Source: Ruminococcus albus 7 = DSM 20455 | GTDB taxonomy: Bacteria > Bacillota > Clostridia > Oscillospirales > Ruminococcaceae | DNA: 32,000 nt | NCBI RefSeq assembly: GCF_000179635.2 | Contig: NC_014833.1 | Coordinates: 840,001 to 872,000, forward strand | Reading direction: 5' to 3' | The notes under the pieces: generated by a model | Databases searched by the model: none | What the model was told of the DNA's origin: nothing | Seen by the model: the letters and a program-made list of their open reading frames with translations, nothing else | Part shown: piece by piece, positions 1-32,000 of the stretch | How the letters are laid out: each line of letters opens with the position of its first letter | How positions within the stretch are numbered: the stretch's first letter is position 1 | Translations under genes and position numbers: made by a program

Positions 1-855
1 TATAGTAATAGTAACAGCGTTTTTAATAGCGTTAGCAATGTCCCACTTGCCGTTGACTTTAACTGCAACAGCCAATTGATATGTCCTGCCGGGTGTAAGA
101 TTCTTGGGAGATGTGAAGACAGTAACATCAGCAGGGATATCAGAAGTCCACACTCTCCACTTGCCTGCTAAATATACAGCTATACCATACTTTTCAGCAT
201 TCACAACAGGATTCCAATTTAAACGTATCTGGTGATACTCTTCGCTTACTGCAGCTTTAACGAACATTTTCTTCGGATGAGGACAATTGGGTTCATCGAT
301 CAGCTTATACTTCAAGCCGTTTGCTTTTGCATATTTTTCAGCATATGAACCGCCGTAGCAGTTGATAGTTAAGTTCTTTAATGGCTTATATTCTCTTGCT
401 TTGTTATCATAGTATGTAAATGCGTTTTTTCCTATGCTTGTTACACTTTCAGGTATTGTTATAATTTCAAGACCCTCACATAATACAAATGCACTATTAT
501 CAATAGTTTTCACACTATCGGGAATAACAACATTTTTCATACTTCTACAACCTGCAAAAGCGAACGCTCCTATATACTCTAAGTTTCCAGAAAATGAAAT
601 ACTTTCAATACCAGCACAACCTGAAAACGTTCCTCTTTCAATACGCTCTACACCATCAGGTATAACAACACTCTTAATGTTTGCGCAACTCGAAAAAGCA
701 TTATCACCTATATTCTTCAAGCCCTTAGATAATGTAATACTTTTAAGGCTATCGCACCCCCAAAACGCCATTTCATTAATAAATTCAACGTCATCAGGTA
801 TAACGATATTTTTTATTTTACTACAACCTCCAAACGCATGCTCATCAATATATTT

Positions 856-1878
856 CATGGTTATCCCTTTAACACACCACAGATAATTTACAATGCTGTC
901 CAAATAAACAGACCTCAAAAACCGGAAAATATAGTATAATAGTGACAGGAAACGAAAGGAGCTGTCGCTATGTCAAAAAGATTTCCGAAACCTGAGATCA
1001 CACTTGATGGGATATACTCAAAGTTCGCAGATGAAAGCTTTTGCAAGGATTTTCTGCTTGATATCCGCTTTGAAAAGGGTTTTGCCTGCCCGTTTTGCGG
1101 TGGCTCTGAGTACCGCAGGATAAGGTCACGCCATCTGCTGCGCTGCAAGTTCTGTAAAGCAGATATATCCGCCACAAACGGAACTTTTATGCACAGAACA
1201 CATATTCCGCTCAGACTGTGGATAGTCACCGCATTCCTCATTATGAGCAACAAATGCAGCGTTTCTGCTGTTACGCTGATGAGGTCTTTGGGGGTGACCT
1301 ACAAGACTGCATGGTACATCCTTCACCGCATCAGAAAAGCTATGAAATGCCGTGAAGAACGTTATTTGCTGGACGGAATCGTTGAACTTGATGACACGTA
1401 TCTCGGTGCTCCGACTCACGGTAAAAAGCGTGGCAGAGGAACTGAAAAAGTCAAGATGATAGTAGCTTTGTCAAAGAACGCAGCAGGAAATCCCGAGTAC
1501 GTTAAAATGAGCGATGTGCCGAATTTAAAGGGCATAACTGTGGGTAGATTTGCCAGGGATAATATCCGCGCAGGCTCGAAGATCGAGAGTGATAATGCTC
1601 GAAGTTACAAGAAACCGCTGGCACAGAAATACTTCCATGTTTTTGAGACATATGATCCGACAAGCGGTCAGCTGAATTGGATGCATAAAGTTATATCAAA
1701 CTTCAAAGCAATGATCATGGGAACTTACCACGGAAACGAAAAGATCCACACAGCGTTATATGCTGCCGAATACTGTTACAAATTCAACCGCCGAAAGCTC
1801 GGGAATAGTGCTTATTTACGGCTTTTAGCTGCTTTGGTGCAGTGATCTTACTTGTGGTGTGTTAAGGGGATAACCATT
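856..1878 (+). mobile_element. IS1595-family insertion sequence, copy 1 (1023 bp)
   Basis: Terminal inverted repeats CATGGTTATCCCTTTAACACACCACA (left) and TGTGGTGTGTTAAGGGGATAACCATT (right). An 8-bp direct target duplication ATATATTT sits at 848-855 and 1879-1886. There is a single transposase ORF. A near-identical copy lies at 9271-10293. Confidence 0.85.
970..1845 (+). CDS. IS1595-family (ISXO2-like) DDE transposase with N-terminal zinc ribbon
   Basis: 291-aa ORF. Zinc ribbon CPFCGGSEY...CKFC followed by TNGTFMHRTHIPLRLW, then VELDDTYLG and IESDNARSY acidic motifs typical of ISXO2-like DDE transposases. RBS AAAGGAG lies upstream of the ATG. Confidence 0.9.
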   Translation: MSKRFPKPEITLDGIYSKFADESFCKDFLLDIRFEKGFACPFCGGSEYRRIRSRHLLRCKFCKADISATNGTFMHRTHIPLRLWIVTAFLIMSNKCSVSAVTLMRSLGVTYKTAWYILHRIRKAMKCREERYLLDGIVELDDTYLGAPTHGKKRGRGTEKVKMIVALSKNAAGNPEYVKMSDVPNLKGITVGRFARDNIRAGSKIESDNARSYKKPLAQKYFHVFETYDPTSGQLNWMHKVISNFKAMIMGTYHGNEKIHTALYAAEYCYKFNRRKLGNSAYLRLLAALVQ

Positions 1879-2324
1879 ATATATTTTAATTTTTCCGGTA
1901 ACGTAATTATTTCAATGCTATCACTATCAGAAAATGCATTGGCACATATAGCAGTAACATTGATCTCGGTACCATCATAACATTTTATCTGACTAGGAAC
2001 CTCGACCTCTGTTTCAGAACCATAGTACTTTATAATGCCGATAGTACCGTCTTCCAGCATAGTATACTCATAATCGCCAAAAGTAAGTACTTCCGCACTT
2101 GACGAAATAACTGCATTGTCCACCACTACGTTAGGCAAAATTGCACCGCCGAATACTAATGTCAGCGACAGCAGACCTGCTACTATCTTCTTTTTGTTCA
2201 TTATGTCCTCCTAAATATTGTTATAAAATCAAACGACACCCATCTTTCAACCTATACGACTAAATGTGTCGTTTGATGGCAATTGTCTGTCCTTTCGACA
2301 TTATGTCAATTGACAGTTTTCACC

Positions 2325-3617
2325 TTATCTGGCAGTAAGGACAAATGATCTTCTGTCGATATCATAGGTATCCCATTTACCGTTGATTTTGGCACATATA
2401 ACTATCTCATACTTATGACCGCGATACAGACTTGGCGACATATACTCATTAGAATCGGTATAAGCCTGAACTTTCCACTTGCCTGCGATCTTTACAGCAA
2501 CGCCGTACTCTTCAGCATCAGAAACTCTTGTCCAGAACATACGGAATCGGCGTGAATTCAGATCATACTCCATTGATAACAGACTTGGATAATAGCCCCT
2601 TCCCTGGGCATCAGTGACCCTGAATTTAATGCCGTTATCCAGAGCATAATTCATCGCCTCAGATTTTTTGTGAACAGTAATTTTAAGTTTCGGCAACGGC
2701 TTATAGCAATCATTCTCGTAATCGTATTTATCAAATACATGGCTTCCTATTTCAACTACACTTGAAGGTATAACTGCACCTTGAAGTGCTGTACAGTTTC
2801 CAAACACACCATTACCCAATTCAGTTACTTTATCCGGTATAGTTATATCTTTAAGACTTGTGCATCCGCAAAAGATATTGCTTTCGATAGACTTTAAATT
2901 TTCTGATAAAACAACACTCTTTAATTCTGTACAATATTCAAATGCCGATGATTTCAAAGAAGTAACTTTGTCAGGTATAACTATCGATTTCAATGACGAG
3001 CAAAATCCGAATACTCTTTCATCGACAGTCTTTAGTTTTTTTGATAAAGTTATGCTTTCAAGAGATGAACAACCCAGAAAAGCTGCTTTTCCAATAGAAA
3101 CAACTCTGTCAGGTATAACGATCTCTTTCAAAGCTTCACAATCGATGAATGCACCCTCACCGATAGTTTTCAAGTTATTCGATAAAGTTATATTTTCAAG
3201 ATTATCGCAGTCAAAAAAGGCATAAACACCAATGGATGTCACGCTGTCAGGCAGATCGATATCTACAAGACCATTGCAATCAGCAAATGCTTGTTCTCCT
3301 ATGATCTCCACACCATCGGGTATAATTATTTTTTCGATTTTTCTGCCATGAAATGCATCATCACAAATGGCAGTAACATATTCATCATTTATCTCCTCCG
3401 GTATCTCGACCACAGTATCACGACCCATGTATCCTGTTATACCGATAGTACCATCTTCAAGCACAGTGTAATAAAAATCACCGTATCTGAATTCCTCAGT
3501 TCTTTCCGCACTTGCAGATATAACTGTACTGCTGTTAACTGCCATATCAGGTACAGCTGCACCGCCAAATACGAATGTCAGCGCCAGCAGACCCGCCGTG
3601 ATTTTCTTGTTATTCAT
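2325..3617 (-). CDS. BspA-type leucine-rich-repeat secreted surface protein with diverged C-terminal conserved module
   Basis: The likely start is ATG at 3617 (MNNKKITAGLLALTFVFGGAAVP signal peptide) behind RBS AGGAGGT. About 10 repeats of IxIPDxVxxIGxxAFxxCxxLxxI. The C-terminus RFRMFWTRVSDAEEYGVAVKIAGKWKVQ...INGKWDT is a diverged copy of the shared module. Confidence 0.85.
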   Translation of the reverse strand: MNNKKITAGLLALTFVFGGAAVPDMAVNSSTVISASAERTEEFRYGDFYYTVLEDGTIGITGYMGRDTVVEIPEEINDEYVTAICDDAFHGRKIEKIIIPDGVEIIGEQAFADCNGLVDIDLPDSVTSIGVYAFFDCDNLENITLSNNLKTIGEGAFIDCEALKEIVIPDRVVSIGKAAFLGCSSLESITLSKKLKTVDERVFGFCSSLKSIVIPDKVTSLKSSAFEYCTELKSVVLSENLKSIESNIFCGCTSLKDITIPDKVTELGNGVFGNCTALQGAVIPSSVVEIGSHVFDKYDYENDCYKPLPKLKITVHKKSEAMNYALDNGIKFRVTDAQGRGYYPSLLSMEYDLNSRRFRMFWTRVSDAEEYGVAVKIAGKWKVQAYTDSNEYMSPSLYRGHKYEIVICAKINGKWDTYDIDRRSFVLTAR

Positions 3618-3803
3618 TCCATTACCTCCTGATTTTCTAAACAGATAAAACAAACGACATAAGATATCCGCTTATCCATGAGCATATATGTGCTATCATC
3701 CGGATAAGTATGAAAAATTATGTCGTTCGATAATTATTATATATCTTTTTAAATTGTATGTCAACAGGTTGTTACAAATTACTTTACAGTAACCTGTTAC
3801 ATA

Positions 3804-4076
3804 TTACTTAACAGTAACAGTCACAGCGTTCTTGATAGCGTTTGCAGTATCCCACTTGCCGTTTACTCTGGCTGCAATTGCAACTTTGTAAGTCTTGCCG
3901 GGAGTCAAACTCTTTGGAGTAGTATATGAAGTGCCAGTAATGTTCTTATCCTGAACCTTCCACTTGCCTGCCAGATAAACAGCTACGCCGTATCTATCAG
4001 CACCTTCGACCTTGTCCCATGTGAATCTTACCTGATGGTATTTTTTTCTTGCTATATTATTTTTAATTGAAAACAA
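3804..4076 (-). pseudogene. Orphan copy of the ~85-aa C-terminal module (no signal peptide or catalytic/LRR part; only a TTG start)
   Basis: YHQVRFTWDKVEGADRYGVAVYLAGKWKVQ...KVAIAARVNGKWDTANAIKNAVTVTVK is highly similar to the C-termini of the GH9 (20219-20480) and GH11 (23460-23730) enzymes. The frame closes immediately upstream and no ATG is present. Confidence 0.6.
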
Positions 4077-4853
4077 TAATTGCCAAAGTTTCTTTTATGT
4101 TCATAGTTAATTGAAAGGATATGTGGTAATAAACAGTGGGGGAGGGGAGTCAATCTTCTTTTTCAGCATCTGTTCCTAAGAAGACAGAACATAAGCTCAG
4201 CATAGGCTTCTTTCTGTATTTCTGTATAGCACTTCTGATAGAAACGAGCCGCCAATTATCTATATTATAATCTTCCGGAAGGGGAGTGGGGTCATCAAAC
4301 TCATCCAGCATAGCTTCTTTATTAGGTTTGGTAGGTTCTTTCGGGATCGAAACCAGAACTTCGATTTCGTGAGGAAGATTTGTTTCATTTTAACCCAAGA
4401 GTCTGTCACATTAGCCAATGTGGTGGGCTCTTATTTTTTAGGAAACTCAAAGCAATTTTCTTTACCTGATGCAAACACTGCTTGATATATATTGCATGAA
4501 ATCTGGATTTAGTTTTGTGCAAGTATCCAAAGCTCACTATAATGGTGGTAAAGTGCTTGATGCGTCACCAAGATGGTGGTATAATGTAATCAAGAAGAAG
4601 ATGATGAAACCTATACGAATAAGGATGGATATAAAACGGAACTGCCGAGCAGCTATTATAATCCCGACCAGATTTTCAATAATAAGGAATATGCTACGTA
4701 CTATTGGGAAGCTATTAAGATTCGTTTTGAAATAGTTTAAATTTTCGTCCGAAGTACTAACCTGGAATAAAGCTTAAAATAGAATAAATTCAGTAATTGT
4801 AAATGCAGAATATGAGAACGTCGTGACGATACATAAGGTGAAATAAACTTACT

Positions 4854-5141
4854 ATGAGTGATATGAAAAACGTATATACCGGAGCCTTTGGCAAAGTGAA
4901 TTCTCCCAAGGAACAGTATCAGATAATGAATGAAAACTACAGCAAAATATGCCTGGAATTTGCTGGAATATGCCGTAGATACCGACTTATGCTAGATGAA
5001 AAGTTCAAGGAGATAGTTAGGCTTAGAGATGAAGTGATAAAGCATCAAAATACTATCTCTGCGCAAAATCGGCAGATAAGAAATCTGCAAAAGGAAAATT
5101 CTAAGTTAAAGAAAGCATTGCAAAAACAAAAAAAGAAATAA
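4854..5141 (+). CDS. Hypothetical small coiled-coil protein
   Basis: 95-aa ORF. The C-terminal half is heptad-like and K/E/Q-rich (RLRDEVIKHQNTISAQNRQIRNLQKENSKLKKALQKQKKK). No recognisable family. Confidence 0.4.
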   Translation: MSDMKNVYTGAFGKVNSPKEQYQIMNENYSKICLEFAGICRRYRLMLDEKFKEIVRLRDEVIKHQNTISAQNRQIRNLQKENSKLKKALQKQKKK

Positions 5142-5220
5142 ACGGAAAATCATAAAAAAATCTAAGATACAAAAACGTACCAGCTTATATTGGGCACCTT
5201 TTCTTCCTAGTGCGGATGAA

Positions 5221-5502
5221 ATGTATCCGCTTTACAACTGGGCACTGGAAAATCCTCAGTGGTGGATAACCGGATTTGATCCAAACTGGAAAAATAAGGT
5301 TGACTGTATTAACGGAATGGATTGGCCACTAATGAAAGAAAATCTGATTATGATTGGTTCTGTTGATTTGAGTCAGTTTTCTGATGAAGCAATTGATGAG
5401 ATAATGGAAAAAGTTAATGATTCAAATCAGGATGTGATTGTAGATAAAAATAATAAAACTATATGGATAGTATTCGGAAATATGATTGGGAGTAGGGTAT
5501 GA
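5221..5502 (+). CDS. Hypothetical small protein, translationally coupled to the downstream lipoprotein
   Basis: 93-aa ORF. Its stop overlaps the next start (ATGA at 5499-5502). It shares a VDLSQ(F/V)..E.I.D motif with the 6734-6982 product. Confidence 0.45.
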   Translation: MYPLYNWALENPQWWITGFDPNWKNKVDCINGMDWPLMKENLIMIGSVDLSQFSDEAIDEIMEKVNDSNQDVIVDKNNKTIWIVFGNMIGSRV

Positions 5503-6119
5503 AGATCAAAATAGCGTTAAGTATTTTGACTATAATAATACTTTGTTTTTCATCATGTGGTAATGTGTATGAGAATTTACATTCTGATATCGAAAATCAG
5601 AGCATTGAGTCCAATGAAGAAAGCAACTATACTGAAGATAATAATATCGGTAATGATCTTAAAACTCGAAAGATAACACATGGCTATAAACGTGTGATCG
5701 ATGAATATGCTGAAAAAGCAATGGCGTGTTTTGTTAGTAAAGATACAGAAGGTTTATTATCGTTGTTTTCAGATATGTCCAATGAAAACTATTCTCTTGG
5801 TGATGAAATAGATAGAGCCTATGATTTTCTGGGTGGAGATATAATTTCTTTTGGTGAAATAGAATCGCATACGGGAGGATCGACTTTTGGCGGCGGACAT
5901 ACGAGCCGACAGACAGGTACATCATATATATACGAAGTGAAAACGGATAAAGATGAATTTGAGATTTTTATTGGTTGTGTAATAATCAATGACGATGACA
6001 TATCTCAGGTTGGTATCCAGAATATAAAAATCAAGAATTCAAGCTTTGATATTAATGATCCTGATAAAGAAGAAAATATGGTATCGATTGGCGAATTTTT
6101 AGGCAGTTGGTATGGTTAA
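5499..6119 (+). CDS. Putative lipoprotein (paralog A)
   Basis: Signal peptide with lipobox-like LCFSSC|GN. Paralogous to 6141-6734 (GEIESHTGGSTFGGGHTSRQTG...IGCVIINDDDISQVGIQNIKI versus GEINHTFGGKTFGGGNVSRLTG...INCVMKYDDDNSEIGIQNINI). Confidence 0.7.
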   Translation: MKIKIALSILTIIILCFSSCGNVYENLHSDIENQSIESNEESNYTEDNNIGNDLKTRKITHGYKRVIDEYAEKAMACFVSKDTEGLLSLFSDMSNENYSLGDEIDRAYDFLGGDIISFGEIESHTGGSTFGGGHTSRQTGTSYIYEVKTDKDEFEIFIGCVIINDDDISQVGIQNIKIKNSSFDINDPDKEENMVSIGEFLGSWYG

Positions 6120-6140
6120 GCTTATTGGAGGATATCTATA

Positions 6141-6734
6141 ATGTACAAAATAAAACTTATGATAGTGCTTGTTTTATCATGTACGTTTCTTTATTCTTGT
6201 ACATCTGATATTAGCAGTATCCATGATGAGTCAGAAGAACTTAAAATCGCAGAAAGTTCTTTGGCTGAAAGATTCAACCCTCTTACCGATTATAAAAAAT
6301 ATGGAAAACAGATGGATGATTTTGCAGAAGATGTTGCGAATGGCTTTATAAACAAAGACTACGAAATGATAAAACAGAATTTCTGTCAGAGATCCCTTGA
6401 TACTTACGATCTGGATACGGATATAAATAATGTTTTTGAAAAGATCGGTTCTGATATATTATCATATGGAGAAATTAATCATACATTTGGAGGGAAAACA
6501 TTCGGCGGTGGAAATGTCAGCAGATTGACGGGTTCGGTTGAGATCGATGATGTTAAAACTGAAGATAATTCATATGTGATACATATAAACTGTGTAATGA
6601 AGTACGATGATGACAATTCAGAGATTGGTATACAAAATATCAACATAACTCCAAGTGATTGGAAGGCTCGTGAAGATCCGGAGCATGAGTATTTTTGGGA
6701 TATCGGCGAGGTATATGACAGTTGGAATTGGTGA
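6141..6734 (+). CDS. Putative lipoprotein (paralog B)
   Basis: Signal peptide with lipobox-like FLYSC|TS. RBS GGAGGA upstream. Paralog of 5499-6119. Confidence 0.7.
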   Translation: MYKIKLMIVLVLSCTFLYSCTSDISSIHDESEELKIAESSLAERFNPLTDYKKYGKQMDDFAEDVANGFINKDYEMIKQNFCQRSLDTYDLDTDINNVFEKIGSDILSYGEINHTFGGKTFGGGNVSRLTGSVEIDDVKTEDNSYVIHINCVMKYDDDNSEIGIQNINITPSDWKAREDPEHEYFWDIGEVYDSWNW

Positions 6735-6982
6735 TGCTTGATGTTTATAAATGGAGTGAAGGCTTATCAGAAGGAGATTTATTTAATCTGAATTATTATG
6801 GCCTTGCAAGAATATTTAAAGATTATGGTTGCTATGAAACTACCATAACATGGAAAAAGGGATCTAGATACCCCAATTTAAGTGGCTATGGTGTAGTTGA
6901 TTTATCTCAAGTGGATTTTGAAGGCATTTCCGATCCGATTGTGAATAGCACAACTATTTTACTTAATTCCCTAGTGGTCTAG
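6734..6982 (+). CDS. Hypothetical small protein
   Basis: The ATG at 6734 overlaps the TGA of the upstream lipoprotein gene (TGATG). Weakly related to the 5221-5502 product. Confidence 0.45.
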   Translation: MLDVYKWSEGLSEGDLFNLNYYGLARIFKDYGCYETTITWKKGSRYPNLSGYGVVDLSQVDFEGISDPIVNSTTILLNSLVV

Positions 6983-7374
6983 TTGTACTCGTTAACACGC
7001 AGCAGAGTTATGTACTCAAATCATTCACGTTTAATAACAATAGCTGAACGAAGCATAGCTCTTTTTGAGAAACCAGATCTGACGACTTTGATAGTTGATT
7101 CGGGCAACTCAGAAAGATCTGAGCTTTGAAAAAGTAGATCATAAAACCTCGCCTTTTCGATACAGAAGAAACGGTAAAATTACCTTGCATAATTTTGATA
7201 ACAGCAACTCCATTAGGTGTTTTTTCTTGCAATGATATAATTCAAGAATAATTGGCTGTTTTCTATAATTATATAGTGACTCATTGAAAATTATTAGTTC
7301 TGAAACTACGTGATTATATTGGATTTTAAAGCTTTGCTTGGAGCTATACAGATAGCTAGTGGAGGTGTTTATCA

Positions 7375-7914
7375 TTGAAAATCAATAAATTTTTGAATGC
7401 TTCAATATTTATTCTTTTAGGACTTGTTGTTTTTATTGCGTTGTTAAGCAAATATTTTGAACTATGCAGCAATAAAATCACTATGCTTTCTTTATGTGGG
7501 TATATATTATGTTTAGATTTGGTGCTATTAATTGCAAAATATATTATCTTAAGAAAAAAAAGATTTGCTATACTATCAGCTATTGGATGCTTGTTTTTGA
7601 TCTGCTGTGTTTTCATTGTCAATAATGATATAATAAATATTAAAGCAAGTTACAACGTTTATTCAACGGATAAATACTCGGTAATAGTAAGGTTAAATGA
7701 ATCTTTTATTTCTGGAAGATGTGATATATATATAAAAGAAAACAATATCATTATGAAAAAGGTTGGATATCCTTTAGGTGTTCCCCAAAAGTATGATCCT
7801 ATTGCAACAGAAAATTACAAGATAGATGATAATAAGTCTTCGATAATTCTTAAAATAAAATGTGATCCCAACAGAGATGAGTATGAACTTATTGAAATAC
7901 AAAGAGATAATTGA
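7375..7914 (+). CDS. Hypothetical membrane protein (3 predicted N-terminal TM helices)
   Basis: TTG start 7 nt after RBS GGAGGTG. Hydrophobic stretches FILLGLVVFIALL, LCGYILCLDLVLLIA and ILSAIGCLFLICCVFIV. Followed by a strong terminator. Confidence 0.55.
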   Translation: MKINKFLNASIFILLGLVVFIALLSKYFELCSNKITMLSLCGYILCLDLVLLIAKYIILRKKRFAILSAIGCLFLICCVFIVNNDIINIKASYNVYSTDKYSVIVRLNESFISGRCDIYIKENNIIMKKVGYPLGVPQKYDPIATENYKIDDNKSSIILKIKCDPNRDEYELIEIQRDN

Positions 7915-7932
7915 GTGAATAAAAATGAACTG

Positions 7933-7980
7933 AAATAACACTTATTCAAGAAATATTCTTGAATGAGTGTTATTTTGTTT
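7933..7980 (+). terminator. Rho-independent terminator of 7375-7914
   Basis: An ~18-bp stem AAATAACACTTATTCAAG / CTTGAATGAGTGTTATTT (one G-U pair) followed by TTTTGTTTT. Confidence 0.7.
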
Positions 7981-8079
7981 TCCACACCAATGCAGATGTT
8001 TTCCTATGTTTTCTCGTAAGCGTATAACCCCCCGCATCATAAAAGCAAACAGCCGGGCAGATAACACCCGGCTGTAACA

Positions 8080-8619
8080 TCATATTCTGGCTTTGATTTC
8101 TCCATTTCTCTTTGCGTCCATGTATATTTCTTTGAAATCAGCTTTGCTGTTCGGACCGAATATGATCGGCATAACAGATACAAGGCCATCGGAAATGATC
8201 GCATTTTTAAATGGCAGAAGCGCTGCATCAAGCAAAGTTGGCATCGGTGCATTTCTCAGCATTTCCTCCCAACTGCTGACAATGCCGTTTACAAGAAAAA
8301 CAGAATTGTCATCGATCGATATAAATACCGATCCCTTTTTCAAATGTCGCTCAATGATAAATCTGCCGGTGATGCACCCTTTCCAGCTTTTAAGTATCTC
8401 CATGTGTTATTCGGGCAGATCCGATCGCTCAAGATAATCATCAATGATCCATGTCCGTTCCCATAAAAAGTGGGCAACCTCCGCAGCATCCTGTGGGTCG
8501 ATCATTCCTTGCCCGAAATAATCTTCCTCAGGAAGTATATGATATTCTCTGTTCACATAGTCAAGCAGTGGAAAAAACAGTTCATAAAACAGCTTTGCAT
8601 CTTCATTACTAAGTTTCAT
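8080..8619 (-). pseudogene. IS66 passenger ORF of unknown function, read as one ~178-codon frame interrupted by an in-frame TAA (or as two ORFs of 70 and 107 aa)
   Basis: It lies inside the IS66 inverted repeats, downstream of tnpC. Its ATG (8619) overlaps the tnpC stop by 11 nt and follows GGAGGG. 8407-8619 and 8080-8403 are in the same frame, separated only by TAA-CAC (..SDLPE*HMEILKSW..). Confidence 0.45.
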
Positions 8620-9270
8620 TTTCTTCCCTCCATGGTAATAATATCGTTCCCGCAGGCTGTGAAAACAGCTCGGTCAGGTATTTCTCAGCATCAACACCGT
8701 TCGCCTGTGCAGTTGAAATGATCGAATACAGCGTTGCACTTGATCTGGCTCCGTTTGCTGTATTTGAAAACAGCCAATTTTTTCGGCCTAACGCAAACGG
8801 TCTTATTGCGTTTTCGGCTCTGTTGTTGTCGATAGGCACGTCTCCGTTTTCAAGAAACGTGTAAAGATATTTCCGTTCATTCAACGCATATCTTACTGCA
8901 TCTGTCAGCTTGCCCTTACCACTGACCTGAACATTTTCAAGCCACGCAAAAAACTCGTCAAGCAAAGGCTTTACCTTCACAAGGCGCTGTTTATATCTGT
9001 ATTCTGTGGAGCTGTCGGCAAGCAGATTTTCTTCGTGATATATCTTGTTGAAATATTCTACTGCCTTTGCCGCAACAGAAGTGCTGTGCAGCTTTTGGTC
9101 GTTCGGAAGAGCCTGAATAAAACCACGCCTTGCATGAGTCATACAGCCGCATCGCTTAGCACCCTCGACTGCATTGTAGGCATCGTATCCGTCACAGATA
9201 AGATAGCCGATAAATCCTTTCAGGAAATTCGAGGCGTGCTCACCCTTTCGTGTCGGCTGATAATCGAAAA

Positions 9271-10293
9271 CATGGTTATCCCTTTAACACACCACAGATA
9301 ATTTACAATGCTGTCCAAATAAACAGACCTCAAAAACCGAAAAATATTGTATAATAGTGACAGAAACCGAAGGGAGCTGTCGCTATGTCAAAAAGATTTC
9401 CGAAACCTGAGATCACACTTGATGGGATATACTCAAAGTTCGCAGATGAAAGCTTTTGCAAGGATTTTCTGCTTGATATCCGCTTTGAAAAGGGCTTTGC
9501 CTGTCCGTTTTGCGGTGGCTCTGAGTACCGCAGGATAAGGTCACGCCATCAGCTGCGCTGCAAGTTCTGTAAAGCAGATATATCCGCCACAAACGGAACT
9601 TTTATGCACAGAACACATATTCCGCTCAGACTGTGGATAGTCACCGCATTCCTCATTATGAGCAACAAATGCAGTGTTTCTGCTGTTACGCTGATGAGGT
9701 CTTTGGGGGTGACCTACAAGACTGCATGGTACATCCTTCATCGCATCAGAAAAGCTATGAAATGCCGTGAAGAACGCTATTTGCTTGACGGGATCGTTGA
9801 ACTTGATGACACGTATCTCGGTGCTCCGACTCACGGTAAAAAGCGTGGTAGAGGTACTGAAAAAGTCAAAATGATCGTAGCTTTATCAAAGAACTCAGCA
9901 GGAAATCCCGAGTACGTTAAAATGAGCGATGTGCCGAATTTAAAGGGTATAACTGTTGGTAGATTTGCCAGGGATAATATCCGCGCAGGCTCGAAGATCG
10001 AGAGTGATAATGCTCGAAGTTACAAGAAACCGTTGGCACAGAAATACTTCCATGTTTTTGAAACATATGATCCGACAAGCGGTCAGCTGAACTGGATGCA
10101 TAAAGTTATATCAAACTTCAAAGCAATGATCATGGGAACTTACCACGGAAACGAAAAGATCCACACAGCGTTATATGCTGCCGAATACTGCTACAAATTC
10201 AACCGTCGTAAGCTGGGAAACAGTGCGTATTTAAGGCTTTTGGCTGCTTTGGTGCAGTAATCTTACTTGTGGTGTGTTAAGGGGATAACCATA
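9271..10293 (+). mobile_element. IS1595-family insertion sequence, copy 2 (1023 bp), nested in IS66 tnpC
   Basis: Same inverted repeats as copy 1. 8-bp target duplication ATCGAAAA at 9263-9270 and 10294-10301. Confidence 0.85.
9385..10260 (+). CDS. IS1595-family (ISXO2-like) DDE transposase
   Basis: 291 aa. It differs from the copy-1 protein at only two residues (L56Q, A171S) in the supplied translations. Confidence 0.9.
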   Translation: MSKRFPKPEITLDGIYSKFADESFCKDFLLDIRFEKGFACPFCGGSEYRRIRSRHQLRCKFCKADISATNGTFMHRTHIPLRLWIVTAFLIMSNKCSVSAVTLMRSLGVTYKTAWYILHRIRKAMKCREERYLLDGIVELDDTYLGAPTHGKKRGRGTEKVKMIVALSKNSAGNPEYVKMSDVPNLKGITVGRFARDNIRAGSKIESDNARSYKKPLAQKYFHVFETYDPTSGQLNWMHKVISNFKAMIMGTYHGNEKIHTALYAAEYCYKFNRRKLGNSAYLRLLAALVQ

Positions 10294-11243
10294 ATCGAAA
10301 ATGATGATGCTCCTGTCATTCATTTTGCCGTTGCAGTAGACCCACATTCTTGATGTCGTGGTAGGCTTTCGGCCTTCCTCGTGAAGCACCTGAACGGTCG
10401 TTTCATCGGCATGGATCATCTGCCCTGCGATAAGCGTCTCATGCATTTTCTCCACAATCGGCAAACACCATTTTTCGGCAGCAGTGCCTACCCAATTAGA
10501 CATAGTCGCTTTGAGCAGAGGTATGTTTTTGGAATTAAAGTCCTTTTCCTGACGGTGCAGAGGTACTGACTTTGCATATTTTTCGTAGATGATATGAGCC
10601 AGAAGTTCGGGAGAGCAATAGCTTCCCGGGATCATAGCGTGAGGATATGGCGCACGGATGATATGACAAGGTTCGTCCCTTTCTTCGGGCTTTTCTCCGC
10701 ACTCGGGACACTTGTACTTATGTACTATATGCCTGCGGATATGATATTTTGGCGGCGTAAATATAAGTTCATCGTAAGCCTTTTCGGGAGTCAGTTCTTC
10801 CATTTCGGCGCCGCATATTTCGCATACCGGGTTGTCAATTTTGTGATGTTCTTCTTTTACAGGCAGATTGTTCATCCATTCATCGTGAGTGCGTTTTTTC
10901 TTGCGCTTGTGTTCGGGAACAGTAATTGTTTCGGCAGATTTAGCTGCGGATTTTTCTTCATTGTTTCCGAACATGGAAAGCTGAACACCGAACTCCTTTT
11001 CCATAACAACAGATGTCTGCTCTGTTTTTCTTCCGAATATCTGCTTTCTGAACCACGCTAACTGCTGATTGGCAAGTGCTAGTTCTTCCTTGAGAACAGC
11101 GTTTTCATTACGGAGCGATACAATTTCCGATGTCATATTTGGTTCGGACATAAAGCACCCCTCCGTTCGTTATGATACTTTAATGATACCACGAAAAGAG
11201 GGGCTTTTCAAGCACATATTCTGAATATTCGGTAAGTATTGCC

Positions 11244-11600
11244 TTAATACAGCGCCCCCGGCTTTCCCTCACGGATAGCCTTCGGCTGCTCTATTTTCAA
11301 GCCTTCCAGAAGCCAGCGAATTTGCTGAGATGTGAGCATTACTGCTTCGGTCTCACTGCGCGGCCACTGGAATCTTCCGTTGTCAAGGCGCTTGTACAAC
11401 AGCAGAAAACCATCGCCCTCCCACAGCAGACCTTTGATGCGGTCACAACGTCTGCCGCAGAACAAAAACAATGCTTTCGAGAACGGGTCAAGTCGAAGCT
11501 GAGCCTGAACGATAGTCGCAAGTCCGTCTATCCCGCGTCGAAGGTCGGTGTATCCCGTAACAAGATAGACCTGTGCGTCCGCTGCCAGATCATTCAGCAT
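11244..11600 (-). CDS. tnpB: IS66 Orf2 (TnpB) accessory protein
   Basis: 118 aa. YLVTGYTDLRRGIDGLATIV...LFLFCGRRCDRIKGLLWEGDGFLLLYKRLDNGRFQWP is the hallmark IS66 Orf2 sequence. Its start overlaps the tnpA stop. Confidence 0.85.
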   Translation of the reverse strand: MLNDLAADAQVYLVTGYTDLRRGIDGLATIVQAQLRLDPFSKALFLFCGRRCDRIKGLLWEGDGFLLLYKRLDNGRFQWPRSETEAVMLTSQQIRWLLEGLKIEQPKAIREGKPGALY

Positions 11601-11911
11601 AGCTCATGCACCAAAGCGGTCAGAGTGTCCGCAGATATATCTGCCGGAAGAGATATTTGAAGTCCGTTTTTCTCAATGCGGATATTTTCGTTTGAGCAAG
11701 GAACTGATACAGGAACGATGGTCGGAGAATTTTCGATATACTTTTCACGAACTTTTCTTAGGCGGTTGTAATACGTGTTTGGCTTGATCCCTTTTTCTTT
11801 GCACCATTCCCGGATCGTCAGACCGCTTGCCTGCTGTGCTTTGATCTGCGCAGACCATTCCTGAAGCTGCATTTCTTTTTTGATTGTTGTGATGGATGTT
11901 GTTTTGTCCAT
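11594..11911 (-). CDS. tnpA: IS66 Orf1 (TnpA) HTH accessory protein
   Basis: The likely start is ATG at 11911 (MDKTTSITTIKKEMQLQEW) after RBS GGAGG. Contains the helix-turn-helix-like GLTIREWCKEKGIKPNTYYNRLRKV. Confidence 0.75.
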   Translation of the reverse strand: MDKTTSITTIKKEMQLQEWSAQIKAQQASGLTIREWCKEKGIKPNTYYNRLRKVREKYIENSPTIVPVSVPCSNENIRIEKNGLQISLPADISADTLTALVHELC

Positions 11912-12132
11912 ACCTGTTACCTCCTTGTCTAATCGTCTCCAATGAACTCCATGGATCAATTTGGATTATTCAATTTACTTCATGGTGTTCCTTGGAGTTT
12001 ATTATACTTTATTAGACTTCGGTGGGGTAGGTGCTGGGGGTTATACGCTTACGTTTTCTCTATAAAAATCTTTCGTAAGAGTAAAATATTATGCGCCTTT
12101 CCCTCTAGAGGCAAAAATGGTATAATAGAGTC

Positions 12133-12571
12133 CAACGGCAGAGTTTCCGCAGATATATCTGCCGGAAGAGATATTTGAAGTCCGTTTTTCTCAATGCGGA
12201 TATTTTCGTTTGAGCAAGGAACTGATACAGGAACGATGGTCGGAGAATTCTCGATATACTGTTCGCGGACTTTTCTTAAGCGGTTGTAATACGTGTTAGG
12301 CTTGATCCCATTTTCTGCGCACCATTCTCTGACCGTCAGTCCGCTCGCCTGCTGCGCTTCGATCTGTGCAGACCATTCCTGCAGCTGCATTTCTTTTTTG
12401 ATTGTTGTGATGGATGTTGTTTTGTCCATACCTGTTACCTTCTTGTCTAATCGACTCCAATGAACTCCATGGATCAATTTGGATTATTCGATTTACTTCA
12501 TGGTGTTCCTTGGAGTTTATTATACTTTATTAGACATTGGTGAGCTAGGTGCGGAGGGGTTTGATGCTTAC
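12133..12571 (-). mobile_element. Truncated left end of a second, related IS66-family element (inverted repeat plus 5' part of tnpA only)
   Basis: The terminal sequence GTAAGCATCAAACCCC (reverse complement ends at 12571) is related to the IS66 inverted repeat. The tnpA' frame (start about 12429) closely parallels 11594-11911, with several substitutions, up to ...ISLPADISAETL. Homology then stops near 12133. Confidence 0.7.
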
Positions 12572-12607
12572 GGAATTACTTCAAAACTATAACTCATAAT
12601 ATAAAGC

Positions 12608-12641
12608 AACAGCACTGCGCCCAAAATGACGTAGTGCTGTT
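12608..12641 (-). terminator. Hairpin downstream of the decayed HATPase_c_4 gene (probable terminator)
   Basis: A 9-bp stem AACAGCACT / AGTGCTGTT with a 16-nt loop, located just after the original stop at 12667. The T-tract is weak. Confidence 0.4.
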
Positions 12642-12666
12642 ATATTACTAGGTCTTAAATTAGCCG

Positions 12667-13593
12667 TTAATTGTGATTCTTGTCAACAATCCATTTTCCA
12701 TTTCGGGCGCTTCCGTTACGATGTATCCGATTTGCTTCTTTGAGTTGTTTGATCGCATTCTCAGTTTGCTTTTTAGATATATTCAAGAGATCTTACAGTT
12801 CTTTTACTGTGATTTCCGGATTATTAGCAATCGCTGAAAACACACGCTCTATTCTCTCAGCGATTTCATCGCCTTTTTTATCTCCTTTTTCAGAAAGGCA
12901 ATAATTCAAGCTTTTCAGGGTTAAGAAGAAACCGCCGTGTTCGGAAACAAACTCAGGCTGCAGATCATCAGAATACTTATATTGAGCCTTATATTCCTTG
13001 ATGATTTTCTTGATACCACTGCCCCTGCGCTCCATAAAATGAAGCCGTGAAAATATATCTGCTATGATAGGATTACGTCTTTGAGACGGTATCTGCATCA
13101 AATCTCTATCCTGAACATTGATGCCGTCAAACATTCCGCCGGGGGAGTAGATCTCAAGTCTGTCATCGAACATATCAATATGCACTTCACTTCCGACTAC
13201 TAGGTAGTCCCTGTGTATCAGAGCATTCACAATACCTTCCTCAACTGCTCTTTCTAGGTAGTCGGGTAGCTCTATTCTCTGGTCGGGAGCTTTGAACCAT
13301 CCATTATGCGAATTGCGTTTAACAAAAGCTTCTCCTTCTTCAAGGAGTGTTATGAGACTACCGGTATATTCAGCATCATCAAGAGTGTCCTGCAAACCTG
13401 AAGCCTTAGTCAGTCCATTCCAACGTGTACAGAACAGGCGGGACTGGTAAATCGGGCAGTAATCCGCAAGCAAAGCTCCTGCATTAGTTAGTTTATCATC
13501 GCCATCAATAAGACCGAATGAAGCGTAGTCACTGTCCTGAAAATCAAGGTGTGCTCTGCTGTAATATGTGGAGATCAGTTTGGTGAAAGACAT
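12667..13593 (-). pseudogene. Schlafen/AlbA_2-associated HATPase_c_4-type putative regulator (often annotated RecG-like), N-terminally truncated and carrying an in-frame TAA
   Basis: IVNALIHRDYLVVGSEVHIDMFDDRLEIYSPGG...QRRNPIIADIFSRLHFMERRGSGIKKI is typical of HATPase_c_4. The frame continues through TAA at 12793-12795 into a wHTH-like tail DLLNISKKQTENAIKQLKEANRIHRNGSARNGKWIV (stop at 12667). The AlbA_2-type N-terminal domain is missing, replaced at 13594 by IS1182-like sequence. Confidence 0.7.
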
Positions 13594-13703
13594 TTTTGAG
13601 AAGTCATATCCTGATGGCAGACTGTCAAAAGTCTTGCCTGAACCTTTCAGAGCAACGAAAGGATTGTATCACAAAAATGAGAAATTGTCAAGTGCGTCTT
13701 AAC

Positions 13704-14165
13704 ATGAATTATGAGATATGCATCGAAGAAAGCTCACCTGTCAAAGTATTGAGCAATGTTATAGATGAGATCTATCAAAAAGAGGAATACACGATAGTAA
13801 GCAAGTGGAATGGCGCCATACCCGAGGATATTATGATGAAGATACTCATCTACGGCTACATGAACGACTCTTTTTCAAGCCGTAAGATTGAACAGCTCTG
13901 CAAAAGAGATATCCATTTCATGTGGCTTCTCGATGGCTTTGGAGCTCCGGATCACAGCACTATCTCAAGATTTCGACAGAAAATTGGAGAACAGATCGAG
14001 CGTGTGTTTTACGCTGTTGTAAAGTATCTTTTGAATATGAAAGAGATAAGCGGTGAGAACCTGTTCATTGATGGCACCAAGATCGAAGCTAATGCAAACA
14101 GATATACATTCATCTGGAAAAAGGCGGTCTCAAAAAACGAACAGAAAACGATGGCTATATTATAA
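13704..14165 (+). pseudogene. IS1182-family transposase, N-terminal fragment only
   Basis: IPEDIMMKILIYGYMNDSFSSRKIEQLCKRDIHFMWLLDGFGAPDHSTISRFRQ...ENLFIDGTKIEANANRYTFIWKK is the N-terminal (DUF772-like) part of IS1182/IS5-type transposases. The DDE domain is absent and homology ends near 14150. Confidence 0.65.
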
Positions 14166-14504
14166 TAGTGACAAAACCTTAGGGATACTGACGCTCTGCC
14201 AATAATTATTCCAAAGCCCGAAAAGATGATGAAGATACATACGAGCAGAGTTCTGAGATTGAGAAAACACCGATGGTATCTATTTTTATGAGGGGATGGA
14301 TTTTGATAAAATAATATGGTTACCAATATACCATCAAACGAAAAAGATAGGATATGATTACAGCAAACGTACTAAAGGCTTTGCTTTTTTGGGATTGGCG
14401 GAGGAGATGGGTGAATGATTCATATGAATGATTCTATTTCCCGAAATTGAAAAACACTTGATTTTGGGAAATAGATGTGGTATAATAGGCATAGAGGAGT
14501 GTGA

Positions 14505-15704
14505 GTGCTTATGAAACTGATAGAAAGAACCGAATATCTCAATAAGGTCATCAATGTGATCGGTACACCTGATATAAAGGTTATCACCGGTGTTCGACGC
14601 AGCGGCAAGTCTAAGCTGCTTGAAGCCTTTAAGAAGCATATTCTGGATAACTATCCTGATGCCAATATCATACACATCAATTTCAATCTGCCCGAATATG
14701 AGGAATATACAGAATATCGTCCTCTTTATGATCATATCAATTCCCTATACAGAGAAGGTGTAGAAAACTTTGTCCTGATAGATGAAATACAGATGTGCAA
14801 TAATTTTGAGAAAGCAATCAACGGTCTGCACGCTTCGGAGAAGTATGACATATATATTACCGGATCTAATGCGTTTCTGTTAAGTTCTGATCTTGCCACC
14901 CTGTTCACAGGAAGGACTTTCGAGATCAAAGTGTATCCCTTCTCCTTTGCCGAGTATGTAAGGTATTTTGGATATACCGATCTTTATACTGCCTTTGACA
15001 AATATGTTAACGAGGGCGGTATGGCAGGTTCCTATGTCTATAAAGATCAGGAAGCGAAGTACGACTATATCGAGGAAGTGTTCAATACACTTATCGTCCG
15101 TGATATCCGCAAAAAGTATAAGATACGAAATACAGCCCTTATGGACAGACTTGTAGAATTCCTGATGGATAATATATCGAACCTCACATCGGCCAGAACT
15201 ATTGCCGATACCTTTAACAGCCATAAGGATAAGATCAACCATAAGACCGTCAGCTCATATATGCAGTACCTCTGCAATGCATTTGCGTTTTATAAGGTGC
15301 GCAGGTATGACATCAAAGGGAAAAAGTATCTTGCGACGACCGAAAAATACTACCTCAGCGACCACTCCTTCCGCTATGCAAAGCTCGGCACGAAGAATAT
15401 GGACTACGGCAGAGTTCTAGAAAACATCGTAGCTATTGAGTTGCTTCGCCGGGGATACGAAGTGTATGTCGGTGTCCTTTATAAGAAAGAAGTGGACTTT
15501 GTAGCTATAAAACGTGATGAAAAGCTGTATATACAGGTCTCGGATAATATCACCGATGATAAGACATTCCAGCGTGAAGTATCACCGCTGCTGTCTATCA
15601 AGGACGCATATCCGAAAATGCTCATCGCAAGGACCCGGCATGATACTTATCAGTATGAAGGCATCAAGATCGTAGATTTTTCGAACTGGCTAACAAATAT
15701 TTAA
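14505..15704 (+). CDS. AAA+ ATPase of the AAA_14/DUF4143 family
   Basis: Walker A GVRRSGKS, Walker B FVLIDEIQ, and a C-terminal region typical of DUF4143 proteins. GTG at 14505 or ATG at 14511 follows RBS GAGGAG. An extended -10 TGGTATAAT lies at about 14479-14487. Confidence 0.85.
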   Translation: MLMKLIERTEYLNKVINVIGTPDIKVITGVRRSGKSKLLEAFKKHILDNYPDANIIHINFNLPEYEEYTEYRPLYDHINSLYREGVENFVLIDEIQMCNNFEKAINGLHASEKYDIYITGSNAFLLSSDLATLFTGRTFEIKVYPFSFAEYVRYFGYTDLYTAFDKYVNEGGMAGSYVYKDQEAKYDYIEEVFNTLIVRDIRKKYKIRNTALMDRLVEFLMDNISNLTSARTIADTFNSHKDKINHKTVSSYMQYLCNAFAFYKVRRYDIKGKKYLATTEKYYLSDHSFRYAKLGTKNMDYGRVLENIVAIELLRRGYEVYVGVLYKKEVDFVAIKRDEKLYIQVSDNITDDKTFQREVSPLLSIKDAYPKMLIARTRHDTYQYEGIKIVDFSNWLTNI

Positions 15705-15716
15705 GAAGGTAGTAAT

Positions 15717-16799
15717 ATGGATGTTATAGAAGAAATCAGAGCCCTTGCAGAAGAATATGAAGCATGCGGTGGAACTGAACGTAGTGACGGCAGCAAATCC
15801 AGGCTTTTTGATCCGCCTGCCACAATAGAACAGGTACGTGAATTTGAAAAAGAGATGCGCGTCACACTTCCCGAGGTATTCGTGCTTTATCTAACTGAGC
15901 TTGGCAACGGCGGGATAGGACCGAATTACGGCATATATTCGCTGGATAAGATGCGTGAGCGTAATCCTAATGCAGCAGCACGTGCAGAACTGCCTGTAAT
16001 GATCGGCGGGAGACTTCCCGAAGAAGCTTGGAAGACTTTTGCACGTGAAGCTGAGGCAGCAGATGATGAAGAGGATTTTGATAAAATTGAAGAACTTGAG
16101 CAGAGACTGATCGCAGGCGGTATCTTCATCAGTACACCGGGCTGCACGATGTATACTCTGCTGATGTGCAGAGGTGAAGCGGCAGGCGATGTTTGTACCA
16201 TAGATTTTGATTATCTTACATGGTATGATAAGCCCATCGAAGGCGGATACTCGTTTGAAGATTGGATGATCGAGGGAATGCACGATCATATTGCACGCCG
16301 AAAATACGGGATCGATATTGAAATGGTCACGCGATATAACCAAAGAGGTCTCGGAATGGCAGGTGAAAAACTTACGGATTCGCTGATCGATCTGCGAATC
16401 GCTCAACTAACGGAAGAAGGAGATACTGATGCTGTGAATCTTTCCCATGAGCTCCGCGATTTCTATGAGCGAGCATTTGGTAACGGGACGTTTCGAATGT
16501 GGATCGCAGTTCACCGTGGAGAGGTTATAGGCACTGTCGGGCTGACAATGCTTGAAAAGCCGCCATATTCCGCAAATCCAAACGGAAAGATCGGACTGAT
16601 CTCGAGTATGTATGTCAAACCTGAATTCCGAAGACGCGGCATGGCAAAGTGTATGCTTGGATATGTTATGCGCTGGGCAAAGCGAAACGGCATGGGCATT
16701 GTACAGGCAATGGCATCGGAGCAGGGCGTGAAGCTTTACGAATCCTGCGGATTTAGGCACAGTGAACGTTTTTTGCAGTATGATCTGAAAAATATGTGA
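15717..16799 (+). CDS. SMI1/KNR4 (SUKH-1)-like domain fused to a C-terminal GNAT N-acetyltransferase
   Basis: N-terminal ATIEQVREFEKEMRVTLPEVFVLYLTELGNGG matches the SMI1/KNR4 signature. C-terminal IGTVGL...ISSMYVKPEFRRRGMAKCMLGYVMRWAKRNGM...KLYESCGF matches GNAT motif A (RRRGxA). Confidence 0.8.
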   Translation: MDVIEEIRALAEEYEACGGTERSDGSKSRLFDPPATIEQVREFEKEMRVTLPEVFVLYLTELGNGGIGPNYGIYSLDKMRERNPNAAARAELPVMIGGRLPEEAWKTFAREAEAADDEEDFDKIEELEQRLIAGGIFISTPGCTMYTLLMCRGEAAGDVCTIDFDYLTWYDKPIEGGYSFEDWMIEGMHDHIARRKYGIDIEMVTRYNQRGLGMAGEKLTDSLIDLRIAQLTEEGDTDAVNLSHELRDFYERAFGNGTFRMWIAVHRGEVIGTVGLTMLEKPPYSANPNGKIGLISSMYVKPEFRRRGMAKCMLGYVMRWAKRNGMGIVQAMASEQGVKLYESCGFRHSERFLQYDLKNM

Positions 16800-17296
16800 G
16801 TCTTATCGATGACAGCTATGCTTATCATCGCTGTACTGATTGGGTTAAAATCACTGACCGGCATTTAATTATATAGAGAACAAAATTAAATTTAATACAT
16901 ACCATATCTCAGCAAATGAAAAGATAAAAACTATGGTGAAAACAACAAAGAATAACGGATATGCAAAGCATATAATAAAATGCTATAAAGATGATCAGGC
17001 GTATCGTATCTCGAAAATAATAATACCGGAGATCACTGACTTAGAAGGACGTTCGCAACGGTATTCAGATACTTTATTGAAATACAGCAGTTTAACGGCA
17101 GGCGTGAGGTCTGGACAGAATACGAGGAAACAAAGGCATATTTCCTTGAACTAATGATGTCCACTGAAGGCGAGGATCGTGACCGAGCAGAGTGTGTATA
17201 CATTATACATCTGCGAATTGTTTTTTTATATACTGCGGAAATCTGATGCGGCAGAGGTTTTGATTAAAAAAAATTTAAATTATATTATTAAAATCA

Positions 17297-17325
17297 TTGC
17301 AATTTGAAAAGAAATGTGATATAAT
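17297..17325 (+). promoter_or_regulatory. Near-consensus sigma-A promoter for the GH9 gene
   Basis: -35 TTGCAA (17297-17302), a 17-nt spacer, and an extended -10 TGaTATAAT (17317-17325). This leaves a ~150-nt leader before the ATG at 17481. Confidence 0.6.
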
Positions 17326-17480
17326 ATCTATCGGACATAACAGCGTAATGCTTGTGATGTGAAATGTCCATCCCAATTATAATATGGCTATGACTGTTTC
17401 AGGTATATATGTCGTTTACTGTAAGTTACAGCCGTATCAGATTTAAGTTCTTTTATTTTCAGAAGGAGGGTCAAGAGATA

Positions 17481-20400
17481 ATGCACAAGAAAATGAAACG
17501 TATCGTTGCAGGGCTTGTGGCAATTACCGGTGCTTTATCGGCAACAGCCGCATCTGCACCTATGAGTGTGTTTGCAAAAAATGAACAGATAATTATTCAG
17601 TCTGACTTCAATGCAGGAATGGGTCTTCCCTGGCGCACATTCGAGAATGCACCGGCACGGCAGGACTTCGATATTTCAGACGGCACTTACAATATAACGA
17701 TACAGAATAACGATGGTCCCGAGTCAAGATGGGATCTTCAGTTCCTTTACAAAAATTTCTATATACAAAAAGGTCATACTTACAAGGTACACTGGAAGGT
17801 CAATTCTTCCAATGAGGGTGAGCTGTATACTAGGATCGGTAATTACGGCGGAACTGTTGAAGTTTGGCACAACAACTGCGGCAATGATGATTTCAATCAG
17901 ACGTGGGAATGCGTAAAGATCGCTAAAGGCGACAACACCTTCGATGCTGAGTTTACAGCTAAAGAAGATATGGATCGTGCTTGCTGGATATTTGATTACG
18001 GCGGACAGGGTCAGTATCAGCCGGTAGATTGCTTCCCCAACGGTACGGTCCTCAAATTCGACGATCTGTCTTTGATCGACACTACTTCCGGGGGCTGTAT
18101 AATCGATTTCATTCCTAACGATTGGGGCATTGTAAGACCCGAAAGCAACGTTCGTCTGAATCAGATCGGTTACTATCCTCAGCTGGAAAAGAGGGCTTCT
18201 TATGTTACCGATGCTGATATGCCACTGACTTTTGAGATACGTGACAGATCGGGCAACGTAAAGTACACAGGCAAGACGAAGGTATTCGGCAGCGATCCTG
18301 ATTCGGGTACAGGTAAGGATACAGTTGTTAATTCGGTCACAAGATACAAGGACTCGGGTGCCAACGTACATATCATTGATTTCTCTGATTTCAGAACTGT
18401 GGGCGAGTACACTATATTCGTTAAGGATACAGTCGGCGTAAGCGGCACTCAGGTGATGGGTTCTAAGAAAGTAAACGATACAAGGCTAAGCGGTGATAAG
18501 CTTTTATGGACAAATCCCGTTACTATGAAAACTTATACGATGAACGAGAGCAGTACATTCAGGATAGACAGACAGATCTATGATGATCAGCTGCTGAGGG
18601 ATTCCATGAACTACTTCTATCAGAACCGCTCAGGAGTCCCGATAAAGTCTGAGTACATCACATCAGGTGATAAGTCCGCACTGTCACACCTTAAATATGG
18701 TCATAACCCCGATATGGCTTATGTACAGAGCAAATGGGTAAAGACTTACGAAGATGACTTCTCTGATGGCGAGAAGGATAAGAAGATCGACGTTACAGGC
18801 GGATGGTACGCTGCAAGCGACCACGGTAAGTACGTTGTCGAAGGCGGTTTCTCCGTATGGACACTTCAGAACGCTTATGAGTTCTCCAAGAGGAGCGGCA
18901 ATACTCGCAAGTGGACTGACGGCACTATAGCTGTCCCCGAAAATAAGGATAATGCTCCCGATATACTGGATGAAGCAAGGGTAGAGCTGGAGTGGATGTT
19001 CAAAATGATAAATGAGGACGGCTTTGTATATCATTCAGTGCAGGACTATAAGTGGGCAGATATTCCGATCAGGTTAGGGCCCATATACTGTACGGACCCC
19101 CCAATGGAGTACACTTATCCTTACCGTATCGTCAGACCTCCTACGTATGCAGCCACATTCAACATGATCGCTTGTGCTGCACAGGCTTCACGTCTGTGGA
19201 AGGGCATAGATGATGACTTCGCAAAAGAGTGTCTGCAAAATGCACAGAACAGCTGGAAGGCTATCATGGCTAAGCAGTCCAATTGGAACGTTACAAGTGG
19301 CTATTACTATGATGATCCTTACTTTGCTCCCAGTGAATCCGGCGGAAACAACTTTTTCGGTGACACCTATGTAGTTGACGATGCTTACTGGGCAGCTTGT
19401 GAGCTTTATGCTACAACAGGGGACTCGGCTTACTATGGCTTCTTAAAAAACTATAAAAATTATAATGATCCGTCAGGTCAGGATAAGGCATTCAGCCTGA
19501 CTTCCTGCCTGAGCGGTGGTGAGAACAACGGTTCGTTCGGTTCCTTCAATTGGGGCAATACTGCGGGTCTGGGTACCCTTTCACTCTACCTGAGCGACAA
19601 GACATCTTCTGCTGACAGGAAGACTATTGTCAATTCTATCAAAAATATTGCTGACCAATATATTATTCAGATGAGTAAAGAAGGTATGGGCATACCTTAC
19701 AAGAGTGCGACTGTCGGGGGCTATATCGGTATCGGTGATGGAGATGTGTACACAGGTTATGAATACGGCTCCAACTCATTCGTTATCAACAACGCTATGG
19801 TCCTTGCATATGCTTATGATACTGATAACAGCAAATATATTTATCGGAACGGTGCTGCCGAAGCACTTGATTACCTCTTCGGACGCAACGGTCTGGGCTT
19901 CTCTTATGTATCAGGCTACGGCGATAAGGCAATGAGATCGCCACACCACAGATACTGGGCACAAAGTATTGATCCGTACTTCCCGGCGGCACCCTCAGGT
20001 GTTCTTGCAGGCGGTCCATGCTCAGATCTGTATCATGATAAATATCTTCGTGGTCTCGGCTATAAAAGAGGCACTTTAGCTGATCAGAAGTGCTATGTTG
20101 ACAGTGCAGAGGCATGGTCTGTAAATGATGTTTCCGGCAGCTGGAATGCTCCTCTGGTCTGGATGTCATCATTCATGAACGATCGTTTCGGCGGTCCGAA
20201 ACCAGTCCCCTATCCTACCAACATTAAGGTCGATTACAGTGAGGAGTATCATCAGGTAAGATTTACCTGGAACAAGGTGGAAAACGCTGACAGATACGGC
20301 ATAGCAGTTTATCTGGCAGGCAAGTGGAGAGTTCAGAAACAGGATATCACAGGCACTACCTACACTTCTCCCAAAAATCTGACTCCCGGCGTAACTTATA

Positions 20401-20483
20401 AGGTAGCGATTGCCGCAAGAGTGAACGGCACATGGGATACTGAAAATGCTATCAAACGTGCTTGTACTGTTACTATAAAGTGA
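17481..20483 (+). CDS. Multidomain glycoside hydrolase family 9 protein (signal peptide, CBM4/9-like module, Ig-like CelD_N module, GH9 domain, conserved C-terminal module)
   Basis: ATG at 17481 follows RBS AGGAGGG. Signal peptide MHKKMKRIVAGLVAITGALSATAASA. GH9 signature 1 SYVSGYGDKAMRSPHHR is intact. GGWYAASDHGKY and YVDSAEAWSVNDVSGSWNA are GH9 motifs with substitutions. C-terminus is YHQVRFTWNKVENADRYGIAVYLAGKWRVQ... Confidence 0.9.
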   Translation: MHKKMKRIVAGLVAITGALSATAASAPMSVFAKNEQIIIQSDFNAGMGLPWRTFENAPARQDFDISDGTYNITIQNNDGPESRWDLQFLYKNFYIQKGHTYKVHWKVNSSNEGELYTRIGNYGGTVEVWHNNCGNDDFNQTWECVKIAKGDNTFDAEFTAKEDMDRACWIFDYGGQGQYQPVDCFPNGTVLKFDDLSLIDTTSGGCIIDFIPNDWGIVRPESNVRLNQIGYYPQLEKRASYVTDADMPLTFEIRDRSGNVKYTGKTKVFGSDPDSGTGKDTVVNSVTRYKDSGANVHIIDFSDFRTVGEYTIFVKDTVGVSGTQVMGSKKVNDTRLSGDKLLWTNPVTMKTYTMNESSTFRIDRQIYDDQLLRDSMNYFYQNRSGVPIKSEYITSGDKSALSHLKYGHNPDMAYVQSKWVKTYEDDFSDGEKDKKIDVTGGWYAASDHGKYVVEGGFSVWTLQNAYEFSKRSGNTRKWTDGTIAVPENKDNAPDILDEARVELEWMFKMINEDGFVYHSVQDYKWADIPIRLGPIYCTDPPMEYTYPYRIVRPPTYAATFNMIACAAQASRLWKGIDDDFAKECLQNAQNSWKAIMAKQSNWNVTSGYYYDDPYFAPSESGGNNFFGDTYVVDDAYWAACELYATTGDSAYYGFLKNYKNYNDPSGQDKAFSLTSCLSGGENNGSFGSFNWGNTAGLGTLSLYLSDKTSSADRKTIVNSIKNIADQYIIQMSKEGMGIPYKSATVGGYIGIGDGDVYTGYEYGSNSFVINNAMVLAYAYDTDNSKYIYRNGAAEALDYLFGRNGLGFSYVSGYGDKAMRSPHHRYWAQSIDPYFPAAPSGVLAGGPCSDLYHDKYLRGLGYKRGTLADQKCYVDSAEAWSVNDVSGSWNAPLVWMSSFMNDRFGGPKPVPYPTNIKVDYSEEYHQVRFTWNKVENADRYGIAVYLAGKWRVQKQDITGTTYTSPKNLTPGVTYKVAIAARVNGTWDTENAIKRACTVTIK

Positions 20484-20514
20484 TAGACTTCATTGATCCA
20501 ATTTATTAAAAACA

Positions 20515-20549
20515 AAACGTGGCTGTTGCACCAAGCAACAGCCACGTTT
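20515..20549. terminator. Bidirectional rho-independent terminator between convergent genes
   Basis: A perfect 15-bp stem AAACGTGGCTGTTGC / GCAACAGCCACGTTT with a 5-nt loop. An A-tract lies on the left and TTTCTC on the right. Confidence 0.75.
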
Positions 20550-20638
20550 CTCATATTGTTTAACATATTTTCTGCACAGAACTATTCCAAGGCAGAAACT
20601 CTTCAAGTATATCGGGATCGGTGAAAAACTCCATGCTT

Positions 20639-21052
20639 TTACTGCCTATCAAACCCGTATGCGGTTATTTCCCAAAAACAATGTGCTAATATTGTTGAGT
20701 ATGAATAGTTTTTCAACGTATTAGCATCTATATTATATTGTAAAAAATCCGAGTAATCACAGGCTGCAATAGAATATACCTGATCTTCATCACCGTAATT
20801 GCCTCTGACATCATAATATAGTGATGTATCGTTTTCGTCAAAATGTTCGACATATTCGTCTTCATCTGAATCGCTGATTCTAAAAGCAGAGATATATACA
20901 GTAAATTTCTTATCTGTATGTGCTGCTGTAATAGATAACAGCTTATTATATAGTTCAGCGAATTTATCTATATCCTTATTTCCATAAAACATTTGTATCT
21001 TTTCAGATATTTCAGTAAATGGAGTTTGTCTTAAAATTTCATATATAGTCAT
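20639..21052 (-). CDS. Hypothetical acidic protein
   Basis: 137-aa ORF. Its start overlaps the upstream ORF stop by 14 nt. No family recognised with confidence. Confidence 0.5.
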   Translation of the reverse strand: MTIYEILRQTPFTEISEKIQMFYGNKDIDKFAELYNKLLSITAAHTDKKFTVYISAFRISDSDEDEYVEHFDENDTSLYYDVRGNYGDEDQVYSIAACDYSDFLQYNIDANTLKNYSYSTILAHCFWEITAYGFDRQ

Positions 21053-21281
21053 TTGTGTAGTTTTTCAAAGAATTCCCGGATAATCTTTCCATGGTTTGTT
21101 TATTTCCAAGAAGTCTATATGCAATTACAATGAAGCGCTGATAAATCGCATCAAAGATATAAGGCATCATCTCATCTCCGTCAGATATATCAAAATCGAC
21201 TTTGTAGAATAAAACCTTATTATTTTCTATCTCGGACAGCATTTCGAGCAGCTTGTAATCACGTTCTTTTGAAATAGCCAT
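21039..21281 (-). CDS. Hypothetical small protein
   Basis: 80-aa ORF coupled to 20639-21052. No recognisable family. Confidence 0.4.
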   Translation of the reverse strand: MAISKERDYKLLEMLSEIENNKVLFYKVDFDISDGDEMMPYIFDAIYQRFIVIAYRLLGNKQTMERLSGNSLKNYTNDYI

Positions 21282-21288
21282 TCAACTG

Positions 21289-21483
21289 CTAAACGGTTTT
21301 GCCTTCACGTCTTGAAAGCGCAAACGCCTGACACAGTGCAAGATGCTGTCCGAAATCCCGCAGCGGATAAACAGCATTTTCGGGGATTTCTGTTTCATCT
21401 GCAATCATTTTTAATGCAATAGCATCATAGCGCTGACCGATTGTATTTTTTAGTAATTCCGAAAGACGATTATTTTGTTCCAT
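21289..21483 (-). pseudogene. Possible N-terminal fragment of a DUF169-like protein
   Basis: The 64-aa product (..AIALKMIADETEIPENA...FGQHLALCQAFALSRREGKTV) resembles, from memory, the N-terminal ~60 residues of DUF169 proteins. It stops long before the usual ~230-aa length. Confidence 0.3.
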
Positions 21484-21941
21484 AGTAGATCTCCTTATAT
21501 TATTCCGAATGAAAGAATTAACATCGGCCGCACAGTAAATGCGCCAAGAAACTGCGGCAAGTTCTCACAATATAATAATATTTTATCTGATCCGGACGAA
21601 ATTATCAAGCCTTTTCTGTGTCAGCAACCGCCAGAAAAGAGTTAGATTATTAATATTATTGAGTCCTAAGCAAGTCTTTGGACTATTTTAGACCATTTGA
21701 AGTGGGATCGGTATACAATCGGAAATCACAACAATCACGGTTGGCATCTCAGAGTTATTATATATTTTATCTGTTTAATTATTTTTGTTTTTGCAAATTT
21801 CTTTTCTGCCGATTTTGCGCTGAAATAACACTATACCATAAATTATAAAGTCGATCATGATCGCAAAGTTATACAGATCTCACTTTTTGATTATCATGCT
21901 GTACGATATACGCATGGATCTTTCCTGATGCTATTATTAAA

Positions 21942-21971
21942 CAAGGCATTCACCAAACGATGAATACCTTG
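21942..21971 (-). terminator. Probable terminator of the dockerin-protein gene
   Basis: On the minus strand: CAAGGTATTCA-loop-TGAATGCCTTG (11-bp stem with one G-U pair) followed by TTTAAT. Confidence 0.45.
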
Positions 21972-22011
21972 TAATTTATTCGCTCGCTGAGTATGATTCC
22001 GGTCGTTTGTA

Positions 22012-23169
22012 TCATACTTCAGGAAGAGTATCTATCATTCTCAGAATATATTTTCTGACAGCCACAGCATCTGCATCGGTTATGCCATCGCCACTGCCCG
22101 AACAATCAGCGTTTATTTTTCCCTGCTCAGTCAGCTTATACTTTGAAGGTGCTGACAATGTCTGCTTGATAAGTACGAAATCAGAAATATCCACTTTTCC
22201 GTCGCAGTTTGCATCACCATAAACTGCCTTTGGATTATCCGGAATATTGCTCTCTGTTATGGGAGCCATGCTCGGTTCGGTATCACCCCACCAGTCCCAA
22301 CGGTCAGCGGTACGGTATTTCTCCATATTTCCGCCTGCCGAAGTCCAGGTAAACACATTGTCGTAAAGATGCCCTTCGTTATAATAAAACTGTGCCATCG
22401 AACAGATCTCATCAGCATAGGTCTTGTATGCACCATCGTCCTCAGCCATATAGCACCAGCCTGTATTAAAGCCCTTAAGGCTGTTCCTTATGACCTGATA
22501 GCCGTGCATTCCCTCTTCATTAATACAGATCTCAGCAAAGTGGAGTATCTTTCTGATACCCATGTGATTTGAGATTATACAATCATAGAAATTGGATTCC
22601 GTGAAAGAATACTGAAACATCTCAGGGACGTTGTCCTCGGGCATGAACTTGGGATTGCAGTCTGCAAAAGCAGTAACAGCGGTCTGAAGAGTACCATATG
22701 CATGGGCAGAGTTAACACCCCAGCCGTCTTCATAGGCTGTTTCATGGTCTGAGCCTATCTTGCCTTCACCCAGAGTAGATTCACGGGTACCAAGTCCAAG
22801 AAACAAAGCATACACCTTTTCACGTTCCGGTTGGCCAAGACGAGTGGAGATAAGATCCCAGTGCTCATCTATCTCTTTATAGAGAGCGTACTTTACCTCC
22901 TGCACTGTCATATTATGGTTGATAGCGCGTATCTCAGCCGTAGAAGCGTTTGCAGGAGTATTTCTCTCCCCAAAGCCAAGGGGATTGCCAACTCCTTCCT
23001 TCTGTATATCACGGGAAGTATCGTGCAGAGGGTCGCAGGTATTTCCGGCACAATACCATTCGTCTGCCGAAGCAACGATAGAAGTATCCATATCACCTGC
23101 CGATATCGACATTGATGATACGATCATTGCAGCCGCGGTAATGACACCGAAAAATCGTCTTTTATTCAT
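22012..23169 (-). CDS. Secreted dockerin-bearing protein with a possible lysozyme-like/lytic-transglycosylase-like domain
   Basis: The likely start is ATG at 23169 after RBS GAGGTG, with signal peptide MNKRRFFGVITAAAMIVSSMSISA. The C-terminal type I dockerin duplicate is GDANCDGKVDISDFVLIKQ ... DCSGSGDGITDADAVAVRKYIL. The central motifs TRES, AYGTLQ and GFNTGW resemble SLT motifs ES / GLMQ / AYNxG. Confidence 0.75.
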   Translation of the reverse strand: MNKRRFFGVITAAAMIVSSMSISAGDMDTSIVASADEWYCAGNTCDPLHDTSRDIQKEGVGNPLGFGERNTPANASTAEIRAINHNMTVQEVKYALYKEIDEHWDLISTRLGQPEREKVYALFLGLGTRESTLGEGKIGSDHETAYEDGWGVNSAHAYGTLQTAVTAFADCNPKFMPEDNVPEMFQYSFTESNFYDCIISNHMGIRKILHFAEICINEEGMHGYQVIRNSLKGFNTGWCYMAEDDGAYKTYADEICSMAQFYYNEGHLYDNVFTWTSAGGNMEKYRTADRWDWWGDTEPSMAPITESNIPDNPKAVYGDANCDGKVDISDFVLIKQTLSAPSKYKLTEQGKINADCSGSGDGITDADAVAVRKYILRMIDTLPEV

Positions 23170-23303
23170 AAATAACACCTCATGTTTTGAGTCGATTTAC
23201 TGACACGGACAGACCTCTGTCAAAGTGAAATTGAGGTCTGTCCAGATTACCGTTACAAATTATATCACATTTCCATGTAAATTTCAATATGATATTATAA
23301 AAA

Positions 23304-23445
23304 ATGGCTATCCCCTTAACACACTGCACGCAAAATCACTGCACCAAAGCAGTCGATAGCCTTAAATACGCACTGTTTCCAAGTTTACAGCAGTTGGATC
23401 AGTAGCAGTATTCGGCAACATATAACGCTGTGTGGATCTTTTCGC
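23304..23445 (-). mobile_element. Truncated, diverged third IS1595-family copy (right-end ~140 bp only, inverted orientation)
   Basis: ATGGCTATCCCCTTAACACACTGCACG...CACTGCACCAAAGCAG...AGCAGTATTCGGCAACATATAACGCTGTGTGGATCTTTTCG aligns by eye (mostly matching, with scattered mismatches) to the reverse complement of 10141-10293. Homology ends 11 bp before the xylanase stop codon. Confidence 0.75.
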
Positions 23446-23456
23446 CTACTCAGTTA

Positions 23457-24512
23457 TCACTCTACAGTAAAAGTCACAGCGTTTTTGATAGCATTTGCAG
23501 TATCCCATTTGCCATTAACTTTGGCTGCGATAGCTACGTTGTAGGTCTTGCCCGGGGTGAGGTTCTTGGGAGTAGTATATTCTGTATCGGTGATACTCGC
23601 CTCCTGAACTCTCCACTTGCCTGCCAGATAAACAGCTACGCCGTAACTGTCAGCACCATTTACAGCGTCCCAAGTAAATCTCATCTGCTTGTACTGGCTG
23701 TCATATTCCATCTGTATGTTCTTAACGGAATCATCTTTATGATGTCCGCAGTCACAGATGCCTCGTGGATACATATTCATAGAAACTTCAACCTGACCAT
23801 CGCTCTCCCAACCTTCAACGCTGAAAGAAATATCGTACAGGTTCCCCACCTTCATACCCAGGTCCTCCCAAGCCTTGAAGTGTTTGGAAACGCTGATAGT
23901 ACCCTTGGTTCTCGTGTTCTGACGTATGCTTATATACTGTGTGAAATACCTGTCGCCTTCGATGGTATAGGAATTTTTGTTTATAGTATATACCTTGTAC
24001 TCACTTCCGTCAATATTAACGGAACCCTTGTACTGTGCAGAAGCAGACTGCGCAGGTGACCAGTTCTTCCAGTCTTCAATGATGTAGTACTCTACCAGAG
24101 GATTCTGCGCCCAGCCGTAGATACCGATCCTGGCGTTACCGGATGAACCTGCATACCAGATGCAGTCGTAGTCACAGTAGAAATTACCATAGTCCTTGTA
24201 AGTCTTGGGATTATTCAGACCCCAGCGAAGACCACGATTAGTAATGAAGTTTCCTCTCGTGTTGTTAGGACCACACTTCCACTGTGCGCGGAAACCACCG
24301 TCATTTTCGTGCAGTGTCATTGTAGAAGAATTATTGGTATCTGCCTGCCAGATCTCGTGGTGGTAGTCGTTGTACCAGCCGACTTCCTGTGTGTGTGACG
24401 GGCTCGTAGTGAGCGTCTTTGCAGCAGATGCAGTAACTGATGTTATAATAGGTGAAACCATCAGCACACCGGCAACAAGAGCGCCTAAAACACGTTTTGA
24501 AACATTTTTCAT
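23457..24512 (-). CDS. Glycoside hydrolase family 11 endo-1,4-beta-xylanase with conserved C-terminal module
   Basis: Signal peptide MKNVSKRVLGALVAGVLMVSPIITSVTASA after RBS GAGGAG. GH11 hallmarks YGWAQNPLVEYYIIEDW (nucleophile Glu) and SVEGWESDG (acid/base Glu). C-terminus is YKQMRFTWDAVNGADSYGVAVYLAGKWRVQ... Confidence 0.92.
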   Translation of the reverse strand: MKNVSKRVLGALVAGVLMVSPIITSVTASAAKTLTTSPSHTQEVGWYNDYHHEIWQADTNNSSTMTLHENDGGFRAQWKCGPNNTRGNFITNRGLRWGLNNPKTYKDYGNFYCDYDCIWYAGSSGNARIGIYGWAQNPLVEYYIIEDWKNWSPAQSASAQYKGSVNIDGSEYKVYTINKNSYTIEGDRYFTQYISIRQNTRTKGTISVSKHFKAWEDLGMKVGNLYDISFSVEGWESDGQVEVSMNMYPRGICDCGHHKDDSVKNIQMEYDSQYKQMRFTWDAVNGADSYGVAVYLAGKWRVQEASITDTEYTTPKNLTPGKTYNVAIAAKVNGKWDTANAIKNAVTFTVE

Positions 24513-25110
24513 AAGCTATTTCTCCTCGCTATCAAAAAGATTAAAACTATATATAGATACTTAAATGATACAACGCATTGACTTTTTCGGTTCAATATTA
24601 TTTGATTATATTTTATAATTTTTTAGTAATTGGTTCTAATTATATTTTGCTTATTATCATTTTAGCAATACCATAAATTGCTATTTATTGCCTTTTAGTC
24701 ATCAACTATTTACTTTTTAAATTATAATTACCACAAATCTTTTAATCATTATAAGATAAGCATTCAACACATAAAACCCCGGAATTGCGCGGCTTCGCAG
24801 GATTGATAGCATAGAAAATGTATGTTCATAAATAAGGATCCGTCTGACATTAATACAATTTTTTTGTCATAAATTCAACATTTTTCATGCTAATATTGAT
24901 AGGCTTTAAATCGTACATCATACTCAAAGTATCAGTTAATTATCCGTTGTTTGTAATTTCACCGGTTTCTTACTCCCTATGAGTATTACAACAGCCTTTT
25001 TGACGACAGAAACAGTCTTTCCAAGACCGATACAGATGCGACATTTATGTGTATAAATGATGTTTGTATTGATAGGAATGATTTGAAATTTAAGTAGTTT
25101 AATATTACAG

Positions 25111-25154
25111 AAAATAACCGCCCCATTCCGTTTATAACAGTGGAATGGGGCGGT
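25111..25154 (-). terminator. Rho-independent terminator of the four-gene operon
   Basis: A perfect 13-bp GC-rich stem ACCGCCCCATTCC / GGAATGGGGCGGT followed on the minus strand by TATTTT. It lies 30 bp after the stop at 25185. Confidence 0.75.
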
Positions 25155-25184
25155 AGTTTATTCGTCATTTTGGTGTGGATCTGC

Positions 25185-25886
25185 TCATCTTGTGATATTA
25201 GCAATAGCGGCGGATATAACATCTTCTACGCCGCAGACTTTATCAATTTTATCCTTGTCGGGAGCATTCCTTAGTTCTGCGATACCTGCTCTCCACAAAA
25301 CCAGAGTATTTACATTCAGTGAATCTATCCGCTGTGACATGGCACTGTTGCGGGTGTACATATCAGATATCATCATAATACCTTGTGATGCTATGTTTGC
25401 CGAGATTACAAGGTCGTTTATTTTTTTATCTGCAAGGATCTGGTAGTATTTCCAGTCGGTATCTTTATCTTTGTTTTTCATATGTTCACTCAATGCGGCT
25501 GATGCTTCATTAAGCTCCTGTATGCAGCACTCCAGCACTTGTTTCATGGTGTCAAGCAGCATATTCTCTTTGTATAGTCCTATGTATATTTCCTGAAAGC
25601 TATCGGATATCCTCTGGGCTTCTTTGTCAGCTTTTTCAGCATTGTCAATGAGTCTTGCGTAGCTTATAGTTCCCACAAATCCCTTGTATTTTGCCAGACC
25701 GTTTATCTTTAGCTGGTCTGAAGCAAGGGTCAGGACATTTATAGCTTTGTCAGGCATCCTATCCTGCTGTATTCTGAATAACATATCTGATGTATCAGCT
25801 ATTCTCTTCTGAACATCTCCTGCATATGAGGGGAGAAGTTCAAAGGTCATCATATCGGGGGTATATTTCTTGGTACTATTCAGCAT
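25185..25886 (-). CDS. Short TelA-like (toxic anion resistance/YaaN-KlaB family-like) helical protein; gene 4 of the operon
   Basis: 233 aa, all-helical in character. ADKKINDLVISANIASQGIMMISDMYTRNSAMSQRIDSLNVNTLVLWRAGIAEL parallels the conserved TelA core (..DKR.HDL..S.Q...Q...I.....N.....KI.S......PLWK.Q..), recalled from memory. Its start overlaps the upstream stop (ATGCTGA). The ORF call is solid; the family call is moderate. Confidence 0.65.
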   Translation of the reverse strand: MLNSTKKYTPDMMTFELLPSYAGDVQKRIADTSDMLFRIQQDRMPDKAINVLTLASDQLKINGLAKYKGFVGTISYARLIDNAEKADKEAQRISDSFQEIYIGLYKENMLLDTMKQVLECCIQELNEASAALSEHMKNKDKDTDWKYYQILADKKINDLVISANIASQGIMMISDMYTRNSAMSQRIDSLNVNTLVLWRAGIAELRNAPDKDKIDKVCGVEDVISAAIANITR

Positions 25887-26770
25887 GACCTGTTCACCTT
25901 AGCAAGCTTGATATACTTATCAAGATCTATCTTCTTAAAAAAATTATAACTGTCACAATTTATATCCTGACCAAATATACCCATCTGAACTGGTGATGAA
26001 ATGACTATATCAGTATCGGGTATATTGAAGATATCACGGAACTGGTCTTCCGTAAGAGGCTGACCATAATAGGGATACCAGTTCTTTTCGTGGAATGACA
26101 TGGACTCCATCACCCTCAGCACGACACGTCGTAAAAACATAACCGAGCACATGGGGTAGAAGCATTTTTTCATATTAATAGGTTCCGACGGGCTTTTCAG
26201 CCTTATCTCGGAGTTGAACACCTCGTCATTGCTGTAGCATGAGCTGAACACTTTAAGGTCAACACCTATGCCGTATTCTTCAAGCAGTTTTATCAGACTG
26301 AGAGTCAGCGCGCCGCGGTTGGTGACTGCCTGCTCTAAGGTGTGAATTGAATATGCCAGATTGAACCATATAGTAACGAATTTTTTCTCTCTTGCTCTTG
26401 TGAGCCTGTACATTGTCTTCGGAGTACCTGCCACGTACGCGGGAATATTTGGGTGAGAGCCTGCCATTGCCTTTTCCTGCCTGCGTCTGTAAGTTCTTAT
26501 CGGCATAGTCTTTTCAAATTCCTTCAGCATTTCCAGTGTAATGTCATAATTACCCGTATATCCGCCGATAAGATAATCTACAGCATTATCAAAGGTATCC
26601 TCGGGAAAATCCGGACGTCTGATGATACTGTGCTGTTTGAGAAATATTTTGTCGTTTACTTTAGGTTTGCTGAGTATATACATCTGCATATCACTCAGAC
26701 TGTTGAACGCCGCATTGTATACAGTCATTTTTTTGTATTGGTATACTTTGAGGTTCATAAATTCTCTCAT
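25880..26770 (-). CDS. Unknown protein, partner immediately downstream of the AAA_5 NTPase; gene 3 of the operon
   Basis: 296 aa. ATGA start/stop overlap with the NTPase gene. No motif I can assign. The strand-helix pattern KKFVTIWFNLAYSIH...RGALTLSLIKLLEEYGIGVDLKVF could be a degenerate vWA/Rossmann-like core without a DxSxS MIDAS. Confidence 0.75.
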   Translation of the reverse strand: MREFMNLKVYQYKKMTVYNAAFNSLSDMQMYILSKPKVNDKIFLKQHSIIRRPDFPEDTFDNAVDYLIGGYTGNYDITLEMLKEFEKTMPIRTYRRRQEKAMAGSHPNIPAYVAGTPKTMYRLTRAREKKFVTIWFNLAYSIHTLEQAVTNRGALTLSLIKLLEEYGIGVDLKVFSSCYSNDEVFNSEIRLKSPSEPINMKKCFYPMCSVMFLRRVVLRVMESMSFHEKNWYPYYGQPLTEDQFRDIFNIPDTDIVISSPVQMGIFGQDINCDSYNFFKKIDLDKYIKLAKVNRSC

Positions 26771-28911
26771 CGTCTTGTTTCTCCGTTTCGTATAGCGTTA
26801 ACTATATTGCTGAACACGCTGAATATCCCGACACTTTTTCTTTCACGACCGTCGTAGAACTTTGCCATTTCTCTCTGTAGAAATGCAAGATATTCGCTGT
26901 CCTTGGTCTCAACGAATTCATATCTGACGATCGCCTCGACATCGTAACTCTGGTGATCAAGGTACTTCTTTATGCTGGTTGCATCACGGGTGGTGAATAT
27001 ACCCGGAGCTGCTGTCTGATTTTCTTTGCTCCATGCAGTGGTGGCATTGCGGAAGACCTCAGCGAATTCAAACCACTGAGGATAATTACAAAGTATGTTC
27101 TCTTCAAGTCTGTTATCGTAATCAACGTATATCGCTGTGAATCTCTGCATGAGAGATTCCTCTATCTTCTCACGGGTGCTGTAATTCCTGTCAGCGCCGT
27201 CACCTGCGGTGTTGCCTGCTGCTATGATACGGAAATTCGGGTGGCGCATTACTCGCTCGCCGTTAGGGAAGCAGTAGCTTGCATTTTTGGAATTGGACAT
27301 AAAGCTGTTGAGTTTTACTGCTGCCCTGATATTGCCATTATCAAATTCATCGCAGAAAACTATACCGCCGTATTTGTATGCTCGGTAGAATGCAGGATAG
27401 TTGTATCCGCCGTCCGCTGTCTGGAATCCCAGCAGGTCATATTCCTCGTTTATGTAGCCGATATCCAGATATTCCAGTCCCAACAGCTTGGCTATCTGCC
27501 CTACAAGAAAAGTTTTTCCGCAGCCGGATGGGCCTATCATATATGGGTTTGAATCTTCGATTACAGCGGTGATTATATCATCGAAATGCTCATGATAAAG
27601 AGTATTGTTTTCATCGATATACTTCTGCTTTTTCTCCATGAGTTTTGCGAACCTGTCTTTGAAGGGATAGGATTCATCAAAGAAGAAATTAGGTGTCATA
27701 TCAGCAGGCTCGGTGCATCTCTGGGCATTTATCTGAACTATGGTTGGGTGCACTCCTGCCGCCACCTGTATTGGTGCGGCAGCTGCTTCAGTTTTTTCGG
27801 CGTCGAAATTTTTGCTGAACTCATCAACGCGTATTATTCTGTTCACCAGATCACTGCTCTTGTTTACCTCTGATATGATATTTTTCAGTTCGCCGTTGTT
27901 AAGCATTGACGAGGCTCTGTCAATAGCTTTGTTTGCCTCCGTGTTTATGCGGAAAAGCTCTGCGGCTGTGTTGTCCTTTATGCCTGAAGCCAACAGTTTA
28001 AGCTCTCTTATCTTACTGTCCGCAGAATCTATGACATCTCTGATCAGCTTATCCTTTTCAAACACTATACTGTCATGTTCTTCGTTCAGAAAAGCATCAA
28101 AAGATTCTTTCAACTTGAATTCCGCATTCTTTGCTTCTCTTGTAAGTTTTTCCGTCTCACTAAGTGTGAGATCCTTGATAGTCTTTTCATTCTGCTCAAC
28201 AAATCTTTTGAAGCTGTCGAGGCGATCTTCTGTAAGGTCGAGAGTGTGCTTTGCGTTCTCAAGGTTTTCCTTGCTGTTTTTCAGCAACATCTCAGACCTT
28301 GCTATCCTTTCTTCACTGATATCGTATATTCCGCAAGCCATTCGCGCATAGCTGAGAAGTTTTTCACATTCGATCTCTTTGTCATGAGCACTGCATATCT
28401 TGATAGCACCGCTTATAAGCGATGAGGCAAAGCTTTTCTCATTGTTGTGGTACTGTCTGAGCTCACAGCTGAAAGTATTGATATAATAGATGTTTTTTTC
28501 TGCTGTTGGTATATCTGCAATGGTGCACATGGTATCGATGTAGATCTGCTTGTCACTGAAACATAAATACATCTCTTTAGTGAACAATCCTGAATGATAG
28601 ATGCCGTCCTTTTCAAATATTTTCAAAAATACTGCATTTGCAAACCTGAAATCTTTGGTTGCTTTTCCGAGAGGAAGTACGGTGCGGTAGATATCCTCTG
28701 CATCTTTCATTATTTCTATAGGCGATTTTTCACTTCGGGAAGTTATAATGCTGTTGACCAGCTTTGAAAGTGTTTCTTCCGAGCCGAATCTGTTTTTATC
28801 GGGCTCCCGCTTTATCTCACTGAGGTATATACTCAGCGGAACATATTTATCGTCCTTTTTTAACGCTGCCTTGACCGCCTGCAATATTGCGTCTATCCTG
28901 TTTTTTGTCAT
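26767..28911 (-). CDS. Coiled-coil-containing AAA_5 (MoxR/McrB-like) NTPase; gene 2 of the operon
   Basis: 714 aa. Walker A GPSGCGKT (27511-27534), Walker B IVFCDEFD (27340-27363), sensor region IIAAGNTAGDGAD (27190-27228) and LMQRF. The N-terminal ~190-aa domain is unassigned. A long E/K/L-rich heptad-like segment covers about aa 195-345 (27879-28329). Confidence 0.85.
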   Translation of the reverse strand: MTKNRIDAILQAVKAALKKDDKYVPLSIYLSEIKREPDKNRFGSEETLSKLVNSIITSRSEKSPIEIMKDAEDIYRTVLPLGKATKDFRFANAVFLKIFEKDGIYHSGLFTKEMYLCFSDKQIYIDTMCTIADIPTAEKNIYYINTFSCELRQYHNNEKSFASSLISGAIKICSAHDKEIECEKLLSYARMACGIYDISEERIARSEMLLKNSKENLENAKHTLDLTEDRLDSFKRFVEQNEKTIKDLTLSETEKLTREAKNAEFKLKESFDAFLNEEHDSIVFEKDKLIRDVIDSADSKIRELKLLASGIKDNTAAELFRINTEANKAIDRASSMLNNGELKNIISEVNKSSDLVNRIIRVDEFSKNFDAEKTEAAAAPIQVAAGVHPTIVQINAQRCTEPADMTPNFFFDESYPFKDRFAKLMEKKQKYIDENNTLYHEHFDDIITAVIEDSNPYMIGPSGCGKTFLVGQIAKLLGLEYLDIGYINEEYDLLGFQTADGGYNYPAFYRAYKYGGIVFCDEFDNGNIRAAVKLNSFMSNSKNASYCFPNGERVMRHPNFRIIAAGNTAGDGADRNYSTREKIEESLMQRFTAIYVDYDNRLEENILCNYPQWFEFAEVFRNATTAWSKENQTAAPGIFTTRDATSIKKYLDHQSYDVEAIVRYEFVETKDSEYLAFLQREMAKFYDGRERKSVGIFSVFSNIVNAIRNGETRR

Positions 28912-28921
28912 ATCCTTCCAC

Positions 28922-30037
28922 CTATTCGTTATCTTTATGTAAGTATCTGTCTATTATTTCAACACCGGGTATACCAAAAAGATCATCCTTGATTTTTTTG
29001 ATCTCTCCATCGTTTATATGTCGGTAATAATATCCTTCCTGTGAGCTGTCCAGGCTCTTTATGATTCTTGTGCAGCACAGTTTTGATTGTACAAGCAGCC
29101 TGGTTTTTTCTCTGAATATTTCATGAACTACCGATATCTCACTTTTTCTGCCGTTGCAGAGTTCTTCCTCATATATCTGAGTTATCATTTCGCTGTCATT
29201 GCAGTAAATTGTTTCTTTATCCGTCATGAAGATCTTTTCGCCCCAAGGCAATAAAGCTCCCTGAGCATAATTGCCGCCGATCTCGCATATCAGCTTCACT
29301 TCCTCAGACATTTCAGTTTTTTCAAGCTCGGGAGAGATCTCCTCACAGAATATCACTTGTCCGTCTTCGATGATCATACATCTGAGGCTGTTCTGTAATA
29401 GATCGTATATATATTCATGTCGAAGCTCCCTATCGGTAAAACTTTGGGTTATCACTTCGGTTTTTGAATGGGCATACCTGAGCGTGATCTGTGCTGTGTG
29501 AGTGCCATTGAATAGATTTCCCAGAGTATAAACATATTCGTTACCCTGTGAAGTTATGCTGCATGGCAGTTGTTTATTTATTCCGTTGACAGTACAGGAT
29601 ATCATATATCTGTTTCTGTTCCCTTTGATGTTTGAAAGCCTAAATGTTGCTTCTGCATCACTGTATATCTTTGAAAGAAAGTATTCGATGAAATTTTTGG
29701 AAAACATACCTGTGCCGAACGTCAGTACCTTTTCTTCATGCTTACTGCACTCAGCAATAAAGTTGAAACGCGTGGGGAAACTAAGTTTTTTACGTTTCTC
29801 AATTATCTCGGAAGTATAGTCGTCGAAACAGCTTTCGGGGTAATTGAGATACAATCGGTCTGCTGTTTTTGCCAGCATGGAGAAGTAGTCGTCATATTCA
29901 CATAGATTGATATACTTATTTCCGTTATATATCACTATCAGTGCCTGTGTGTTATCAGGCATGGTGTAATATCTTATCAGATCTGCTTTTTCTATCTGAG
30001 ATATTTCCAACTGAGTTCTGCTCATGAATGGTGTCAT
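28922..30037 (-). CDS. Unknown protein; gene 1 of the operon
   Basis: 371 aa. The ATG is 10 nt after RBS AGGAG (30048-30052). There is a 10-bp gap containing GGTGGAAGGA before the next gene. No signal peptide, TM segment or motif I recognise. Confidence 0.75.
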   Translation of the reverse strand: MTPFMSRTQLEISQIEKADLIRYYTMPDNTQALIVIYNGNKYINLCEYDDYFSMLAKTADRLYLNYPESCFDDYTSEIIEKRKKLSFPTRFNFIAECSKHEEKVLTFGTGMFSKNFIEYFLSKIYSDAEATFRLSNIKGNRNRYMISCTVNGINKQLPCSITSQGNEYVYTLGNLFNGTHTAQITLRYAHSKTEVITQSFTDRELRHEYIYDLLQNSLRCMIIEDGQVIFCEEISPELEKTEMSEEVKLICEIGGNYAQGALLPWGEKIFMTDKETIYCNDSEMITQIYEEELCNGRKSEISVVHEIFREKTRLLVQSKLCCTRIIKSLDSSQEGYYYRHINDGEIKKIKDDLFGIPGVEIIDRYLHKDNE

Positions 30038-30072
30038 AGTTTACGCACTCCTGTACGCGTTAGAATTATAAT

Positions 30073-30105
30073 ATGGTTATCTTTTAGCACACCACATGAT
30101 CTTAC
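30073..30105 (+). repeat. Solo IS1595-like terminal inverted-repeat remnant
   Basis: ATGGTTATCTTTTAGCACACCACATGATCTTAC versus the IS left end ATGGTTATCCCTTTAACACACCACAGATAATTTAC. Most positions match, with one small gap. The flanking sequence is unrelated to the IS interior. Confidence 0.4.
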
Positions 30106-30189
30106 ATTATTATAAGCGTTTATAAAGGATCTGTTATCTATCAGGTAAATTATGTGGTAACTTAGGTGCGCATGACTGATATCCATTAA

Positions 30190-30362
30190 ATATTATATCA
30201 TATGTATCAATAAAAGTAAAGCAACTGCAACGTGCTTGAATGTTAGCTTTAGTTGCGAAGCCTCACACGACTAAAGTCGCGTGCTTCCAATAGTGTCCTA
30301 TAGGACACGCCCACTTTAGGAGGGCGGACTACGTTTCTACCATACAGCCTGAACTCAGAAAA
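30190..30362 (-). ncRNA. Candidate omega-RNA (reRNA) scaffold/right end of the TnpB element (boundaries approximate)
   Basis: It lies immediately 3' of the tnpB stop. Dense hairpins on the minus strand: CGCCC-n10-GGGCG, GTGTCC-TATA-GGACAC, GAAGC[CACGCGAC-TTTA-GTCGTGTG]AGGCTTC and GCAAC-n21-GTTGC. The complementary ACTTTAGT / ACTAAAG segments suggest a pseudoknot. Confidence 0.45.
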
Positions 30363-31688
30363 TTATGCTGTTGGAGCAATAAATTCCGCATTCAGGTTAA
30401 CTAAGGTAGAGAACGTGCAGGTGCTTCTCTTACTGCATTGAGGGACTTTAGCCTCAATGAGCAACCTTGAATTCTCATCCAAGGATTTTAATATTTCACG
30501 TATGAAGTATCTTGCCCCTATATTATACGAAGCAGATAGATCACAGTTGTAGGTCTTGCCATTTTGAAATTTGCATAGCTCATAGGTATTGAAACCACCG
30601 AATTTACCACGAAGTACAAAACCACTGCCATCGTAGGCAAGGCGTGACGTATTCCATGCACAGATATGGCTTACTCTCATACCTAGTCTGTGAGCTTTAT
30701 TCGTTACAATAGACTGAACTTCCTGACTGCGCCACAGCTTGAGTTTCTGCTTTTTAGAACCGCGGACCTTACCGTTCTTGTCTAAATGCTCAAATACAAT
30801 AACATCTGCATTATAAAGAACAGCTATATCTACGATGCAGGCAGCAGTTTTAGTGGCAATGTCGTGATTGATTCCTTTGGCTTTTGCCCAAAGCCTTGGT
30901 GTTTTATAGTTACCATGCTGCTGAGCTTTTTTTATACGGTTAACACAATGCATAAGATGGTCTGTTTCTTTGGTAAGCTTATAAAAATGCCTTCCAAGAA
31001 TAGTGCCATCTGAACGCATTACGGAAATCGTAGCTGCGGTGTTTATTCCAAGATCTACAGCAACAATGGTCTGTTCATACACAGATATATCTGCAAGTTT
31101 GACCTTTTCCTCAAACGGAAAGTCCAAAAACCACTCCTTGCCTCGTTTTTGAAGTGTTGGAGCGCATTGCTTGCGAAAATTGCAATGTCTGTATATATAA
31201 TCCATATCAGACTTTTTAAAGTTTATCGTTATCCAGTCCCATGTATTACGGATGTAGACTTTGATCTGGGCAGTATAATCACCGGTCTGATTGTACATTC
31301 CTGTACGATACATTGACGGAAATGTATATCCTGCTTTTGGATACGATGGTTCTCTGCCTACAGGATCTTTTATCCAATTGGCGAGATTGCTTTTGTAAGA
31401 TGATACCTTGCCTATAGCTTCGTTAATAGCACCACGGCGCAGATAGCTTGGCATCTTATAGAATTTTGTATCAAAATCATAAATTGGATCGGGATTATCT
31501 TTTGTAGAATGGATCAGTGTTTCAATATATGTGAGTTTACTCACCCCTTTGAATGAAACAATGTTATCCCATTTATCAAGACATACTTTGATAAGGTAAT
31601 CTACAGCATGTCTGTATACGATAACGGTATCTTTAAAGATGTTGTTGTAATGCTTGATCTTAACGCTATAAGTCGTATATATCTGCAT
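30363..31688 (-). CDS. tnpB: IS200/IS605-family TnpB-like RNA-guided endonuclease (OrfB), with no TnpA nearby
   Basis: 441 aa. The RuvC triad context is IVAVDLGIN (D), DVIVFEHLD (E) and YNCDLSASYNIGARY (D, matching the hADxNAAxNI motif). RBS GGAGGGAG upstream. The usual CxxC...CxxC zinc finger between E and the last D appears degenerate. Confidence 0.85.
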   Translation of the reverse strand: MQIYTTYSVKIKHYNNIFKDTVIVYRHAVDYLIKVCLDKWDNIVSFKGVSKLTYIETLIHSTKDNPDPIYDFDTKFYKMPSYLRRGAINEAIGKVSSYKSNLANWIKDPVGREPSYPKAGYTFPSMYRTGMYNQTGDYTAQIKVYIRNTWDWITINFKKSDMDYIYRHCNFRKQCAPTLQKRGKEWFLDFPFEEKVKLADISVYEQTIVAVDLGINTAATISVMRSDGTILGRHFYKLTKETDHLMHCVNRIKKAQQHGNYKTPRLWAKAKGINHDIATKTAACIVDIAVLYNADVIVFEHLDKNGKVRGSKKQKLKLWRSQEVQSIVTNKAHRLGMRVSHICAWNTSRLAYDGSGFVLRGKFGGFNTYELCKFQNGKTYNCDLSASYNIGARYFIREILKSLDENSRLLIEAKVPQCSKRSTCTFSTLVNLNAEFIAPTA

Positions 31689-31852
31689 ACTGTAGACTCC
31701 CTCCTTCTACTTAGTTTTTTGAGAATTAATGTAATCAGTTACCTGTTTAAGACTTCTGTCGCTTACAGTTGCTACAAAATACGATGGATTCCATATATAT
31801 TTATTATAGTAGATTTTTTTAAGAATTTAAAATTTTATATACTTAAAAGTTG

Positions 31853-31886
31853 TTCTGTGTTTGTGTCACGCGTGACACAAACAGAA
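31853..31886. repeat. Long palindrome upstream of tnpB (candidate left-end subterminal hairpin)
   Basis: TTCTG(TG)TTTGTGTCACG|CGTGACACAAACAGAA forms 16 bp of pairing with a 2-nt bulge. The central 22 nt are a perfect palindrome. Confidence 0.6.
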
Positions 31887-31920
31887 TTCAATTTTTCTTT
31901 TTATGAGGTTTAATATGCAG

Positions 31921-31954
31921 AAAGACAGCTAAGCTTACACACTTAGCTGTCTTT
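31921..31954. repeat. 13-bp stem hairpin near the window end
   Basis: AAAGACAGCTAAG-CTTACACA-CTTAGCTGTCTTT. There is no adjacent T-tract on either strand, so it is not a classical terminator. Confidence 0.5.
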
Positions 31955-32000
31955 CACTTAAGAATTATAGTATCTGACATTCTTAATTGAGGCTTACAGT

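What the first reader, a model, noticed from the sequence alone, without database searches (positions are those of the whole stretch)
1..23730. One ~85-aa FN3-like C-terminal module shared by five otherwise unrelated genes
The same module (core YHQ(V/I)RFTW.kV.gAdrYG(V/I)AVYLAGKW(K/R)VQ ... TPG.TYkVAIAA.VNGKWDT.NAIKnAVT.T(V/I)K) ends the IS-split LRR protein (1-262), the second LRR protein (diverged, 2328-2575), an orphan ORF (3804-4076), the GH9 (20219-20480) and the GH11 (23460-23730). The W..V..A..Y pattern looks FN3-like. Its position and size recall cell-surface-anchoring or carbohydrate-binding C-terminal modules of ruminococcal enzymes, such as the CBM37 concept in R. albus, but I cannot verify that identity by eye. 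Several copies look very similar at the nucleotide level, which would allow module shuffling by recombination.
Basis: partly seen in the sequence, partly recalled or inferred. Interest (0 to 1): 0.5.

Follow-up and report, generated by a model that had tools for sequence, protein, structure and literature searches.

The report
CBM37 modules of Ruminococcus albus 7
The repeated ~85-residue tail is the already described family-37 carbohydrate-binding module (CBM37) of Ruminococcus albus, a fibronectin-III-type domain that this rumen bacterium uses in place of dockerins to hold enzymes and surface proteins on plant fibre and on its own cell wall, so the finding is real but ordinary.

Summary
The window is Ruminococcus albus 7 chromosome. 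Five copies of an ~85-aa module are present, and a six-frame HMM scan found no others. They end an IS-split BspA-type LRR gene, a second LRR gene (Rumal_0746), a 90-aa orphan ORF (Rumal_0747), a CBM4-Ig-GH9 cellulase and a GH11 xylanase.

The module is CBM37. The R. albus 8 orthologue of the GH9 gene matches both published cloning primers of Ra1589 exactly. Ra1589 is described as CBM4_9-Ig-GH9-CBM37, and its module is 98% identical to the window's.

The FN3 guess also holds. Pfam fn3 scores are just below threshold in all five copies. An AlphaFold2 model (pLDDT 94.6) hits only FN3 domains in PDB. A profile-profile comparison with true FN3 repeats gives 97% probability.

Three sub-claims fail or weaken:
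- The copies are not near-identical in DNA: 50-74% identity, longest identical run 34 nt, dS 0.85 to above 2.
- The two LRR hosts are paralogues (40% identity).
- The orphan is a 5'-truncated remnant without a signal peptide.

The literature already reports 77 CBM37 modules in this strain, many of them on LRR proteins. Novelty: already known. Interest is low.

The parts
1..261 (-). CBM37 copy M1, the C-terminus of the IS-disrupted LRR gene 'LRRa'. The last codon or codons and the stop lie beyond the window start.
   Evidence: E 1e-43
1..855 (-). 3' part of LRRa: BspA-type leucine-rich repeats, linker and CBM37.
   Evidence: open frame 1-855
856..1877 (+). IS1595-family insertion sequence with 25-bp terminal inverted repeats (transposase ORF 970-1845). 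It splits LRRa.
1878..2201 (-). 5' part of LRRa, starting at ATG 2201 with a signal peptide. The frame is restored when the IS and the 9-bp duplication are removed.
2325..3617 (-). LRRb = Rumal_0746 (ADU21284.1): signal peptide, LRR_5 repeats and a diverged CBM37 copy M2 at 2328-2591.
3804..4076 (-). Orphan ORF Rumal_0747 (ADU21285.1): CBM37 copy M3 only (3807-4070). It has a TTG start and no signal peptide, and is a 5'-truncated gene remnant.
17481..20483 (+). Cellulase with the architecture signal peptide, CBM4_9, Ig-like, GH9, CBM37 (M4 at 20217-20480). It is the orthologue of R. albus 8 Ra1589.
23457..24512 (-). GH11 xylanase ADU21304.1 with C-terminal CBM37 (M5 at 23460-23723).
22012..23178 (-). 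Neighbouring GH124 (Cel124) enzyme that carries a type I dockerin instead of CBM37. It is the contrast case within the same locus.

Best explanation
The module is the family-37 carbohydrate-binding module (CBM37) of Ruminococcus albus. The window is the R. albus 7 chromosome around Rumal_0746-0766.

CBM37 is a lineage-specific offshoot of the fibronectin type III fold. The predicted structure is a seven-strand beta-sandwich (A, B, C, C', E, F, G). It keeps the canonical FN3 core Trp (RFTW) and the F-strand Tyr (TYKVAIAA). It adds two invariant tryptophans (AGKW on C', NGxWD in the FG loop) and a short helix before strand G.

The module is fused, nearly always at the C-terminus, to secreted proteins: glycoside hydrolases, lyases, esterases, and above all BspA/DUF285-type LRR surface proteins. 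According to published experiments on homologous copies, it binds many insoluble polysaccharides with broad specificity and also binds the bacterium's own cell-wall carbohydrate. It thereby keeps enzymes at the cell surface or on the fibre, in place of the dockerin-cohesin system that R. albus largely lacks.

What is shown here: the identity of the module, its fold class, its copy number in the window, purifying selection, and the state of each host gene. What is inferred from the literature: binding and anchoring for these particular copies.

Of the five copies, three sit in intact secreted proteins (LRRb, GH9, GH11). One sits in a gene inactivated by an IS. One is a dead remnant.
For: Organism and genes. 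There are exact protein matches to R. albus 7 ADU21284.1, ADU21285.1 (Rumal_0747) and ADU21304.1 on a 3,685,408-bp contig.

CBM37 identity.
- The ORF L001:268-3267 (R. albus 8) carries both Ra1589 cloning primers with no mismatches. Ra1589 is published as CBM4_9-Ig-GH9-CBM37 (PMC5066209).
- The window GH9 is 86% identical to it overall, and the module is 98% identical.
- The primers used to amplify CBM37 of R. albus 8 Cel5G encode YPTNVQ and PKNLT, which are signature motifs of the module.
- The hosts of 107 module-bearing ORFs in R. albus-group genomes include GH48, GH9, GH10, GH11, GH26, GH98, GH74-like, PL11, CotH and many LRR proteins. This matches the published CBM37 repertoire (PMC4081043; PMC4300822).

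FN3 fold.
- Pfam fn3 scores 13.7-23.6 bits in all five copies.
- The AlphaFold2 model has pLDDT 94.6.
- The listed PDB matches are almost all FN3 domains, including all of the best ones, with TM 0.6-0.74.
- hhalign against FN3 repeats of P0081 gives 97.2% probability, E 3e-11.

Selection. dN/dS is 0.12-0.39 between paralogues with dS near saturation.

Secretion. The GH9, GH11, LRRa and LRRb proteins have N-terminal signal-peptide-like sequences.

Published function. Binding to polysaccharides and to the cell surface is summarised in PMC4081043 and PMC5066209. A CBM37 fusion bound PASC with Kd 1.7 uM (PMC10119399).
Against: - None of the five copies in this window has itself been tested for binding.
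- M2 is only 31-42% identical to the other copies and belongs to an LRR-associated sub-type. Its binding properties could differ.
- The dbCAN CBM37 HMM could not be run.
- In Ra3055, deleting CBM37 did not reduce activity on swollen cellulose and in fact raised it (PMC5066209). The module is therefore not simply a substrate-targeting aid.
- One published internal CBM37 (the first of the Cel5G pair) did not bind on its own. I recall this from Xu et al. 2004, which is not held in the library.
Confidence: 0.95

Rival explanations
1. The module is a generic bacterial FN3 spacer or linker domain with no binding or anchoring role of its own, like the FN3 modules found between the catalytic and binding modules of many clostridial glycanases.
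For: The fold and the profile homology are FN3. The best structural matches are the non-binding Fn3 of C. thermocellum CtXyl5A (5g56) and 3mpc. The CBM37 profile also picks up ordinary FN3 arrays in unrelated proteins.
Against: The module is terminal rather than placed between domains. It carries two extra invariant tryptophans and an NGxWD loop that FN3 repeats lack. Published work on homologous copies shows polysaccharide and cell-wall binding (PMC4081043, PMC10119399). dN/dS of 0.12-0.39 across saturated dS is stronger constraint than a spacer would need.
Confidence: 0.03
2. The module's main role is protein-protein assembly. It would work as a dockerin-like tag that docks enzymes onto a proteinaceous partner, for example the LRR proteins, rather than binding carbohydrate.
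For: About three quarters of the module-bearing ORFs sampled are LRR or DUF285 proteins. PMC4300822 speculates that CBM37 may coordinate an extracellular complex. CBM37 replaces dockerins in orthologous enzymes (PMC4081043).
Against: The LRR proteins carry the module themselves instead of a distinct receptor domain. Published assays show direct binding to purified polysaccharides and to cell-wall carbohydrate (as summarised in PMC4081043 and PMC5066209). No partner is known.
Confidence: 0.05
3. The similarity among the five copies is maintained by ongoing recombination or gene conversion between copies.
For: Identical runs of 30-34 nt exist between M3/M5 and M4/M5. Modules on different host classes reach about 90% amino-acid identity in other strains. 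In the GH9 orthologue pair the module has lower dS than the host part, 0.05 against 0.18.
Against: Paralogue dS is 0.85 to above 2 and nucleotide identity is 50-74%. M4 is closest to the modules of its orthologues in four other R. albus-group genomes. In 44 of 47 cases the nearest-neighbour module sits on the same host class. Sequence conservation is explained by purifying selection on the protein.
Confidence: 0.05

Closest known systems
CBM37 (CAZy carbohydrate-binding module family 37) of Ruminococcus albus. Founding members are the C-terminal 'X' modules of R. albus 8 Cel48A, Cel9B and Cel5G.
   Same: Same species. Same size of about 85-100 aa. Same C-terminal position on secreted GH9, GH11 and LRR proteins. 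The module is 98% identical to that of the published CBM37 enzyme Ra1589. The host repertoire is the same.
   Different: Nothing essential. M2 is a diverged LRR-associated sub-type, M1 lies in an IS-inactivated gene, and M3 is a truncated remnant.
Fibronectin type III domain (Pfam PF00041), in particular the bacterial Fn3 modules of clostridial glycanases (PDB 3mpc; the Fn3 of CtXyl5A, 5g56).
   Same: Predicted seven-strand beta-sandwich. Conserved B-strand Trp and F-strand Tyr. Profile-profile homology of 97%.
   Different: All five copies score below the Pfam gathering threshold. There are extra invariant Trp residues (AGKW, NGxWD) and a short helix before strand G. The module is terminal rather than internal, and its homologues have documented carbohydrate and cell-wall binding.
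Type I dockerin with cohesin (the cellulosome system of R. flavefaciens and C. thermocellum).
   Same: Same logic: a small C-terminal tag that localises many different secreted enzymes. Orthologous enzymes in R. flavefaciens carry a dockerin where R. albus carries CBM37. A dockerin-bearing GH124 lies between the two CBM37 enzymes in this window.
   Different: The fold is unrelated (Ca-binding EF-hand-like duplicated helix against FN3 sandwich). The dockerin ligand is a protein (cohesin), whereas the CBM37 ligand is carbohydrate.

Membership tests
CBM37 | Sequence homology to experimentally defined R. albus CBM37 modules. | tested here: met
   The R. albus 8 ORF in L001 was identified as Ra1589 by exact matches to both cloning primers. 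Ra1589 is published as carrying a C-terminal CBM37. Its module is 98% identical to M4. M1, M3 and M5 are 65-74% identical to M4 and M2 is 35% identical. All five score E 1e-41 or better with the joint HMM.
CBM37 | A match to the CAZy/dbCAN CBM37 model. | not testable with these tools
   No dbCAN library is available. Pfam and NCBIfam have no CBM37 model.
CBM37 | A module of about 100 residues appended, mostly C-terminally, to secreted CAZymes and non-catalytic (LRR) proteins. | tested here: met
   The published picture is in PMC4081043 and PMC4300822.
CBM37 | Restricted to R. albus and close relatives, and present in many copies per genome. | tested here: met
   The genome scan confirmed 264 stretches. 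All 77 loci kept come from R. albus strains 8, AR67 and KH2T6 or from Ruminococcus/Oscillospiraceae MAGs. The caveat is that the search patterns were narrow. The published count is 77 copies in R. albus 7.
CBM37 | Broad-specificity binding to insoluble polysaccharides and to the R. albus cell wall. | not testable with these tools
   Literature only (PMC4081043, PMC5066209, PMC10119399). None of the five copies here has been assayed.
Pfam fn3 (PF00041) | An HMM score at or above the gathering threshold of 25 bits. | tested here: not met
   The five copies score 17.9, 13.7, 19.9, 19.3 and 23.6 bits. Some close homologues do pass (P0007, P0020 and P0039; P0138).
FN3 fold / superfamily | A seven-strand beta-sandwich of FN3 topology and detectable homology to bona fide FN3 domains. 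| tested here: met
   The AlphaFold2 model has pLDDT 94.6 and strands A, B, C, C', E, F, G. The 16 Foldseek PDB matches with E below 1e-3 are FN3 domains or multidomain proteins that contain them. hhalign gives 97.2% probability against FN3 repeats of P0081, which scores 512 bits with Pfam fn3. This rests on a predicted structure, not a solved one.

The most novel reading that the evidence does not exclude
CBM37 would be primarily a cell-surface display tag derived from FN3, and its main clients would be BspA/DUF285 LRR adhesin-like proteins rather than enzymes. In the sample taken here about three quarters of the module-bearing ORFs are LRR proteins. The two extra invariant tryptophans (AGKW on strand C' and NGxWD in the FG loop) would form the ligand platform. 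No solved structure or published fold description of CBM37 turned up (none by sequence in the PDB; none in the papers searched), so a structure-guided definition of the binding face would be new.
Probability: 0.3. Interest if true: 0.35.

Novelty: already known. Interest (0 to 1): 0.12.

Why it matters
CBM37 is the device that lets R. albus, a major rumen cellulose degrader, work without a true cellulosome. Knowing that these five tails are CBM37 places the locus in a known system and annotates each gene:
- two intact CBM37 enzymes, a GH9 cellobiohydrolase-type cellulase and a GH11 xylanase;
- one intact LRR surface protein;
- one IS-inactivated LRR gene;
- one dead fragment.

Nothing here changes current understanding. 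The only modest additions are explicit evidence that CBM37 is an FN3 derivative, and evidence that the copies in this locus are old paralogues held by purifying selection rather than recent recombinants.

Tried and rejected
- A tblastn of the module against PLSDB plasmids found nothing, and NC_014824 (an R. albus 7 plasmid) is not in that collection. The plasmid-borne GH11-CBM22-GH10-CBM37 gene could therefore not serve as a reference.
- The founding papers are not held in the library: Devillard 2004 (PMC303442) and Ezer 2008 (PMC2593223). Xu 2004 was not looked up. Their content is cited only through later open papers.
- The Cel5G CBM37 primers have no exact DNA match in the fetched loci. Only the peptides they encode could be compared.
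- The supplements of PMC4300822 and PMC4081043 contain no per-gene CBM37 list with Rumal_0746, 0747 or 0766. The link to CBM37 had to go through the R. albus 8 orthologue.
- NCBIfam has no model for the module.
- A PDB sequence search gave only weak FN3 hits, so no CBM37 structure was found by sequence.
- AlphaFold2 coordinates cannot be read in the sandbox, so surface exposure of the conserved tryptophans could not be computed.
- The idea that near-identical DNA drives shuffling among the five copies was rejected on dS and identity.
Full report
**Observation.** Translating the stated coordinates shows the same ~85-residue module at the C-terminus of five ORFs:
- M1, 1-261(-). Its ORF runs off the window start.
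- M2, 2328-2591(-).
- M3, 3807-4070(-).
- M4, 20217-20480(+).
- M5, 23460-23723(-).

Twenty-two alignment columns are invariant, among them the W of RFTW, YG.AV, AGKW, P..L..G..Y and NG.WD. An HMM built from the five copies was run over all six reading frames of the window. It recovers exactly these five (E 1e-41 to 3e-48), and the next best segment scores only E 0.6. The core observation is therefore real and complete.

**Corrections to the observation.**
- The copies are not close in DNA. Pairwise nucleotide identity is 50-74% and amino-acid identity is 31-74%. The longest identical nucleotide run is 34 nt. Synonymous divergence between paralogues is 0.85 to above 2, with dN/dS 0.12-0.39. 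These are old paralogues under purifying selection.
- The hosts are not five unrelated genes. The non-module parts of the two LRR proteins are 40% identical over about 300 residues.
- The 90-aa orphan is a remnant. It has a TTG start and no signal peptide. Its nucleotide homology to full-length module-bearing genes begins abruptly at about 4045-4065. Members of its own 90%-identity cluster include a 269-aa DUF285-type LRR protein that ends in the same module. In R. albus KH2T6 the syntenic position holds a full-length 524-aa LRR-module gene, followed by a second LRR-module gene (L032).
- The 'IS-split' description is right. An IS1595-family element occupies 856-1877. It is 1022 bp long, has 25-bp inverted ends, and is 96.7% identical to a second copy at 9271-10292. 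Deleting it with a 9-bp target duplication fuses 1-855 and 1887-2201 into one open frame of at least 390 aa with a signal peptide, LRRs and the module.

**Where the window comes from.** Exact-sequence look-ups identify three proteins on a 3,685,408-bp contig of Ruminococcus albus 7 = DSM 20455:
- the GH11 protein as ADU21304.1 / WP_013497487;
- the orphan as ADU21285.1 (Rumal_0747);
- the second LRR protein as ADU21284.1.

**What the module is.** Pfam and NCBIfam have no dedicated model for it. A scan of one genome per species found 264 confirmed copies. All 77 loci kept are from R. albus 8, AR67 and KH2T6 or from Ruminococcus/Oscillospiraceae MAGs.

Locus L001 from R. albus 8 holds a 999-aa protein that is 86% identical to the window's GH9 protein, and its module is 98% identical. 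Both cloning primers published for R. albus 8 Ra1589 match this ORF exactly, at the mature N-terminus and at the stop codon. The paper describes Ra1589 as 'CBM4_9, an Ig-like motif, a GH9 catalytic domain followed by a C-terminally located CBM37' (PMC5066209). The module is therefore what the literature calls CBM37.

Two further lines agree with this:
- The primers used to amplify 'CBM37 from R. albus 8 Cel5G' encode YPTNVQ and PKNLT (PMC10119399 supplement). Both are signature motifs of the module (YPTNIK..., SPKNLTPG).
- The 107 module-bearing ORFs in the fetched loci include GH48, GH9, GH10, GH11, GH26, GH2, GH53, GH98, GH74-like, PL11, CotH and many LRR proteins. This is the repertoire published for CBM37 (PMC4081043; PMC4300822).

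The same papers report three relevant facts. R. albus 7 has 77 CBM37 modules. Thirty-four of its CBM37 proteins lack a catalytic domain, and nearly half of those carry leucine-rich repeats.

**Fold.**
- All five copies give Pfam fn3 hits just under the gathering score: 13.7-23.6 bits against 25.
- No PDB chain matches the module by sequence beyond weak FN3 hits.
- An AlphaFold2 model of the GH9 module, built from a 25-sequence alignment, has mean pLDDT 94.6. It shows seven strands in FN3 order and a short helix before the last strand.
- Foldseek against PDB returns mostly FN3 domains. The best hits are the Fn3 of C. thermocellum CtXyl5A (5g56) and the C. thermocellum Fn3-like protein 3mpc, with TM 0.6-0.74.
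- A profile of 108 modules was aligned to the 13 FN3 repeats of P0081, a protein that scores 512 bits with Pfam fn3. The alignment gives 97.2% probability, E 3e-11, over 61 columns.
- An exhaustive HMM search of 1.84 billion representative proteins gives 3041 hits at E<=1e-3 and 196 at E<=1e-30. The two top-ranked multi-repeat hits that I checked (P0081, P0082) are ordinary FN3 arrays, matched over profile positions ~10-75.

CBM37 is thus a specialised FN3 derivative. Relative to canonical FN3 it has two additional invariant tryptophans (AGKW, NGxWD) and the pre-G helix. That these form the binding face is my inference and was not tested.

**Mechanism.** What follows is taken from the literature on homologous copies, not shown for these five. 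CBM37 binds xylan, chitin, crystalline and swollen cellulose and plant cell walls. It also binds R. albus cell-wall carbohydrate, so it can hold enzymes on the cell surface and possibly pass them to the substrate (summaries in PMC4081043, PMC4954948 and PMC5066209). Fusing a CBM37 to a cellodextrin phosphorylase gave PASC binding with Kd 1.7 uM (PMC10119399).

What I found here is consistent with this. The GH9, GH11 and both LRR proteins have N-terminal signal-peptide-like sequences. The module is terminal in almost all the ORFs examined. A neighbouring GH124 carries a dockerin instead, which matches the published table entry for GH124 in strain 7.

**Shuffling.** Module M4 is nearest to the modules of its GH9 orthologues in four other R. 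albus-group genomes: 97.7% in one and 90.7% in three. In 44 of 47 classifiable cases the nearest-neighbour module sits on the same host class. Recent history is therefore vertical.

At greater depth, modules on DUF285 proteins and on GH9 enzymes are as similar to each other (mean 79.6%, maximum 90.8%) as DUF285 modules are among themselves (79.1%). The module was evidently moved between host types in the past. The sample is biased towards modules similar to M4, so this is only indicative.

**Verdict.** The thing itself is a well-described feature of R. albus. Novelty: already known. Interest is low.

Noticed in passing
window 856-1877 and 9271-10292: There are two copies, 96.7% identical, of a 1022-bp IS1595-family insertion sequence with 25-bp terminal inverted repeats and roughly 9-bp target duplications. 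Copy 1 splits an LRR-CBM37 gene. Copy 2 sits inside an IS66 transposase gene, a nested insertion (tnpC halves at 8609-9142 and 10231-11151).
   Followed up: yes
window 8609-12477: An IS66-family element lies on the minus strand. It has HTH_Tnp_1 ORFs (12049-12477 and 11594-11959), the IS66 Orf2/TnpB (11244-11600) and the split TnpC. A DUF772 transposase fragment follows at 13596-14165. The region is a hotspot for mobile elements.
   Followed up: partly
window ~4100-8000: A low-GC island (29-36% against about 40-46% in the flanks) lies directly upstream of the truncated orphan. It holds small plus-strand ORFs, including two tandem DUF5104 paralogues (5499-6119 and 6141-6734). It may be the insertion that truncated the orphan's parent gene. 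I did not determine its boundaries.
   Followed up: no
window 22012-23178 (-): A GH124 (Cel124) enzyme with a type I dockerin lies between the GH9-CBM37 and GH11-CBM37 genes. The two localisation tags therefore coexist in one locus of a bacterium that has at most one cohesin.
   Followed up: partly
window 17481-20480 vs L001:268-3264: Between the R. albus 7 and 8 GH9 orthologues, the CBM37 module is more conserved than the rest of the gene, including at synonymous sites (nucleotide identity 98.1% against 90.4%; dS 0.05 against 0.18). With only 88 codons this could be chance, a codon or RNA constraint, or a conversion event.
   Followed up: partly
window 17409 vs 17481: The longest GH9 ORF starts at ATG 17409. 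The R. albus 8 orthologue and the signal peptide both indicate that the real start is ATG 17481 (MHKKMKRIV...). The 1024-aa form is not in the protein collection.
   Followed up: partly
L015, L011, L032, L054, L026, L042 (R. albus-group loci): Module-bearing genes are often adjacent, with two or three within about 6 kb. These are mostly tandem LRR-CBM37 genes, like the array of three (LRRa, LRRb, orphan) at window 1-4076.
   Followed up: partly
L016, L034, L036, L056 (GH2 proteins), about residues 917-985: A domain that passes Pfam fn3 lies directly upstream of the terminal CBM37. It is also hit by the CBM37 HMM (E about 1e-16). It looks like an intermediate form between ordinary FN3 and CBM37.
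   Followed up: no
window 25185-31688 (-): This is a minus-strand gene block unrelated to the finding. It contains TelA-like, DUF7192, AAA_5 ATPase (714 aa), an unassigned 371-aa ORF, and a 441-aa ORF with a sub-threshold OrfB_IS605 (TnpB-like) hit.
   Followed up: no

What the first reader, a model, noticed from the sequence alone, without database searches (positions are those of the whole stretch)
848..1886. Recently active IS1595-family element: two near-identical copies, one inactivating an LRR surface-protein gene
Copies at 856-1878 and 9271-10293 are the same length, and their transposases differ at only two residues (L56Q, A171S). Each copy has a different 8-bp target duplication (ATATATTT, ATCGAAAA), so they arose by independent recent insertions. 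Copy 1 splits a secreted BspA-type LRR protein whose frame is otherwise undamaged. This suggests a very recent knock-out of a surface protein, possibly a form of surface variation.
Basis: seen in the sequence. Interest (0 to 1): 0.4.

Follow-up and report, generated by a model that had tools for sequence, protein, structure and literature searches.

The report
Ordinary IS1595 insertions in Ruminococcus albus
Two copies of a common 1-kb jumping gene (IS1595 family) sit in this stretch of the rumen bacterium Ruminococcus albus 7; one has cleanly knocked out a surface-protein gene that is intact in wild relatives, but the copies are two diverged alleles rather than fresh duplicates, and all of this is ordinary.

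Summary
The sequence facts hold. Two 1023-bp elements lie at 856-1878 and 9271-10293. Each has ~28-bp terminal inverted repeats, one 291-aa transposase (Zn ribbon + DDE_Tnp_IS1595) and a perfect 8-bp target duplication. The transposases differ only at L56Q and A171S.

"Near-identical" fails at the DNA level. The copies differ at 35 of 1023 bases (96.6% identity; 26 synonymous sense-codon changes, 2 non-synonymous; dS 0.154, dN/dS 0.019). That is about ten times the synonymous divergence (0.012-0.016) between the interrupted host gene and its uninterrupted allele. Copy 2 is closer to a copy in another Ruminococcus genome (98.7%) than to copy 1. They are two old alleles that inserted separately, not recent daughters of each other.

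Copy 1's knock-out is real and young. Five metagenome contigs carry the empty site with a single ATATATTT, flanks 99.2-99.5% identical and an intact 391-aa LRR gene. Copy 2 splits an otherwise intact IS66 tnpC, inside an 8.8-kb segment that two of those contigs lack.

The window is R. albus 7. GenBank already annotates these genes as IS1595-family transposases, and the strain has at least 10 copies. Nothing supports reversible surface variation. Low interest.

The parts
848..855 (.). Left copy of the 8-bp target duplication ATATATTT of IS copy 1
   Evidence: Identical to 1879-1886. Present once in the empty site of L001-L005.
856..1878 (+). IS1595-family insertion sequence, copy 1 (1023 bp). 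Left inverted repeat about 857-886, right about 1848-1877.
   Evidence: Inverted repeats I8/I12 and end alignment. Absent from the otherwise collinear contigs L001-L005.
970..1845 (+). Transposase gene of copy 1 (291 aa; GenBank ADU21282.1). N-terminal CxxC...CxxC zinc ribbon, DDE-type domain, AGGAG ribosome-binding site 8 nt upstream.
   Evidence: Pfam PF12760 + PF12762. NCBIfam NF033547. Invariant C40, C43, C59, C62, D141/D142, D208, H239, K246, R274, R275 in 29 relatives. The exact protein is found in 326 blocks of the public collection.
1879..1886 (.). Right copy of the target duplication ATATATTT
1887..2201 (-). 5' part of the interrupted LRR surface-protein gene (signal peptide and first repeats). 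As it stands it reads into the IS and ends after 117 aa (ORF 1848-2201; ADU21283.1).
   Evidence: ORF list. The exact 117-aa product is on record in R. albus 7 assemblies and 8 runs.
1..855 (-). 3' part of the same gene: BspA-type LRRs plus a C-terminal CBM37-like module. It runs off the window one codon before the stop (ADU21281.1 fragment).
   Evidence: Restored ORF of 390 aa with LRR_5 at 2.7e-49. 99% identical to the intact 391-aa P0001. The C-terminal module is 61% identical to that of the GH9 enzyme and 56% to that of the GH11 enzyme in the window.
9263..9270 (.). Left copy of the target duplication ATCGAAAA of IS copy 2
   Evidence: Identical to 10294-10301.
9271..10293 (+). IS1595-family insertion sequence, copy 2 (1023 bp). 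A different allele: 96.6% identical to copy 1.
   Evidence: Alignment A1, difference table, allele matrix.
9385..10260 (+). Transposase gene of copy 2 (291 aa; ADU21292.1; Q56, S171). The same protein is encoded at a second locus of strain 7 (ADU22441.1).
10294..10301 (.). Right copy of the target duplication ATCGAAAA
8016..12053 (-). IS66-family element that is the target of copy 2. tnpC is split into 8609-9270 and 10302-11151. tnpB is at 11244-11600 and tnpA at 11594-11959. Ends are GTAAGCG... inverted repeats, and its own 8-bp duplication is GTTTTCTC.
   Evidence: Pfam IS66 domains. Inverted repeat I16. Restored tnpC is an intact 503-aa ORF, the same length as the intact relative P0268 at 97% identity.
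23297..23444 (-). Decayed remnant of the right end of a third IS of the same kind (83-86% identical to the live alleles), truncated next to the stop codon of a GH11-CBM37 gene
   Evidence: Inverted repeats I3/I4, sequence, identity matrix.

Best explanation
The window comes from Ruminococcus albus 7 (= DSM 20455). It holds two separately inserted copies of one multi-copy IS1595-family insertion sequence, 1023 bp long, with ~28-bp terminal inverted repeats and one zinc-ribbon + DDE transposase. Each copy inserted into AT-rich DNA by ordinary transposition and duplicated 8 bp of target.

Copy 1 landed in codon ~108 of a gene for a secreted BspA-type leucine-rich-repeat protein. That protein carries the R. 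albus-type C-terminal cell-surface anchoring module (CBM37-like). The insertion leaves a 117-aa signal-peptide stub and a 3' fragment without a signal peptide, which is a plain loss of function. The next gene downstream is convergent in the collinear contigs, so polar effects are unlikely. Copy 2 landed in the tnpC transposase gene of an IS66 element and inactivated it.

Shown: both target genes are otherwise intact, and the LRR empty site survives in wild relatives at 99.2-99.5% identity. Both insertions are therefore young relative to strain divergence.

The two IS copies are not young relative to each other. They are distinct alleles (dS 0.15) kept nearly identical in protein by strong purifying selection (dN/dS 0.02). 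This matches an IS population in which only lineages with a working transposase keep propagating, within and between R. albus strains.

Inferred, not shown: that transposition is still going on, and that the LRR knock-out has any phenotypic or adaptive meaning.
For: Family and anatomy:
- Pfam and NCBIfam hits above curated cut-offs; inverted repeats.
- Perfect 8-bp duplications at both window copies and at copies in other genomes: L006 TTATATAA, L021 ATTAAAAA, L022 TTATATTA, L023 TTCAGTTT.
- The zinc-ribbon cysteines and D/D/H...K residues invariant among 29 relatives are intact in both copies.

Knock-out:
- The restored ORF is 390 aa, LRR_5.
- The intact 391-aa allele P0001 lies on 5 contigs from 5 samples. 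The alignments to the two window flanks overlap by exactly the 8-bp duplication, and the empty-site sequence is identical in all five.
- The gene after the LRR gene is on the opposite strand in L001-L003.
- The 3' fragment has no signal peptide.

Age:
- IS copy 1 versus copy 2: dS 0.154, dN/dS 0.019.
- Copies in other genomes encode a protein identical to copy 1 yet show dS 0.147-0.166 against it.
- Host gene versus the empty allele: dS 0.012-0.016.
- Copy 2 is 98.7% identical to L007. L021 and L022 are 100% identical.

Source and copy number:
- ADU21281-ADU21283 and ADU21292 belong to R. albus strain ATCC 27210 / 7.
- Three transposase isoforms occur at >=4, 2 and >=4 loci.
- The draft contig JHYT01000096.1 is 100% identical to window 1678-8353.

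Distribution:
- All 15 genome hits lie in R. albus, Ruminococcus sp. or a rumen Oscillospiraceae MAG.
Against: - No direct evidence of current transposition.
- I could not align the other strain-7 copies at DNA level, so a recent burst within each allele is neither shown nor excluded.
- The copy-2 isoform carries Q56 where 15 of 16 relatives at >=50% identity have L, in the zinc ribbon. It could be impaired, although a second locus encodes the same protein.
- No consensus sigma-70 promoter was found upstream of tnp.
- CBM37 identity of the C-terminal module rests on architecture and the literature, not on a profile match. Pfam gives only a weak fn3 hit and PDB gives nothing.
Confidence: 0.9

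Rival explanations
1. The two copies are very recent daughter copies of one another in this genome.
For: Same length, same ends, and only 2 amino-acid differences.
Against: - 35 nt differences, dS 0.154, about ten times the host-gene dS against the empty allele.
- Copy 1 has 18 private sites and copy 2 has 10, relative to each other and to six close alleles from other genomes.
- Copy 2 is closer to L007 (98.7%) and L023 (97.8%) than to copy 1.
- Truly fresh copies are 100% identical (L021 = L022).
Confidence: 0.03
2. The insertion is part of a reversible or recurrent surface-variation mechanism. The IS moves in and out of LRR/CBM37 surface-protein paralogues and switches them off and on in the population.
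For: - The locus holds several paralogous surface-protein genes with a shared C-terminal module.
- A decayed IS end abuts another CBM37 gene at 23297-23444.
- The target gene is otherwise intact.
Against: - All nine assemblies recovered for this strain (one NCBI draft, eight Logan runs) carry the occupied junction.
- Empty sites were found only in backgrounds that differ at 6-7 nt in the gene.
- The other insertions seen are in an IS66 gene and in unrelated or intergenic contexts, so there is no sign of preference for surface genes beyond AT-rich 8-mers.
- From general knowledge: no precise-excision mechanism is known for this family.
Confidence: 0.05
3. The LRR gene is an old decaying pseudogene and the IS is incidental.
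For: GenBank annotates two separate fragments (ADU21283.1 of 117 aa, ADU21281.1 of 302 aa).
Against: After removal of the IS, the reading frame is open over all 390 codons in the window. It is 99% identical to a 391-aa intact allele, with 3 non-synonymous and 3-4 synonymous differences.
Confidence: 0.02

Closest known systems
IS1595 family of bacterial insertion sequences (Pfam DDE_Tnp_IS1595 / Zn_ribbon_IS1595; NCBIfam NF033547)
   Same: Single transposase ORF with an N-terminal zinc ribbon and a C-terminal DDE-type domain, about 1 kb long, terminal inverted repeats, 8-bp target duplications. These match the family features summarised in PMC8101967 and were tested.
   Different: Nothing structural. 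An ISfinder name and isoform number could not be looked up with these tools.
ISSod11 subgroup of the IS1595 family
   Same: The catalytic signature is D142, D208, H239 with K at +7 (K246), followed by E267, K271 (+4) and R274 (+7). The ends begin CATGGTTATC. From my memory of Siguier et al. 2009 and ISfinder, ISSod11-type elements are 1.0-1.1 kb, make 8-bp duplications, have ends nnnGcnTATC and carry a DDHK + E-R4-R7 signature.
   Different: Position +4 after E267 is K in these copies; most relatives have R. The subgroup definition was not checked against a reference sequence here, and a published tree did not recover ISSod11 as monophyletic (PMC8101967).
IS-mediated insertional inactivation of bacterial surface-protein genes
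   Same: A simple insertion with a target duplication inside the coding region separates the signal peptide from the rest of the protein.
   Different: Some textbook cases are reversible by precise excision (general knowledge). Here the occupied allele looks fixed in the strain, and no revertant was seen.
CBM37-bearing cell-surface proteins of Ruminococcus albus (PMC4081043)
   Same: A C-terminal module of about 90 aa is shared by GH9 and GH11 enzymes and by non-catalytic proteins of R. albus. The LRR protein's module is 56-61% identical to those of the GH11 and GH9 enzymes in the window.
   Different: No CBM37 profile or reference sequence was available, so the assignment is by architecture and organism only.

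Membership tests
IS1595 family | Transposase with a DDE_Tnp_IS1595 catalytic domain | tested here: met
   PF12762 at 1e-21, 78 bits against a cut-off of 27. NF033547 at 1.3e-47, 162.5 bits against a cut-off of 75. D141/D142, D208, H239 and K246 are invariant in 29 relatives.
IS1595 family | N-terminal zinc-ribbon domain (in all groups except IS1016; PMC8101967) | tested here: met
   PF12760 at 1.4e-10, 41.4 bits against a cut-off of 25.4. C40, C43, C59 and C62 are invariant.
IS1595 family | Single transposase gene between terminal inverted repeats | tested here: met
   One 291-aa ORF. The other ORFs inside the element are short antisense or overlapping ones. Inverted repeats are 30 nt at 90% complementarity.
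IS1595 family | 8-bp target-site duplication | tested here: met
   ATATATTT and ATCGAAAA in the window. The empty site holds a single copy. Four further perfect 8-bp duplications occur in other genomes.
IS1595 family | Demonstrated transposition | not testable with these tools
   Only indirect evidence: occupied versus empty alleles, at least 10 loci in strain 7, and 100% identical copies in another genome.
ISSod11 subgroup | DDH-K(+7) and E-R4-R7 signature, with ends nnnGcnTATC (definition recalled from memory) | tested here: inconclusive
   H239/K246 and E267/K271/R274 are present, and the ends begin CATGGTTATC. No reference ISSod11 sequence or ISfinder search was available.
BspA-type LRR protein (Pfam LRR_5) | LRR_5 repeats in a protein with a signal peptide | tested here: met
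   PF13306 at 2.7e-49 on the restored protein. The N-terminus MNKKKIVAGLLSLTLVFGGA... is signal-peptide-like by inspection.
CBM37 module | Sequence match to the CAZy CBM37 family | not testable with these tools
   No Pfam model hit and no PDB relative. Indirect support: the same module ends the GH9 and GH11 enzymes, the architecture described for R. albus in PMC4081043.
IS66 family (target of copy 2) | tnpA-tnpB-tnpC organisation, GTAAGCG-type inverted repeats, 8-bp duplication | tested here: met
   PF01527 (below its cut-off), PF05717, and PF03050 + PF13005 + PF13007. Inverted repeats at 8015-8036 / 12032-12053. Duplication GTTTTCTC. The inverted-repeat and duplication criteria are from general knowledge.
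IS-based phase variation | Both occupied and precisely restored alleles in one clonal population | tested here: not met
   All nine assemblies recovered for this strain carry the occupied junction. Empty sites occur only in diverged backgrounds. Read-level data were not available.

The most novel reading that the evidence does not exclude
IS1595 insertion into CBM37-anchored LRR surface-protein paralogues could be a recurrent, selected route by which R. albus lineages shed or vary individual surface proteins. Possible drivers are phage or host pressure, or long laboratory passage of the type strain. On that reading the strain-7 knock-out would be one adaptive instance rather than a neutral accident.
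Probability: 0.07. Interest if true: 0.4.

Novelty: already known. Interest (0 to 1): 0.12.

Why it matters
It matters little beyond annotation.
- It shows that two gene fragments in the R. albus 7 reference genome (ADU21283.1 and ADU21281.1) are halves of one LRR/CBM37-like surface-protein gene. An IS split that gene, and it is intact in rumen populations.
- Anyone using the type strain to study adhesion or surface proteins should know that it is a natural mutant for this gene.
- It is also a useful caution. Near-identical transposase proteins do not prove recent duplication. Here purifying selection hides a synonymous divergence of 0.15 between co-resident IS alleles.

Tried and rejected
- The plasmid collection gave no match to the IS.
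- The single JGI metagenome scan with the flank + duplication pattern only re-found contig L002, which is an empty site. It found no occupied junction.
- The GTDB genome scan did not return strain 7 itself. A DNA-level census of the other strain-7 copies was therefore impossible, and the copy number rests on GenBank accessions.
- The look-up of encoding contigs reported the copy-2 protein as 'not on record', although the cluster table holds it. I treat this as a difference between indexes.
- L029 looked like a second strain carrying the same insertion (99.5% identity). Its mismatches all lie in the first 57 nt, inside the paralogous CBM37-like repeat, so I rejected it as an assembly artefact.
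- The consensus promoter scan found nothing upstream of tnp.
- A PDB search with the C-terminal module found nothing.
- Literature searches for the DDNK signature, the assembly and run accessions, and IS elements of R. albus returned nothing usable.
- I ran no structure prediction or RNA-family search, because nothing in the element called for them.

Full report

Yes, at the stated coordinates.
- The repeat search finds the pair 856.. and 9271.., and inverted repeats at both elements' ends.
- Each element is exactly 1023 bp.
- The flanking 8-mers are perfect direct repeats: ATATATTT at 848-855 and 1879-1886, ATCGAAAA at 9263-9270 and 10294-10301.
- The ends read C-ATGGTTATCCC[T/C]TTAACACACCAC..., with 30-nt arms 90% complementary.
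- Each element holds one 291-aa ORF (970-1845 and 9385-10260). The two proteins differ only at L56Q and A171S.

**2. Family**

- The transposase passes the curated cut-offs of Pfam DDE_Tnp_IS1595 (78 bits against 27) and Zn_ribbon_IS1595 (41.4 against 25.4).
- It also passes NCBIfam NF033547 'IS1595 family transposase' (162.5 bits against 75).
- These domains, the single ORF and the 8-bp duplication are the family features summarised in PMC8101967.
- In an alignment with 27 relatives down to 42% identity, these residues are invariant: C40, C43, C59 and C62 of the zinc ribbon, D141/D142, D208, H239, N244, K246, R274 and R275. E267 is nearly invariant.
- H239 with K at +7, E267-K271-R274, and ends beginning CATGGTTATC fit what I remember of the ISSod11 subgroup (Siguier et al. 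2009). I could not check this against a reference, so it stays a lead.

**3. The two copies are not near-identical in DNA**

- They differ at 35 of 1023 positions (96.6% identity). The split is 26 synonymous sense-codon changes, a TGA/TAA stop change, 2 non-synonymous and 6 non-coding changes.
- Nei-Gojobori estimates are dS = 0.154, dN = 0.0029 and dN/dS = 0.019.
- Copies from other genomes that encode a protein identical to copy 1 still differ from it at 28-31 nucleotides (L021-L024: dS 0.147-0.166, dN 0).
- Copy 2 is closer to the copy in MAG RUI259 (L007, 98.7%) than to copy 1.
- Relative to six close alleles and to the other window copy, copy 1 has 18 private sites and copy 2 has 10. Seven of copy 1's private sites lie in a patch at IS positions 939-972, and four of those match a distant (80%) allele. 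This may be a conversion tract.
- Two copies within another R. albus genome are 100% identical (L021 = L022). That is what a fresh transposition looks like.
- So the window holds two old alleles of one IS, held constant in protein by purifying selection.

**4. The insertions themselves are young**

*Copy 1*
- Deleting copy 1 and one duplicated 8-mer restores a minus-strand ORF that is open for 390 codons to the window edge. It has a signal-peptide-like N-terminus and BspA-type LRR_5 repeats (2.7e-49).
- A protein search finds a 391-aa intact allele, P0001, at 99% identity.
- P0001 is encoded on five contigs from five metagenome samples.
- BLASTN shows these contigs are collinear with both window flanks at 99.2-99.5% identity. 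The two alignments overlap by exactly 8 bp.
- All five contigs read ...GAAAAATTAAAATATATTGATGAGC..., with a single copy of the 8-mer.
- The gene differs from the empty allele at 6-7 of 1170 nt, of which 3 are non-synonymous (dS 0.012-0.016). That is about a tenth of the divergence between the two IS copies.

*Copy 2*
- Deleting copy 2 restores a 503-aa IS66 tnpC. This is the same length as the intact relative P0268 at 97% identity.
- The host IS66 element (8016-12053) has GTAAGCG-type inverted repeats and its own 8-bp duplication, GTTTTCTC.

**5. Consequence for the LRR gene**

- The 5' part now ends after 117 aa, with ten IS-encoded residues.
- The 3' part has no signal peptide. The CAT at the IS terminus happens to give an in-frame ATG at the junction.
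- In the collinear contigs the next gene downstream is convergent, so polar effects are unlikely.
- The C-terminal ~90 aa is 61% identical to the C-terminus of the window's GH9 enzyme and 56% to that of the GH11 enzyme.
- This is the architecture described for CBM37, the R. albus-specific module that anchors proteins to the cell surface (PMC4081043). No profile was available to test the assignment directly.

**6. Source and copy number**

- The exact 117-aa stub is GenBank ADU21283.1. The transposases are ADU21282.1 and ADU21292.1, and the 3' fragment is ADU21281.1. All belong to Ruminococcus albus strain ATCC 27210 / 7, on a 3,685,408-bp replicon.
- Strain 7 equals DSM 20455, and NCBI now names it Hominimerdicola alba.
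- The draft contig JHYT01000096.1 matches window 1678-8353 at 100%. It breaks inside both IS elements.
- Eight Logan assemblies also end in the occupied junction.
- The accessions show the copy-1 isoform at >=4 loci, the copy-2 isoform at 2 loci, and a third isoform at >=4 loci in strain 7, so at least 10 copies.
- In GTDB representative genomes the IS occurs only in R. albus strains (AR67, KH2T6, 8), in rumen or colon Ruminococcus MAGs and in one rumen Oscillospiraceae MAG.
- Perfect 8-bp AT-rich duplications flank the copies in L006 and L021-L024. None flank those in L008-L011 and L014.

**7. Interpretation**

- This is ordinary IS biology. A multi-copy IS1595-family element exists as several alleles in R. 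albus. One copy has made a clean, fairly recent knock-out of one of many paralogous LRR surface proteins in the type strain. Another copy is nested in an IS66.
- Copy 2 lies in an 8.8-kb segment (3787-12595) that contigs L001 and L003 lack. It may have arrived with, or after, that variable DNA.
- There is no evidence for reversible surface variation. Only occupied junctions are seen in this strain's assemblies, and empty sites occur only in diverged backgrounds.

**8. Novelty**

GenBank already annotates these genes as IS1595-family transposases flanked by LRR fragments. I add the element's ends, the empty site, the allele divergence and the reconstruction of the gene. Interest is low.

Noticed in passing
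window 3787-12595: An 8.8-kb segment is absent from the otherwise collinear metagenome contigs L001 and L003, which join window 12596 to 3786 with 2 bp between them. Contigs L002 and L004 contain at least its first part. The segment holds a CBM37-only 90-aa ORF, small lipoprotein-like ORFs and the IS66 that carries IS1595 copy 2. It is strain-variable DNA.
   Followed up: partly
window 23297-23444: A decayed 148-bp right-end remnant of a third IS of the same kind, inverted and 83-86% identical to the live alleles. It is truncated 9 bp from the stop codon of the GH11 + CBM37-like gene.
   Followed up: partly
window 11621-11920 and 12139-12438: The IS66 tnpA region is duplicated at 94% identity. 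A second tnpA-like ORF (12049-12477) lies just outside the IS66 right end, which suggests a remnant of another IS66 copy. A similar sequence lies next to a truncated IS1595 in R. albus 8 (L012).
   Followed up: no
window 152-239, 2470-2557, 3955-4042, 20247-20485, 23455-23695: One C-terminal module of about 90 aa (CBM37-like) ends two LRR proteins, a GH9 cellulase, a GH11 xylanase and a stand-alone 90-aa ORF. This produces the dispersed 64-79% DNA repeats in the window.
   Followed up: partly
window 856-858: The terminal CAT of the IS reads as ATG on the minus strand. It is in frame with the 3' LRR fragment (M-KYIDEH...), and the frame stays open for 24 more codons into the IS. GenBank calls a 302-aa product here. 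This is probably coincidental.
   Followed up: partly
IS copy 1 positions 939-972 (window 1794-1827): Seven synonymous changes private to copy 1 fall within 34 nt. Four of them match a distant (80%) allele, L011. This may be a gene-conversion tract between IS variants.
   Followed up: partly
window 30363-31688 (-) and 13596-14165 (+): More mobile-element genes. A 441-aa TnpB-like protein scores 69.8 bits on NCBIfam guided_TnpB, below the cut-off of 100. A truncated IS1182-family transposase covers its N-terminal 189 aa. In R. albus AR67 (L020), an IS1595 copy sits next to sequence 90% identical to window 31885-32000.
   Followed up: no
window 25185-30037 (-): A four-gene minus-strand cluster: a 714-aa AAA_5 ATPase, a DUF7192 protein and two proteins with no family assigned. 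Its function is unknown, and it could be phage- or defence-related.
   Followed up: no
L002 478-977 / L004 (between window 4378 and 4379): The metagenome contigs carry an extra 500 bp that encodes the start of a 183-aa ORF. R. albus 7 lacks it, so there is another indel polymorphism in this region.
   Followed up: no
L021 and L022 (GCA_000526775.1): Two copies of the IS in another R. albus genome are 100% identical and have different perfect 8-bp duplications (ATTAAAAA and TTATATTA). This is good evidence for recent transposition of the element in that strain.
   Followed up: yes

What the first reader, a model, noticed from the sequence alone, without database searches (positions are those of the whole stretch)
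8008..12060. IS-within-IS: an IS1595-family element nested in tnpC of an IS66 element, with both target duplications preserved
The IS66 element has perfect 17-bp inverted repeats and an 8-bp GTTTTCTC duplication. Its tnpC is cut by the 1023-bp IS1595 copy, which is flanked by ATCGAAAA duplications, and in silico excision restores the tnpC frame exactly (IIIFDY|QPTRKGEH). This gives a clear relative order of events (IS66 first, IS1595 later). It also indicates that the IS66 copy is now non-autonomous.
Basis: seen in the sequence. Interest (0 to 1): 0.45.

Follow-up and report, generated by a model that had tools for sequence, protein, structure and literature searches.

The report
One jumping gene inside another
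A 1-kb IS1595-family insertion sequence has landed inside the transposase gene of a 3-kb IS66-family insertion sequence in a Ruminococcus albus-type genome; this is a clean but ordinary case of nested mobile elements.

Summary
An IS66-family element (8016..12052, genes on the minus strand) has perfect 17-bp terminal inverted repeats and an 8-bp GTTTTCTC target duplication. Its tnpC is split after codon 296 by a 1023-bp IS1595-family element (9271..10293) flanked by ATCGAAAA.

Removing the insert plus one repeat gives a 3006-bp IS66. Its 503-aa TnpC is identical, residue for residue, to IS66 transposases annotated in Ruminococcus albus 7. The DNA aligns without gaps to uninterrupted copies in metagenomes (99.9% and 96% identity). 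The IS1595 element is a widespread, apparently active IS:
- a second copy in the window splits an LRR surface-protein gene;
- its end sits next to more than 50 different flanks in metagenomes.

- The IS66 carries a fourth gene, a 179-codon passenger of unknown function. Here it is also broken, by a GAA-to-TAA nonsense codon.
- Remnants of two other IS66-type elements lie 14 bp to the right.
- The order of events at this site is not strictly proven. Intact identical TnpC copies exist, at least in R. albus 7, so the composite could have been moved in trans.

Verdict: real, well supported and routine. Low interest.

The parts
8008..8015 (.). Left copy of the 8-bp target-site duplication GTTTTCTC made by the IS66 insertion
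   Evidence: Only two occurrences in the window, directly abutting the IS66 ends
8016..12052 (-). IS66-family element, 4037 bp as found and 3006 bp without the IS1595 insert. Gene order on the minus strand is tnpA-tnpB-tnpC-orf179.
   Evidence: After excision it aligns gap-free over 3006 bp to L150 (99.87%) and to L089-L091 and L093 (96%); L092 aligns over 2919 bp
8016..8032 (.). IS66 terminal inverted repeat at the tnpC-distal end, GTAAGCGTATAACCCCC
   Evidence: 17/17 complementary to 12036-12052
8049..8075 (-). Terminator-like hairpin after the passenger gene, just inside the IS66 end
   Evidence: 11-bp stem with 7 GC pairs and a T-rich tail; a consensus match only
8080..8619 (-). Passenger gene orf179, helical N-domain plus beta-barrel, function unknown. 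It is a pseudogene here: codon 71 is TAA (8407-8409) where relatives have GAA. Its ATG overlaps the tnpC end by 11 nt.
   Evidence: About 90 homologs of 178-184 aa. E71 is intact in L001 and L006, in L089-L093 and in L151. The model has pLDDT 96.
8609..9270 (-). tnpC 3' segment, roughly codons 295-503 plus the stop codon; the 8-bp duplication makes the exact split arbitrary
   Evidence: Joined to 10302..11151 it gives the 503-aa TnpC. PF03050 covers residues 177-459.
9263..9270 (.). Left copy of the 8-bp duplication ATCGAAAA made by the IS1595 insertion (tnpC sequence)
9271..10293 (+). IS1595-family insertion sequence, 1023 bp, in the opposite orientation to tnpC
   Evidence: The same 1023-bp length and 8-bp DR are seen in copy 2 and in L114.
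9272..9301 (.). IS1595 left inverted repeat
   Evidence: 27/30 complementary to 10263-10292
9385..10260 (+). IS1595-family transposase, 291 aa, apparently intact (N-terminal zinc ribbon plus DDE domain)
   Evidence: PF12762 1.1e-21 and PF12760 1.7e-10. NF033547 163 bits against a cutoff of 75, covering 1-215 of 215 profile positions.
10263..10292 (.). IS1595 right inverted repeat
10294..10301 (.). Right copy of the ATCGAAAA duplication
10294..11151 (-). tnpC 5' segment. As found, it reads through into the IS1595 end and stops at 10231, giving a 306-aa truncated product.
11244..11600 (-). tnpB (IS66 Orf2-like), 118 aa, intact
   Evidence: PF05717 1.4e-40; NF033819 122 bits against a cutoff of 50
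11594..11911 (-). tnpA, 105 aa from the ATG preceded by AAGGAGGT; the open frame extends to a TTG at 11959
   Evidence: NF047593 54 bits against a cutoff of 28. The exact 105-aa product is on 20 metagenome contigs.
12036..12052 (.). IS66 terminal inverted repeat at the tnpA-proximal end
12053..12060 (.). Right copy of the GTTTTCTC duplication

Best explanation
Two ordinary DDE-transposase insertion events are nested.

1. A four-gene IS66-family element (3006 bp; tnpA, tnpB, tnpC and a 179-codon passenger gene) inserted into an intergenic site. The site lies 33 bp after the terminator of the upstream ORF. Staggered cleavage and repair duplicated 8 bp, GTTTTCTC.
2. A 1023-bp IS1595-family element that is multicopy in this genome inserted into tnpC of that IS66 lineage, after codon 296. 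It duplicated 8 bp of tnpC, ATCGAAAA.

The insertion cuts the DDE_Tnp_IS66 catalytic domain (residues 177-459) in two. This IS66 copy therefore cannot make its own transposase. It still has perfect ends and intact tnpA and tnpB, so in principle it remains mobilisable in trans by identical TnpC from intact copies. Its passenger gene is independently dead through an E71 nonsense codon.

Shown: the coordinates, repeats, family memberships, exact restoration, and the existence of uninterrupted near-identical copies. Inferred: the cut-and-repair mechanism behind the duplications, the loss of autonomy, and the possibility of trans-mobilisation.
For: - Repeats and duplications are at the exact register.
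- Excision gives a 3006-bp element with a 503-aa TnpC.
- All four transposition proteins pass curated Pfam or NCBIfam thresholds. TnpA passes the NCBIfam model only; its Pfam HTH_Tnp_1 hit is below cutoff.
- The restored TnpC is exactly P0213, 'IS66 family transposase [Ruminococcus albus]', with four accessions from strain 7.
- Uninterrupted 3006-bp copies exist: L150 with 4 mismatches, 0 gaps and the same IRs; L151 at 99.86%; L089-L091 and L093 at 96% with no gaps. L093 carries its own 8-bp DR, GACGAAAA.
- IS1595 mobility: copy 2 at 856..1878 (96.7% identity) has DR ATATATTT, and removing it restores an LRR-protein ORF of at least 393 aa. There are 53 metagenome loci with the same end against more than 50 different AT-rich flanks, and one complete 1023-bp copy with DR TTCTTAAA.
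- Independent assembly support for one junction: a whole 6676-bp draft contig, JHYT01000096.1, is 100% identical to window 1678..8353. It spans the left GTTTTCTC and IS66 junction.
Against: - No empty site was found for either insertion. The 30-mer for the IS66 empty site had 0 hits in metagenome contigs.
- The two internal IS1595/tnpC junctions have no independent support. None of the 53 metagenome IS1595 ends has the tnpC flank, and the truncated 306-aa product is not on record elsewhere.
- Whether the IS66 reached this site before or after being hit by IS1595 cannot be decided.
- Catalytic residues were not mapped individually. Loss of function is inferred from bisection of the Pfam domain.
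Confidence: 0.93

Rival explanations
1. Same nested structure, but a different order of events at this locus. IS1595 hit an IS66 copy somewhere else. The 4037-bp composite, with perfect IS66 ends and tnpA and tnpB intact, was then mobilised in trans to the present site by TnpC from an intact copy, creating the GTTTTCTC duplication afterwards.
For: - Identical 503-aa TnpC is annotated at least four times in R. albus 7.
- The IS66 ends here are perfect.
- tnpA and tnpB are intact.
- Internally deleted IS66 derivatives persist in relatives: L080 keeps positions 11-479 and 2258-3006. Non-autonomous forms therefore exist in the lineage.
Against: - No second copy of the composite was seen. None of the 53 IS1595 ends in metagenomes has the tnpC flank.
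- It requires an extra event, so it is less parsimonious.
- Whether intact copies exist in this particular genome was not shown.
Confidence: 0.1
2. Assembly artefact. The IS1595 sequence was joined into tnpC by mis-assembly of multicopy repeats, so no such nested element exists in the cell.
For: - Both elements are multicopy repeats that break short-read assemblies. The draft contig L079 ends inside IS1595 copy 2 and inside the IS66.
- Most metagenome hits lie at contig ends.
Against: - A mis-join would not create an exact 8-bp duplication of tnpC sequence at both IS1595 ends, in the same register as in two independent copies.
- A mis-join would not leave a tnpC that is restored to the exact known protein on removal of precisely element plus one repeat.
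Confidence: 0.02

Closest known systems
IS66 family insertion sequences (IS66 of Agrobacterium Ti plasmids, IS679, ISRm14 and similar)
   Same: - tnpA-tnpB-tnpC organisation with overlapping genes.
- TnpC with zinc-finger and DDE_Tnp_IS66 domains.
- Terminal IRs starting GTAAGCG.
- 8-bp target duplication. The 8-nt DR for IS66-family copies is also reported in PMC10017437; the typical end sequence is from my own knowledge of ISfinder.
   Different: It carries a fourth, translationally coupled 179-codon gene after tnpC, which makes it 3006 bp long. Close relatives carry a YokU-like 102-aa gene or nothing at that position. This copy is interrupted, and its passenger gene is a pseudogene.
IS1595 family insertion sequences (ISXO2-like transposases)
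   Same: A single gene of about 290 aa with an N-terminal zinc ribbon and a DDE_Tnp_IS1595 domain, a length of about 1 kb, imperfect terminal IRs, an 8-bp duplication and AT-rich targets.
   Different: Nothing notable. The subgroup was not determined. A possible DDHK-type motif was only read by eye and not tested.
Nested IS insertions and non-autonomous IS derivatives in IS-rich genomes
   Same: One IS disrupts the transposase gene of another. Both duplications are preserved, so the element order can be read off. This is a commonplace pattern (my own knowledge).
   Different: Nothing in kind. The only extra here is that intact identical TnpC genes are annotated in R. albus 7, so trans-complementation is plausible.
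Transporter IS (tIS): IS elements carrying passenger genes
   Same: The IS66 element carries a non-transposase gene between tnpC and the IR, and the cargo varies among close relatives.
   Different: The passenger has no recognisable resistance, regulatory or toxin-antitoxin domain, and there are no Pfam, NCBIfam, PADLOC or PHROG hits. Free-standing homologs also exist outside any IS.

Membership tests
IS66 family | TnpC transposase with a DDE_Tnp_IS66 domain | tested here: met
   Restored TnpC: PF03050 3.6e-89 over residues 177-459; NF033517 385.7 bits against a cutoff of 180
IS66 family | Accessory TnpB (IS66 Orf2-like) upstream of tnpC | tested here: met
   PF05717 137.7 bits; NF033819 122.1 bits against a cutoff of 50
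IS66 family | Accessory TnpA with a helix-turn-helix | tested here: met
   NF047593 54.4 bits against a cutoff of 28. The Pfam HTH_Tnp_1 hit is below cutoff, 21.8 against 24.1.
IS66 family | 8-bp target-site duplication | tested here: met
   GTTTTCTC in the window; GACGAAAA around L093
IS66 family | Terminal inverted repeats of about 15-30 bp starting GTAAGC | tested here: met
   GTAAGCGTATAACCCCC, 17/17. That this is the family-typical end is from memory of ISfinder.
IS66 family | Demonstrated transposition | not testable with these tools
   Indirect evidence only: near-identical copies lie in different flanks (L150, L151, L089-L093)
IS1595 family | Single transposase with a DDE_Tnp_IS1595 (ISXO2-like) domain | tested here: met
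   PF12762 77.9 bits; NF033547 163 bits against a cutoff of 75, full-length match
IS1595 family | N-terminal zinc-ribbon domain | tested here: met
   PF12760 41.1 bits against a cutoff of 25.4, residues 21-64
IS1595 family | 8-bp target duplication and terminal IRs on an element of about 1 kb | tested here: met
   ATCGAAAA, ATATATTT and TTCTTAAA around three 1023-bp copies; IRs 27/30
IS1595 family | Subgroup-defining catalytic motif (DDNK, DDEK, DDHK and so on) | not tested
   Read by eye only; no alignment to reference members was made

The most novel reading that the evidence does not exclude
The 179-aa protein encoded after tnpC is a previously undescribed functional module of a rumen-Clostridia IS66 clade, not inert cargo. 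Its properties:
- a helical N-domain plus an OB-like beta-barrel, with AF2 pLDDT 96;
- no significant match in Pfam, NCBIfam, PADLOC, PHROGs, PDB or BFVD;
- a start codon that overlaps the tnpC stop.

It could be, for example, a nucleic-acid-binding accessory factor or a host-interaction factor that occupies a swappable 'slot' shared with a YokU-like alternative.

Evidence that lowers this reading:
- The nonsense allele is present in at least two near-identical copies at different flanks, the window and L150.
- Close relatives lack the gene.
- Free-standing homologs exist.
Probability: 0.15. Interest if true: 0.45.

Novelty: new member of a known kind. Interest (0 to 1): 0.15.

Why it matters
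It matters little beyond annotation. It documents that the IS1595-family element was recently active in this Ruminococcus albus-type genome: two full copies in 32 kb, each disrupting a gene, one of them another IS. It shows one way IS66 copies become non-autonomous. It also flags that the split 'IS66 transposase' fragments and the two small ORFs at 8080-8619 should be annotated as pseudogenes of one element. The only item with some wider interest is the uncharacterised, well-folded 179-aa passenger family that alternates with a YokU-like gene in this IS66 clade.

Tried and rejected
- Plasmid origin: megablast of 7000-13500 against PLSDB gave no match.
- Structured RNA in or around the elements: Rfam at gathering threshold on 7000-13500 gave nothing.
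- Empty IS66 target site: the 30-mer TTTTCCTATGTTTTCTCTATAAAAATCTTT had 0 hits in metagenome contigs.
- Exact-product look-ups that found nothing: TnpB, the IS1595 transposase of copy 1, the truncated 306-aa TnpC and orf107.
- Passenger gene as a two-gene toxin-antitoxin pair (orf70 plus orf107): rejected. Homologs are single proteins of 178-184 aa, and the split is a TAA at codon 71.
- Passenger function:
  - no Pfam, NCBIfam, PADLOC or PHROG hit;
  - the PDB profile search gave only a weak PH0355 hit, E = 0.016;
  - Foldseek against PDB and BFVD gave only weak OB/S1-fold matches, E at least 0.009 and TM about 0.25.
- The 12075..12571 block as a MITE with its own duplication: rejected. The flanks AATCTTTC and GGAATTAC do not match.
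- Literature searches for IS66 passenger genes and for IS66 or IS1595 in Ruminococcus returned nothing specific. The Siguier 2014 review was not held.
Full report
**1. Check of the observation**

The region was read directly and the motifs located by script.
- GTTTTCTC occurs only at 8008 and 12053.
- The 17-mer GTAAGCGTATAACCCCC is at 8016, and its exact reverse complement is at 12036.
- ATCGAAAA is at 9263 and 10294, with one unrelated copy at 5589.
- The repeat finder independently reports the IS66 arms (8015-8036 and 12032-12053, 95%) and the inner element's arms (9272-9301 and 10263-10292, 30 nt, 90%).

Removing 9271..10301 yields a 3006-bp element. On the minus strand it encodes, in order:
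- TnpA;
- TnpB, 118 aa;
- a single 503-aa TnpC containing ...IIIFDYQPTRKGEH...;
- two further small ORFs of 70 and 107 aa.

**2. Family assignment**

- Against Pfam, TnpB hits TnpB_IS66 (1.4e-40).
- The restored TnpC hits DDE_Tnp_IS66 (3.6e-89, residues 177-459), plus zf-IS66 and LZ_Tnp_IS66.
- The 291-aa protein of the inner element hits DDE_Tnp_IS1595 and Zn_ribbon_IS1595.
- NCBIfam equivalog models for IS66 TnpA, TnpB and the transposase, and for the IS1595 transposase, are all passed well above cutoff.
- The IS1595 insertion falls after TnpC residue 296, in the middle of the catalytic domain.
- As found, the 5' part reads into the IS1595 end and terminates as a 306-aa product.

**3. Independent validation from other sequences**

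- A scan of one genome per species found 78 loci with relatives of the restored TnpC. Nearly all are in Ruminococcus and other Oscillospiraceae from rumen and gut. The best is 95% identical over all 503 residues, in R. albus AR67.
- A protein search found uninterrupted 503-aa relatives at 97% identity.
- An exact look-up showed that the restored 503-aa sequence itself is on record as 'IS66 family transposase [Ruminococcus albus]'. It has four accessions from strain 7: ADU22751.1, ADU23317.1, ADU23844.1 and ADU24351.1.
- At DNA level the restored 3006 bp align end to end without a gap:
  - to L150, with 4 mismatches and the same perfect IRs;
  - to L151, 99.86% over the 2878 bp present;
  - to L089-L091 and L093, 96%. 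L093 is flanked by its own 8-bp duplication, GACGAAAA.

The in-silico excision therefore recreates a real, known element exactly.

**4. The IS1595 element is a mobile, multicopy IS**

- The window holds a second full copy at 856..1878 (96.7% identity), also with an open 291-codon transposase gene. It also holds a 141-bp right-end remnant at 23304-23444.
- Copy 2 is flanked by ATATATTT. Its removal fuses two fragments into an LRR/BspA-like surface-protein ORF of at least 393 aa on the minus strand (LRR_5 annotation of the neighbour).
- A metagenome scan for the 24-bp left end returned 53 loci. Most are at contig ends, with more than 50 different AT-rich flanks. One complete copy is 1023 bp long and bracketed by TTCTTAAA.
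- These copies settle the element boundary, which this copy alone leaves ambiguous by up to 3 bp.
- None of these ends abuts tnpC sequence, so the nested arrangement was not seen elsewhere.

**5.

(a) The IS66 is 3006 bp because it has a fourth gene.
- The '70-aa' and '107-aa' ORFs are in one frame. They are separated only by TAA (8407-8409) and one codon.
- About 90 homologs are single proteins of 178-184 aa. R. albus AR67 and KH2T6 have GAA (Glu) at that codon.
- This copy therefore carries a second inactivating lesion.
- The same TAA is present in the uninterrupted copy L150, while L151 has GAA. The nonsense allele therefore exists in at least two copies at different flanks.

(b) The gene family has no match in Pfam, NCBIfam, PADLOC or PHROGs.
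- An AlphaFold model built from 55 homologs is very confident (pLDDT 96, pTM 0.90). It shows four helices followed by a beta-barrel.
- Foldseek finds only weak OB/S1-fold similarities in PDB and BFVD, with best E 0.009-0.01 and TM about 0.25.
- The gene start overlaps the tnpC stop by 11 nt.
- Among relatives with enough downstream sequence, the position after tnpC holds this gene (about 11 loci), a 102-aa YokU-like zinc-ribbon gene (about 6 loci; PF14122 E = 1e-4, below cutoff), or nothing.
- A homolog at 54% identity (P0077) sits next to folC and a RelB/YafQ pair with no IS nearby.
- R. albus AR67 has an internally deleted mini-IS66 that keeps the gene.

(c) Remnants of other IS66-type elements lie 14 bp to the right of the IS66.
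- 12075-12133 is the terminal 59 bp or so of a different IS66-type element. The same sequence forms both ends of the element in L015 and the left ends in L014, L029 and L075.
- It abuts 12139-12571, the left end and truncated tnpA of a 92.8%-identical IS66 relative.
- No duplication surrounds this composite.

**6. Context**

- The window is chromosomal DNA of a cellulolytic Ruminococcus, with GH9, Cel124-dockerin and GH11 genes.
- Window 1678..8353 is 100% identical to the whole draft contig JHYT01000096.1 of GCA_000621285.1. That contig ends inside IS1595 copy 2 and inside the IS66. It independently confirms the left IS66 junction, and it shows that both elements behave as assembly-breaking repeats.
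- The IS66 sits in an intergenic spot, 33 bp after a strong terminator hairpin at 7933-7975.

**7. Mechanism and order of events**

- Both families are DDE transposons that make 8-bp staggered cuts, which explains the two duplications. This rests on established knowledge of the families; an 8-nt DR for IS66-family copies is also reported in PMC10017437.
- The IS1595 duplication consists of tnpC codons, so the IS66 element necessarily existed first.
- Whether it was already at this site is not determinable. It keeps perfect ends and intact tnpA and tnpB, and identical TnpC is encoded elsewhere, at least in R. albus 7. The composite could therefore have been moved in trans. I rate this rival at about 0.1.
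- Mis-assembly is very unlikely, given the exact duplications and exact restoration.

**8. Novelty and verdict**

Nested ISs, IS66 and IS1595 are all well known, and the proteins are already annotated as such in R. albus genomes. This is a textbook-clean instance of no particular surprise. The only mildly interesting by-product is the uncharacterised passenger family in this IS66 clade.

Noticed in passing
window 8080-8619 (-): The two small ORFs downstream of tnpC are one 179-codon passenger gene with a GAA-to-TAA nonsense mutation at codon 71 (8407-8409). The family has about 90 homologs of 178-184 aa and no hit in any profile library. Its AF2 model is very confident (pLDDT 96) and has only weak OB-fold similarity. 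The same nonsense allele is in the uninterrupted copy L150.
   Followed up: yes
L003 5482-5790; also L004, L005, L007, L021, L030: Close IS66 relatives carry a different passenger at the same position after tnpC: a 102-aa Cys-rich YokU-like protein (PF14122, E = 1e-4, below cutoff). Other relatives carry nothing there. This suggests a variable cargo slot in this IS66 clade.
   Followed up: partly
window 856-1878 (+): A second full IS1595 copy, 96.7% identical, also with an open 291-codon transposase gene, is flanked by ATATATTT. It splits an LRR_5/BspA-like surface-protein gene on the minus strand, and excision restores an ORF of at least 393 aa that runs off the window start.
   Followed up: yes
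window 23304-23444 (-): A 141-bp remnant of the IS1595 right end (86.5% identity) lies between the Cel124-dockerin gene and the GH11 gene.
   Followed up: no
window 12075-12571: An IS66 'graveyard' lies 14 bp from the full IS66. It consists of the terminal 59 bp or so of a different IS66-type element (the same end as in L014, L015 and L029), joined to the left end and truncated tnpA of a 92.8%-identical IS66 relative. No target duplication surrounds the block.
   Followed up: partly
window 8016-8032 versus 12036-12052; L089-L093; window 12555-12571: The tnpA-proximal IR of this IS66 copy (GTAAGCGTATAACCCCC) is a perfect match to the other end. The 96%-identical copies and the neighbouring truncated relative instead have GTAAGCATCAAACCC at that end. 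The perfect IRs are therefore a feature of the R. albus sub-lineage (also seen in L150).
   Followed up: partly
L080 5373-6603 (R. albus AR67, FOKQ01000005.1): An internally deleted mini-IS66 joins positions 11-479 to 2258-3006. It lacks tnpB and most of tnpC but keeps an intact 179-aa passenger gene.
   Followed up: partly
L081-L088: A free-standing homolog of the passenger protein (P0077, 182 aa, 54% identity) is followed by a conserved 62-aa ORF. It lies between folC and a RelB/YafQ toxin-antitoxin pair, with no transposase nearby.
   Followed up: no
window 1678-8353: This stretch is 100% identical to the entire draft contig JHYT01000096.1 (GCA_000621285.1). The contig ends fall inside IS1595 copy 2 and 338 bp into the IS66, which shows that these ISs fragment the short-read assembly.
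   Followed up: yes

Follow-up and report, generated by a model that had tools for sequence, protein, structure and literature searches.

The SUKH (SMI1/KNR4) domain has been described as a versatile protein-binding scaffold whose known role in bacteria is toxin immunity, and which was co-opted in eukaryotes as an adaptor in ubiquitination and polyglutamylation (PMC3113570). The YobK-type proteins are small, stand-alone and encoded beside polymorphic toxin genes (PMC3113570). FBXO3, from an SCF ubiquitin ligase, and PGs2, a subunit of tubulin polyglutamylase, couple a SUKH domain to a protein-modification activity, and in both systems SUKH has been proposed to recruit the substrate (PMC3113570). 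Yeast Knr4/Smi1, a hub protein of eukaryotes, has disordered arms and lacks an enzymatic domain.

In the GNAT acetyltransferases Pat/YfiQ and the mycobacterial cNMP-binding Pat, a non-catalytic domain fused to the enzyme determines its specificity or activity; this domain is either NDP-forming acyl-CoA synthetase-like or cNMP-binding. GNATs of the TacT/AtaT class are toxins, small stand-alone enzymes paired with an adjacent antitoxin gene. Here, we analyzed a gene that encodes a SUKH and a GNAT domain in one polypeptide. It resembles the Pat/YfiQ type in the logic of combining a GNAT with an accessory domain, but the accessory domains differ, and no sequence relationship to Pat-type families was found in Pfam or NCBIfam scans. 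Nor does it have the arrangement of the TacT/AtaT class, as the upstream gene encodes a 399-aa ATPase and no sizeable ORF lies within 600 bp downstream; moreover, TacT was just one of many generic GNAT fold matches (rank 20, Foldseek). Searches of the open-access literature returned no description of a fusion between SUKH/KNR4 and GNAT/acetyltransferase domains, the founding SUKH paper is silent on such a protein (PMC3113570), and a literature search for DUF5071 found nothing. The architecture had been put forward as uncharacterised by an earlier reading of the sequence alone, and the literature bears this out: both domains are well known, and their fusion is a conserved, rare and uncharacterised architecture. 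Independent SUKH-GNAT fusions arising from other subfamilies are possible.

The gene lies in a 32-kb window, by which we mean the whole stretch of DNA that was analyzed. The window also carries GH9, Cel124-dockerin, GH11 and LRR_5 genes, and is in this respect cellulolytic Ruminococcus-like. The following features were assigned to the fusion gene:

15717..16799, + strand: SUKH-GNAT fusion ORF, ATG start, 360 aa plus stop codon (ORF list and 14 full-length homologues)
15717..16307, + strand: SUKH (SMI1/KNR4, SUKH-1) domain, aa 1-197 (Pfam, AlphaFold2 model and Foldseek)
16014..16112, + strand: acidic two-helix insert within the SUKH domain, about aa 100-132 (models and indel-rich alignment columns)
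16308..16787, + strand: GNAT acetyltransferase domain, aa 198-357 (Pfam GNAT models, 3MGD and model)
16629..16646, + strand: acetyl-CoA pyrophosphate-binding motif A, RRRGMA, aa 305-310 (translation)

Reading the translation by eye, the N-terminus of the protein is acidic, and no signal-peptide-like hydrophobic stretch was seen there.

The assignment of the N-terminal half to SUKH held up in both profile and fold comparisons. In Pfam, PF09346 (SMI1_KNR4) matched aa 34-184 (nt 15816-16268) with 35.1 bits against a gathering cut-off of 25.4 (E 2.3e-8), the match spanning profile positions 1-123 of 125, and the same family was precomputed for most of the fusion homologues too. When the SUKH-clade sequence profile was searched against the PDB, only a marginal match to YobK was obtained (E 0.19), and a fold search was thus required to confirm the SUKH fold. 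Because a full-length model drew only GNAT matches from the PDB, aa 1-210 were modelled separately, together with 27 stand-alone SUKH relatives, which gave an AlphaFold2 model with a pLDDT of 87.9. All of its top 21 PDB matches in Foldseek (21/21) belonged to the SUKH superfamily; the structures matched were Knr4, BF1740 (3D5P, Bacteroides), YobK (2PRV), Syd (3FFV), FBXO3 (9KBF) and 2ICG, and non-SUKH folds appeared only at E > 2.

We then focused on the conserved residues of this half. The motif LPEVFVLYLTELGNGG at aa 51-66 is largely invariant and aligns to LPNSYKWFLEKYGAGG of YobK, and this stretch carries the conserved helix-loop motif of the SUKH N-terminus, LPxxaxxaaxxxNGG. Residues that are invariant in both the fused and the stand-alone versions comprise F43, E44, LP51-52, Y58, T60, E61, G63, G66 and W105, the run T140-M145 within STPGCTM, the run L149-G153 within LLMCRG, D163, F180 and W183. 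That the same SUKH residues stay invariant whether the domain is fused or stands alone implies, from the alignment, that the SUKH half keeps a conserved binding function. Compared with YobK from B. subtilis (2PRV), the domain shares superfamily and fold (Foldseek probability 1.00, TM 0.64 normalised to target) as well as the N-terminal motif LPxxF/YxxaLxxxGxGG; it differs from the YobK type in being enzyme-linked and strongly conserved, in having no toxin neighbour and in carrying an acidic helical insert of about 30 aa. The two helices of this insert span aa 102-117 and 121-132 in the models, and its length varies among homologues. The best structural match of the SUKH half was the core of yeast Knr4/Smi1 (5J1B, 6QBQ, 8AJ2), with a TM of about 0.5 over about 215 columns; Knr4 also has insertions in its SUKH core, but its identity to the fusion SUKH is only 9-13%.

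The C-terminal half is a complete GNAT domain with an RRRGMA motif, as read from the sequence beforehand and now backed by Pfam, by structure and by conservation. Acetyltransf_1 matched aa 243-346 with 51.8 bits against a cut-off of 20.7 (E 1.2e-13), Acetyltransf_7 reached 50.3 bits against 27, and Acetyltransf_10 and Acetyltransf_9 were above threshold as well; taken together, the GNAT models cover aa ~243-350. The closest solved relative is 3MGD, a predicted acetyltransferase from Clostridium acetobutylicum with acetyl-CoA, which was the best sequence match (E 2.7e-16, aa 221-357) and also a fold match with a TM of 0.83 normalised to target (Foldseek). RRRGMA fits the motif A pattern Q/R-x-x-G-x-G/A and aligns to the corresponding stretch of acetyl-CoA-bound 3MGD. 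Among the 14 homologues, R305 is invariant, R306, G308 and A310 are at least 90% conserved, and E280, Y341 and G345 are invariant or nearly so. Since E280, Y341 and the motif are conserved and selection is purifying, the GNAT of the fusion is likely to be catalytically competent. As to the acceptor, the top fold matches in Foldseek include histone, aminoglycoside and sugar acetyltransferases, and GNAT sequence and fold alone cannot separate protein from small-molecule acceptors. The closest relatives of this half are stand-alone enzymes of about 150 aa, some others being fused to NUDIX or glyoxalase/VOC domains; these are domains that typically deal with small molecules, a hint that the acceptor, too, may be a small molecule. 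Common to the stand-alone metagenomic relatives is the signature EKPPY...G+IGLLSSMY...RRRGIA...ASxxGVKLY; one of them, P0049, comes from a contig of only 686 bp. Both 3MGD and the P0049-type GNATs of about 150 aa are single-domain proteins that lack SUKH and lack the conserved 205-218 loop of the fusion.

Regarding the whole chain, an AlphaFold2 model built from the 14 homologues reached a pLDDT of 79.6 and a pTM of 0.79. Its PDB matches in Foldseek were all GNATs, with 3MGD first, and the order of GNAT elements, from beta1 through helices and strands to beta7, is present in it. In the model, the last SUKH helix (aa 180-197) runs directly into GNAT strand beta1 (aa 199-204), which is followed by the conserved loop at aa 205-218. 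SUKH and GNAT are thus predicted to be joined at a rigid junction, without a flexible linker, in an inter-domain geometry that rests on an AlphaFold model from only 14 sequences. Altogether, the structure predictions supported both folds, and the scores of the sequence and fold matches lie far above what chance would give.

A word-indexed search of 5.8 billion proteins recovered 14 full-length homologues, with 98-43% identity, from Ruminococcus albus and rumen Oscillospiraceae; one of them is a protein of an R. albus isolate, annotated merely as "GNAT family N-acetyltransferase". The same search also brought up about 27 SUKH proteins that stand alone; they are ~210 aa long and share 40-48% identity with the N-terminal half. 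When 1.84 billion representatives at 50% identity were searched exhaustively with an HMMER profile, just 3 clusters had the full-length architecture, and the remaining strong matches covered one half only. Moreover, in a scan of one genome per GTDB species, R. albus KH2T6 had two copies of the fusion (87% and 71% identity, the two paralogues being on different contigs), and two rumen Oscillospiraceae MAGs carried it as well. On plasmids and phages no match to the full-length fusion was found, the GNAT half alone matching there, and no SUKH-clade relative was present in IMG/VR.

Crude neighbor-joining trees of the SUKH and GNAT halves were congruent, with the fusions essentially monophyletic in each, and this points to a single fusion event followed by co-divergence; the trees fit one ancestral fusion. 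This event would have joined a stand-alone SUKH family of ~210 aa to a stand-alone GNAT family of ~150 aa, and both parent-type families are found in gut and rumen metagenome data, their named members being Ruminococcus. From then on, purifying selection would have acted on both halves as they co-evolved in rumen Ruminococcus and Oscillospiraceae. By the Nei-Gojobori method, whole-gene dN/dS was 0.11-0.15 against the orthologues at the two closest loci, L010 and L002, and in the comparison with L010 the values were 0.13 (SUKH half) and 0.09 (GNAT half). That an assembly, frameshift or gene-calling error simply joined two genes is next to impossible: the architecture is uninterrupted in an R. 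albus isolate (3.8-Mb contig) and in independent metagenome assemblies of several origins, at 43-98% identity, the trees of both halves agree, and beta1 of the GNAT comes directly after the SUKH helix. The reading of a single ORF as a genuine fusion was therefore confirmed, and the fusion is a functional gene of a small, narrowly distributed and rumen-restricted family.

The sequence upstream of the gene added the following features:

14458..14486, + strand: sigma-70-like promoter match TTGATT-17-TATAAT with extended TG, 5' of the ATPase gene (consensus scan, pattern match only)
14505..15704, + strand: upstream neighbour, an ATPase with AAA_14 and DUF4143, 399 aa (Pfam)
15703..15709, + strand: Shine-Dalgarno-like AAGAAGG, 7 nt 5' of the fusion ATG, in or overlapping the 12-bp gap (sequence read)

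The stop codon of the ATPase gene ends at 15704 and the fusion ATG is at 15717, leaving the gap of 12 bp that the sequence-only reading had noted, which is exact by coordinates. The true start of the ATPase may be the ATG at 14511, since the ORF at L010 begins at the equivalent ATG. The site at 14458..14486 is a possible promoter of a two-gene transcript, a pattern scan recognised no terminator-like site between 14100 and 17450, and the two genes are probably co-transcribed in this lineage. Further upstream, the 5 kb 5' of the ATPase gene consist of IS debris, with an IS1595 copy inside an IS66 transposase gene, a DUF772 fragment and a truncated HATPase_c_4 ORF.

The adjacency of the two genes is real, but among relatives it is confined to the closest ones, L010 and L002, where the ATPase is 96% identical and the spacing is the same 12 bp; a conserved operon with the AAA_14/DUF4143 ATPase was accordingly rejected as a general feature of the fusion. 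At L002 the pair adjoins DdmD/DdmE-like and WYL genes. In PADLOC, the ATPase matches PDC-S01 (E 3.3e-150), a single-gene candidate, and the pairing is therefore probably a co-residence in a variable, defence-island-like region of one lineage rather than a conserved two-gene system. A survey across genomes showed that the fusion recurs in R. albus and rumen MAGs with neighbours that are not conserved from locus to locus: LRR_5-dockerin and DUF285 genes at L001 and L011; a GNAT, a metallo-beta-lactamase-fold protein and a CCA-adding enzyme at L012; proteins without a Pfam match at L013; and an RsmH-like methyltransferase and MacB-type ABC genes at L003 and L004. The stand-alone SUKH relatives are equally scattered, being found between ispG and polC, with a GNAT of another kind following; near proS, in an operon of the order APH-APH-SUKH; with YpsA on one side and thiamine pyrophosphokinase on the other; 5' of a holin-endolysin pair; near an integrase; and near ATC_hydrolase, GNAT and TetR genes. 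APH-type kinases (L006) or other GNATs (L018, L015) adjoin SUKH in 3/6 of the distinct contexts, and no GNAT of the fused subfamily was found near a stand-alone SUKH in seven distinct contexts. Support from the gene neighbourhood of the stand-alone halves was thus set aside, the signal from other GNAT and APH neighbours being too weak to use.

The sequence-only reading called the SUKH domain immunity-type and suggested that it binds a target protein or toxin. No toxin domain was recognised among the scanned ORFs of the window, and no toxin gene (LXG, RHS, WXG100, nuclease or deaminase) adjoins the fusion in the window or at seven other distinct loci, the fusion loci examined being L001-L004 and L010-L013. 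Neither was a polymorphic-toxin locus found beside six distinct stand-alone SUKH relatives, nor a tandem array of immunity paralogues, the fusion being single at every locus examined. Diversifying selection of the kind typical of immunity genes was rejected for both halves (dN/dS 0.11-0.15). With adjacent toxins, paralogue arrays and rapid diversification all absent, a classical toxin-linked immunity role for the fusion is not supported, and selection on the gene is purifying. An enzymatic variant, in which SUKH captures an incoming polymorphic toxin, bacteriocin or phage protein, which, or the product of which, is then inactivated through acetylation by the GNAT, would draw on bacterial SUKH-1 proteins such as YobK, whose fold is matched here and which are toxin immunity proteins (PMC3113570), on the two paralogues in one R. 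albus genome, on the variable, defence-island-like DNA (IS elements, PDC-S01, DdmD/DdmE-like, WYL) around the window copy and L002, and on two stand-alone SUKH relatives in mobile or prophage-like contexts. Set against the missing toxins and arrays, a dN/dS of about 0.1 and many invariant surface-type residues, which are unlike arms-race immunity genes, the housekeeping surroundings of several stand-alone relatives (ispG/polC, proS, thiamine pyrophosphokinase), the lack of any PADLOC family match for the fusion (0 families) and the absence of relatives from IMG/VR, we consider such a neutraliser improbable. Slightly less probable again is catalytic immunity or neutralisation, in which SUKH would capture an incoming protein (e.g., an interbacterial toxin, a bacteriocin or a protein encoded by a phage) and the rigidly attached GNAT would acetylate it, leading to irreversible inactivation. 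SUKH immunity proteins are otherwise purely stoichiometric, and this one would be armed with an enzyme; in the lineage of the window, the fusion might then cooperate with the PDC-S01 ATPase in a defence island. It is very unlikely that the fusion and that ATPase form a two-gene anti-phage module with the fusion as second component, the GNAT being the effector and SUKH a sensor or built-in inhibitor. The short gap on one strand, a promoter-like site only 5' of the ATPase with no terminator in between, the PDC-S01 match, the DdmDE-like genes next door in L002 and the retention of the pair with equal dS (about 0.6 for the ATPase, like the fusion) in L010 and L002 are consistent with a module; yet in PADLOC PDC-S01 is listed as a candidate of one gene and the fusion finds no match, the five more distant distinct fusion loci (L001/L011, L012, L013, L003/L004) lack the ATPase, and no specific resemblance of the fused GNAT to GNAT toxins was detectable apart from the fold that they have in common.

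The coupling of target binding to acetylation, also proposed from the sequence alone, is still the most plausible mechanism, although a toxin is not the favoured target given that no toxin context was found. We tentatively propose that the protein is a cytoplasmic GNAT whose SUKH domain docks a protein or peptide partner for acetylation or gates the enzyme. SUKH would dock a specific, fairly conserved protein or peptide partner, which would then be presented to the adjacent GNAT active site for N-acetylation; alternatively, the binding of the partner by SUKH would gate the enzyme. This docking model is favoured because of the rigid junction, the equal constraint on the two halves and the retained SUKH signature. 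By analogy, the fusion may be a bacterial in-cis counterpart of the eukaryotic SUKH substrate adaptors FBXO3 (ubiquitination), whose fold was matched, and PGs2 (polyglutamylation), with the difference that the enzyme in those systems is a separate subunit or complex performing ubiquitination or glutamylation, whereas the GNAT of the fusion lies in the same bacterial polypeptide. The main rival, less likely in our view than docking, is a detoxifying or housekeeping acetyltransferase acting on a small molecule (an antibiotic, polyamine, xenobiotic or metabolite), with SUKH as a structural, oligomerisation or regulatory appendage. The stand-alone GNAT relatives of ~150 aa and those of NUDIX- or glyoxalase/bleomycin-resistance-type fusion would suit this, as would weak, sub-threshold NCBIfam matches to AAC(6')/AAC(3) and ArsN families and the 3/6 stand-alone SUKH contexts with APH-type kinases or other GNATs. 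However, the NCBIfam resistance models all stayed far below their cut-offs (e.g., 26.9 vs 140 bits): the fusion has the GNAT fold in common with AAC(6')/AAC(3), the best local HMM match being AAC_6p_group_E at 26.9 bits, but with AAC(6'), AAC(3) and AAC(2') matches far below cut-offs of 140-350 bits it is not a member of an aminoglycoside acetyltransferase family. In addition, protein binding is what SUKH domains are known for (PMC3113570), the SUKH half is constrained as strongly as the GNAT half, the neighbourhood signal may be due to chance given how common GNAT and APH genes are in Firmicutes, and the GNATs neighbouring stand-alone SUKH genes are not of the fused subfamily.

Overall, the context of the gene is unsurprising and no new mechanism is demonstrable for it; as the family is small and rumen-restricted, its impact is that of an interesting uncharacterised enzyme and not of a new biological principle. 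Because the members of this SUKH clade, whether fused or on their own, are strongly conserved and sit outside toxin loci, an annotation as "SMI1/KNR4" should not be read as "immunity protein". Should SUKH indeed bring a protein substrate to its GNAT, the fusion would provide the first case in bacteria of a SUKH substrate adaptor for a modifying enzyme, a role so far inferred only for the eukaryotic FBXO3 and PGs2, and would then represent a compact system for studying partner recognition by SUKH domains.

The gene that lies 12 bp upstream of the SUKH-GNAT fusion gene encodes an AAA_14/DUF4143 ATPase, which matches a single-gene phage-defence candidate catalogued by PADLOC:

14505-15704, plus strand, AAA_14/DUF4143 ATPase gene (PDC-S01, E 3.3e-150)

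Its start codon is probably the ATG at 14511 rather than the GTG at 14505. A dN/dS of 0.03 indicates that the ATPase is under purifying selection, much stronger than that acting on the fusion. Orthologues of both genes are found in the metagenomic locus L002, which is 86% identical. There (2445-9172), the pair adjoins genes for a WYL-domain regulator and for DdmD-like (helicase-nuclease, 1138 aa) and DdmE-like (686 aa) proteins, a gene set that looks like a defence island. In the window, however, the DdmD-like, DdmE-like and WYL genes of L002 are absent, and the pair is followed instead by a GH9 cellulase gene, one of two glycoside hydrolase genes sharing a repeated module at their 3' ends:

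17409-20483, plus strand, GH9 gene with the module at its 3' end
23457-24512, minus strand, GH11 gene with the module at its 3' end

The module, of about 240 nt, lies at 20245-20485 and 23455-23695, with a third site near 3802-4040, and its copies are 74-79% identical; it is probably an fn3-like C-terminal domain common to cell-surface or cellulosome-related proteins.

Mobile elements and other genes of the window are as follows:

850-1845 and within 8609-11151, IS1595-family element in two copies, with transposase genes at 970-1845 and 9385-10260
10231-11151, minus strand, N-terminal part of an IS66-family transposase
8609-9142, minus strand, C-terminal part of the same transposase
12793-13593, minus strand, truncated HATPase_c_4 ORF, weakly similar in PADLOC to proteins associated with pAgo
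13596-14165, DUF772 transposase fragment
5499-6119 and 6141-6734, tandem DUF5104 genes
25185-25886, minus strand, TelA-like gene
26767-28911, minus strand, AAA_5 ATPase of 714 aa

The two IS1595-family transposase genes are 97% identical over the 300 nt compared, and it is the second copy that interrupts and severs the IS66-family gene. Further insertion sequence debris occupies 11594-14165, where a 300-nt segment spanning two IS66-accessory-like ORFs is duplicated (11621-11920 and 12139-12438, 94%). The TelA-like and AAA_5 genes belong to a minus-strand cluster (25185-30037), which also holds unannotated ORFs.

Regarding the two halves of the fusion, the stand-alone GNAT subfamily akin to the fused domain is also joined to NUDIX, glyoxalase/VOC, DUF5071 or a second GNAT, as seen among proteins P0052, P0055, P0115, P0072 and P0102; what look like fusions of GNAT to Cas1 and to MutY may be artefacts of metagenome gene calling. 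The SUKH clade has a second recurrent fusion, found in about 15 representative clusters (P0087-P0186) of 420-454-aa proteins, in which the N-terminal SUKH domain is followed by an all-alpha region of about 240 aa, with a HEAT_2 Pfam match in one and no Pfam match in the rest.

Stand-alone SUKH relatives were also observed beside enzyme genes. In L018 (5001-6281), P0024, flanked by ispG and polC, is followed after 105 bp by a RimJ/RimL-type GNAT (Acetyltransf_3), of a different subfamily from that in the fusion, and by a DUF2695 gene. In L006 (5159-8396), and likewise in L007 and L008, P0020 comes third, after two aminoglycoside-phosphotransferase-family (APH) kinases, in a compact operon whose genes are about 11 bp apart; a 161-aa unannotated ORF follows it. 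This APH-APH-SUKH arrangement hints at a possible partnership between the SUKH clade and modifying enzymes of the kinase or acetyltransferase type.

What the first reader, a model, noticed from the sequence alone, without database searches (positions are those of the whole stretch)
18798..20150. GH9 enzyme with substitutions at two of the three canonical catalytic positions
The universally conserved GH9 motif GGW(Y/H)DAGDH reads GGWYAASDH here (18798-18824), so the first Asp is Ala and the Gly is Ser. GH9 signature 2 otherwise matches perfectly (Y-V-D-SAEA-W-SVN-x-V-S-GSW-N-A), but Asp (GAT, 20127-20129) stands in place of the catalytic-acid Glu of the NE(V/I)A motif. Signature 1 (SYVSGYGDKAMRSPHHR) is intact, and the gene has a near-consensus promoter. 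The protein is therefore probably expressed but may be a weakened, mechanistically altered or binding-only GH9. The motifs are recalled from PROSITE and the literature, not checked against an alignment.
Basis: partly seen in the sequence, partly recalled or inferred. Interest (0 to 1): 0.55.

Follow-up and report, generated by a model that had tools for sequence, protein, structure and literature searches.

The report
Cellulase paralogue with a rewired active site
This Ruminococcus albus 7 gene encodes an intact, selectively maintained family-9 cellulase copy that has lost two of its three catalytic-centre residues plus several sugar-binding residues; its strain-8 counterpart, which has the same two changes, has been assayed and is only a weak cellobiose-releasing enzyme.

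Summary
The ORF at 17481-20483 (+) is the R. albus 7 GH9 protein ADU21299.1, with modules signal peptide, CBM4_9, Ig-like, GH9 and CBM37. Alignment to C. thermocellum CbhA (1ut9/1rq5, E 1e-103) fixes the correspondence: D383->Ala444, G385->Ser446, D386 = Asp447 (kept) and E795->Asp883.

These changes define an R. albus-specific clade of 46 full-length sequences, with two paralogues in several strains. Its sister clade is the canonical Cel9B/Ra3055-like group. Within the clade the acid position is polymorphic (E31/D12/G3), while the base Asp is invariant.

The clade evolves faster and under weaker constraint than its sister. GH9 dN/dS is 0.29-0.53 against 0.13-0.22. It is not decaying: no stop codons are seen where about 86 are expected under neutrality, and the promoter and RBS are invariant.

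The R. albus 8 orthologue, matched exactly by published cloning primers, is Ra1589. It carries the same Ala and Asp and was reported as a weak, poorly expressed cellobiohydrolase. That paper does not discuss the substitutions.

Best reading: an attenuated, remodelled GH9 hydrolase. About 20% of related cluster representatives also have degenerate triads; the named ones are Ruminococcus sp. MAGs.

The parts
17297..17325 (+). Sigma-70-like promoter: TTGCAA, 17-nt spacer with TG (extended -10), TATAAT
   Evidence: Invariant in all 7 aligned strains/paralogues. Pattern match only; the transcription start was not mapped.
17326..17480 (+). About 155-nt conserved leader ending in RBS AAGGAGG (17463-17469)
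   Evidence: the whole aligned upstream block, window 17198-17490, has 91% mean column identity and the RBS is invariant. No Rfam match. Folding energy is not unusual, z = -0.10.
17481..20483 (+). CDS of 1000 aa plus stop: R. albus 7 GH9 protein ADU21299.1 / WP_013497482.1 / UniProt E6UI46
   Evidence: ORF; 100% identity to P0001; accessions.
17481..17576 (+). Predicted Sec signal peptide (residues 1-32, ...SVFA|KNEQ)
   Evidence: Read from the sequence. The Ra1589 cloning primer starts at the equivalent EDEQ residue, after the predicted signal peptide.
17586..17852 (+). CBM4_9 module (Pfam match to residues 36-124; the module probably extends to about residue 210)
   Evidence: PF02018, E 1.3e-7. 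dN/dS within the clade is 0.29-1.14.
18138..18500 (+). Ig-like CelD_N module (residues 220 to about 340)
   Evidence: PF02927, E 1.5e-19. Aligns to the CbhA Ig module.
18588..20165 (+). GH9 (alpha/alpha)6 module, residues 370-895
   Evidence: PF00759, E 5.9e-80. CbhA E 1e-103. AF2 pTM 0.90, Foldseek best hits 1ut9/1rq5, target-normalised TM 0.86-0.87.
18798..18824 (+). Region I motif GGWYAASDH (canonical GGWYDAGDH). Ala444 at 18810-18812 replaces CbhA D383. Ser446 at 18816-18818 replaces G385. Asp447 at 18819-18821 is the retained catalytic base D386.
   Evidence: In the clade: 444 = A39/S6/G1, 446 = S27/N16/T3, 447 = D46/46.
19350..19358 (+). Asn624 (CbhA G553) and Phe626 (CbhA Y555), both GH9-conserved substrate-binding positions
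   Evidence: The binding-residue list comes from PMC5651568. Canonical clade G and Y in 91/91; degenerate clade N43/S3 and F46/46.
19764..19766 (+). Tyr762 replacing the conserved binding Trp (CbhA W678)
   Evidence: Y in 46/46 of the clade against W in 91/91 canonical sequences.
19902..19952 (+). GH9 signature 1, SYVSGYGDKAMRSPHHR, intact. His822 and Arg824 correspond to CbhA H737 and R739.
20127..20135 (+). Asp883 (GAT) in place of the catalytic acid Glu (CbhA E795), and Ser885 in place of T797
   Evidence: In the clade: 883 = E31/D12/G3, 885 = S46/46.
20196..20480 (+). C-terminal fn3-like module of about 95 aa, called CBM37 in the R. albus 8 orthologue
   Evidence: fn3, weak, E 1.2e-3. PMC5066209 assigns CBM37 to Ra1589. 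The coding DNA is 75-79% identical to the 3' end of the GH11 gene at 23455-23695.
20514..20550 (.). 16-bp GC-rich hairpin between the convergent genes. It was called as a terminator only on the - strand.
   Evidence: Homology with other strains' copies ends at 20519.

Best explanation
The gene encodes a secreted enzyme, probably tethered by its CBM37 module, that is a diverged paralogue of the R. albus CbhA-like cellobiohydrolase Cel9B/Ra3055. It is best read as an attenuated inverting GH9 hydrolase with a remodelled active centre.

Asp447 (the equivalent of CbhA D386) is still available as the general base. The carboxylate that normally helps hold the nucleophilic water (D383) is replaced by Ala444. 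In this strain the general acid is the shorter Asp883 instead of Glu.

Four conserved sugar-binding residues are also changed: G553N, Y555F, W678Y and T797S. The expected result is slow release of cellobiose from cellodextrins and amorphous cellulose. That is what was reported for the strain-8 orthologue Ra1589.

Shown here: the residue correspondence, the clade distribution, the relaxed but persistent selection, and the identity with Ra1589. Inferred: that Asp447 and Asp883 perform the residual catalysis, and that the strain-7 protein behaves like Ra1589.
For: Residue mapping to CbhA comes from the HMMER alignment and a script. The fold agrees.

All 46 full-length clade members lack the first Asp, and all keep the base Asp.

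The R. albus 8 orthologue P0144 has GGWYAANDH and NDVSGSWNAPL. It is Ra1589: the published forward primer matches L003 exactly and uniquely among the 25 loci fetched, and the reverse primer matches exactly once one T dropped from the stored text is restored.

The paper reports that Ra1589 releases cellobiose from G3-G6, PASC and Avicel, with a temperature optimum of 30-45 C and a pH optimum of 6-7. Ra3055 was 'far superior', and Ra1589 expression on PASC was very low (PMC5066209).

Constraint is relaxed. GH9 dN/dS is 0.29-0.53 against 0.13-0.22 in the canonical sister clade. The p-distance to an outgroup is 0.411 against 0.326. Active-site positions are variable within the clade in 6 of 12 cases, against 34 of 165 other canonically invariant columns (Fisher p = 0.03).

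The gene is nevertheless maintained. No nonsense codons are seen where about 86 are expected under neutrality, and the promoter and RBS are invariant.

The roles of the two Asp residues and the Glu are taken from PMC6032398 and PMC5651568.
Against: No assay exists for the strain-7 protein. The published Ra1589 activity is described only qualitatively in the text I could read (0.5 uM enzyme, 10 min to 16 h), and the paper describes no catalytic knockout of Ra1589, so a contaminating activity is not formally excluded.

The acid position tolerates Gly in three clade members, and the first Asp position varies (A/S/G). This pattern fits a site no longer selected for catalysis.

The dN/dS comparison is confounded, because the degenerate-clade pairs are much less diverged (dS 0.06-0.19) than the canonical pairs (dS 0.3-0.7). 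Low divergence inflates dN/dS.

Expression of the orthologue was near the detection limit.
Confidence: 0.6

Rival explanations
1. The protein is effectively a non-catalytic pseudo-cellulase. The GH9 cleft is kept as a cellodextrin- or cellulose-chain-binding module on the cell surface, anchored by CBM37. Any residual hydrolysis is incidental.
For: Catalytic-centre positions are polymorphic inside the clade: 444 A/S/G, 446 S/N/T, 448 H/N/Y, 883 E/D/G, 888 W/L. Active-site columns are enriched for variability (p = 0.03). dN/dS is raised in the GH9 and CBM4_9 modules but not in CBM37. The ORF is still strongly maintained. Triad-degenerate relatives recur in this subfamily: the named ones are Ruminococcus sp. 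MAGs, and 6 of 9 scanned have the full architecture with dockerins.
Against: Ra1589, which has the same Ala and Asp, was reported as active, including in 10-min assays used for pH and temperature optima. The base Asp447 and the binding residues W691, E681 and H822 are conserved. No binding data exist.
Confidence: 0.2
2. The protein has a new function. The remodelled cleft (N624, F626, Y762, S885, Q521, E454 and a polar residue at 446) adapts the enzyme to a different substrate or a modified mechanism. For example, Ser/Asn/Thr446 could hold the catalytic water in place of the lost Asp.
For: Many replacements are fixed in 46/46 clade members, and position 446 is always polar (S/N/T) while 444 is always small (A/S/G). 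The lineage accelerated after duplication. GH9 includes xyloglucanases and glucosaminidases among its structural neighbours.
Against: Only cellulosic substrates were tested for Ra1589, and it acted on them, weakly. Fixation in 46/46 is weak evidence at this low divergence. No dN/dS above 1 was seen. No coordinates were available to test whether residue 446 or 454 reaches the active site.
Confidence: 0.15
3. The gene is a decaying copy (incipient pseudogene), or the apparent substitutions are a misalignment or sequencing artefact.
For: dN/dS is raised and expression of the orthologue is very low.
Against: There are no stop codons in six sequenced copies where about 86 are expected under neutrality. 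dN/dS is below 1 for the whole gene and for the GH9, Ig-like and CBM37 modules; only one CBM4_9 pair exceeds 1 (1.14). The promoter and RBS are invariant. The same substitutions appear in 46 independent sequences from isolates and metagenomes. The motif alignment to CbhA is unambiguous.
Confidence: 0.05

Closest known systems
Ruminococcus albus 8 Ra1589 (EGC04798.1 / UniProt Q6GVN0, 'processive endocellulase'), characterised in Devendran et al. 2016, Sci Rep 6:35342
   Same: It is the orthologue: 86% identity in the matched region. It has the same modules (CBM4_9, Ig, GH9, CBM37), the same Asp1->Ala and Glu->Asp, the same F626, Y762 and N624, and the same promoter and leader.
   Different: It has Asn rather than Ser at the Gly position (GGWYAANDH). 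It sits in a different genomic context. The paper does not discuss its catalytic residues.
R. albus 8 Ra3055 and the canonical sister clade P0013-P0025 (probably Cel9B; the name is from my memory of Devillard 2004, which I could not read)
   Same: Same architecture and same C-terminal module. About 67-70% identity. It is the closest canonical relative and the presumed donor of the duplication.
   Different: It has the canonical GGWYDAGDH and NEVT motifs and all conserved binding residues. It is highly active (kcat 71.5 s-1 on G4) and highly expressed. Its GH9 dN/dS is lower.
Clostridium thermocellum CbhA / Cbh9A (PDB 1ut9, 1rq5) and CelK
   Same: It is the best solved-structure match (E 1e-103; target-normalised TM 0.86-0.87). 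It shares the Ig-GH9 unit, the exo-loop residue E606, and W616, H737 and R739.
   Different: The catalytic D383 and E795 and the binding residues G553, Y555, W678 and T797 are replaced here. The NCBIfam CelK equivalog scores 449 bits against a cut-off of 1700. The C-terminus carries CBM37 rather than CbhA's own C-terminal modules.
Other triad-degenerate CbhA-like GH9 proteins (the named ones are Ruminococcus sp. MAGs; e.g. P0170, P0177, P0183, P0202)
   Same: Same subfamily and architecture. One or more of the Asp/Asp/Glu residues is lost while the ORF is kept.
   Different: They are independent lineages (at least 6 changes by parsimony). Most have also lost the base Asp and/or the Glu entirely, and 6 of the 9 scanned carry dockerins rather than CBM37. 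None is characterised as far as I could find.

Membership tests
Glycoside hydrolase family 9 (Pfam PF00759 / CAZy GH9) | Significant sequence match to the family profile and the (alpha/alpha)6 fold | tested here: met
   PF00759 E 5.9e-80, 270 bits against a cut-off of 27.7. AF2 model pTM 0.90; best Foldseek hits are GH9 structures, TMt 0.86-0.87.
Glycoside hydrolase family 9 | Region I DAGD motif (PROSITE PS60032 as quoted in PMC6032398): N-terminal supporting Asp, Gly, and C-terminal catalytic-base Asp | tested here: not met
   The motif reads A-A-S-D. The supporting Asp and the Gly are replaced and the base Asp447 is kept. The [APTNS] position of the pattern is Glu454.
Glycoside hydrolase family 9 | Signature 1 with His-x-Arg (PS00592; pattern recalled from memory, residues checked against CbhA H737 and R739) | tested here: met
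   SYVSGYGDKAMRSPHHR; H822 and R824 align to H737 and R739.
Glycoside hydrolase family 9 | Signature 2 with the catalytic-acid Glu (PS00698; CbhA E795) | tested here: not met
   Asp883 (GAT) stands at the Glu column. All other positions of the motif match.
Glycoside hydrolase family 9 | Beta-1,4-glucan hydrolysis | not testable with these tools
   Only the orthologue Ra1589 has been assayed. It showed weak cellobiose release from G3-G6, PASC and Avicel (PMC5066209).
CbhA/CelK-type cellobiohydrolase (NCBIfam NF049990 equivalog) | Score above the curated equivalog cut-off | tested here: not met
   449 bits against a cut-off of 1700.
CbhA/CelK-type cellobiohydrolase | CBM4_9, Ig-like, GH9 module order, and a conserved exo-loop residue (Cbh9A E606) | tested here: met
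   Pfam order CBM_4_9, CelD_N, GH9. E681 aligns to E606 and is present in 46/46 clade members.
R. albus CBM37-bearing secreted enzymes | C-terminal CBM37 module | tested here: inconclusive
   The libraries searched returned no CBM37 match. The module gives only a weak fn3 hit. The orthologue's module is called CBM37 in PMC5066209. Its coding DNA is 75-79% identical to the 3' end of the neighbouring GH11 gene.
Pseudoenzyme (catalytically dead homologue) | Loss of essential catalytic residues together with loss of activity | tested here: inconclusive
   Two of the three catalytic-centre residues are replaced, but the orthologue with the same replacements was reported as weakly active. The strain-7 protein has not been tested.

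The most novel reading that the evidence does not exclude
The R. albus clade may be one instance of a broad, undescribed class. This class would be CbhA-like GH9 modules that have repeatedly lost the Asp/Asp/Glu centre yet are kept intact under selection with their CBMs, dockerins or CBM37. They would act as non-catalytic or minimally catalytic chain-binding subunits of the ruminococcal cell-surface or cellulosomal machinery. In the survey here, the loss arose at least 6 times and affects about 20% of the 138 nearest 50%-identity clusters.
Probability: 0.3. Interest if true: 0.65.

Novelty: new variant of a known kind. Interest (0 to 1): 0.45.

Why it matters

This is a natural, selectively maintained GH9 lineage in a model rumen cellulolytic bacterium that lacks the supporting Asp, often lacks the acid Glu, and has changed four conserved binding residues. 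A published orthologue still shows some activity. That makes it a ready-made system for asking how much of the GH9 catalytic apparatus is dispensable.

It also bears on genome annotation. Counting 'GH9 cellulases' in rumen genomes and metagenomes probably overstates catalytic capacity if about one in five related clusters is triad-degenerate.

Finally, it offers an explanation for why Ra1589 was so much weaker than Ra3055, which the original paper left unexplained.

Tried and rejected
1. Same-genome control genes for dN/dS. The flanks of the gene are not syntenic between strains; homology covers only 17198/17223-20519. No neighbouring gene could serve as a divergence-matched control, so I used within-gene module contrasts and a metagenomic canonical clade instead.

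2. Mapping ADU21299 to a Rumal_ locus tag, in order to read its expression in the R. albus 7 RNA-seq paper. The main text and the one supplement held give no usable table. A search for the accession numbers found no paper.

3. Quantitative mutant data for T. fusca Cel9A D55/D58/E424 and the CbhA structure paper. Neither is held. I relied on secondary descriptions in PMC6032398 and PMC5651568.

4. A regulatory RNA in the conserved 155-nt leader. There is no Rfam match and the fold is not unusually stable (z = -0.10). Rejected.

5. Literature on triad-degenerate or non-catalytic GH9 in ruminococci. Four differently worded searches found nothing relevant. This covers the open-access library only.

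6. Whether Glu454 or Ser446 could reach the active site. Model coordinates are not exposed by the tools, so this was not testable.

7. The longer ORF start at 17409. Rejected in favour of 17481 because of the RBS, the conserved MHK start in all copies, and the NCBI model.
Full report
THE OBJECT. The finding lies in one long ORF, 17409-20483 on the + strand. The real start is ATG 17481. It is preceded by AAGGAGG at 17463-17469, and every other copy of the gene starts with the same MHK.... The 1000-aa product is identical to Ruminococcus albus 7 protein ADU21299.1 / WP_013497482.1 / E6UI46 on a 3,685,408-bp contig. Pfam gives CBM_4_9 (residues 36-124), CelD_N Ig-like (220-277), Glyco_hydro_9 (370-895, E 5.9e-80) and a weak fn3 hit (912-985). 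In the R. albus 8 orthologue this last module is called CBM37 (PMC5066209). Residues 1-32 look like a Sec signal peptide.

CHECK OF THE OBSERVATION. Bases 18798-18824 encode GGWYAASDH, and 20127-20129 are GAT within AWSVN-D-VSGSWNAPL. The best solved relative is C. thermocellum CbhA (1ut9/1rq5, E about 1e-103). In that alignment tGGWYAASDHgkyvv lies on tGGWYDAGDHgkyvv, and awsvNDvs lies on swstNEit. The E795Q mutant structure 1rq5 shows NQ at exactly this column. Converting chain index to CbhA numbering (+207) gives D383->Ala444, G385->Ser446, D386 = Asp447 (kept) and E795->Asp883. An AlphaFold model of residues 215-905 (pLDDT 83.4, pTM 0.90) finds CbhA as its best structural match, with target-normalised TM 0.86-0.87. 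According to PMC6032398, the C-terminal Asp of DAGD is the catalytic base and the N-terminal Asp an essential supporting residue. PMC5651568 describes the two Asp plus Glu as the conserved catalytic triad. Signature 1 (SYVSGYGDKAMRSPHHR) is intact, and H822 and R824 align to CbhA H737 and R739.

I mapped the Cbh9A substrate-binding residues listed in PMC5651568 onto the window protein. Four more GH9-conserved positions are replaced: G553->Asn624, Y555->Phe626, W678->Tyr762 and T797->Ser885. W473, W616, H737, R739 and the exo-loop residue E606 are kept. Across the GH9 module, 35 of 218 columns that are at least 97% conserved in 91 canonical ruminococcal homologues carry a different residue in this clade. 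These include Asn454->Glu, Lys519->Ser and His521->Gln.

DISTRIBUTION. A search of 5.8 billion proteins gave 1138 hits. The twelve closest (84-100% identity, R. albus isolates 7, 8, SY3, KH2T6 and AR67, plus rumen MAGs and metagenomes) all lack the first Asp. Every hit from 70% identity down to about 55% has GGWYDAGDH and NE(V/I)T. With cluster members added, 46 full-length sequences form the clade:
- Position 444 is A39/S6/G1.
- Position 446 is S27/N16/T3.
- The base Asp447 is present in 46/46.
- The acid position 883 is E31/D12/G3.
- Phe626, Tyr762 and Ser885 are each present in 46/46.

So Asp1->Ala is the clade character, while Glu->Asp is a polymorphism shared by strains 7 and 8 and some others. 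Several genomes carry two copies. R. albus 7 also has ADU21058.1 (GGWYAANDH / NEVSVSLNASL), and AR67 and KH2T6 also have two. The canonical sister clade (P0013-P0025) is the Ra3055-type enzyme: the Ra3055 cloning primers encode GQQLGQ... and ...VVTVKVK*, and its E882A primer encodes WSVN(E>A)VTINW.

EVOLUTION. I extracted coding DNA from the window and five genome loci of the clade, and from five canonical-clade contigs. Nei-Gojobori dN/dS for the GH9 module is 0.29-0.53 in the degenerate clade (dS 0.06-0.19) and 0.13-0.22 in the canonical clade (dS 0.3-0.7). Low divergence inflates dN/dS, so the contrast is not clean. However, within the same gene pairs CBM37 stays at 0.12-0.38 while GH9 and CBM4_9 (0.29-1.14) are raised, which is the reverse of the canonical order.

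The degenerate clade is also further from an outgroup of 78 canonical sequences than its sister clade is (GH9 p-distance 0.411 against 0.326), indicating acceleration after duplication. Inside the clade, 6 of 12 canonically invariant active-site positions vary, against 34 of 165 other canonically invariant columns (Fisher p = 0.03).

The gene is not decaying. With 4.5% of single-base changes creating stops and a minimum-spanning dS length of 0.635, about 86 nonsense substitutions are expected under neutrality in six copies, and none is seen. The promoter-like TTGCAA-17(TG)-TATAAT at 17297-17325 and the RBS are invariant in seven copies. Homology between strains covers only 17198/17223-20519, that is, the gene with its promoter, and the flanks differ. 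dS also differs strongly between modules, which suggests recombination between copies.

EXPERIMENTAL EVIDENCE FROM THE LITERATURE. Devendran et al. 2016 (PMC5066209) purified the three CBM4_9-Ig-GH9 proteins of R. albus 8. The Ra1589 forward primer (SI Table 1) matches locus L003 (R. albus 8 contig NZ_ADKM02000008.1) exactly, and only that locus among the 25 fetched. The reverse primer matches exactly at the stop codon once one T, evidently dropped in the stored text, is restored. The encoded protein P0144 (EGC04798.1, Q6GVN0) has GGWYAANDH and NDVSGSWNAPL, the same two catalytic changes as the window protein.

[quoted passage not shown] Ra1589 had optima of 30-45 C and pH 6-7. It was barely transcribed on PASC, whereas Ra3055 was clearly expressed. 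The text I read does not discuss catalytic residues of Ra1589. The phrase 'catalytic residues' occurs once, in a reference title.

MECHANISM. Most likely (about 0.6) the protein is an attenuated inverting hydrolase. Asp447 acts as the base, Asp883 as a short general acid, and no carboxylate supports the water at position 444. The cleft also has altered -/+ subsite contacts. The rivals are:
- a mainly binding role (about 0.2), favoured by the polymorphic ex-catalytic positions, including Gly at the acid site;
- a new specificity or compensated mechanism (about 0.15), suggested by the many fixed replacements and the always-polar residue 446;
- decay or artefact (0.05 or less), which the data above argue strongly against.

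WIDER SURVEY. HMMER against 1.84 billion 50%-identity representatives gave 2747 hits. I aligned the best 150 to a GH9 profile. Of the 138 representatives with all three triad positions aligned, 28 (20%) are non-canonical. On a neighbour-joining tree the trait needs at least 6 changes and forms all-degenerate clades of 9, 6, 5 and 3 clusters. The named members are Ruminococcus sp. MAGs. Nine were scanned, all keep Ig-GH9, and six have dockerins. Within the first search a second such group was already visible, with NGWYES.. in place of GGWYDAG... I found no paper describing this, but only open-access literature could be searched.

VERDICT. The 'weakened enzyme' reading is supported through a characterised orthologue. 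The protein itself is annotated, and its orthologue is published as a weak cellobiohydrolase, but the degenerate catalytic centre, its clade-wide distribution and its recurrence in related clusters (named ones Ruminococcus sp.) appear not to have been described. I rate it a new variant of a known kind, of moderate interest.

Noticed in passing
Not in the window: R. albus 7 ADU21058.1 (P0157). Also L002/L005 (strain AR67) and L001/L006/L010 (strain KH2T6).: R. albus 7 carries a second paralogue of the same degenerate clade (995 aa, GGWYAANDH, NEVSVSLNASL). It keeps the Glu but changes the conserved Trp of NWNAP to Leu. AR67 and KH2T6 also have two copies.
   Followed up: partly
window 17198-20519, compared with L001-L007: Homology between strains and paralogues covers only the gene plus about 260-280 bp upstream and 36 bp downstream; the flanks are unrelated. 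Synonymous divergence differs several-fold between modules of the same pair (for example Ig dS 0.4-0.5 against GH9 0.13-0.18). This suggests the gene moves or recombines as a cassette, with gene conversion between copies.
   Followed up: partly
window 17326-17480: The roughly 155-nt leader between the promoter-like site and the RBS lies in an upstream block (17198-17490) with 91% mean column identity across seven copies. It has no Rfam match and no unusual predicted stability.
   Followed up: yes
window 22012-23178 (-) and 23457-24512 (-): Two more fibrolytic genes lie downstream on the opposite strand: a GH124 (Cel124_C) protein with a dockerin, and a GH11 xylanase with a C-terminal fn3-like (CBM37-type) module. 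The coding DNA of that module (23455-23695) is 75-79% identical to the CBM37 region of the GH9 gene copies.
   Followed up: partly
P0082, P0094, P0095, P0099, P0102, P0105, P0109, P0111, P0116, P0117; 28 of 138 representatives: Other CbhA-like GH9 lineages have degenerate catalytic centres; the named ones are Ruminococcus sp. MAGs. Examples are NGWYES(A/G/D)(D/N/T)H, and motifs such as EADS, ETES and SGDS in which an acidic residue sits one position earlier. Many have also lost the acid Glu. Six of nine scanned carry dockerins.
   Followed up: partly
window protein residues 527-545, 619-624, 747-753 and 867-881 (nt about 19059-19115, 19335-19352, 19719-19739, 20079-20123): The only AlphaFold segments with pLDDT below 50 are loops around the cleft: the +1/+2 loop after W525, the loop before F626, a clade-specific insertion, and the stretch just before Asp883. 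These are also the most variable loops within the clade.
   Followed up: no
window 25185-28911 (-): Three adjacent genes encode a TelA-like protein, a DUF7192 protein and a 714-aa AAA_5 (dynein-related/McrB-like) ATPase. This may be a stress or defence module.
   Followed up: no
window 20514-20550: A 16-bp GC-rich hairpin lies between the convergent GH9 and DUF6557 (20639-21052, -) genes. The scan calls it a terminator only for the minus-strand gene. The inter-strain homology of the GH9 cassette ends at its edge.
   Followed up: no

What the first reader, a model, noticed from the sequence alone, without database searches (positions are those of the whole stretch)
22012..23169. Dockerin-bearing protein whose catalytic region carries lytic-transglycosylase-like motifs
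The C-terminal duplicated calcium-binding segments are a clear type I dockerin, implying incorporation into a cellulosome-like complex. The preceding domain is not an obvious glycoside hydrolase of plant polysaccharides. Instead it shows TRES...AYGTLQ...GFNTGW, spaced like the ES / GLMQ / AYNxG motifs of SLT/goose-lysozyme-type enzymes. A peptidoglycan- or chitin-type lytic activity docked onto a scaffoldin would be unusual.
Basis: partly seen in the sequence, partly recalled or inferred. Interest (0 to 1): 0.4.

Follow-up and report, generated by a model that had tools for sequence, protein, structure and literature searches.

The report
Ruminococcal GH124 cellulase with a dockerin
This gene encodes an ordinary, already catalogued rumen Ruminococcus enzyme, a family GH124 cellulase carrying a dockerin, whose lysozyme-like look is a known peculiarity of that cellulase family and not a sign of cell-wall-lytic activity.

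Summary
The ORF is real: 22012..23169, minus strand, 385 aa. It reads signal peptide, catalytic domain, short linker, C-terminal dockerin.

- **Dockerin:** confirmed. Pfam scores it above threshold. It is 55% identical to the R. flavefaciens group 1a dockerin of PDB 5M2O.
- **Catalytic domain:** a full-length match to Pfam Cel124_C (E 1.2e-86). It is about 41% identical to the only characterised GH124, the C. thermocellum inverting endo-beta-1,4-glucanase CtCel124. A confident AlphaFold model superposes on that structure (TM 0.90).
all three exist, and each contains GH124-wide invariant residues. The E of TRES aligns with the CtCel124 catalytic acid.
- **Resemblance to lytic transglycosylases:** only a faint fold-level echo. 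There is no Pfam SLT hit, and the profile comparison gives 1.8% probability. After GH124 itself, the next structural matches are sub-significant lysozyme-like folds.
- **Substrate:** other GH124 members are fused to cellulose-binding modules CBM2 and CBM3, which points to cellulose.
- **Prior knowledge:** dockerin-bearing GH124s in R. flavefaciens and R. albus were tabulated in 2014. A 99% identical protein is already deposited.

The finding is ordinary. Activity of the Ruminococcus clade and its cohesin partner remain untested.

The parts
22012..23169 (-). Complete CDS, 385 aa: signal peptide, GH124 catalytic domain, linker, C-terminal dockerin
   Evidence: ORF list and sequence. Pfam Cel124_C plus Dockerin_1. 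99% identical to a 385-aa NCBI 'dockerin type I repeat-containing protein [Ruminococcus sp.]'.
23065..23169 (-). Predicted signal peptide region, aa 1 to about 24-35. It has a KRR n-region and a hydrophobic FFGVITAAAMIVSSMSI core. Candidate cleavage sites follow SISA or VASA.
   Evidence: Read directly from the sequence. Low pLDDT at aa 1-36 in the full-length model. No signal-peptide predictor was available, so the cleavage site is inferred.
22957..23064 (-). N-terminal extension of the catalytic domain specific to the Ruminococcus clade, aa 36-71. Conserved motif HDTSRDxQxEGVGNPxxxGERNTP. It lies upstream of the part aligned with CtCel124.
   Evidence: H49, D50, R53, G59-P63 and R69-P72 are invariant in 35 Ruminococcus homologues. 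The phmmer match to 2xqo and 6g1g starts only at aa 72. This region is modelled with pLDDT 83-95.
22285..22956 (-). GH124 (Cel124) catalytic domain. The Pfam core is aa 87-263, the structure-aligned part aa 72-277, and the family-conserved Trp-rich tail runs to about aa 295.
   Evidence: PF21908 at E 1.2e-86, covering profile positions 1-172 of 172. 2xqo_A and 6g1g_A at E about 1e-46. AF2 model pLDDT 91.1. Foldseek to 6g1g_A gives E 2.8e-17, TM 0.90, rmsd 1.4 A.
22780..22782 (-). Codon of Glu130 in the TRES motif, the predicted catalytic general acid
   Evidence: It aligns with E76 of chain 6g1g_A. That residue is Glu203 in UniProt numbering and Glu96 in Bras et al., the catalytic acid (PMC6096483). 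It is invariant in both alignments. It sits just after model helix aa 116-129.
22717..22770 (-). Segment aa 134-151 (GEGKIGSDHETAYEDGWG), just after the catalytic Glu. It carries the clade-specific 9+2-residue insertion relative to CtCel124.
   Evidence: Gaps in the phmmer alignment to 6g1g and 2xqo. G139, D141, E143, T144 and A145 are invariant within the Ruminococcus clade. E143 and T144 are also invariant family-wide. Position relative to the substrate cleft was not determined.
22225..22284 (-). Short linker, aa 296-315 (DTEPSMAPITESNIPDNPKA)
   Evidence: Variable in length and composition among homologues. pLDDT below 50 at aa 306-313.
22024..22224 (-). C-terminal dockerin of the ruminococcal group 1 kind, aa 316-382, with two Ca-binding loops (aa 319-330 and 353-367)
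   Evidence: Pfam Dockerin_1 at 29.3 bits against a cut-off of 22.9. 5m2o_B at E 1.4e-18. Foldseek to 5m2o_B gives TM 0.84, rmsd 1.1 A, 55% identity. Six of eight Doc1a cohesin-contact residues are conserved, including the critical Ile39 and Val43 (alignment read against PMC5429695).
23259..23287 (-). Promoter-like site TTGAAA-17-TATAAT with extended TG
   Evidence: Best site in the scanned region at 11/12. This is a consensus match only. The number of sites found equals the shuffle expectation.
23207..23243 (-). 11-bp perfect inverted repeat (GGACAGACCTC ... GAGGTCTGTCC) in the 5' leader
   Evidence: Sequence. The RNA fold of the leader gives -25.7 kcal/mol and z = -2.07. Function unknown.
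23176..23181 (-). Ribosome-binding site GAGGTG, with six bases between it and the ATG
   Evidence: Sequence.

Best explanation
The gene encodes a secreted GH124 glycoside hydrolase of a rumen Ruminococcus.

**Export (inferred).** The N-terminal signal peptide directs export.

**Catalytic domain (shown by homology and modelling).** The all-alpha domain is built around a central helix that ends at Glu130.

**Chemistry (inferred from CtCel124).** The domain most likely cleaves internal beta-1,4-glucosidic bonds of cellulose and related beta-glucans with inversion of configuration. Glu130 would act as the general acid. No classical catalytic base is expected; the attacking water is thought to be activated through a water chain.

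**Dockerin (fold shown).** The C-terminal group-1-type dockerin has a two-Ca2+ fold.

**Tethering (inferred).** The dockerin would attach the enzyme non-covalently to a cohesin on a scaffoldin or cell-surface protein. The enzyme would then act next to other fibre-degrading enzymes.

**The lytic-transglycosylase look.** The ES / GxLQ / NTG pattern is the signature of the GH124 active site. GH124 sits on a lysozyme-like scaffold, and the pattern does not indicate peptidoglycan or chitin cleavage.
For: - **Family and fold:** Pfam Cel124_C at E 1.2e-86 over the whole profile. PDB CtCel124 at E about 1e-46. AF2 model pLDDT 91, pTM 0.91, superposing on 6g1g with TM 0.90 and rmsd 1.4 A.
- **Catalytic Glu:** it aligns with Glu203/Glu96 (PMC6096483) and is invariant.
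- **Metal site:** window E102, H103 and H202 match CtCel124 Glu175, His176 and His264. E99 stands in place of Gln172 (alignment).
- **Founding member:** it is an inverting endo-beta-1,4-glucanase (PMC6096483; PMC5651568; PMC6091422).
- **Domain fusions:** other GH124 domains are fused to the cellulose-binding modules CBM2 (P0167, P0170) and CBM3 (P0179). No peptidoglycan-binding module was seen among the 17 homologues scanned.
- **Genomic neighbours:** a GH9 cellulase and a GH11 xylanase.
- **Dockerin:**. The contact residues I328, S329, V332, Q336, K343 and L376 match Doc1a Ile39, Ser40, Val43, Gln47, Lys54 and Leu87.
- **Prior catalogue:** dockerin-bearing GH124 is tabulated for R. flavefaciens FD-1, 17 and 007c and for R. 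albus (PMC4081043 Table 3).
- **Distribution:** 141 related loci were confirmed. The 80 listed all come from Ruminococcus, Oscillospiraceae or Clostridiales genomes and MAGs.
Against: - None of the papers I opened reports a biochemically characterised Ruminococcus GH124.
- Identity to the single characterised enzyme is only about 41%.
- The Ruminococcus clade carries a 9+2-residue insertion directly after the catalytic Glu and a conserved 35-residue N-terminal extension. Either could reshape the substrate cleft.
- CtCel124 itself showed low activity in a comparative survey (PMC5651568).
- No cohesin gene lies in the window.
- The closest named genomes are labelled R. albus, and the three R. 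albus genomes analysed in PMC4081043 carry no cohesin or only one. Cellulosome incorporation is therefore not established.
Confidence: 0.85

Rival explanations
1. One reading: the domain is a lytic transglycosylase or goose-lysozyme-type enzyme acting on peptidoglycan or chitin, docked on a scaffoldin.
For: - The motif order ES / GxLQ / NTG parallels ES / GLMQ / AYNxG.
- After GH124 structures, the next Foldseek matches are Slt (5o1j, E 0.098, prob 0.51), MltE (E 0.87), the phi6 lysin and GH19 chitinases.
- hhalign places GFNTGW opposite AYNAG.
Against: - No Pfam SLT hit at E <= 1.
- hhalign probability is 1.8% over only 46 columns.
- The Foldseek matches have TM 0.25-0.37 normalised to the query, and rmsd of 8-12 A.
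- Spacing differs: 32 and 105 residues against 18 and 71-83.
- The domain is an unambiguous GH124, whose characterised member is a cellulase.
- Relatives carry CBM2 and CBM3, not LysM, SH3 or PG-binding domains.
Confidence: 0.03
2. It is a true GH124, but the Ruminococcus clade has a shifted specificity. It might prefer mixed-linkage beta-glucan, xyloglucan or another beta-1,4-linked plant polymer over cellulose, because of the loop inserted next to the catalytic Glu and the extra N-terminal segment.
For: - The clade-specific insertion (aa 134-151 segment) and N-terminal extension both contain invariant residues.
- Catalytic domains are only about 35-42% identical to the CtCel124-like clade.
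- None of the papers I opened characterises a ruminococcal member.
Against: - Residues invariant across both clades include all three active-site motifs.
- The model superposes on CtCel124 with rmsd of 1.4-2.5 A.
- Context and family fusions point to cellulose.
Confidence: 0.12
3. The dockerin does not recruit the enzyme into a multi-enzyme cellulosome. It binds a lone cohesin or another cell-surface partner, so the enzyme is cell-anchored or free. This is the situation described for R. albus, and for CtCel124, which is targeted to the cell surface.
For: - The closest named genomes are labelled R. albus (AR67 and KH2T6, 96-97% identity).
- The three R. albus genomes analysed carry 0-1 cohesin yet dozens of dockerins (PMC4081043).
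- Both neighbouring GH genes lack dockerins and end in a different shared C-terminal module.
- RtGH124A itself is not part of the cellulosome and is targeted to the cell surface instead (PMC6096483).
Against: - The dockerin is 55% identical to R. flavefaciens Doc1a.
- It keeps the residues critical for ScaA/ScaB cohesin binding.
- All group 1 dockerins tested bound CohScaA1 and CohScaB2 (PMC5429695).
Confidence: 0.35

Closest known systems
CtCel124 / RtGH124A (Cthe_0435) of Clostridium (Acetivibrio) thermocellum; PDB 2XQO, 6G1G, 6G1I. Founding and only characterised member of CAZy GH124.
   Same: - Same catalytic domain (Pfam PF21908).
- About 41% identity; the model superposes at TM 0.90.
- The catalytic Glu is aligned, as are metal-site residues His176, His264 and Glu175.
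- Both are dockerin-borne secreted enzymes of fibre-degrading Clostridia.
   Different: - The dockerin is C-terminal here and N-terminal in CtCel124.
- The dockerin is of the ruminococcal group 1 kind. The C. thermocellum dockerin binds OlpC, as the PDB 4DH2 title shows.
- The window protein has a conserved extension of about 35 aa at the N-terminus.
- It has a 9+2-aa insertion after the catalytic Glu.
- Gln172 of the metal site is Glu here.
- It comes from a mesophilic rumen organism.
Dockerin-bearing GH124 proteins of R. flavefaciens FD-1, 17 and 007c and of R. albus (Dassa et al. 2014, PMC4081043 Table 3), plus the 99% identical NCBI protein 'dockerin type I repeat-containing protein [Ruminococcus sp.]' (P0001)
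   Same: - Same architecture: signal peptide, GH124, C-terminal dockerin.
- 96-97% identity to loci in 'R. albus' AR67 and KH2T6 and in Ruminococcus sp. YE71.
- One copy per genome is reported for these strains.
   Different: - FD-1-type orthologues are longer (about 520-630 aa), with an unannotated spacer of about 190-290 aa between GH124 and the dockerin.
- Flanking genes are not syntenic with the nearest relatives.
Family 1 lytic transglycosylases, CAZy GH23 (Pfam SLT PF01464): E. coli Slt70, MltC, MltD, MltE
   Same: - All-alpha lysozyme-like scaffold.
- A single catalytic Glu in an E-S dipeptide at a helix end, followed by a GxxQ motif and then an aromatic-N-x-G motif.
- No obvious second carboxylate.
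   Different: - No significant sequence or profile similarity.
- Only sub-significant structural matches.
- Different motif spacing.
- GH124 hydrolyses beta-1,4-glucan with inversion. Lytic transglycosylases cleave MurNAc-GlcNAc bonds by intramolecular transglycosylation; this last point is from general knowledge and was not tested here.
R. flavefaciens FD-1 group 1a dockerin Doc1a in complex with CohScaB3 (PDB 5M2O; PMC5429695)
   Same: - 55% identity, TM 0.84, rmsd 1.1 A.
- Contact residues Ile39, Ser40, Val43, Gln47, Lys54 and Leu87 are conserved.
- The two helices show no internal symmetry, as expected for single-binding-mode dockerins.
   Different: - Met46 is Lys and Gln83 is Arg here. 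The Q83A mutation had no effect on affinity in that study.
- The partner cohesin in the source organism is unknown.

Membership tests
CAZy GH124 (Pfam PF21908 Cel124_C) | Sequence match to the family profile above the curated threshold, over the full domain length | tested here: met
   289.6 bits against a cut-off of 27, E 1.2e-86, profile positions 1-172 of 172. phmmer to 2xqo_A and 6g1g_A gives E about 1e-46.
CAZy GH124 (Pfam PF21908 Cel124_C) | All-alpha fold with helices surrounding a central helix that carries the catalytic acid | tested here: met
   AF2 model pLDDT 91.1. Foldseek to 6g1g_A gives E 2.8e-17, TM 0.90, rmsd 1.4 A. Model helix aa 116-129 ends immediately before Glu130. The fold description comes from PMC6096483.
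CAZy GH124 (Pfam PF21908 Cel124_C) | Catalytic general acid Glu (Glu96 in Bras numbering, Glu203 in UniProt numbering) conserved | tested here: met
   Glu130 aligns with chain residue E76, which is Glu203. It is invariant in 35 and in 57 homologues.
CAZy GH124 (Pfam PF21908 Cel124_C) | Transition-metal site (Asp141, Gln172, Glu175, His176, His264 in RtGH124) | tested here: inconclusive
   E102, H103 and H202 align with Glu175, His176 and His264, and are invariant within the Ruminococcus clade. Gln172 is replaced by invariant Glu99. Asp141 lies N-terminal of the aligned region; an acidic residue (Glu68) sits at the expected offset. Metal binding was not testable.
CAZy GH124 (Pfam PF21908 Cel124_C) | Inverting endo-beta-1,4-glucanase activity | not testable with these tools
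   Inferred from CtCel124 only (PMC6096483, PMC5651568). Supported indirectly by CBM2 and CBM3 fusions in relatives.
Dockerin (Pfam PF00404), ruminococcal group 1 | Duplicated Ca-binding loop plus helix segments matching the dockerin profile above threshold | tested here: met
   29.3 bits against a cut-off of 22.9. Loops are DANCDGKVDISD and NADCSGSGDGITDAD. The modelled module superposes on 5m2o_B with TM 0.84 and rmsd 1.1 A.
Dockerin (Pfam PF00404), ruminococcal group 1 | Group 1 cohesin-contact residues (Doc1a Ile39, Ser40, Val43, Met46, Gln47, Lys54, Gln83, Leu87) | tested here: met
   I328, S329, V332, Q336, K343 and L376 are conserved. Met46 is K335 and Gln83 is R372. Ile39 and Val43 are the residues whose double mutation abolishes binding (alignment; PMC5429695).
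Dockerin (Pfam PF00404), ruminococcal group 1 | A cognate cohesin (ScaA or ScaB type) in the same genome, with demonstrable binding | not testable with these tools
   No cohesin domain turned up among the window ORFs scanned. Only 32 kb of the genome is available. The nearest named genomes are labelled R. albus, whose analysed strains are cohesin-poor.
GH23 family 1 lytic transglycosylases (Pfam SLT PF01464) | Match to the SLT domain profile | tested here: not met
   No SLT hit at E <= 1 in Pfam. hhalign of the GH124 alignment against MltE alone gives Prob 0.1%. Against an alignment of five E. coli SLT domains it gives Prob 1.8% over 46 columns.
GH23 family 1 lytic transglycosylases (Pfam SLT PF01464) | ES, GLMQ and AYNxG motifs at the characteristic spacing | tested here: not met
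   ES is present, and so are GTLQ and FNTG. Offsets are 32 and 105 residues, against 18 and 71-83 in Slt70, MltC and MltD. The Tyr of AYNxG is Phe here.
GH23 family 1 lytic transglycosylases (Pfam SLT PF01464) | Lysozyme-like fold superposable on lytic transglycosylase catalytic domains | tested here: inconclusive
   Foldseek ranks 4-10 are all lysozyme-like enzymes but sub-significant: Slt 5o1j E 0.098, MltE E 0.87, with query-normalised TM of 0.25-0.37.

The most novel reading that the evidence does not exclude
The Ruminococcus GH124 clade carries an invariant acidic-residue-containing loop inserted right after the catalytic Glu and a conserved N-terminal extension, and I found no biochemical characterisation of it. 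It might not be a plain endo-cellulase. It could have a distinct specificity or mechanism, for example a different beta-glycan substrate or a candidate base supplied by the inserted loop. It could even retain lysozyme- or transglycosylase-like chemistry on a non-cellulosic polymer.
Probability: 0.07. Interest if true: 0.45.

Novelty: already known. Interest (0 to 1): 0.1.

Why it matters
Very little is at stake. The gene adds one more orthologue to a small but already catalogued cellulase family. That family has only 51 clusters at 50% identity among 1.84 billion representative proteins.

The useful lesson concerns annotation. GH124 active-site motifs mimic those of lytic transglycosylases because the family sits on a lysozyme-like scaffold, so motif reading alone misleads.

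The one open point of modest interest is that I found no biochemical study of a ruminococcal GH124, a clade with its own insertion next to the catalytic Glu. A second open point is that the partner of its dockerin in R. albus-like genomes is unknown.

Tried and rejected
- **Lytic transglycosylase or lysozyme membership.** Rejected after three tests. The Pfam scan at E <= 1 gave no SLT hit. hhalign against MltE alone gave Prob 0.1%. hhalign against an alignment of five E. coli K-12 SLT domains, built from NC_000913, gave Prob 1.8%.
- **First AlphaFold run.** The Ruminococcus-only alignment gave a poor model (pLDDT 69.8, low at aa 132-183). A second run added the CtCel124-like clade. Those sequences came from a search seeded with the CtCel124 sequence copied from the alignment. 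The second model was confident.
- **Plasmid origin.** tblastn of the protein and of the neighbours' C-terminal module against PLSDB gave no match.
- **Bras et al. 2011 (PNAS).** I tried to read this primary GH124 paper by DOI and by a guessed PMC id. It is not held. Statements about its content rest on Urresti et al. 2018 (PMC6096483) and other citing papers. The published GH124-GH23 structural comparison is my recollection only.
- **Neighbours' shared C-terminal module.** NCBIfam gave no name for it. Whether it is CBM37 stays open.
- **Synteny with the closest genomes.** Only the gene and about 250 bp of upstream sequence are shared.
- **Pseudoenzyme or non-catalytic reading.** Rejected because the catalytic Glu and all family-invariant residues are kept.
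Full report
**1. What is at the coordinates**

The interval 22012-23169 is exactly one minus-strand CDS of 385 codons.
- The ATG at 23169 follows a GAGGTG ribosome-binding site with six bases between them.
- Further upstream lies the best sigma-70-like site of the region, TTGAAA-17-TGnTATAAT at 23287-23259, scoring 11/12.
- The ORF lister's alternative GTG at 23178 is not needed. A 99% identical 385-aa NCBI protein, 'dockerin type I repeat-containing protein [Ruminococcus sp.]' (P0001), starts at the equivalent Met.

The protein begins with a typical signal sequence: a KRR n-region followed by a hydrophobic core. The cleavage site is inferred, because no predictor was available.

**2.

The three motifs are present: TRES at aa 128-131, AYGTLQ at 157-162 and GFNTGW at 233-238. 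The two calcium-binding segments are DANCDGKVDISD and NADCSGSGDGITDAD.

The dockerin is confirmed by three results.
- Pfam Dockerin_1 scores 29.3 bits against a cut-off of 22.9.
- The R. flavefaciens FD-1 group 1a dockerin of PDB 5M2O matches at E 1.4e-18.
- The modelled module superposes on it with TM 0.84, rmsd 1.1 A and 55% identity.

**3. What the catalytic region is**

Pfam places aa 87-263 in PF21908, the 'Cel124 C-terminal catalytic domain'. The match has E 1.2e-86 and covers profile positions 1-172 of 172.

The PDB sequence search finds the C. thermocellum GH124 cellulase (2XQO, 6G1G, 6G1I) at about 1e-46 over aa 72-277.

A first AlphaFold run used only close Ruminococcus homologues and was poor in the middle of the domain (pLDDT 69.8). 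I then collected the CtCel124-like clade and built a 57-sequence alignment of both clades (A2). The second model of aa 36-312 has pLDDT 91.1 and pTM 0.91. Foldseek against the PDB puts the three GH124 entries first, with E from 6e-18 to 2e-16, target-normalised TM 0.89-0.90, rmsd 1.4-2.5 A and 40-42% identity.

Urresti et al. (PMC6096483) describe RtGH124 as seven helices surrounding an eighth, which carries the catalytic acid Glu203 (Glu96 in the numbering of Bras et al. 2011).
- The chain-to-UniProt offset is +127. I verified it on His264, which falls in the peptide GISVHMGIR.
- With that offset, Glu203 is chain residue E76, which aligns with window Glu130, the E of TRES.
- In the model, a helix spans aa 116-129 and ends right at this Glu.
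- Metal-site residues Glu175, His176 and His264 align with E102, H103 and H202. Gln172 is replaced by Glu99.

They are the GH124 active-site signature.

**4. How much lytic transglycosylase is in it**

*Sequence.* There is nothing significant.
- No SLT hit appears in Pfam at E <= 1.
- I extracted Slt70, MltC, MltD, MltE and MltF from E. coli K-12 and aligned their SLT domains (A3).
- Profile-profile comparison with the GH124 alignment gives Prob 1.8% over 46 columns.
NFYDxxISxHMGIR...GFNTGW lies opposite DPExNIxxGxxYL...AYNAG.

*Spacing.* It is only loosely similar. Glu to Gln is 32 residues and Glu to Asn is 105 here. Slt70, MltC and MltD give 18 and 71-83.

*Structure.* After the GH124 entries, Foldseek ranks 4-10 are all enzymes with lysozyme-like folds:
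- P. aeruginosa Slt 5O1J (E 0.098, prob 0.51);
- the GH134 mannanase 5JUG;
- MltE 4HJY and 4HJV;
- the phage phi6 lysin 4DQ5 (two chains);
- a GH19 chitinase.

Noise begins after rank 10 with nuclear-receptor ligand-binding domains. The poorer first model gave the same kind of tail: an Slt, an ostrich g-type lysozyme, GH19 and GH134.

So the resemblance is a faint but consistent fold-level echo. From memory, the original CtCel124 structure paper (Bras et al. 2011, PNAS) already noted the similarity to GH23 lytic transglycosylases. I could not open that paper, so this remains a recollection.

**5. Function**

The founding member is an inverting endo-beta-1,4-glucanase (PMC6096483; PMC5651568 Table). 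It has no identified catalytic base, and a water-wire mechanism has been suggested (PMC6091422).

Independent support for cellulose as the family's target comes from domain fusions. An exhaustive phmmer search of 1.84 billion representative proteins found only 51 clusters. Among the divergent members I scanned:
- two carry CBM2;
- one carries CBM3;
- two carry type IX secretion tails;
- none carries LysM, SH3 or PG-binding modules.

The gene sits between a GH9 cellulase (17409-20483) and a GH11 xylanase (23457-24512).

I therefore assign a secreted GH124 endoglucanase with Glu130 as general acid. Family membership and fold are shown. Substrate and stereochemistry are inferred.

Two caveats apply.
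- None of the papers I opened characterises a ruminococcal GH124.
- This clade differs from CtCel124 by a 9+2-residue insertion directly after the catalytic Glu. The insertion lies in segment aa 134-151, where G139, D141, E143, T144 and A145 are invariant within the clade. The clade also has a conserved 35-residue N-terminal extension, HDTSRDxQxEGVGNP...GERNTP.

**6. The dockerin and what it implies**

I read the alignment against the structure-function data for Doc1a (PMC5429695).
- The helix-1 contacts Ile39, Ser40, Val43, Gln47 and Lys54 are conserved as I328, S329, V332, Q336 and K343.
- The helix-3 contact Leu87 is conserved as L376.
- Met46 is Lys here and Gln83 is Arg. The Q83A mutation had no effect on affinity in that study.

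In R. flavefaciens FD-1, all tested group 1 dockerins bind the ScaA and ScaB1-4 cohesins in a single binding mode. If the source organism has such scaffoldins, the enzyme is a regular cellulosome component.

That condition is not verified.
- The best genome matches are labelled R. albus AR67 (97%), Ruminococcus sp. YE71 (96%) and R. albus KH2T6 (96%). R. flavefaciens FD-1 is at 86%.
- The three R. albus genomes analysed in PMC4081043 have zero or one cohesin despite dozens of dockerins.
- RtGH124A itself is targeted to the cell surface, not to the cellulosome.

**7. Novelty**

Dassa et al. 2014 (PMC4081043 Table 3) already list one dockerin-bearing GH124 in each of R. flavefaciens FD-1, 17 and 007c, and in R. 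albus strains.

The genome scan confirmed 141 related loci. The 80 listed all come from Ruminococcus, Oscillospiraceae or Clostridiales genomes and MAGs, many from rumen or other gut samples. The large protein database holds 408 clusters at 90% identity. The protein itself is deposited at 99% identity.

The finding is a known kind of protein, correctly spotted but over-interpreted.

**8. Context noted in passing**

- Only the gene plus about 250 bp upstream (21898-23429) is shared at the DNA level with the closest genomes.
- That upstream stretch contains a remnant of about 145 bp (23297-23444) of the end of an IS1595-family element. The window holds two full copies of that element, at 856-1880 and 9271-10295.
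- A C-terminal Fn3-like module of about 88 aa recurs on the GH9, the GH11, a BspA-type LRR protein and an orphan ORF, with a fifth copy as DNA similarity at the window start.

Noticed in passing
window 20209-20483 (+), 23457-23695 (-), 2325-~2600 (-), 3804-4076 (-), 1-246: A C-terminal Fn3-like module of about 88 aa (consensus ...RFTW..V.GAD.YGVAVYLAGKW.VQ...TPKNLTPG.TY.VAIAA.VNGKWDT...) ends the GH9 cellulase, the GH11 xylanase and a BspA-type LRR protein, and forms an orphan 90-aa ORF. A further copy at the window start shows up only as DNA similarity. The GH9 and GH11 copies are 66% identical. Pfam fn3 scores only below threshold. NCBIfam gives no name and there is no plasmid match. It occupies the position where R. 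flavefaciens enzymes carry dockerins, so it may be the R. albus-type CBM37 or a similar surface or substrate anchor. That was not verified.
   Followed up: partly
window 856-1880 and 9271-10295; remnant at 23297-23444; L001 5711-5866; L005 681-864: There are two 96.6% identical copies of an IS1595-family element of about 1 kb, with transposase ORFs at 970-1845 and 9385-10260. About 145 bp of its end recurs at 82-87% identity, inverted, immediately upstream of the GH124 promoter. The same remnant lies upstream of the GH124 gene in 'R. albus' AR67 and KH2T6. Flanking genes are otherwise not syntenic, which suggests the GH124 cassette has been relocated.
   Followed up: partly
window 8609-11151 (-): An IS66-family transposase gene appears split in two. 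The N-terminal part is at 10231-11151 and the C-terminal part at 8609-9142. The second IS1595 copy lies between them, which suggests a nested insertion.
   Followed up: no
window 23207-23243 (-): An 11-bp perfect inverted repeat (GGACAGACCTC-15 nt-GAGGTCTGTCC) lies in the 5' leader of the GH124 mRNA, between the promoter-like site and the RBS. The leader folds at -25.7 kcal/mol with z = -2.07. Function unknown.
   Followed up: partly
window 25185-31688 (-): A co-directional gene cluster encodes a TelA-like protein, a DUF7192 protein, a 714-aa AAA_5 (dynein-related/MoxR-like) ATPase and a 371-aa protein with no Pfam match. After a gap of about 325 bp comes a 441-aa OrfB_IS605/TnpB-like protein. 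It might be a stress or defence module. It was not examined.
   Followed up: no
window 11621-12053 and 12139-12572: A 434-bp direct repeat at 93% identity, of unknown nature.
   Followed up: no
relatives: P0004 (521 aa); P0002, P0012, P0016 (521-628 aa); L017 (R. flavefaciens FD-1): Architectural variants of ruminococcal GH124 exist. P0004 matches the catalytic domain in two stretches, the better at its residues 258-516, so it may be a tandem GH124. FD-1-type orthologues carry an unannotated region of about 190-290 aa between GH124 and the dockerin.
   Followed up: no
relatives P0167, P0170, P0179, P0197, P0202: Outside the Clostridia clades, GH124 domains are fused to CBM2 with Fn3 or Ig domains, to CBM3, or to type IX secretion C-terminal sorting domains. 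The whole family comprises only 51 clusters at 50% identity among 1.84 billion representatives.
   Followed up: partly

Follow-up and report, generated by a model that had tools for sequence, protein, structure and literature searches.

A four-gene operon, conserved among gut and rumen Clostridia, that combines a MoxR-type ATPase, a DUF7192 protein, a TelA-family protein and an orphan protein

We analysed a stretch of 32,000 nucleotides from Ruminococcus albus 7 (the window, to which all positions refer), in which four minus-strand genes lie end to end. A sequence-only reading had reported here four ORFs with their ribosome-binding sites, two overlaps (ATGA and ATGCTGA) and a terminator, and all of these are present at the positions it gave. 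The features of the locus are the following:

28922-30037, minus strand: gene 1, ORF of 371 aa, orphan protein, putative adaptor or sensor
26767-28911, minus strand: gene 2, ORF of 714 aa, MoxR/CobS-class AAA+ ATPase by sequence
25880-26770, minus strand: gene 3, ORF of 296 aa, DUF7192 protein
25185-25886, minus strand: gene 4, ORF of 233 aa, TelA-family protein, C-terminally shortened
30048-30052, minus strand: ribosome-binding site of gene 1, AGGAG, 10 nt 5' of the ATG, read from the sequence
25109-25154, minus strand: intrinsic terminator, a hairpin (25117-25154) followed by a T-run
30109-30220, minus strand: candidate promoter region from a consensus scan, with TTTACT-17-(TG)TATAAT at 30220-30192 and ATAACA-17-TATAAT at 30137-30109

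As read from the sequence, genes 1 and 2 are spaced by 10 nt (GTGGAAGGAT), genes 2 and 3 overlap by ATGA, and genes 3 and 4 by ATGCTGA. The terminator hairpin has 16 pairs counting G-T, 9 of them G-C, and TATTTTCT comes after it on the minus strand; a scan found no minus-strand terminator-like site within the four-gene unit. Both promoter-like sites fall within the 325 bp that separate gene 1 from a TnpB-like ORF and match the consensus at 10 of 12 positions, one of them with an extended -10 TG. Such sites are no commoner than in shuffled sequence, and the promoter candidates are therefore a plausibility check only. No transmembrane segment was found in any of the four proteins.

The earlier picture of a unit built around an AAA_5 NTPase, its tightly coupled partner and a protein resembling TelA is supported by matches to AAA_5, DUF7192 and PF05816. 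The ATPase, gene 2, is composed of three parts:

28324-28911, minus strand: residues 1-196, family-specific N-terminal domain, with conserved positions and no family match
27652-28323, minus strand: residues ~197-420, charged, Pro/Gly-poor helical arm and linker, from a composition scan
26767-27651, minus strand: residues 421-714, AAA+ domain, with AAA_5, phrog_249 and CbbQ/NorQ matches

The AAA+ domain matches AAA_5 (1.6e-9) and phrog_249 (5.4e-32), and its only solved relatives are CbbQ (7e-6) and NorQ (9e-4). Its catalytic set, comprising Walker A (GPSGCGKT, 460-467), Walker B (D521-E522), sensor-1 (N567), R580/R590 and sensor-2 (R642), is invariant in 37 sequences, as are Y491, G495, A499, G501, Y503 and F508 of the helix-2-insert region. 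These signatures place gene 2 in the MoxR/CobS class of AAA+ ATPases, with a catalytically intact domain. In the N-terminal domain, F118 and G194 are conserved and A71, Y75, G103, F110, K121, R152 and Y196 near-invariant, and family profile searches gave no match. Pro and Gly are absent from three windows of the arm over residues 197-308, where 45-48% of the residues are charged, and one occurs in 281-336. Beyond the R. albus loci the arm retains 25-39% identity against 52-72% for the AAA+ domain. The long coiled coil proposed earlier fits this composition and is probable on composition alone.

Gene 3, which had been thought to match nothing, belongs to Pfam DUF7192 (PF23822, 6.9e-21) and to phrog_1909 (3.2e-23), and it adjoins the ATPase gene in all cellular loci as well as in all five phage lineages inspected. 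Its AF2 model (pLDDT 78.4) found as best Foldseek match the vWA domain of NorD (9qh6_G, E 6e-3, probability 1.0, 80 columns, TM 0.21), and three more NorD entries and the TRAP vWA were also listed. In this model, the secondary structure that follows a disordered loop (b-a-b-b-a-a) agrees with the vWA order bA-a1-bB-bC-a2-a3, and a degenerate motif, N-x-A-x-S (N-x-S-x-S in Kayvirus), stands at the MIDAS position at the end of b1. The canonical MIDAS (DxSxS) is absent from DUF7192, none of 23 members matched a vWA Pfam family even at E <= 10, hhalign of DUF7192 against a VWA_CoxE protein gave a probability of 0.7%, and searching PDB sequences with a profile gave no match. Judging from the model, DUF7192 is probably an adaptor with a degenerate vWA-like core, its fold being weakly vWA-like. 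The analogy to MoxR-vWA pairs drawn by the sequence-only reading was thus in the right neighbourhood, with CbbQ and NorQ nearest to gene 2 and NorD nearest to gene 3. The loop itself has the following position:

26393-26497, minus strand: gene 3 residues 92-126, invariant loop predicted to be disordered (pLDDT below 50), AGSHPNIPAYVAGTPKTMYR

G104, P107, G115, P117 and M120 are invariant, phage members at ~21% identity included, and the loop comes immediately before strand 130-137 (b1). The ring-engaging NorD finger and CobT shaft likewise come just before vWA beta1 (PMC13036017; 10.64898/2026.07.21.739949), and by this analogy the loop is a candidate finger for the ATPase ring.

Gene 4 matches TelA (PF05816, 3.7e-8, 33.3 bits where the cut-off is 30) over profile positions 23-232 of 332; the Ruminococcus protein is without the C-terminal third of the domain. 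Its positional orthologues in Lachnospiraceae are full-length TelA proteins (in L005, 1.4e-94 and 317 bits), and those of L013, L016 and L031 are TelA as well. We regard gene 4 as a fast-evolving helical TelA-family protein and a putative client or effector. The kilA operon of RK2, inside which a TelA homologue lies, is lethal to the host when derepressed. Studies of mutants and of expression link TelA with envelope stress caused by nisin, daptomycin and cationic peptides (PMC12791056; PMC6811118), and Aravind and colleagues proposed that it builds sub-membrane structures blocking phage entry (PMC7824862). The locus resembles the TelA-XpaC pair of Firmicutes and the TerZABCDEF systems with their TerF/TerY vWA proteins in that its TelA-family protein is genuine, that TelA is tied to envelope-acting antimicrobials, and that in Ter systems TelA is proposed to be functionally linked to a vWA-type protein (PMC7824862). 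It differs from them by lacking linked XpaC, TerB, TerC, TerD and TerY genes, by coupling TelA to an ATPase motor, and by the shortened domain of the Ruminococcus protein.

As the sequence-only reading had found, the first protein has no recognisable match: there is no gene 1 family in Pfam, NCBIfam, PHROG or PADLOC, none of nine genuine family members scanned carried a Pfam domain, and neither PDB nor BFVD offered a fold like that of the AF2 model (pLDDT 84.7), an N-terminal alpha/beta domain (~1-127) followed by a long beta-hairpin meander (132-348). By transitive phmmer matches, the gene 1 proteins of the different loci are orthologous. The family counts only 96 representatives among 1.84e9 proteins, and that of gene 2 is also rare (129 clusters among 5.8e9). 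We consider gene 1 to be a cytoplasmic protein and a putative adaptor or sensor.

The McrBC/CoCoNuT analogy suggested earlier did not hold. A restriction system of this kind would target nucleic acids through a coiled-coil AAA_5 GTPase/ATPase and a nuclease subunit. The locus does share with it an AAA_5-family NTPase (McrB also falls under AAA_5) bearing a long helical arm, a coupled partner and possibly a finger-in-pore design, which McrBC uses without a vWA domain (PMC13036017), and there is a weak PADLOC match to mad8 (0.003). However, the ATPase groups with MoxR, its solved-structure relatives being CbbQ and NorQ and not McrB. Neither PD-(D/E)xK, HNH or another nuclease family nor a DNA- or RNA-binding domain was found in the four proteins, the conserved residues of DUF7192 (G, P, M, FLRR, E, YG) make no nuclease motif, and the PADLOC results contain no McrB or McrC model. 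We therefore hold this explanation to be extremely improbable.

The four families were found co-localised in ~20 distinct loci of Oscillospiraceae and Lachnospiraceae with unrelated flanks. In every related locus with enough sequence all four are adjacent, and for this reason they form a unit beyond chance. Tight coupling is kept across loci, with overlaps of 1-26 nt or gaps no larger than about 60 nt; the gene order is permuted in L013, and one contig bears two divergent copies. The locus is thus a four-gene operon that gut and rumen Clostridia have conserved: both the single translationally coupled unit claimed from the R. albus sequence and the co-occurrence suggested as a check on it stand. 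Over equal distances, genes 1 and 4 diverge to 18-28% identity against 35-52% for genes 2 and 3. No PADLOC match above chance was obtained for the unit and no description of the four-gene combination was found in the literature, in agreement with the earlier view of it; the combination of a MoxR-type ATPase, DUF7192, TelA and an orphan protein is undescribed.

As a description of the operon's surroundings, an IS-saturated accessory region was not supported. A TnpB-like ORF does adjoin the operon, but its other neighbours in the window are GH11 and Cel124 genes, positions are identical in sister strains, and the IS elements of the window lie at 0.9-14 kb, away from the operon. Where neighbours of the cellular loci were annotated, they proved to be ordinary metabolic, regulatory or other housekeeping genes (glycoside hydrolases, ABC transporters, amino-acid and NAD metabolism, DegV, GGDEF). 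The defence islands, prophages or plasmids that the sequence-only reading had thought worth looking for were not seen around these loci, and the unit was absent from the IMG/VR viral contigs and PLSDB plasmids searched.

The ATPase-DUF7192 pair, taken apart from genes 1 and 4, occurs in 427 phage records. It was adjacent, in either gene order, in each of the five lineages inspected (phages of Staphylococcus, Listeria, Mycobacterium, Lactobacillus and Clostridium), and the groups concerned are Kayvirus, Watanabevirus, Homburgvirus, Bronvirus and Clostridium phages. The phage CobS-like ATPase (phrog_249) and DUF7192 protein (phrog_1909) of Herelleviridae (phage K, S25-4, 3-521), Homburgvirus, Bronvirus and Clostridium phages are homologous to genes 2 and 3, at 29-37% identity for the ATPase domain (E down to 1e-31), and the phage DUF7192 proteins carry the same invariant loop motif as gene 3. 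Unlike gene 2, the phage ATPases (340-404 aa) are without the N-terminal domain and helical arm, and phages yielded no homologue of gene 1 or of TelA. Since these pairs function in the absence of both, the core module has something else as its native substrate.

Given that the pair is far commoner in phages, the operon might be a domesticated or remnant phage module, chaperoning for example virion or replication-complex assembly, with no cellular role. A role as virion-assembly chaperones has been suggested for other phage MoxR-vWA pairs (PMC7824862; PMC10638138), and one locus (L004) has a terminase gene at 9 kb. We find this very improbable: the cellular architecture, with its 420-residue N-terminal extension, gene 1 and TelA, is absent from phages, the viral contigs gave no match, and the operon has no phage structural, integrase or lysis genes on its flanks. 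Moreover, the ORFs are intact and tightly coupled and the catalytic residues invariant over 35-90% identity, which indicates purifying selection in cellular genomes.

Comparison with the cellular MoxR/vWA pairs (NorQ-NorD, CbbQ-CbbO, CobS-CobT, RavA-ViaA) brings in another explanation, a chaperone for cofactor or metal insertion or for enzyme reactivation (of CobST-CobN, NorQD-cNOR or CbbQO-Rubisco type), which would have a metabolic enzyme from another locus as its client, TelA and gene 1 being accessory. The locus is like these pairs in its AAA_5-class ATPase, in the directly downstream, translationally coupled partner gene, and in the flexible conserved segment at the finger/shaft place before beta1. 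CbbQ and NorQ are themselves such chaperones, the motor-adaptor-effector model proposed for MoxR systems, with a 6:1:1 stoichiometry, is general to them (10.64898/2026.07.21.739949), and phrog_249 is labelled 'porphyrin biosynthesis' (5e-32), which this explanation would take as roughly right. Yet that label is an annotation transfer, and the pair occurs in lytic Staphylococcus, Listeria and Mycobacterium phages with no corrin or tetrapyrrole genes annotated in the regions inspected. DUF7192 escapes all vWA profiles and is without the DxSxS-T-D MIDAS, the DxSxS part of which serves client or metal binding in those systems, and NorQ and CbbQ have no counterpart of the 420-residue N-terminal domain and arm. 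Nor do the annotated neighbours in the cellular loci include a client gene, whether CobN/ChlH-like, NOR, Rubisco or other; instead of a metalloenzyme or metal-insertion context, the only constant neighbours are TelA and the beta-rich orphan protein. We consider such a chaperone improbable. By the motor-adaptor-effector logic, the extra co-encoded proteins could themselves include the client.

An anti-phage role of abortive-infection type was also considered, in which gene 1 would sense a phage component, MoxR-DUF7192 would be a threshold switch driven by ATP, and TelA, once released or activated, would perturb the membrane and stop the infection, the phage pairs being the evolutionary source of the host system or decoys against it. 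The rarity and patchiness of the family, the much faster divergence of genes 1 and 4, the duplicated copy and the core shared with more than 400 phage records favour a conflict role, to which the proposed blocking of phage entry by TelA and the host lethality of the derepressed kilA operon may be added. The layout also recalls the MoxR-vWA ternary conflict systems, which combine a MoxR-type ATPase, a co-chaperone and at least one system-specific protein, with fast-evolving accessory components and a proposed threshold-switch logic (Kaur et al. 2020, PMC7159879). The absence of a defence-island or mobile-element context argues against it, as do the stable position in sister strains, the absence from viral contigs and plasmids and the lack of an above-chance PADLOC match. 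Family searches recognised no effector domain, be it nuclease, protease, TIR, pore-forming or of another kind. Unlike the ternary systems, the locus has no VMAP, inactive STAND, FtsH or beta-propeller-vWA third component and no effector-associated domains; TelA is unmentioned in the survey of these systems, which come mostly from multicellular actinobacteria, cyanobacteria and others, whereas the locus is found in unicellular gut Clostridia (PMC7159879). Altogether, an anti-phage role is possible but unlikely.

The reading that we prefer, at a probability of roughly 45%, is that the locus encodes a cytoplasmic machine of MoxR-type motor, adaptor and client that remodels TelA. Gene 2 would form a hexameric ring, from which the N-terminal domain and arm project as a docking platform. 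DUF7192, as a decayed vWA-like adaptor, would insert its invariant loop into this ring in the manner of the NorD finger or CobT shaft and relay ATP hydrolysis to TelA, changing the assembly or conformation of this helical, membrane-proximal stress protein. Gene 1, which evolves fast, may be the specificity, sensor or adaptor subunit, and the most likely output would be a TelA-dependent protection or alteration of the envelope upon envelope damage or infection. It is just as possible that TelA is a stress protein of independent action that shares only its regulation with the rest, or that gene 1 is the client. In the TelA-remodelling reading, the ATPase-DUF7192 pair, widespread in phages of Gram-positive bacteria, would be the older module, to which the arm, gene 1 and TelA would have been joined in the Clostridial operon; genes 1 and 4 are co-encoded with the pair in every adequately covered Clostridial locus.

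The operon consists of four genes on the minus strand, and the ORFs of 371, 714, 296 and 233 amino acids described in the sequence-only reading were recovered at exactly these positions:

28922-30037, minus strand: gene 1, 371 aa, orphan protein
26767-28911, minus strand: gene 2, 714 aa, AAA_5 ATPase with an N-terminal arm
25880-26770, minus strand: gene 3, 296 aa, DUF7192 protein
25185-25886, minus strand: gene 4, 233 aa, TelA-like protein

The junctions between these genes were read directly and agree with the coupling proposed earlier. An AGGAG ribosome-binding site lies 10 nt 5' of the first ATG of gene 1, genes 1 and 2 are separated by the 10-nt spacer GTGGAAGGAT, and the overlaps are ATGA between genes 2 and 3 and ATGCTGA between genes 3 and 4. 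A terminator, made of a G+C-rich hairpin (25117-25154) followed by a T-run on the minus strand, closes the unit, and no terminator-like site was detected on this strand inside the four genes. Two promoter-like sites are present in the 325-bp spacer upstream of the operon, in a scan that serves as a plausibility check only, such sites not being enriched compared with shuffled sequence. A 78-aa ORF (24986-25222) that overlaps the terminator was taken as spurious, and an Rfam search over the whole window gave nothing. None of the four proteins (0/4) contains a transmembrane segment.

Full-length homologues of gene 2 (about 710-780 aa) form a small family of 129 clusters among 5.8 billion, which occurs in Lachnospiraceae as well as in Ruminococcus and other Oscillospiraceae. 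The co-occurrence of the four genes, left by the first reading as a question for comparative genomics, was borne out, all four families being present in every locus with enough sequence. These loci belong to sister strains of the window organism (L019-L021 and L026, with the same GH11/Cel124 synteny as the window), to R. albus (L003, L025), to two other Oscillospiraceae (L004, L015) and to Lachnospiraceae (L005/6, L012, L016/17, L007 from Acetatifactor and L008 from Lachnoclostridium), and about ten more with the four families come from metagenomes. Further loci were gathered by contig look-ups and by a metagenome scan with gene 3. A scan of genome contigs with the gene 2 alignment was swamped by the generic Walker A pattern and gave, among the matches listed, two true loci and three unrelated AAA proteins. 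In three loci (L031, L032 and L035), tblastn failed to detect gene 4. A 206-aa ORF is located 3' of gene 3 in L031, where it scores as TelA above the Pfam threshold, and at the equivalent position in L032, while the sequence of L035 stops too soon past gene 3 for gene 4 to be visible. L013, the locus that has diverged furthest, still contains the four genes but in another arrangement (TelA, gene 1, gene 2, gene 3). Coupling is tight in all loci, where adjacent genes overlap by 1-26 nt or are separated by no more than about 60 nt, and the flanks of the operon differ from lineage to lineage. That the genes keep their order, stay together even where it is permuted and do so whatever their surroundings shows that the four form a functional unit. 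Two divergent complete copies of the operon (L038 and L039) were found about 6 kb apart on one contig (JAEEGI010004505.1); they share the same orientation, and a DUF4230 gene and three ORFs without Pfam match lie between them.

Residues 421-714 of gene 2 form an intact P-loop domain of the AAA_5 family (PF07728, 38.4 bits versus a cut-off of 22), confirming the AAA_5 NTPase read from the sequence. Across 37 sequences, the Walker A motif GPSGCGKT, the Walker B residues D521-E522, sensor 1 (N567), the arginine finger (R580/R590) and sensor 2 (R642) are invariant, and gene 2 is, by its catalytic residues, an active ATPase. Among PDB sequences it has no solved relatives besides two NorQ proteins and CbbQ (7e-6), which are MoxR-class chaperones; a profile search of the PDB with the gene 2 alignment gave only ClpX and P-loop noise. 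The alignment to CbbQ crosses the helix-2-insert region with small gaps only, and Y491, G495, A499, G501 and Y503 of this region are invariant in the 37 sequences. Judging from sequence, gene 2 is a MoxR-class (clade 7, AAA_5) ATPase with a predicted helix-2 insert. Upstream of the AAA_5 domain, residues 1-196 form a family-specific domain, and residues 197-336 contain a single Pro/Gly, with none in the windows spanning 197-308, where 45-48% of the residues are charged. Such a composition fits a long helical arm; the long coiled coil claimed for this protein is plausible, its support being this composition. Beyond R. albus, the AAA+ domain shows 52-72% identity and the N-terminal parts drop to 19-39%. 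Among PLSDB plasmids, gene 2 matched only distant AAA domains of Proteobacteria. Its best PHROG is phrog_249 ('porphyrin biosynthesis', CobS-like; 5e-32), a label that is similarity-based only. The CobS-CobT-CobN cobaltochelatase comprises CobN and a CobT with a MIDAS vWA domain, whereas neither CobT nor CobN was matched in the operon or its flanks, and this candidate was rejected on that ground. A metal or cofactor chaperone is an improbable reading of the operon.

The third protein had been described as matching nothing. It belongs in fact to Pfam family DUF7192 (PF23822; 7e-21, 75.2 bits versus a gathering cut-off of 27) and to phrog_1909. All of its homologues scanned (23/23) match DUF7192, and phage members include those of S25-4 (1.8e-85) and Silverleaf (9.6e-84); we found no mention of DUF7192 in the literature. 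The DUF7192 gene adjoins a homologous, shorter ATPase gene in five phage lineages, namely Staphylococcus Kayvirus, Lactobacillus Watanabevirus, Listeria Homburgvirus, Mycobacterium Bronvirus and Clostridium phages, the last with the order reversed, and the pair is therefore an old two-gene module. DUF7192 and 'porphyrin biosynthesis/CobS' genes are carried by over 400 sequenced phages, including Kayvirus (phage K relatives), Listeria and Mycobacterium phages. These phage genes are a two-gene module of motor and probable adaptor, not a cobalamin enzyme. Genes 1 and 4 had no match in phages by tblastn, and scans of viral contigs (IMG/VR) with genes 1 and 3 gave nothing. That the operon, which has the ATPase-DUF7192 pair in common with phages, is itself a phage remnant is very improbable: a prophage remnant was rejected because the flanks are not prophage and IMG/VR contigs did not contain the unit. 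Nor did PLSDB. In phage S25-4 (L002:995-3046, Kayvirus), a 683-aa protein with a PcfJ domain, of a family known from conjugative plasmids, is encoded four genes upstream of the pair, which adjoins MazG-like and nucleotide-kinase genes.

Because MoxR ATPases work with vWA adaptors, DUF7192 was tested as a cryptic vWA domain. The top Foldseek match of the AF2 model of gene 3 (pLDDT 78) was the NorD vWA in the NorQ complex (9qh6_G), with a probability of 1.0 and an E-value of 6e-3, but over 80 columns and with a TM of 0.21. The next matches were three more NorD entries and the TRAP vWA, but also many Ras proteins. From residue 130 on, the order of elements in the model fits the bA-a1-bB-bC-a2-a3 order of vWA domains. 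At the sequence level, VWA Pfam families matched none of 23 DUF7192 members at E <= 10, the DUF7192 profile gave only a chance match (E = 1.4) against PDB sequences, and hhalign against a single VWA_CoxE protein gave no signal, with a probability of 0.7%. A canonical MIDAS (DxSxS...T...D) was not found in gene 3 and is degenerate at best: the end of beta1 reads N137-L-A139-Y-S (family consensus N-L-A-Y-P), that is N-x-A-x-S versus D-x-S-x-S, and the phage proteins have N-S-S-I-S (Kayvirus) or D-R-G-M-A (Watanabevirus) at this position. The model weakly suggests that DUF7192, the constant partner of gene 2, may be vWA-like. The hallmark of the DUF7192 family is a loop (residues 92-126 of gene 3, AGSHPNIPAYVAGTPKTMYR) that is predicted to be disordered in the AF2 model and directly precedes beta1. 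Five of its residues (G104, P107, G115, P117 and M120) do not vary between Ruminococcus and phage members, whose overall identity is about 21%. The NorD finger that enters the NorQ pore sits just before beta1 (PMC13036017), and a flexible shaft segment of CobT precedes the MIDAS strand (10.64898/2026.07.21.739949). By analogy, the gene 3 loop may engage the ATPase ring.

TelA proteins are widespread and recurrent in tolerance screens and, to our knowledge, no mechanism has been known for them since the 1990s. Gene 4 matches TelA (PF05816) at 33.3 bits versus a cut-off of 30, over profile positions 23-232 of 332, or two-thirds of the domain, so that the TelA-like label already attached to it lies above the gathering threshold. 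Positional orthologues score 317 bits over the full length (L005, 1.4e-94), 63.9 (L016), 43.5 (L013) and 42.1 (L031), and two fall below the threshold (L004, 18.3 bits; L015, 26.6 bits). The TelA identity of gene 4 is solid, since its Lachnospiraceae positional orthologue is an unambiguous full-length TelA, and the Ruminococcus protein is a shortened, fast-evolving TelA derivative. No solved TelA structure was found by sequence search. Experiments have tied TelA to nisin, tellurite and cationic-peptide tolerance and, through XpaC, to that of daptomycin (PMC12791056; PMC6811118). XpaC and TerB/TerC/TerD/TerY are linked to TelA in Ter and TelA-XpaC operons, whereas none of them is found among the operon neighbours in any locus.

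Gene 1 remains, as first noted, without a family in Pfam, NCBIfam, PHROG and PADLOC. A profile search covering all 1.84 billion representatives recovered just 96 relatives; some are fragments, and most stand alone and measure roughly 330-450 aa. None of nine genuine members scanned contained a Pfam domain; a 3256-aa match was spurious, being a cadherin-repeat protein. Gene 1 proteins of different loci are homologous through transitive matches, and their broad alignment contains no conserved stretch of 7-10 columns. In the AF2 model (pLDDT 85), an alpha/beta domain at the N-terminus is followed by a long meander of beta-hairpins. Fold searches returned only neuraminidase, FABP and OspA from the PDB (TM 0.13-0.31) and only MORN-repeat proteins from BFVD (TM 0.11-0.25), and no fold was assigned because these weak matches show just richness in beta-hairpins.

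We favour, with a probability of about 45%, the reading of the operon as a MoxR-type machine made of a motor, an adaptor and a client. Gene 2 would be a hexameric motor whose helical arm serves as a docking platform, DUF7192 would be the adaptor gripping the ATPase ring by its invariant loop, TelA would be the client or effector of the motor, and gene 1 would be the specificity subunit. The class of the ATPase, its constant pairing with DUF7192 and the linkage of all four genes are the established points of this reading. The operon is of the MoxR-adaptor remodelling kind and differs by its MIDAS-less adaptor, its TelA component and its orphan subunit. The third component of MoxR-vWA ternary conflict systems is a VMAP, inactive STAND, FtsH or beta-propeller-vWA protein (Kaur et al. 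2020), whereas genes 1 and 4 match no such component; TelA is mentioned 0 times in the survey of these systems (PMC7159879). We found no link of TelA with a MoxR ATPase in the literature, a prior mention in the 2012 Ter-system survey (Anantharaman et al.) being possible. The layout had also been compared with that of McrBC and CoCoNuT. These systems contain a McrC-type PD-(D/E)xK nuclease and an N-terminal nucleic-acid-binding domain, whereas the operon has neither, and no nuclease or DNA-binding family was matched in the four proteins in Pfam, NCBIfam, PHROG and PADLOC 2.0.0, a release that may predate CoCoNuT models. This comparison was therefore abandoned, and we give almost no credence to a McrBC-like system.

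The window is part of a cellulolytic Ruminococcus chromosome. Immediately downstream of the operon come GH9, Cel124-dockerin and GH11 genes, and a TnpB-like ORF is located upstream of it, at a site shared by the sister strains; IS1595 in two copies, a split IS66 and further fragments are found at 0.9-14 kb of the window. At the other loci, the neighbouring genes encode two-component systems, ABC transporters, peptidases, enzymes of amino-acid and NAD metabolism, DegV and GGDEF proteins; the setting in defence islands, prophages or plasmids that the first reading proposed to look for was found at none of them. The PADLOC search (PADLOC-DB 2.0.0) gave nothing above chance, its sole match being mad8 on the P-loop region of gene 2 (15 bits, E 0.003), with nothing for genes 1, 3 and 4. 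A dedicated defence system is possible, though unlikely, for an operon with housekeeping flanks and no recognised effector domain; the rarity of the gene family, the divergence of genes 1 and 4 to 18-28% identity versus 35-52% for genes 2 and 3, the duplicated copy on one contig and an ATPase-DUF7192 core common to phages speak for a role in conflict. More specifically, and doubtfully, the operon may be an ATP-gated system of immunity or envelope guarding that has so far gone unrecognised: the MoxR motor, via DUF7192 as a MIDAS-less vWA descendant, would arm or release TelA, its effector, once the hypervariable gene 1 protein senses an invader. The ATPase-DUF7192 pairs of hundreds of lytic phages that infect Gram-positive bacteria (phage K, P100/A511-like Listeria phages, mycobacteriophages) would stand on the opposing side of this arms race, as the evolutionary source of the host system or as disarming mimics. 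Were this guard reading true, TelA would gain a defined biochemical partner and a function. A conserved operon wiring TelA to an ATP-driven remodelling motor makes it testable that TelA is a client or effector with a controlled assembly state. The analysis gives DUF7192 and the phage genes mislabelled 'porphyrin biosynthesis/CobS' a first functional frame, and the MoxR-partner paradigm would extend to an adaptor that has lost its MIDAS. The reach of these ideas is limited by the rarity of the four-gene system, and its hosts are hard to manipulate genetically.

Several neighbouring features were observed in the window. The TnpB-like ORF (30363-31688, 441 aa) matches OrfB_IS605 at 6.6e-5, below the Pfam threshold. 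Since an ORF labelled PF27142 'Aq_aa04' occupies the corresponding position in the sister strains L019 and L020, this gene appears to be an old resident and not a recent insertion. A G+C-rich, hairpin-forming stretch (30230-30360) just past its stop codon is a candidate guide (omega) RNA, for which Rfam was blank. The two IS1595 copies (856-1900 and 9271-10300) are 97% identical; the second has divided the transposase gene of an IS66 into two parts (8609-9142 and 10231-11151), and the IS66 TnpB is at 11244-11600. An inverted IS1595-end remnant of about 145 nt (23297-23444) sits 1.7 kb from the operon, in the interval separating the Cel124 gene from the GH11 gene. A module of about 240 nt recurs at 4-110, 3802-4040, 20245-20485 and 23455-23695 with 74-79% identity, at the 3' ends of several secreted-protein genes, GH9 and GH11 among them; the GH11 copy overlaps the C-terminal part of the protein that Pfam calls fn3. 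At 14505-16799, a gene fusing SUKH-1 (SMI1/KNR4) to a GNAT acetyltransferase comes after an AAA_14/DUF4143 ATPase gene; the fusion is unusual, SUKH domains being typical immunity-protein modules.

Other loci gave further observations. Directly downstream of the permuted operon and on the same strand (L013:6064-12908, contig NODE_62_length_114345, ERZ28436072) lies a complete NAD salvage/repair set, encoding an isochorismatase (PncA-like), NAPRTase, NUDIX, NAD synthase, a nucleotidyltransferase (NMNAT-like), an ADP-ribosylglycohydrolase, CinA, DUF5662 and NAD kinase, which resembles the NAD-reconstitution gene sets that counter NAD-depleting immunity. In the Oscillospiraceae locus L004 (13881-19135), genes for a PP2C phosphatase and for two Ser/Thr kinases, one with LRR_5 repeats, are convergent with the operon and, in this one locus only, recall the TerY-phosphatase-kinase triads of Ter systems. 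Finally, in three Lachnospiraceae loci (L005:1-8659, L006:1-8659 and L012:1-6660), the operon is directly downstream of a second MoxR-type cluster with DUF5682, VWA_CoxE, 635-aa and 115-aa proteins and a DUF4132 protein of 1319-1348 aa, so that two ATPase/vWA-type systems stand side by side.
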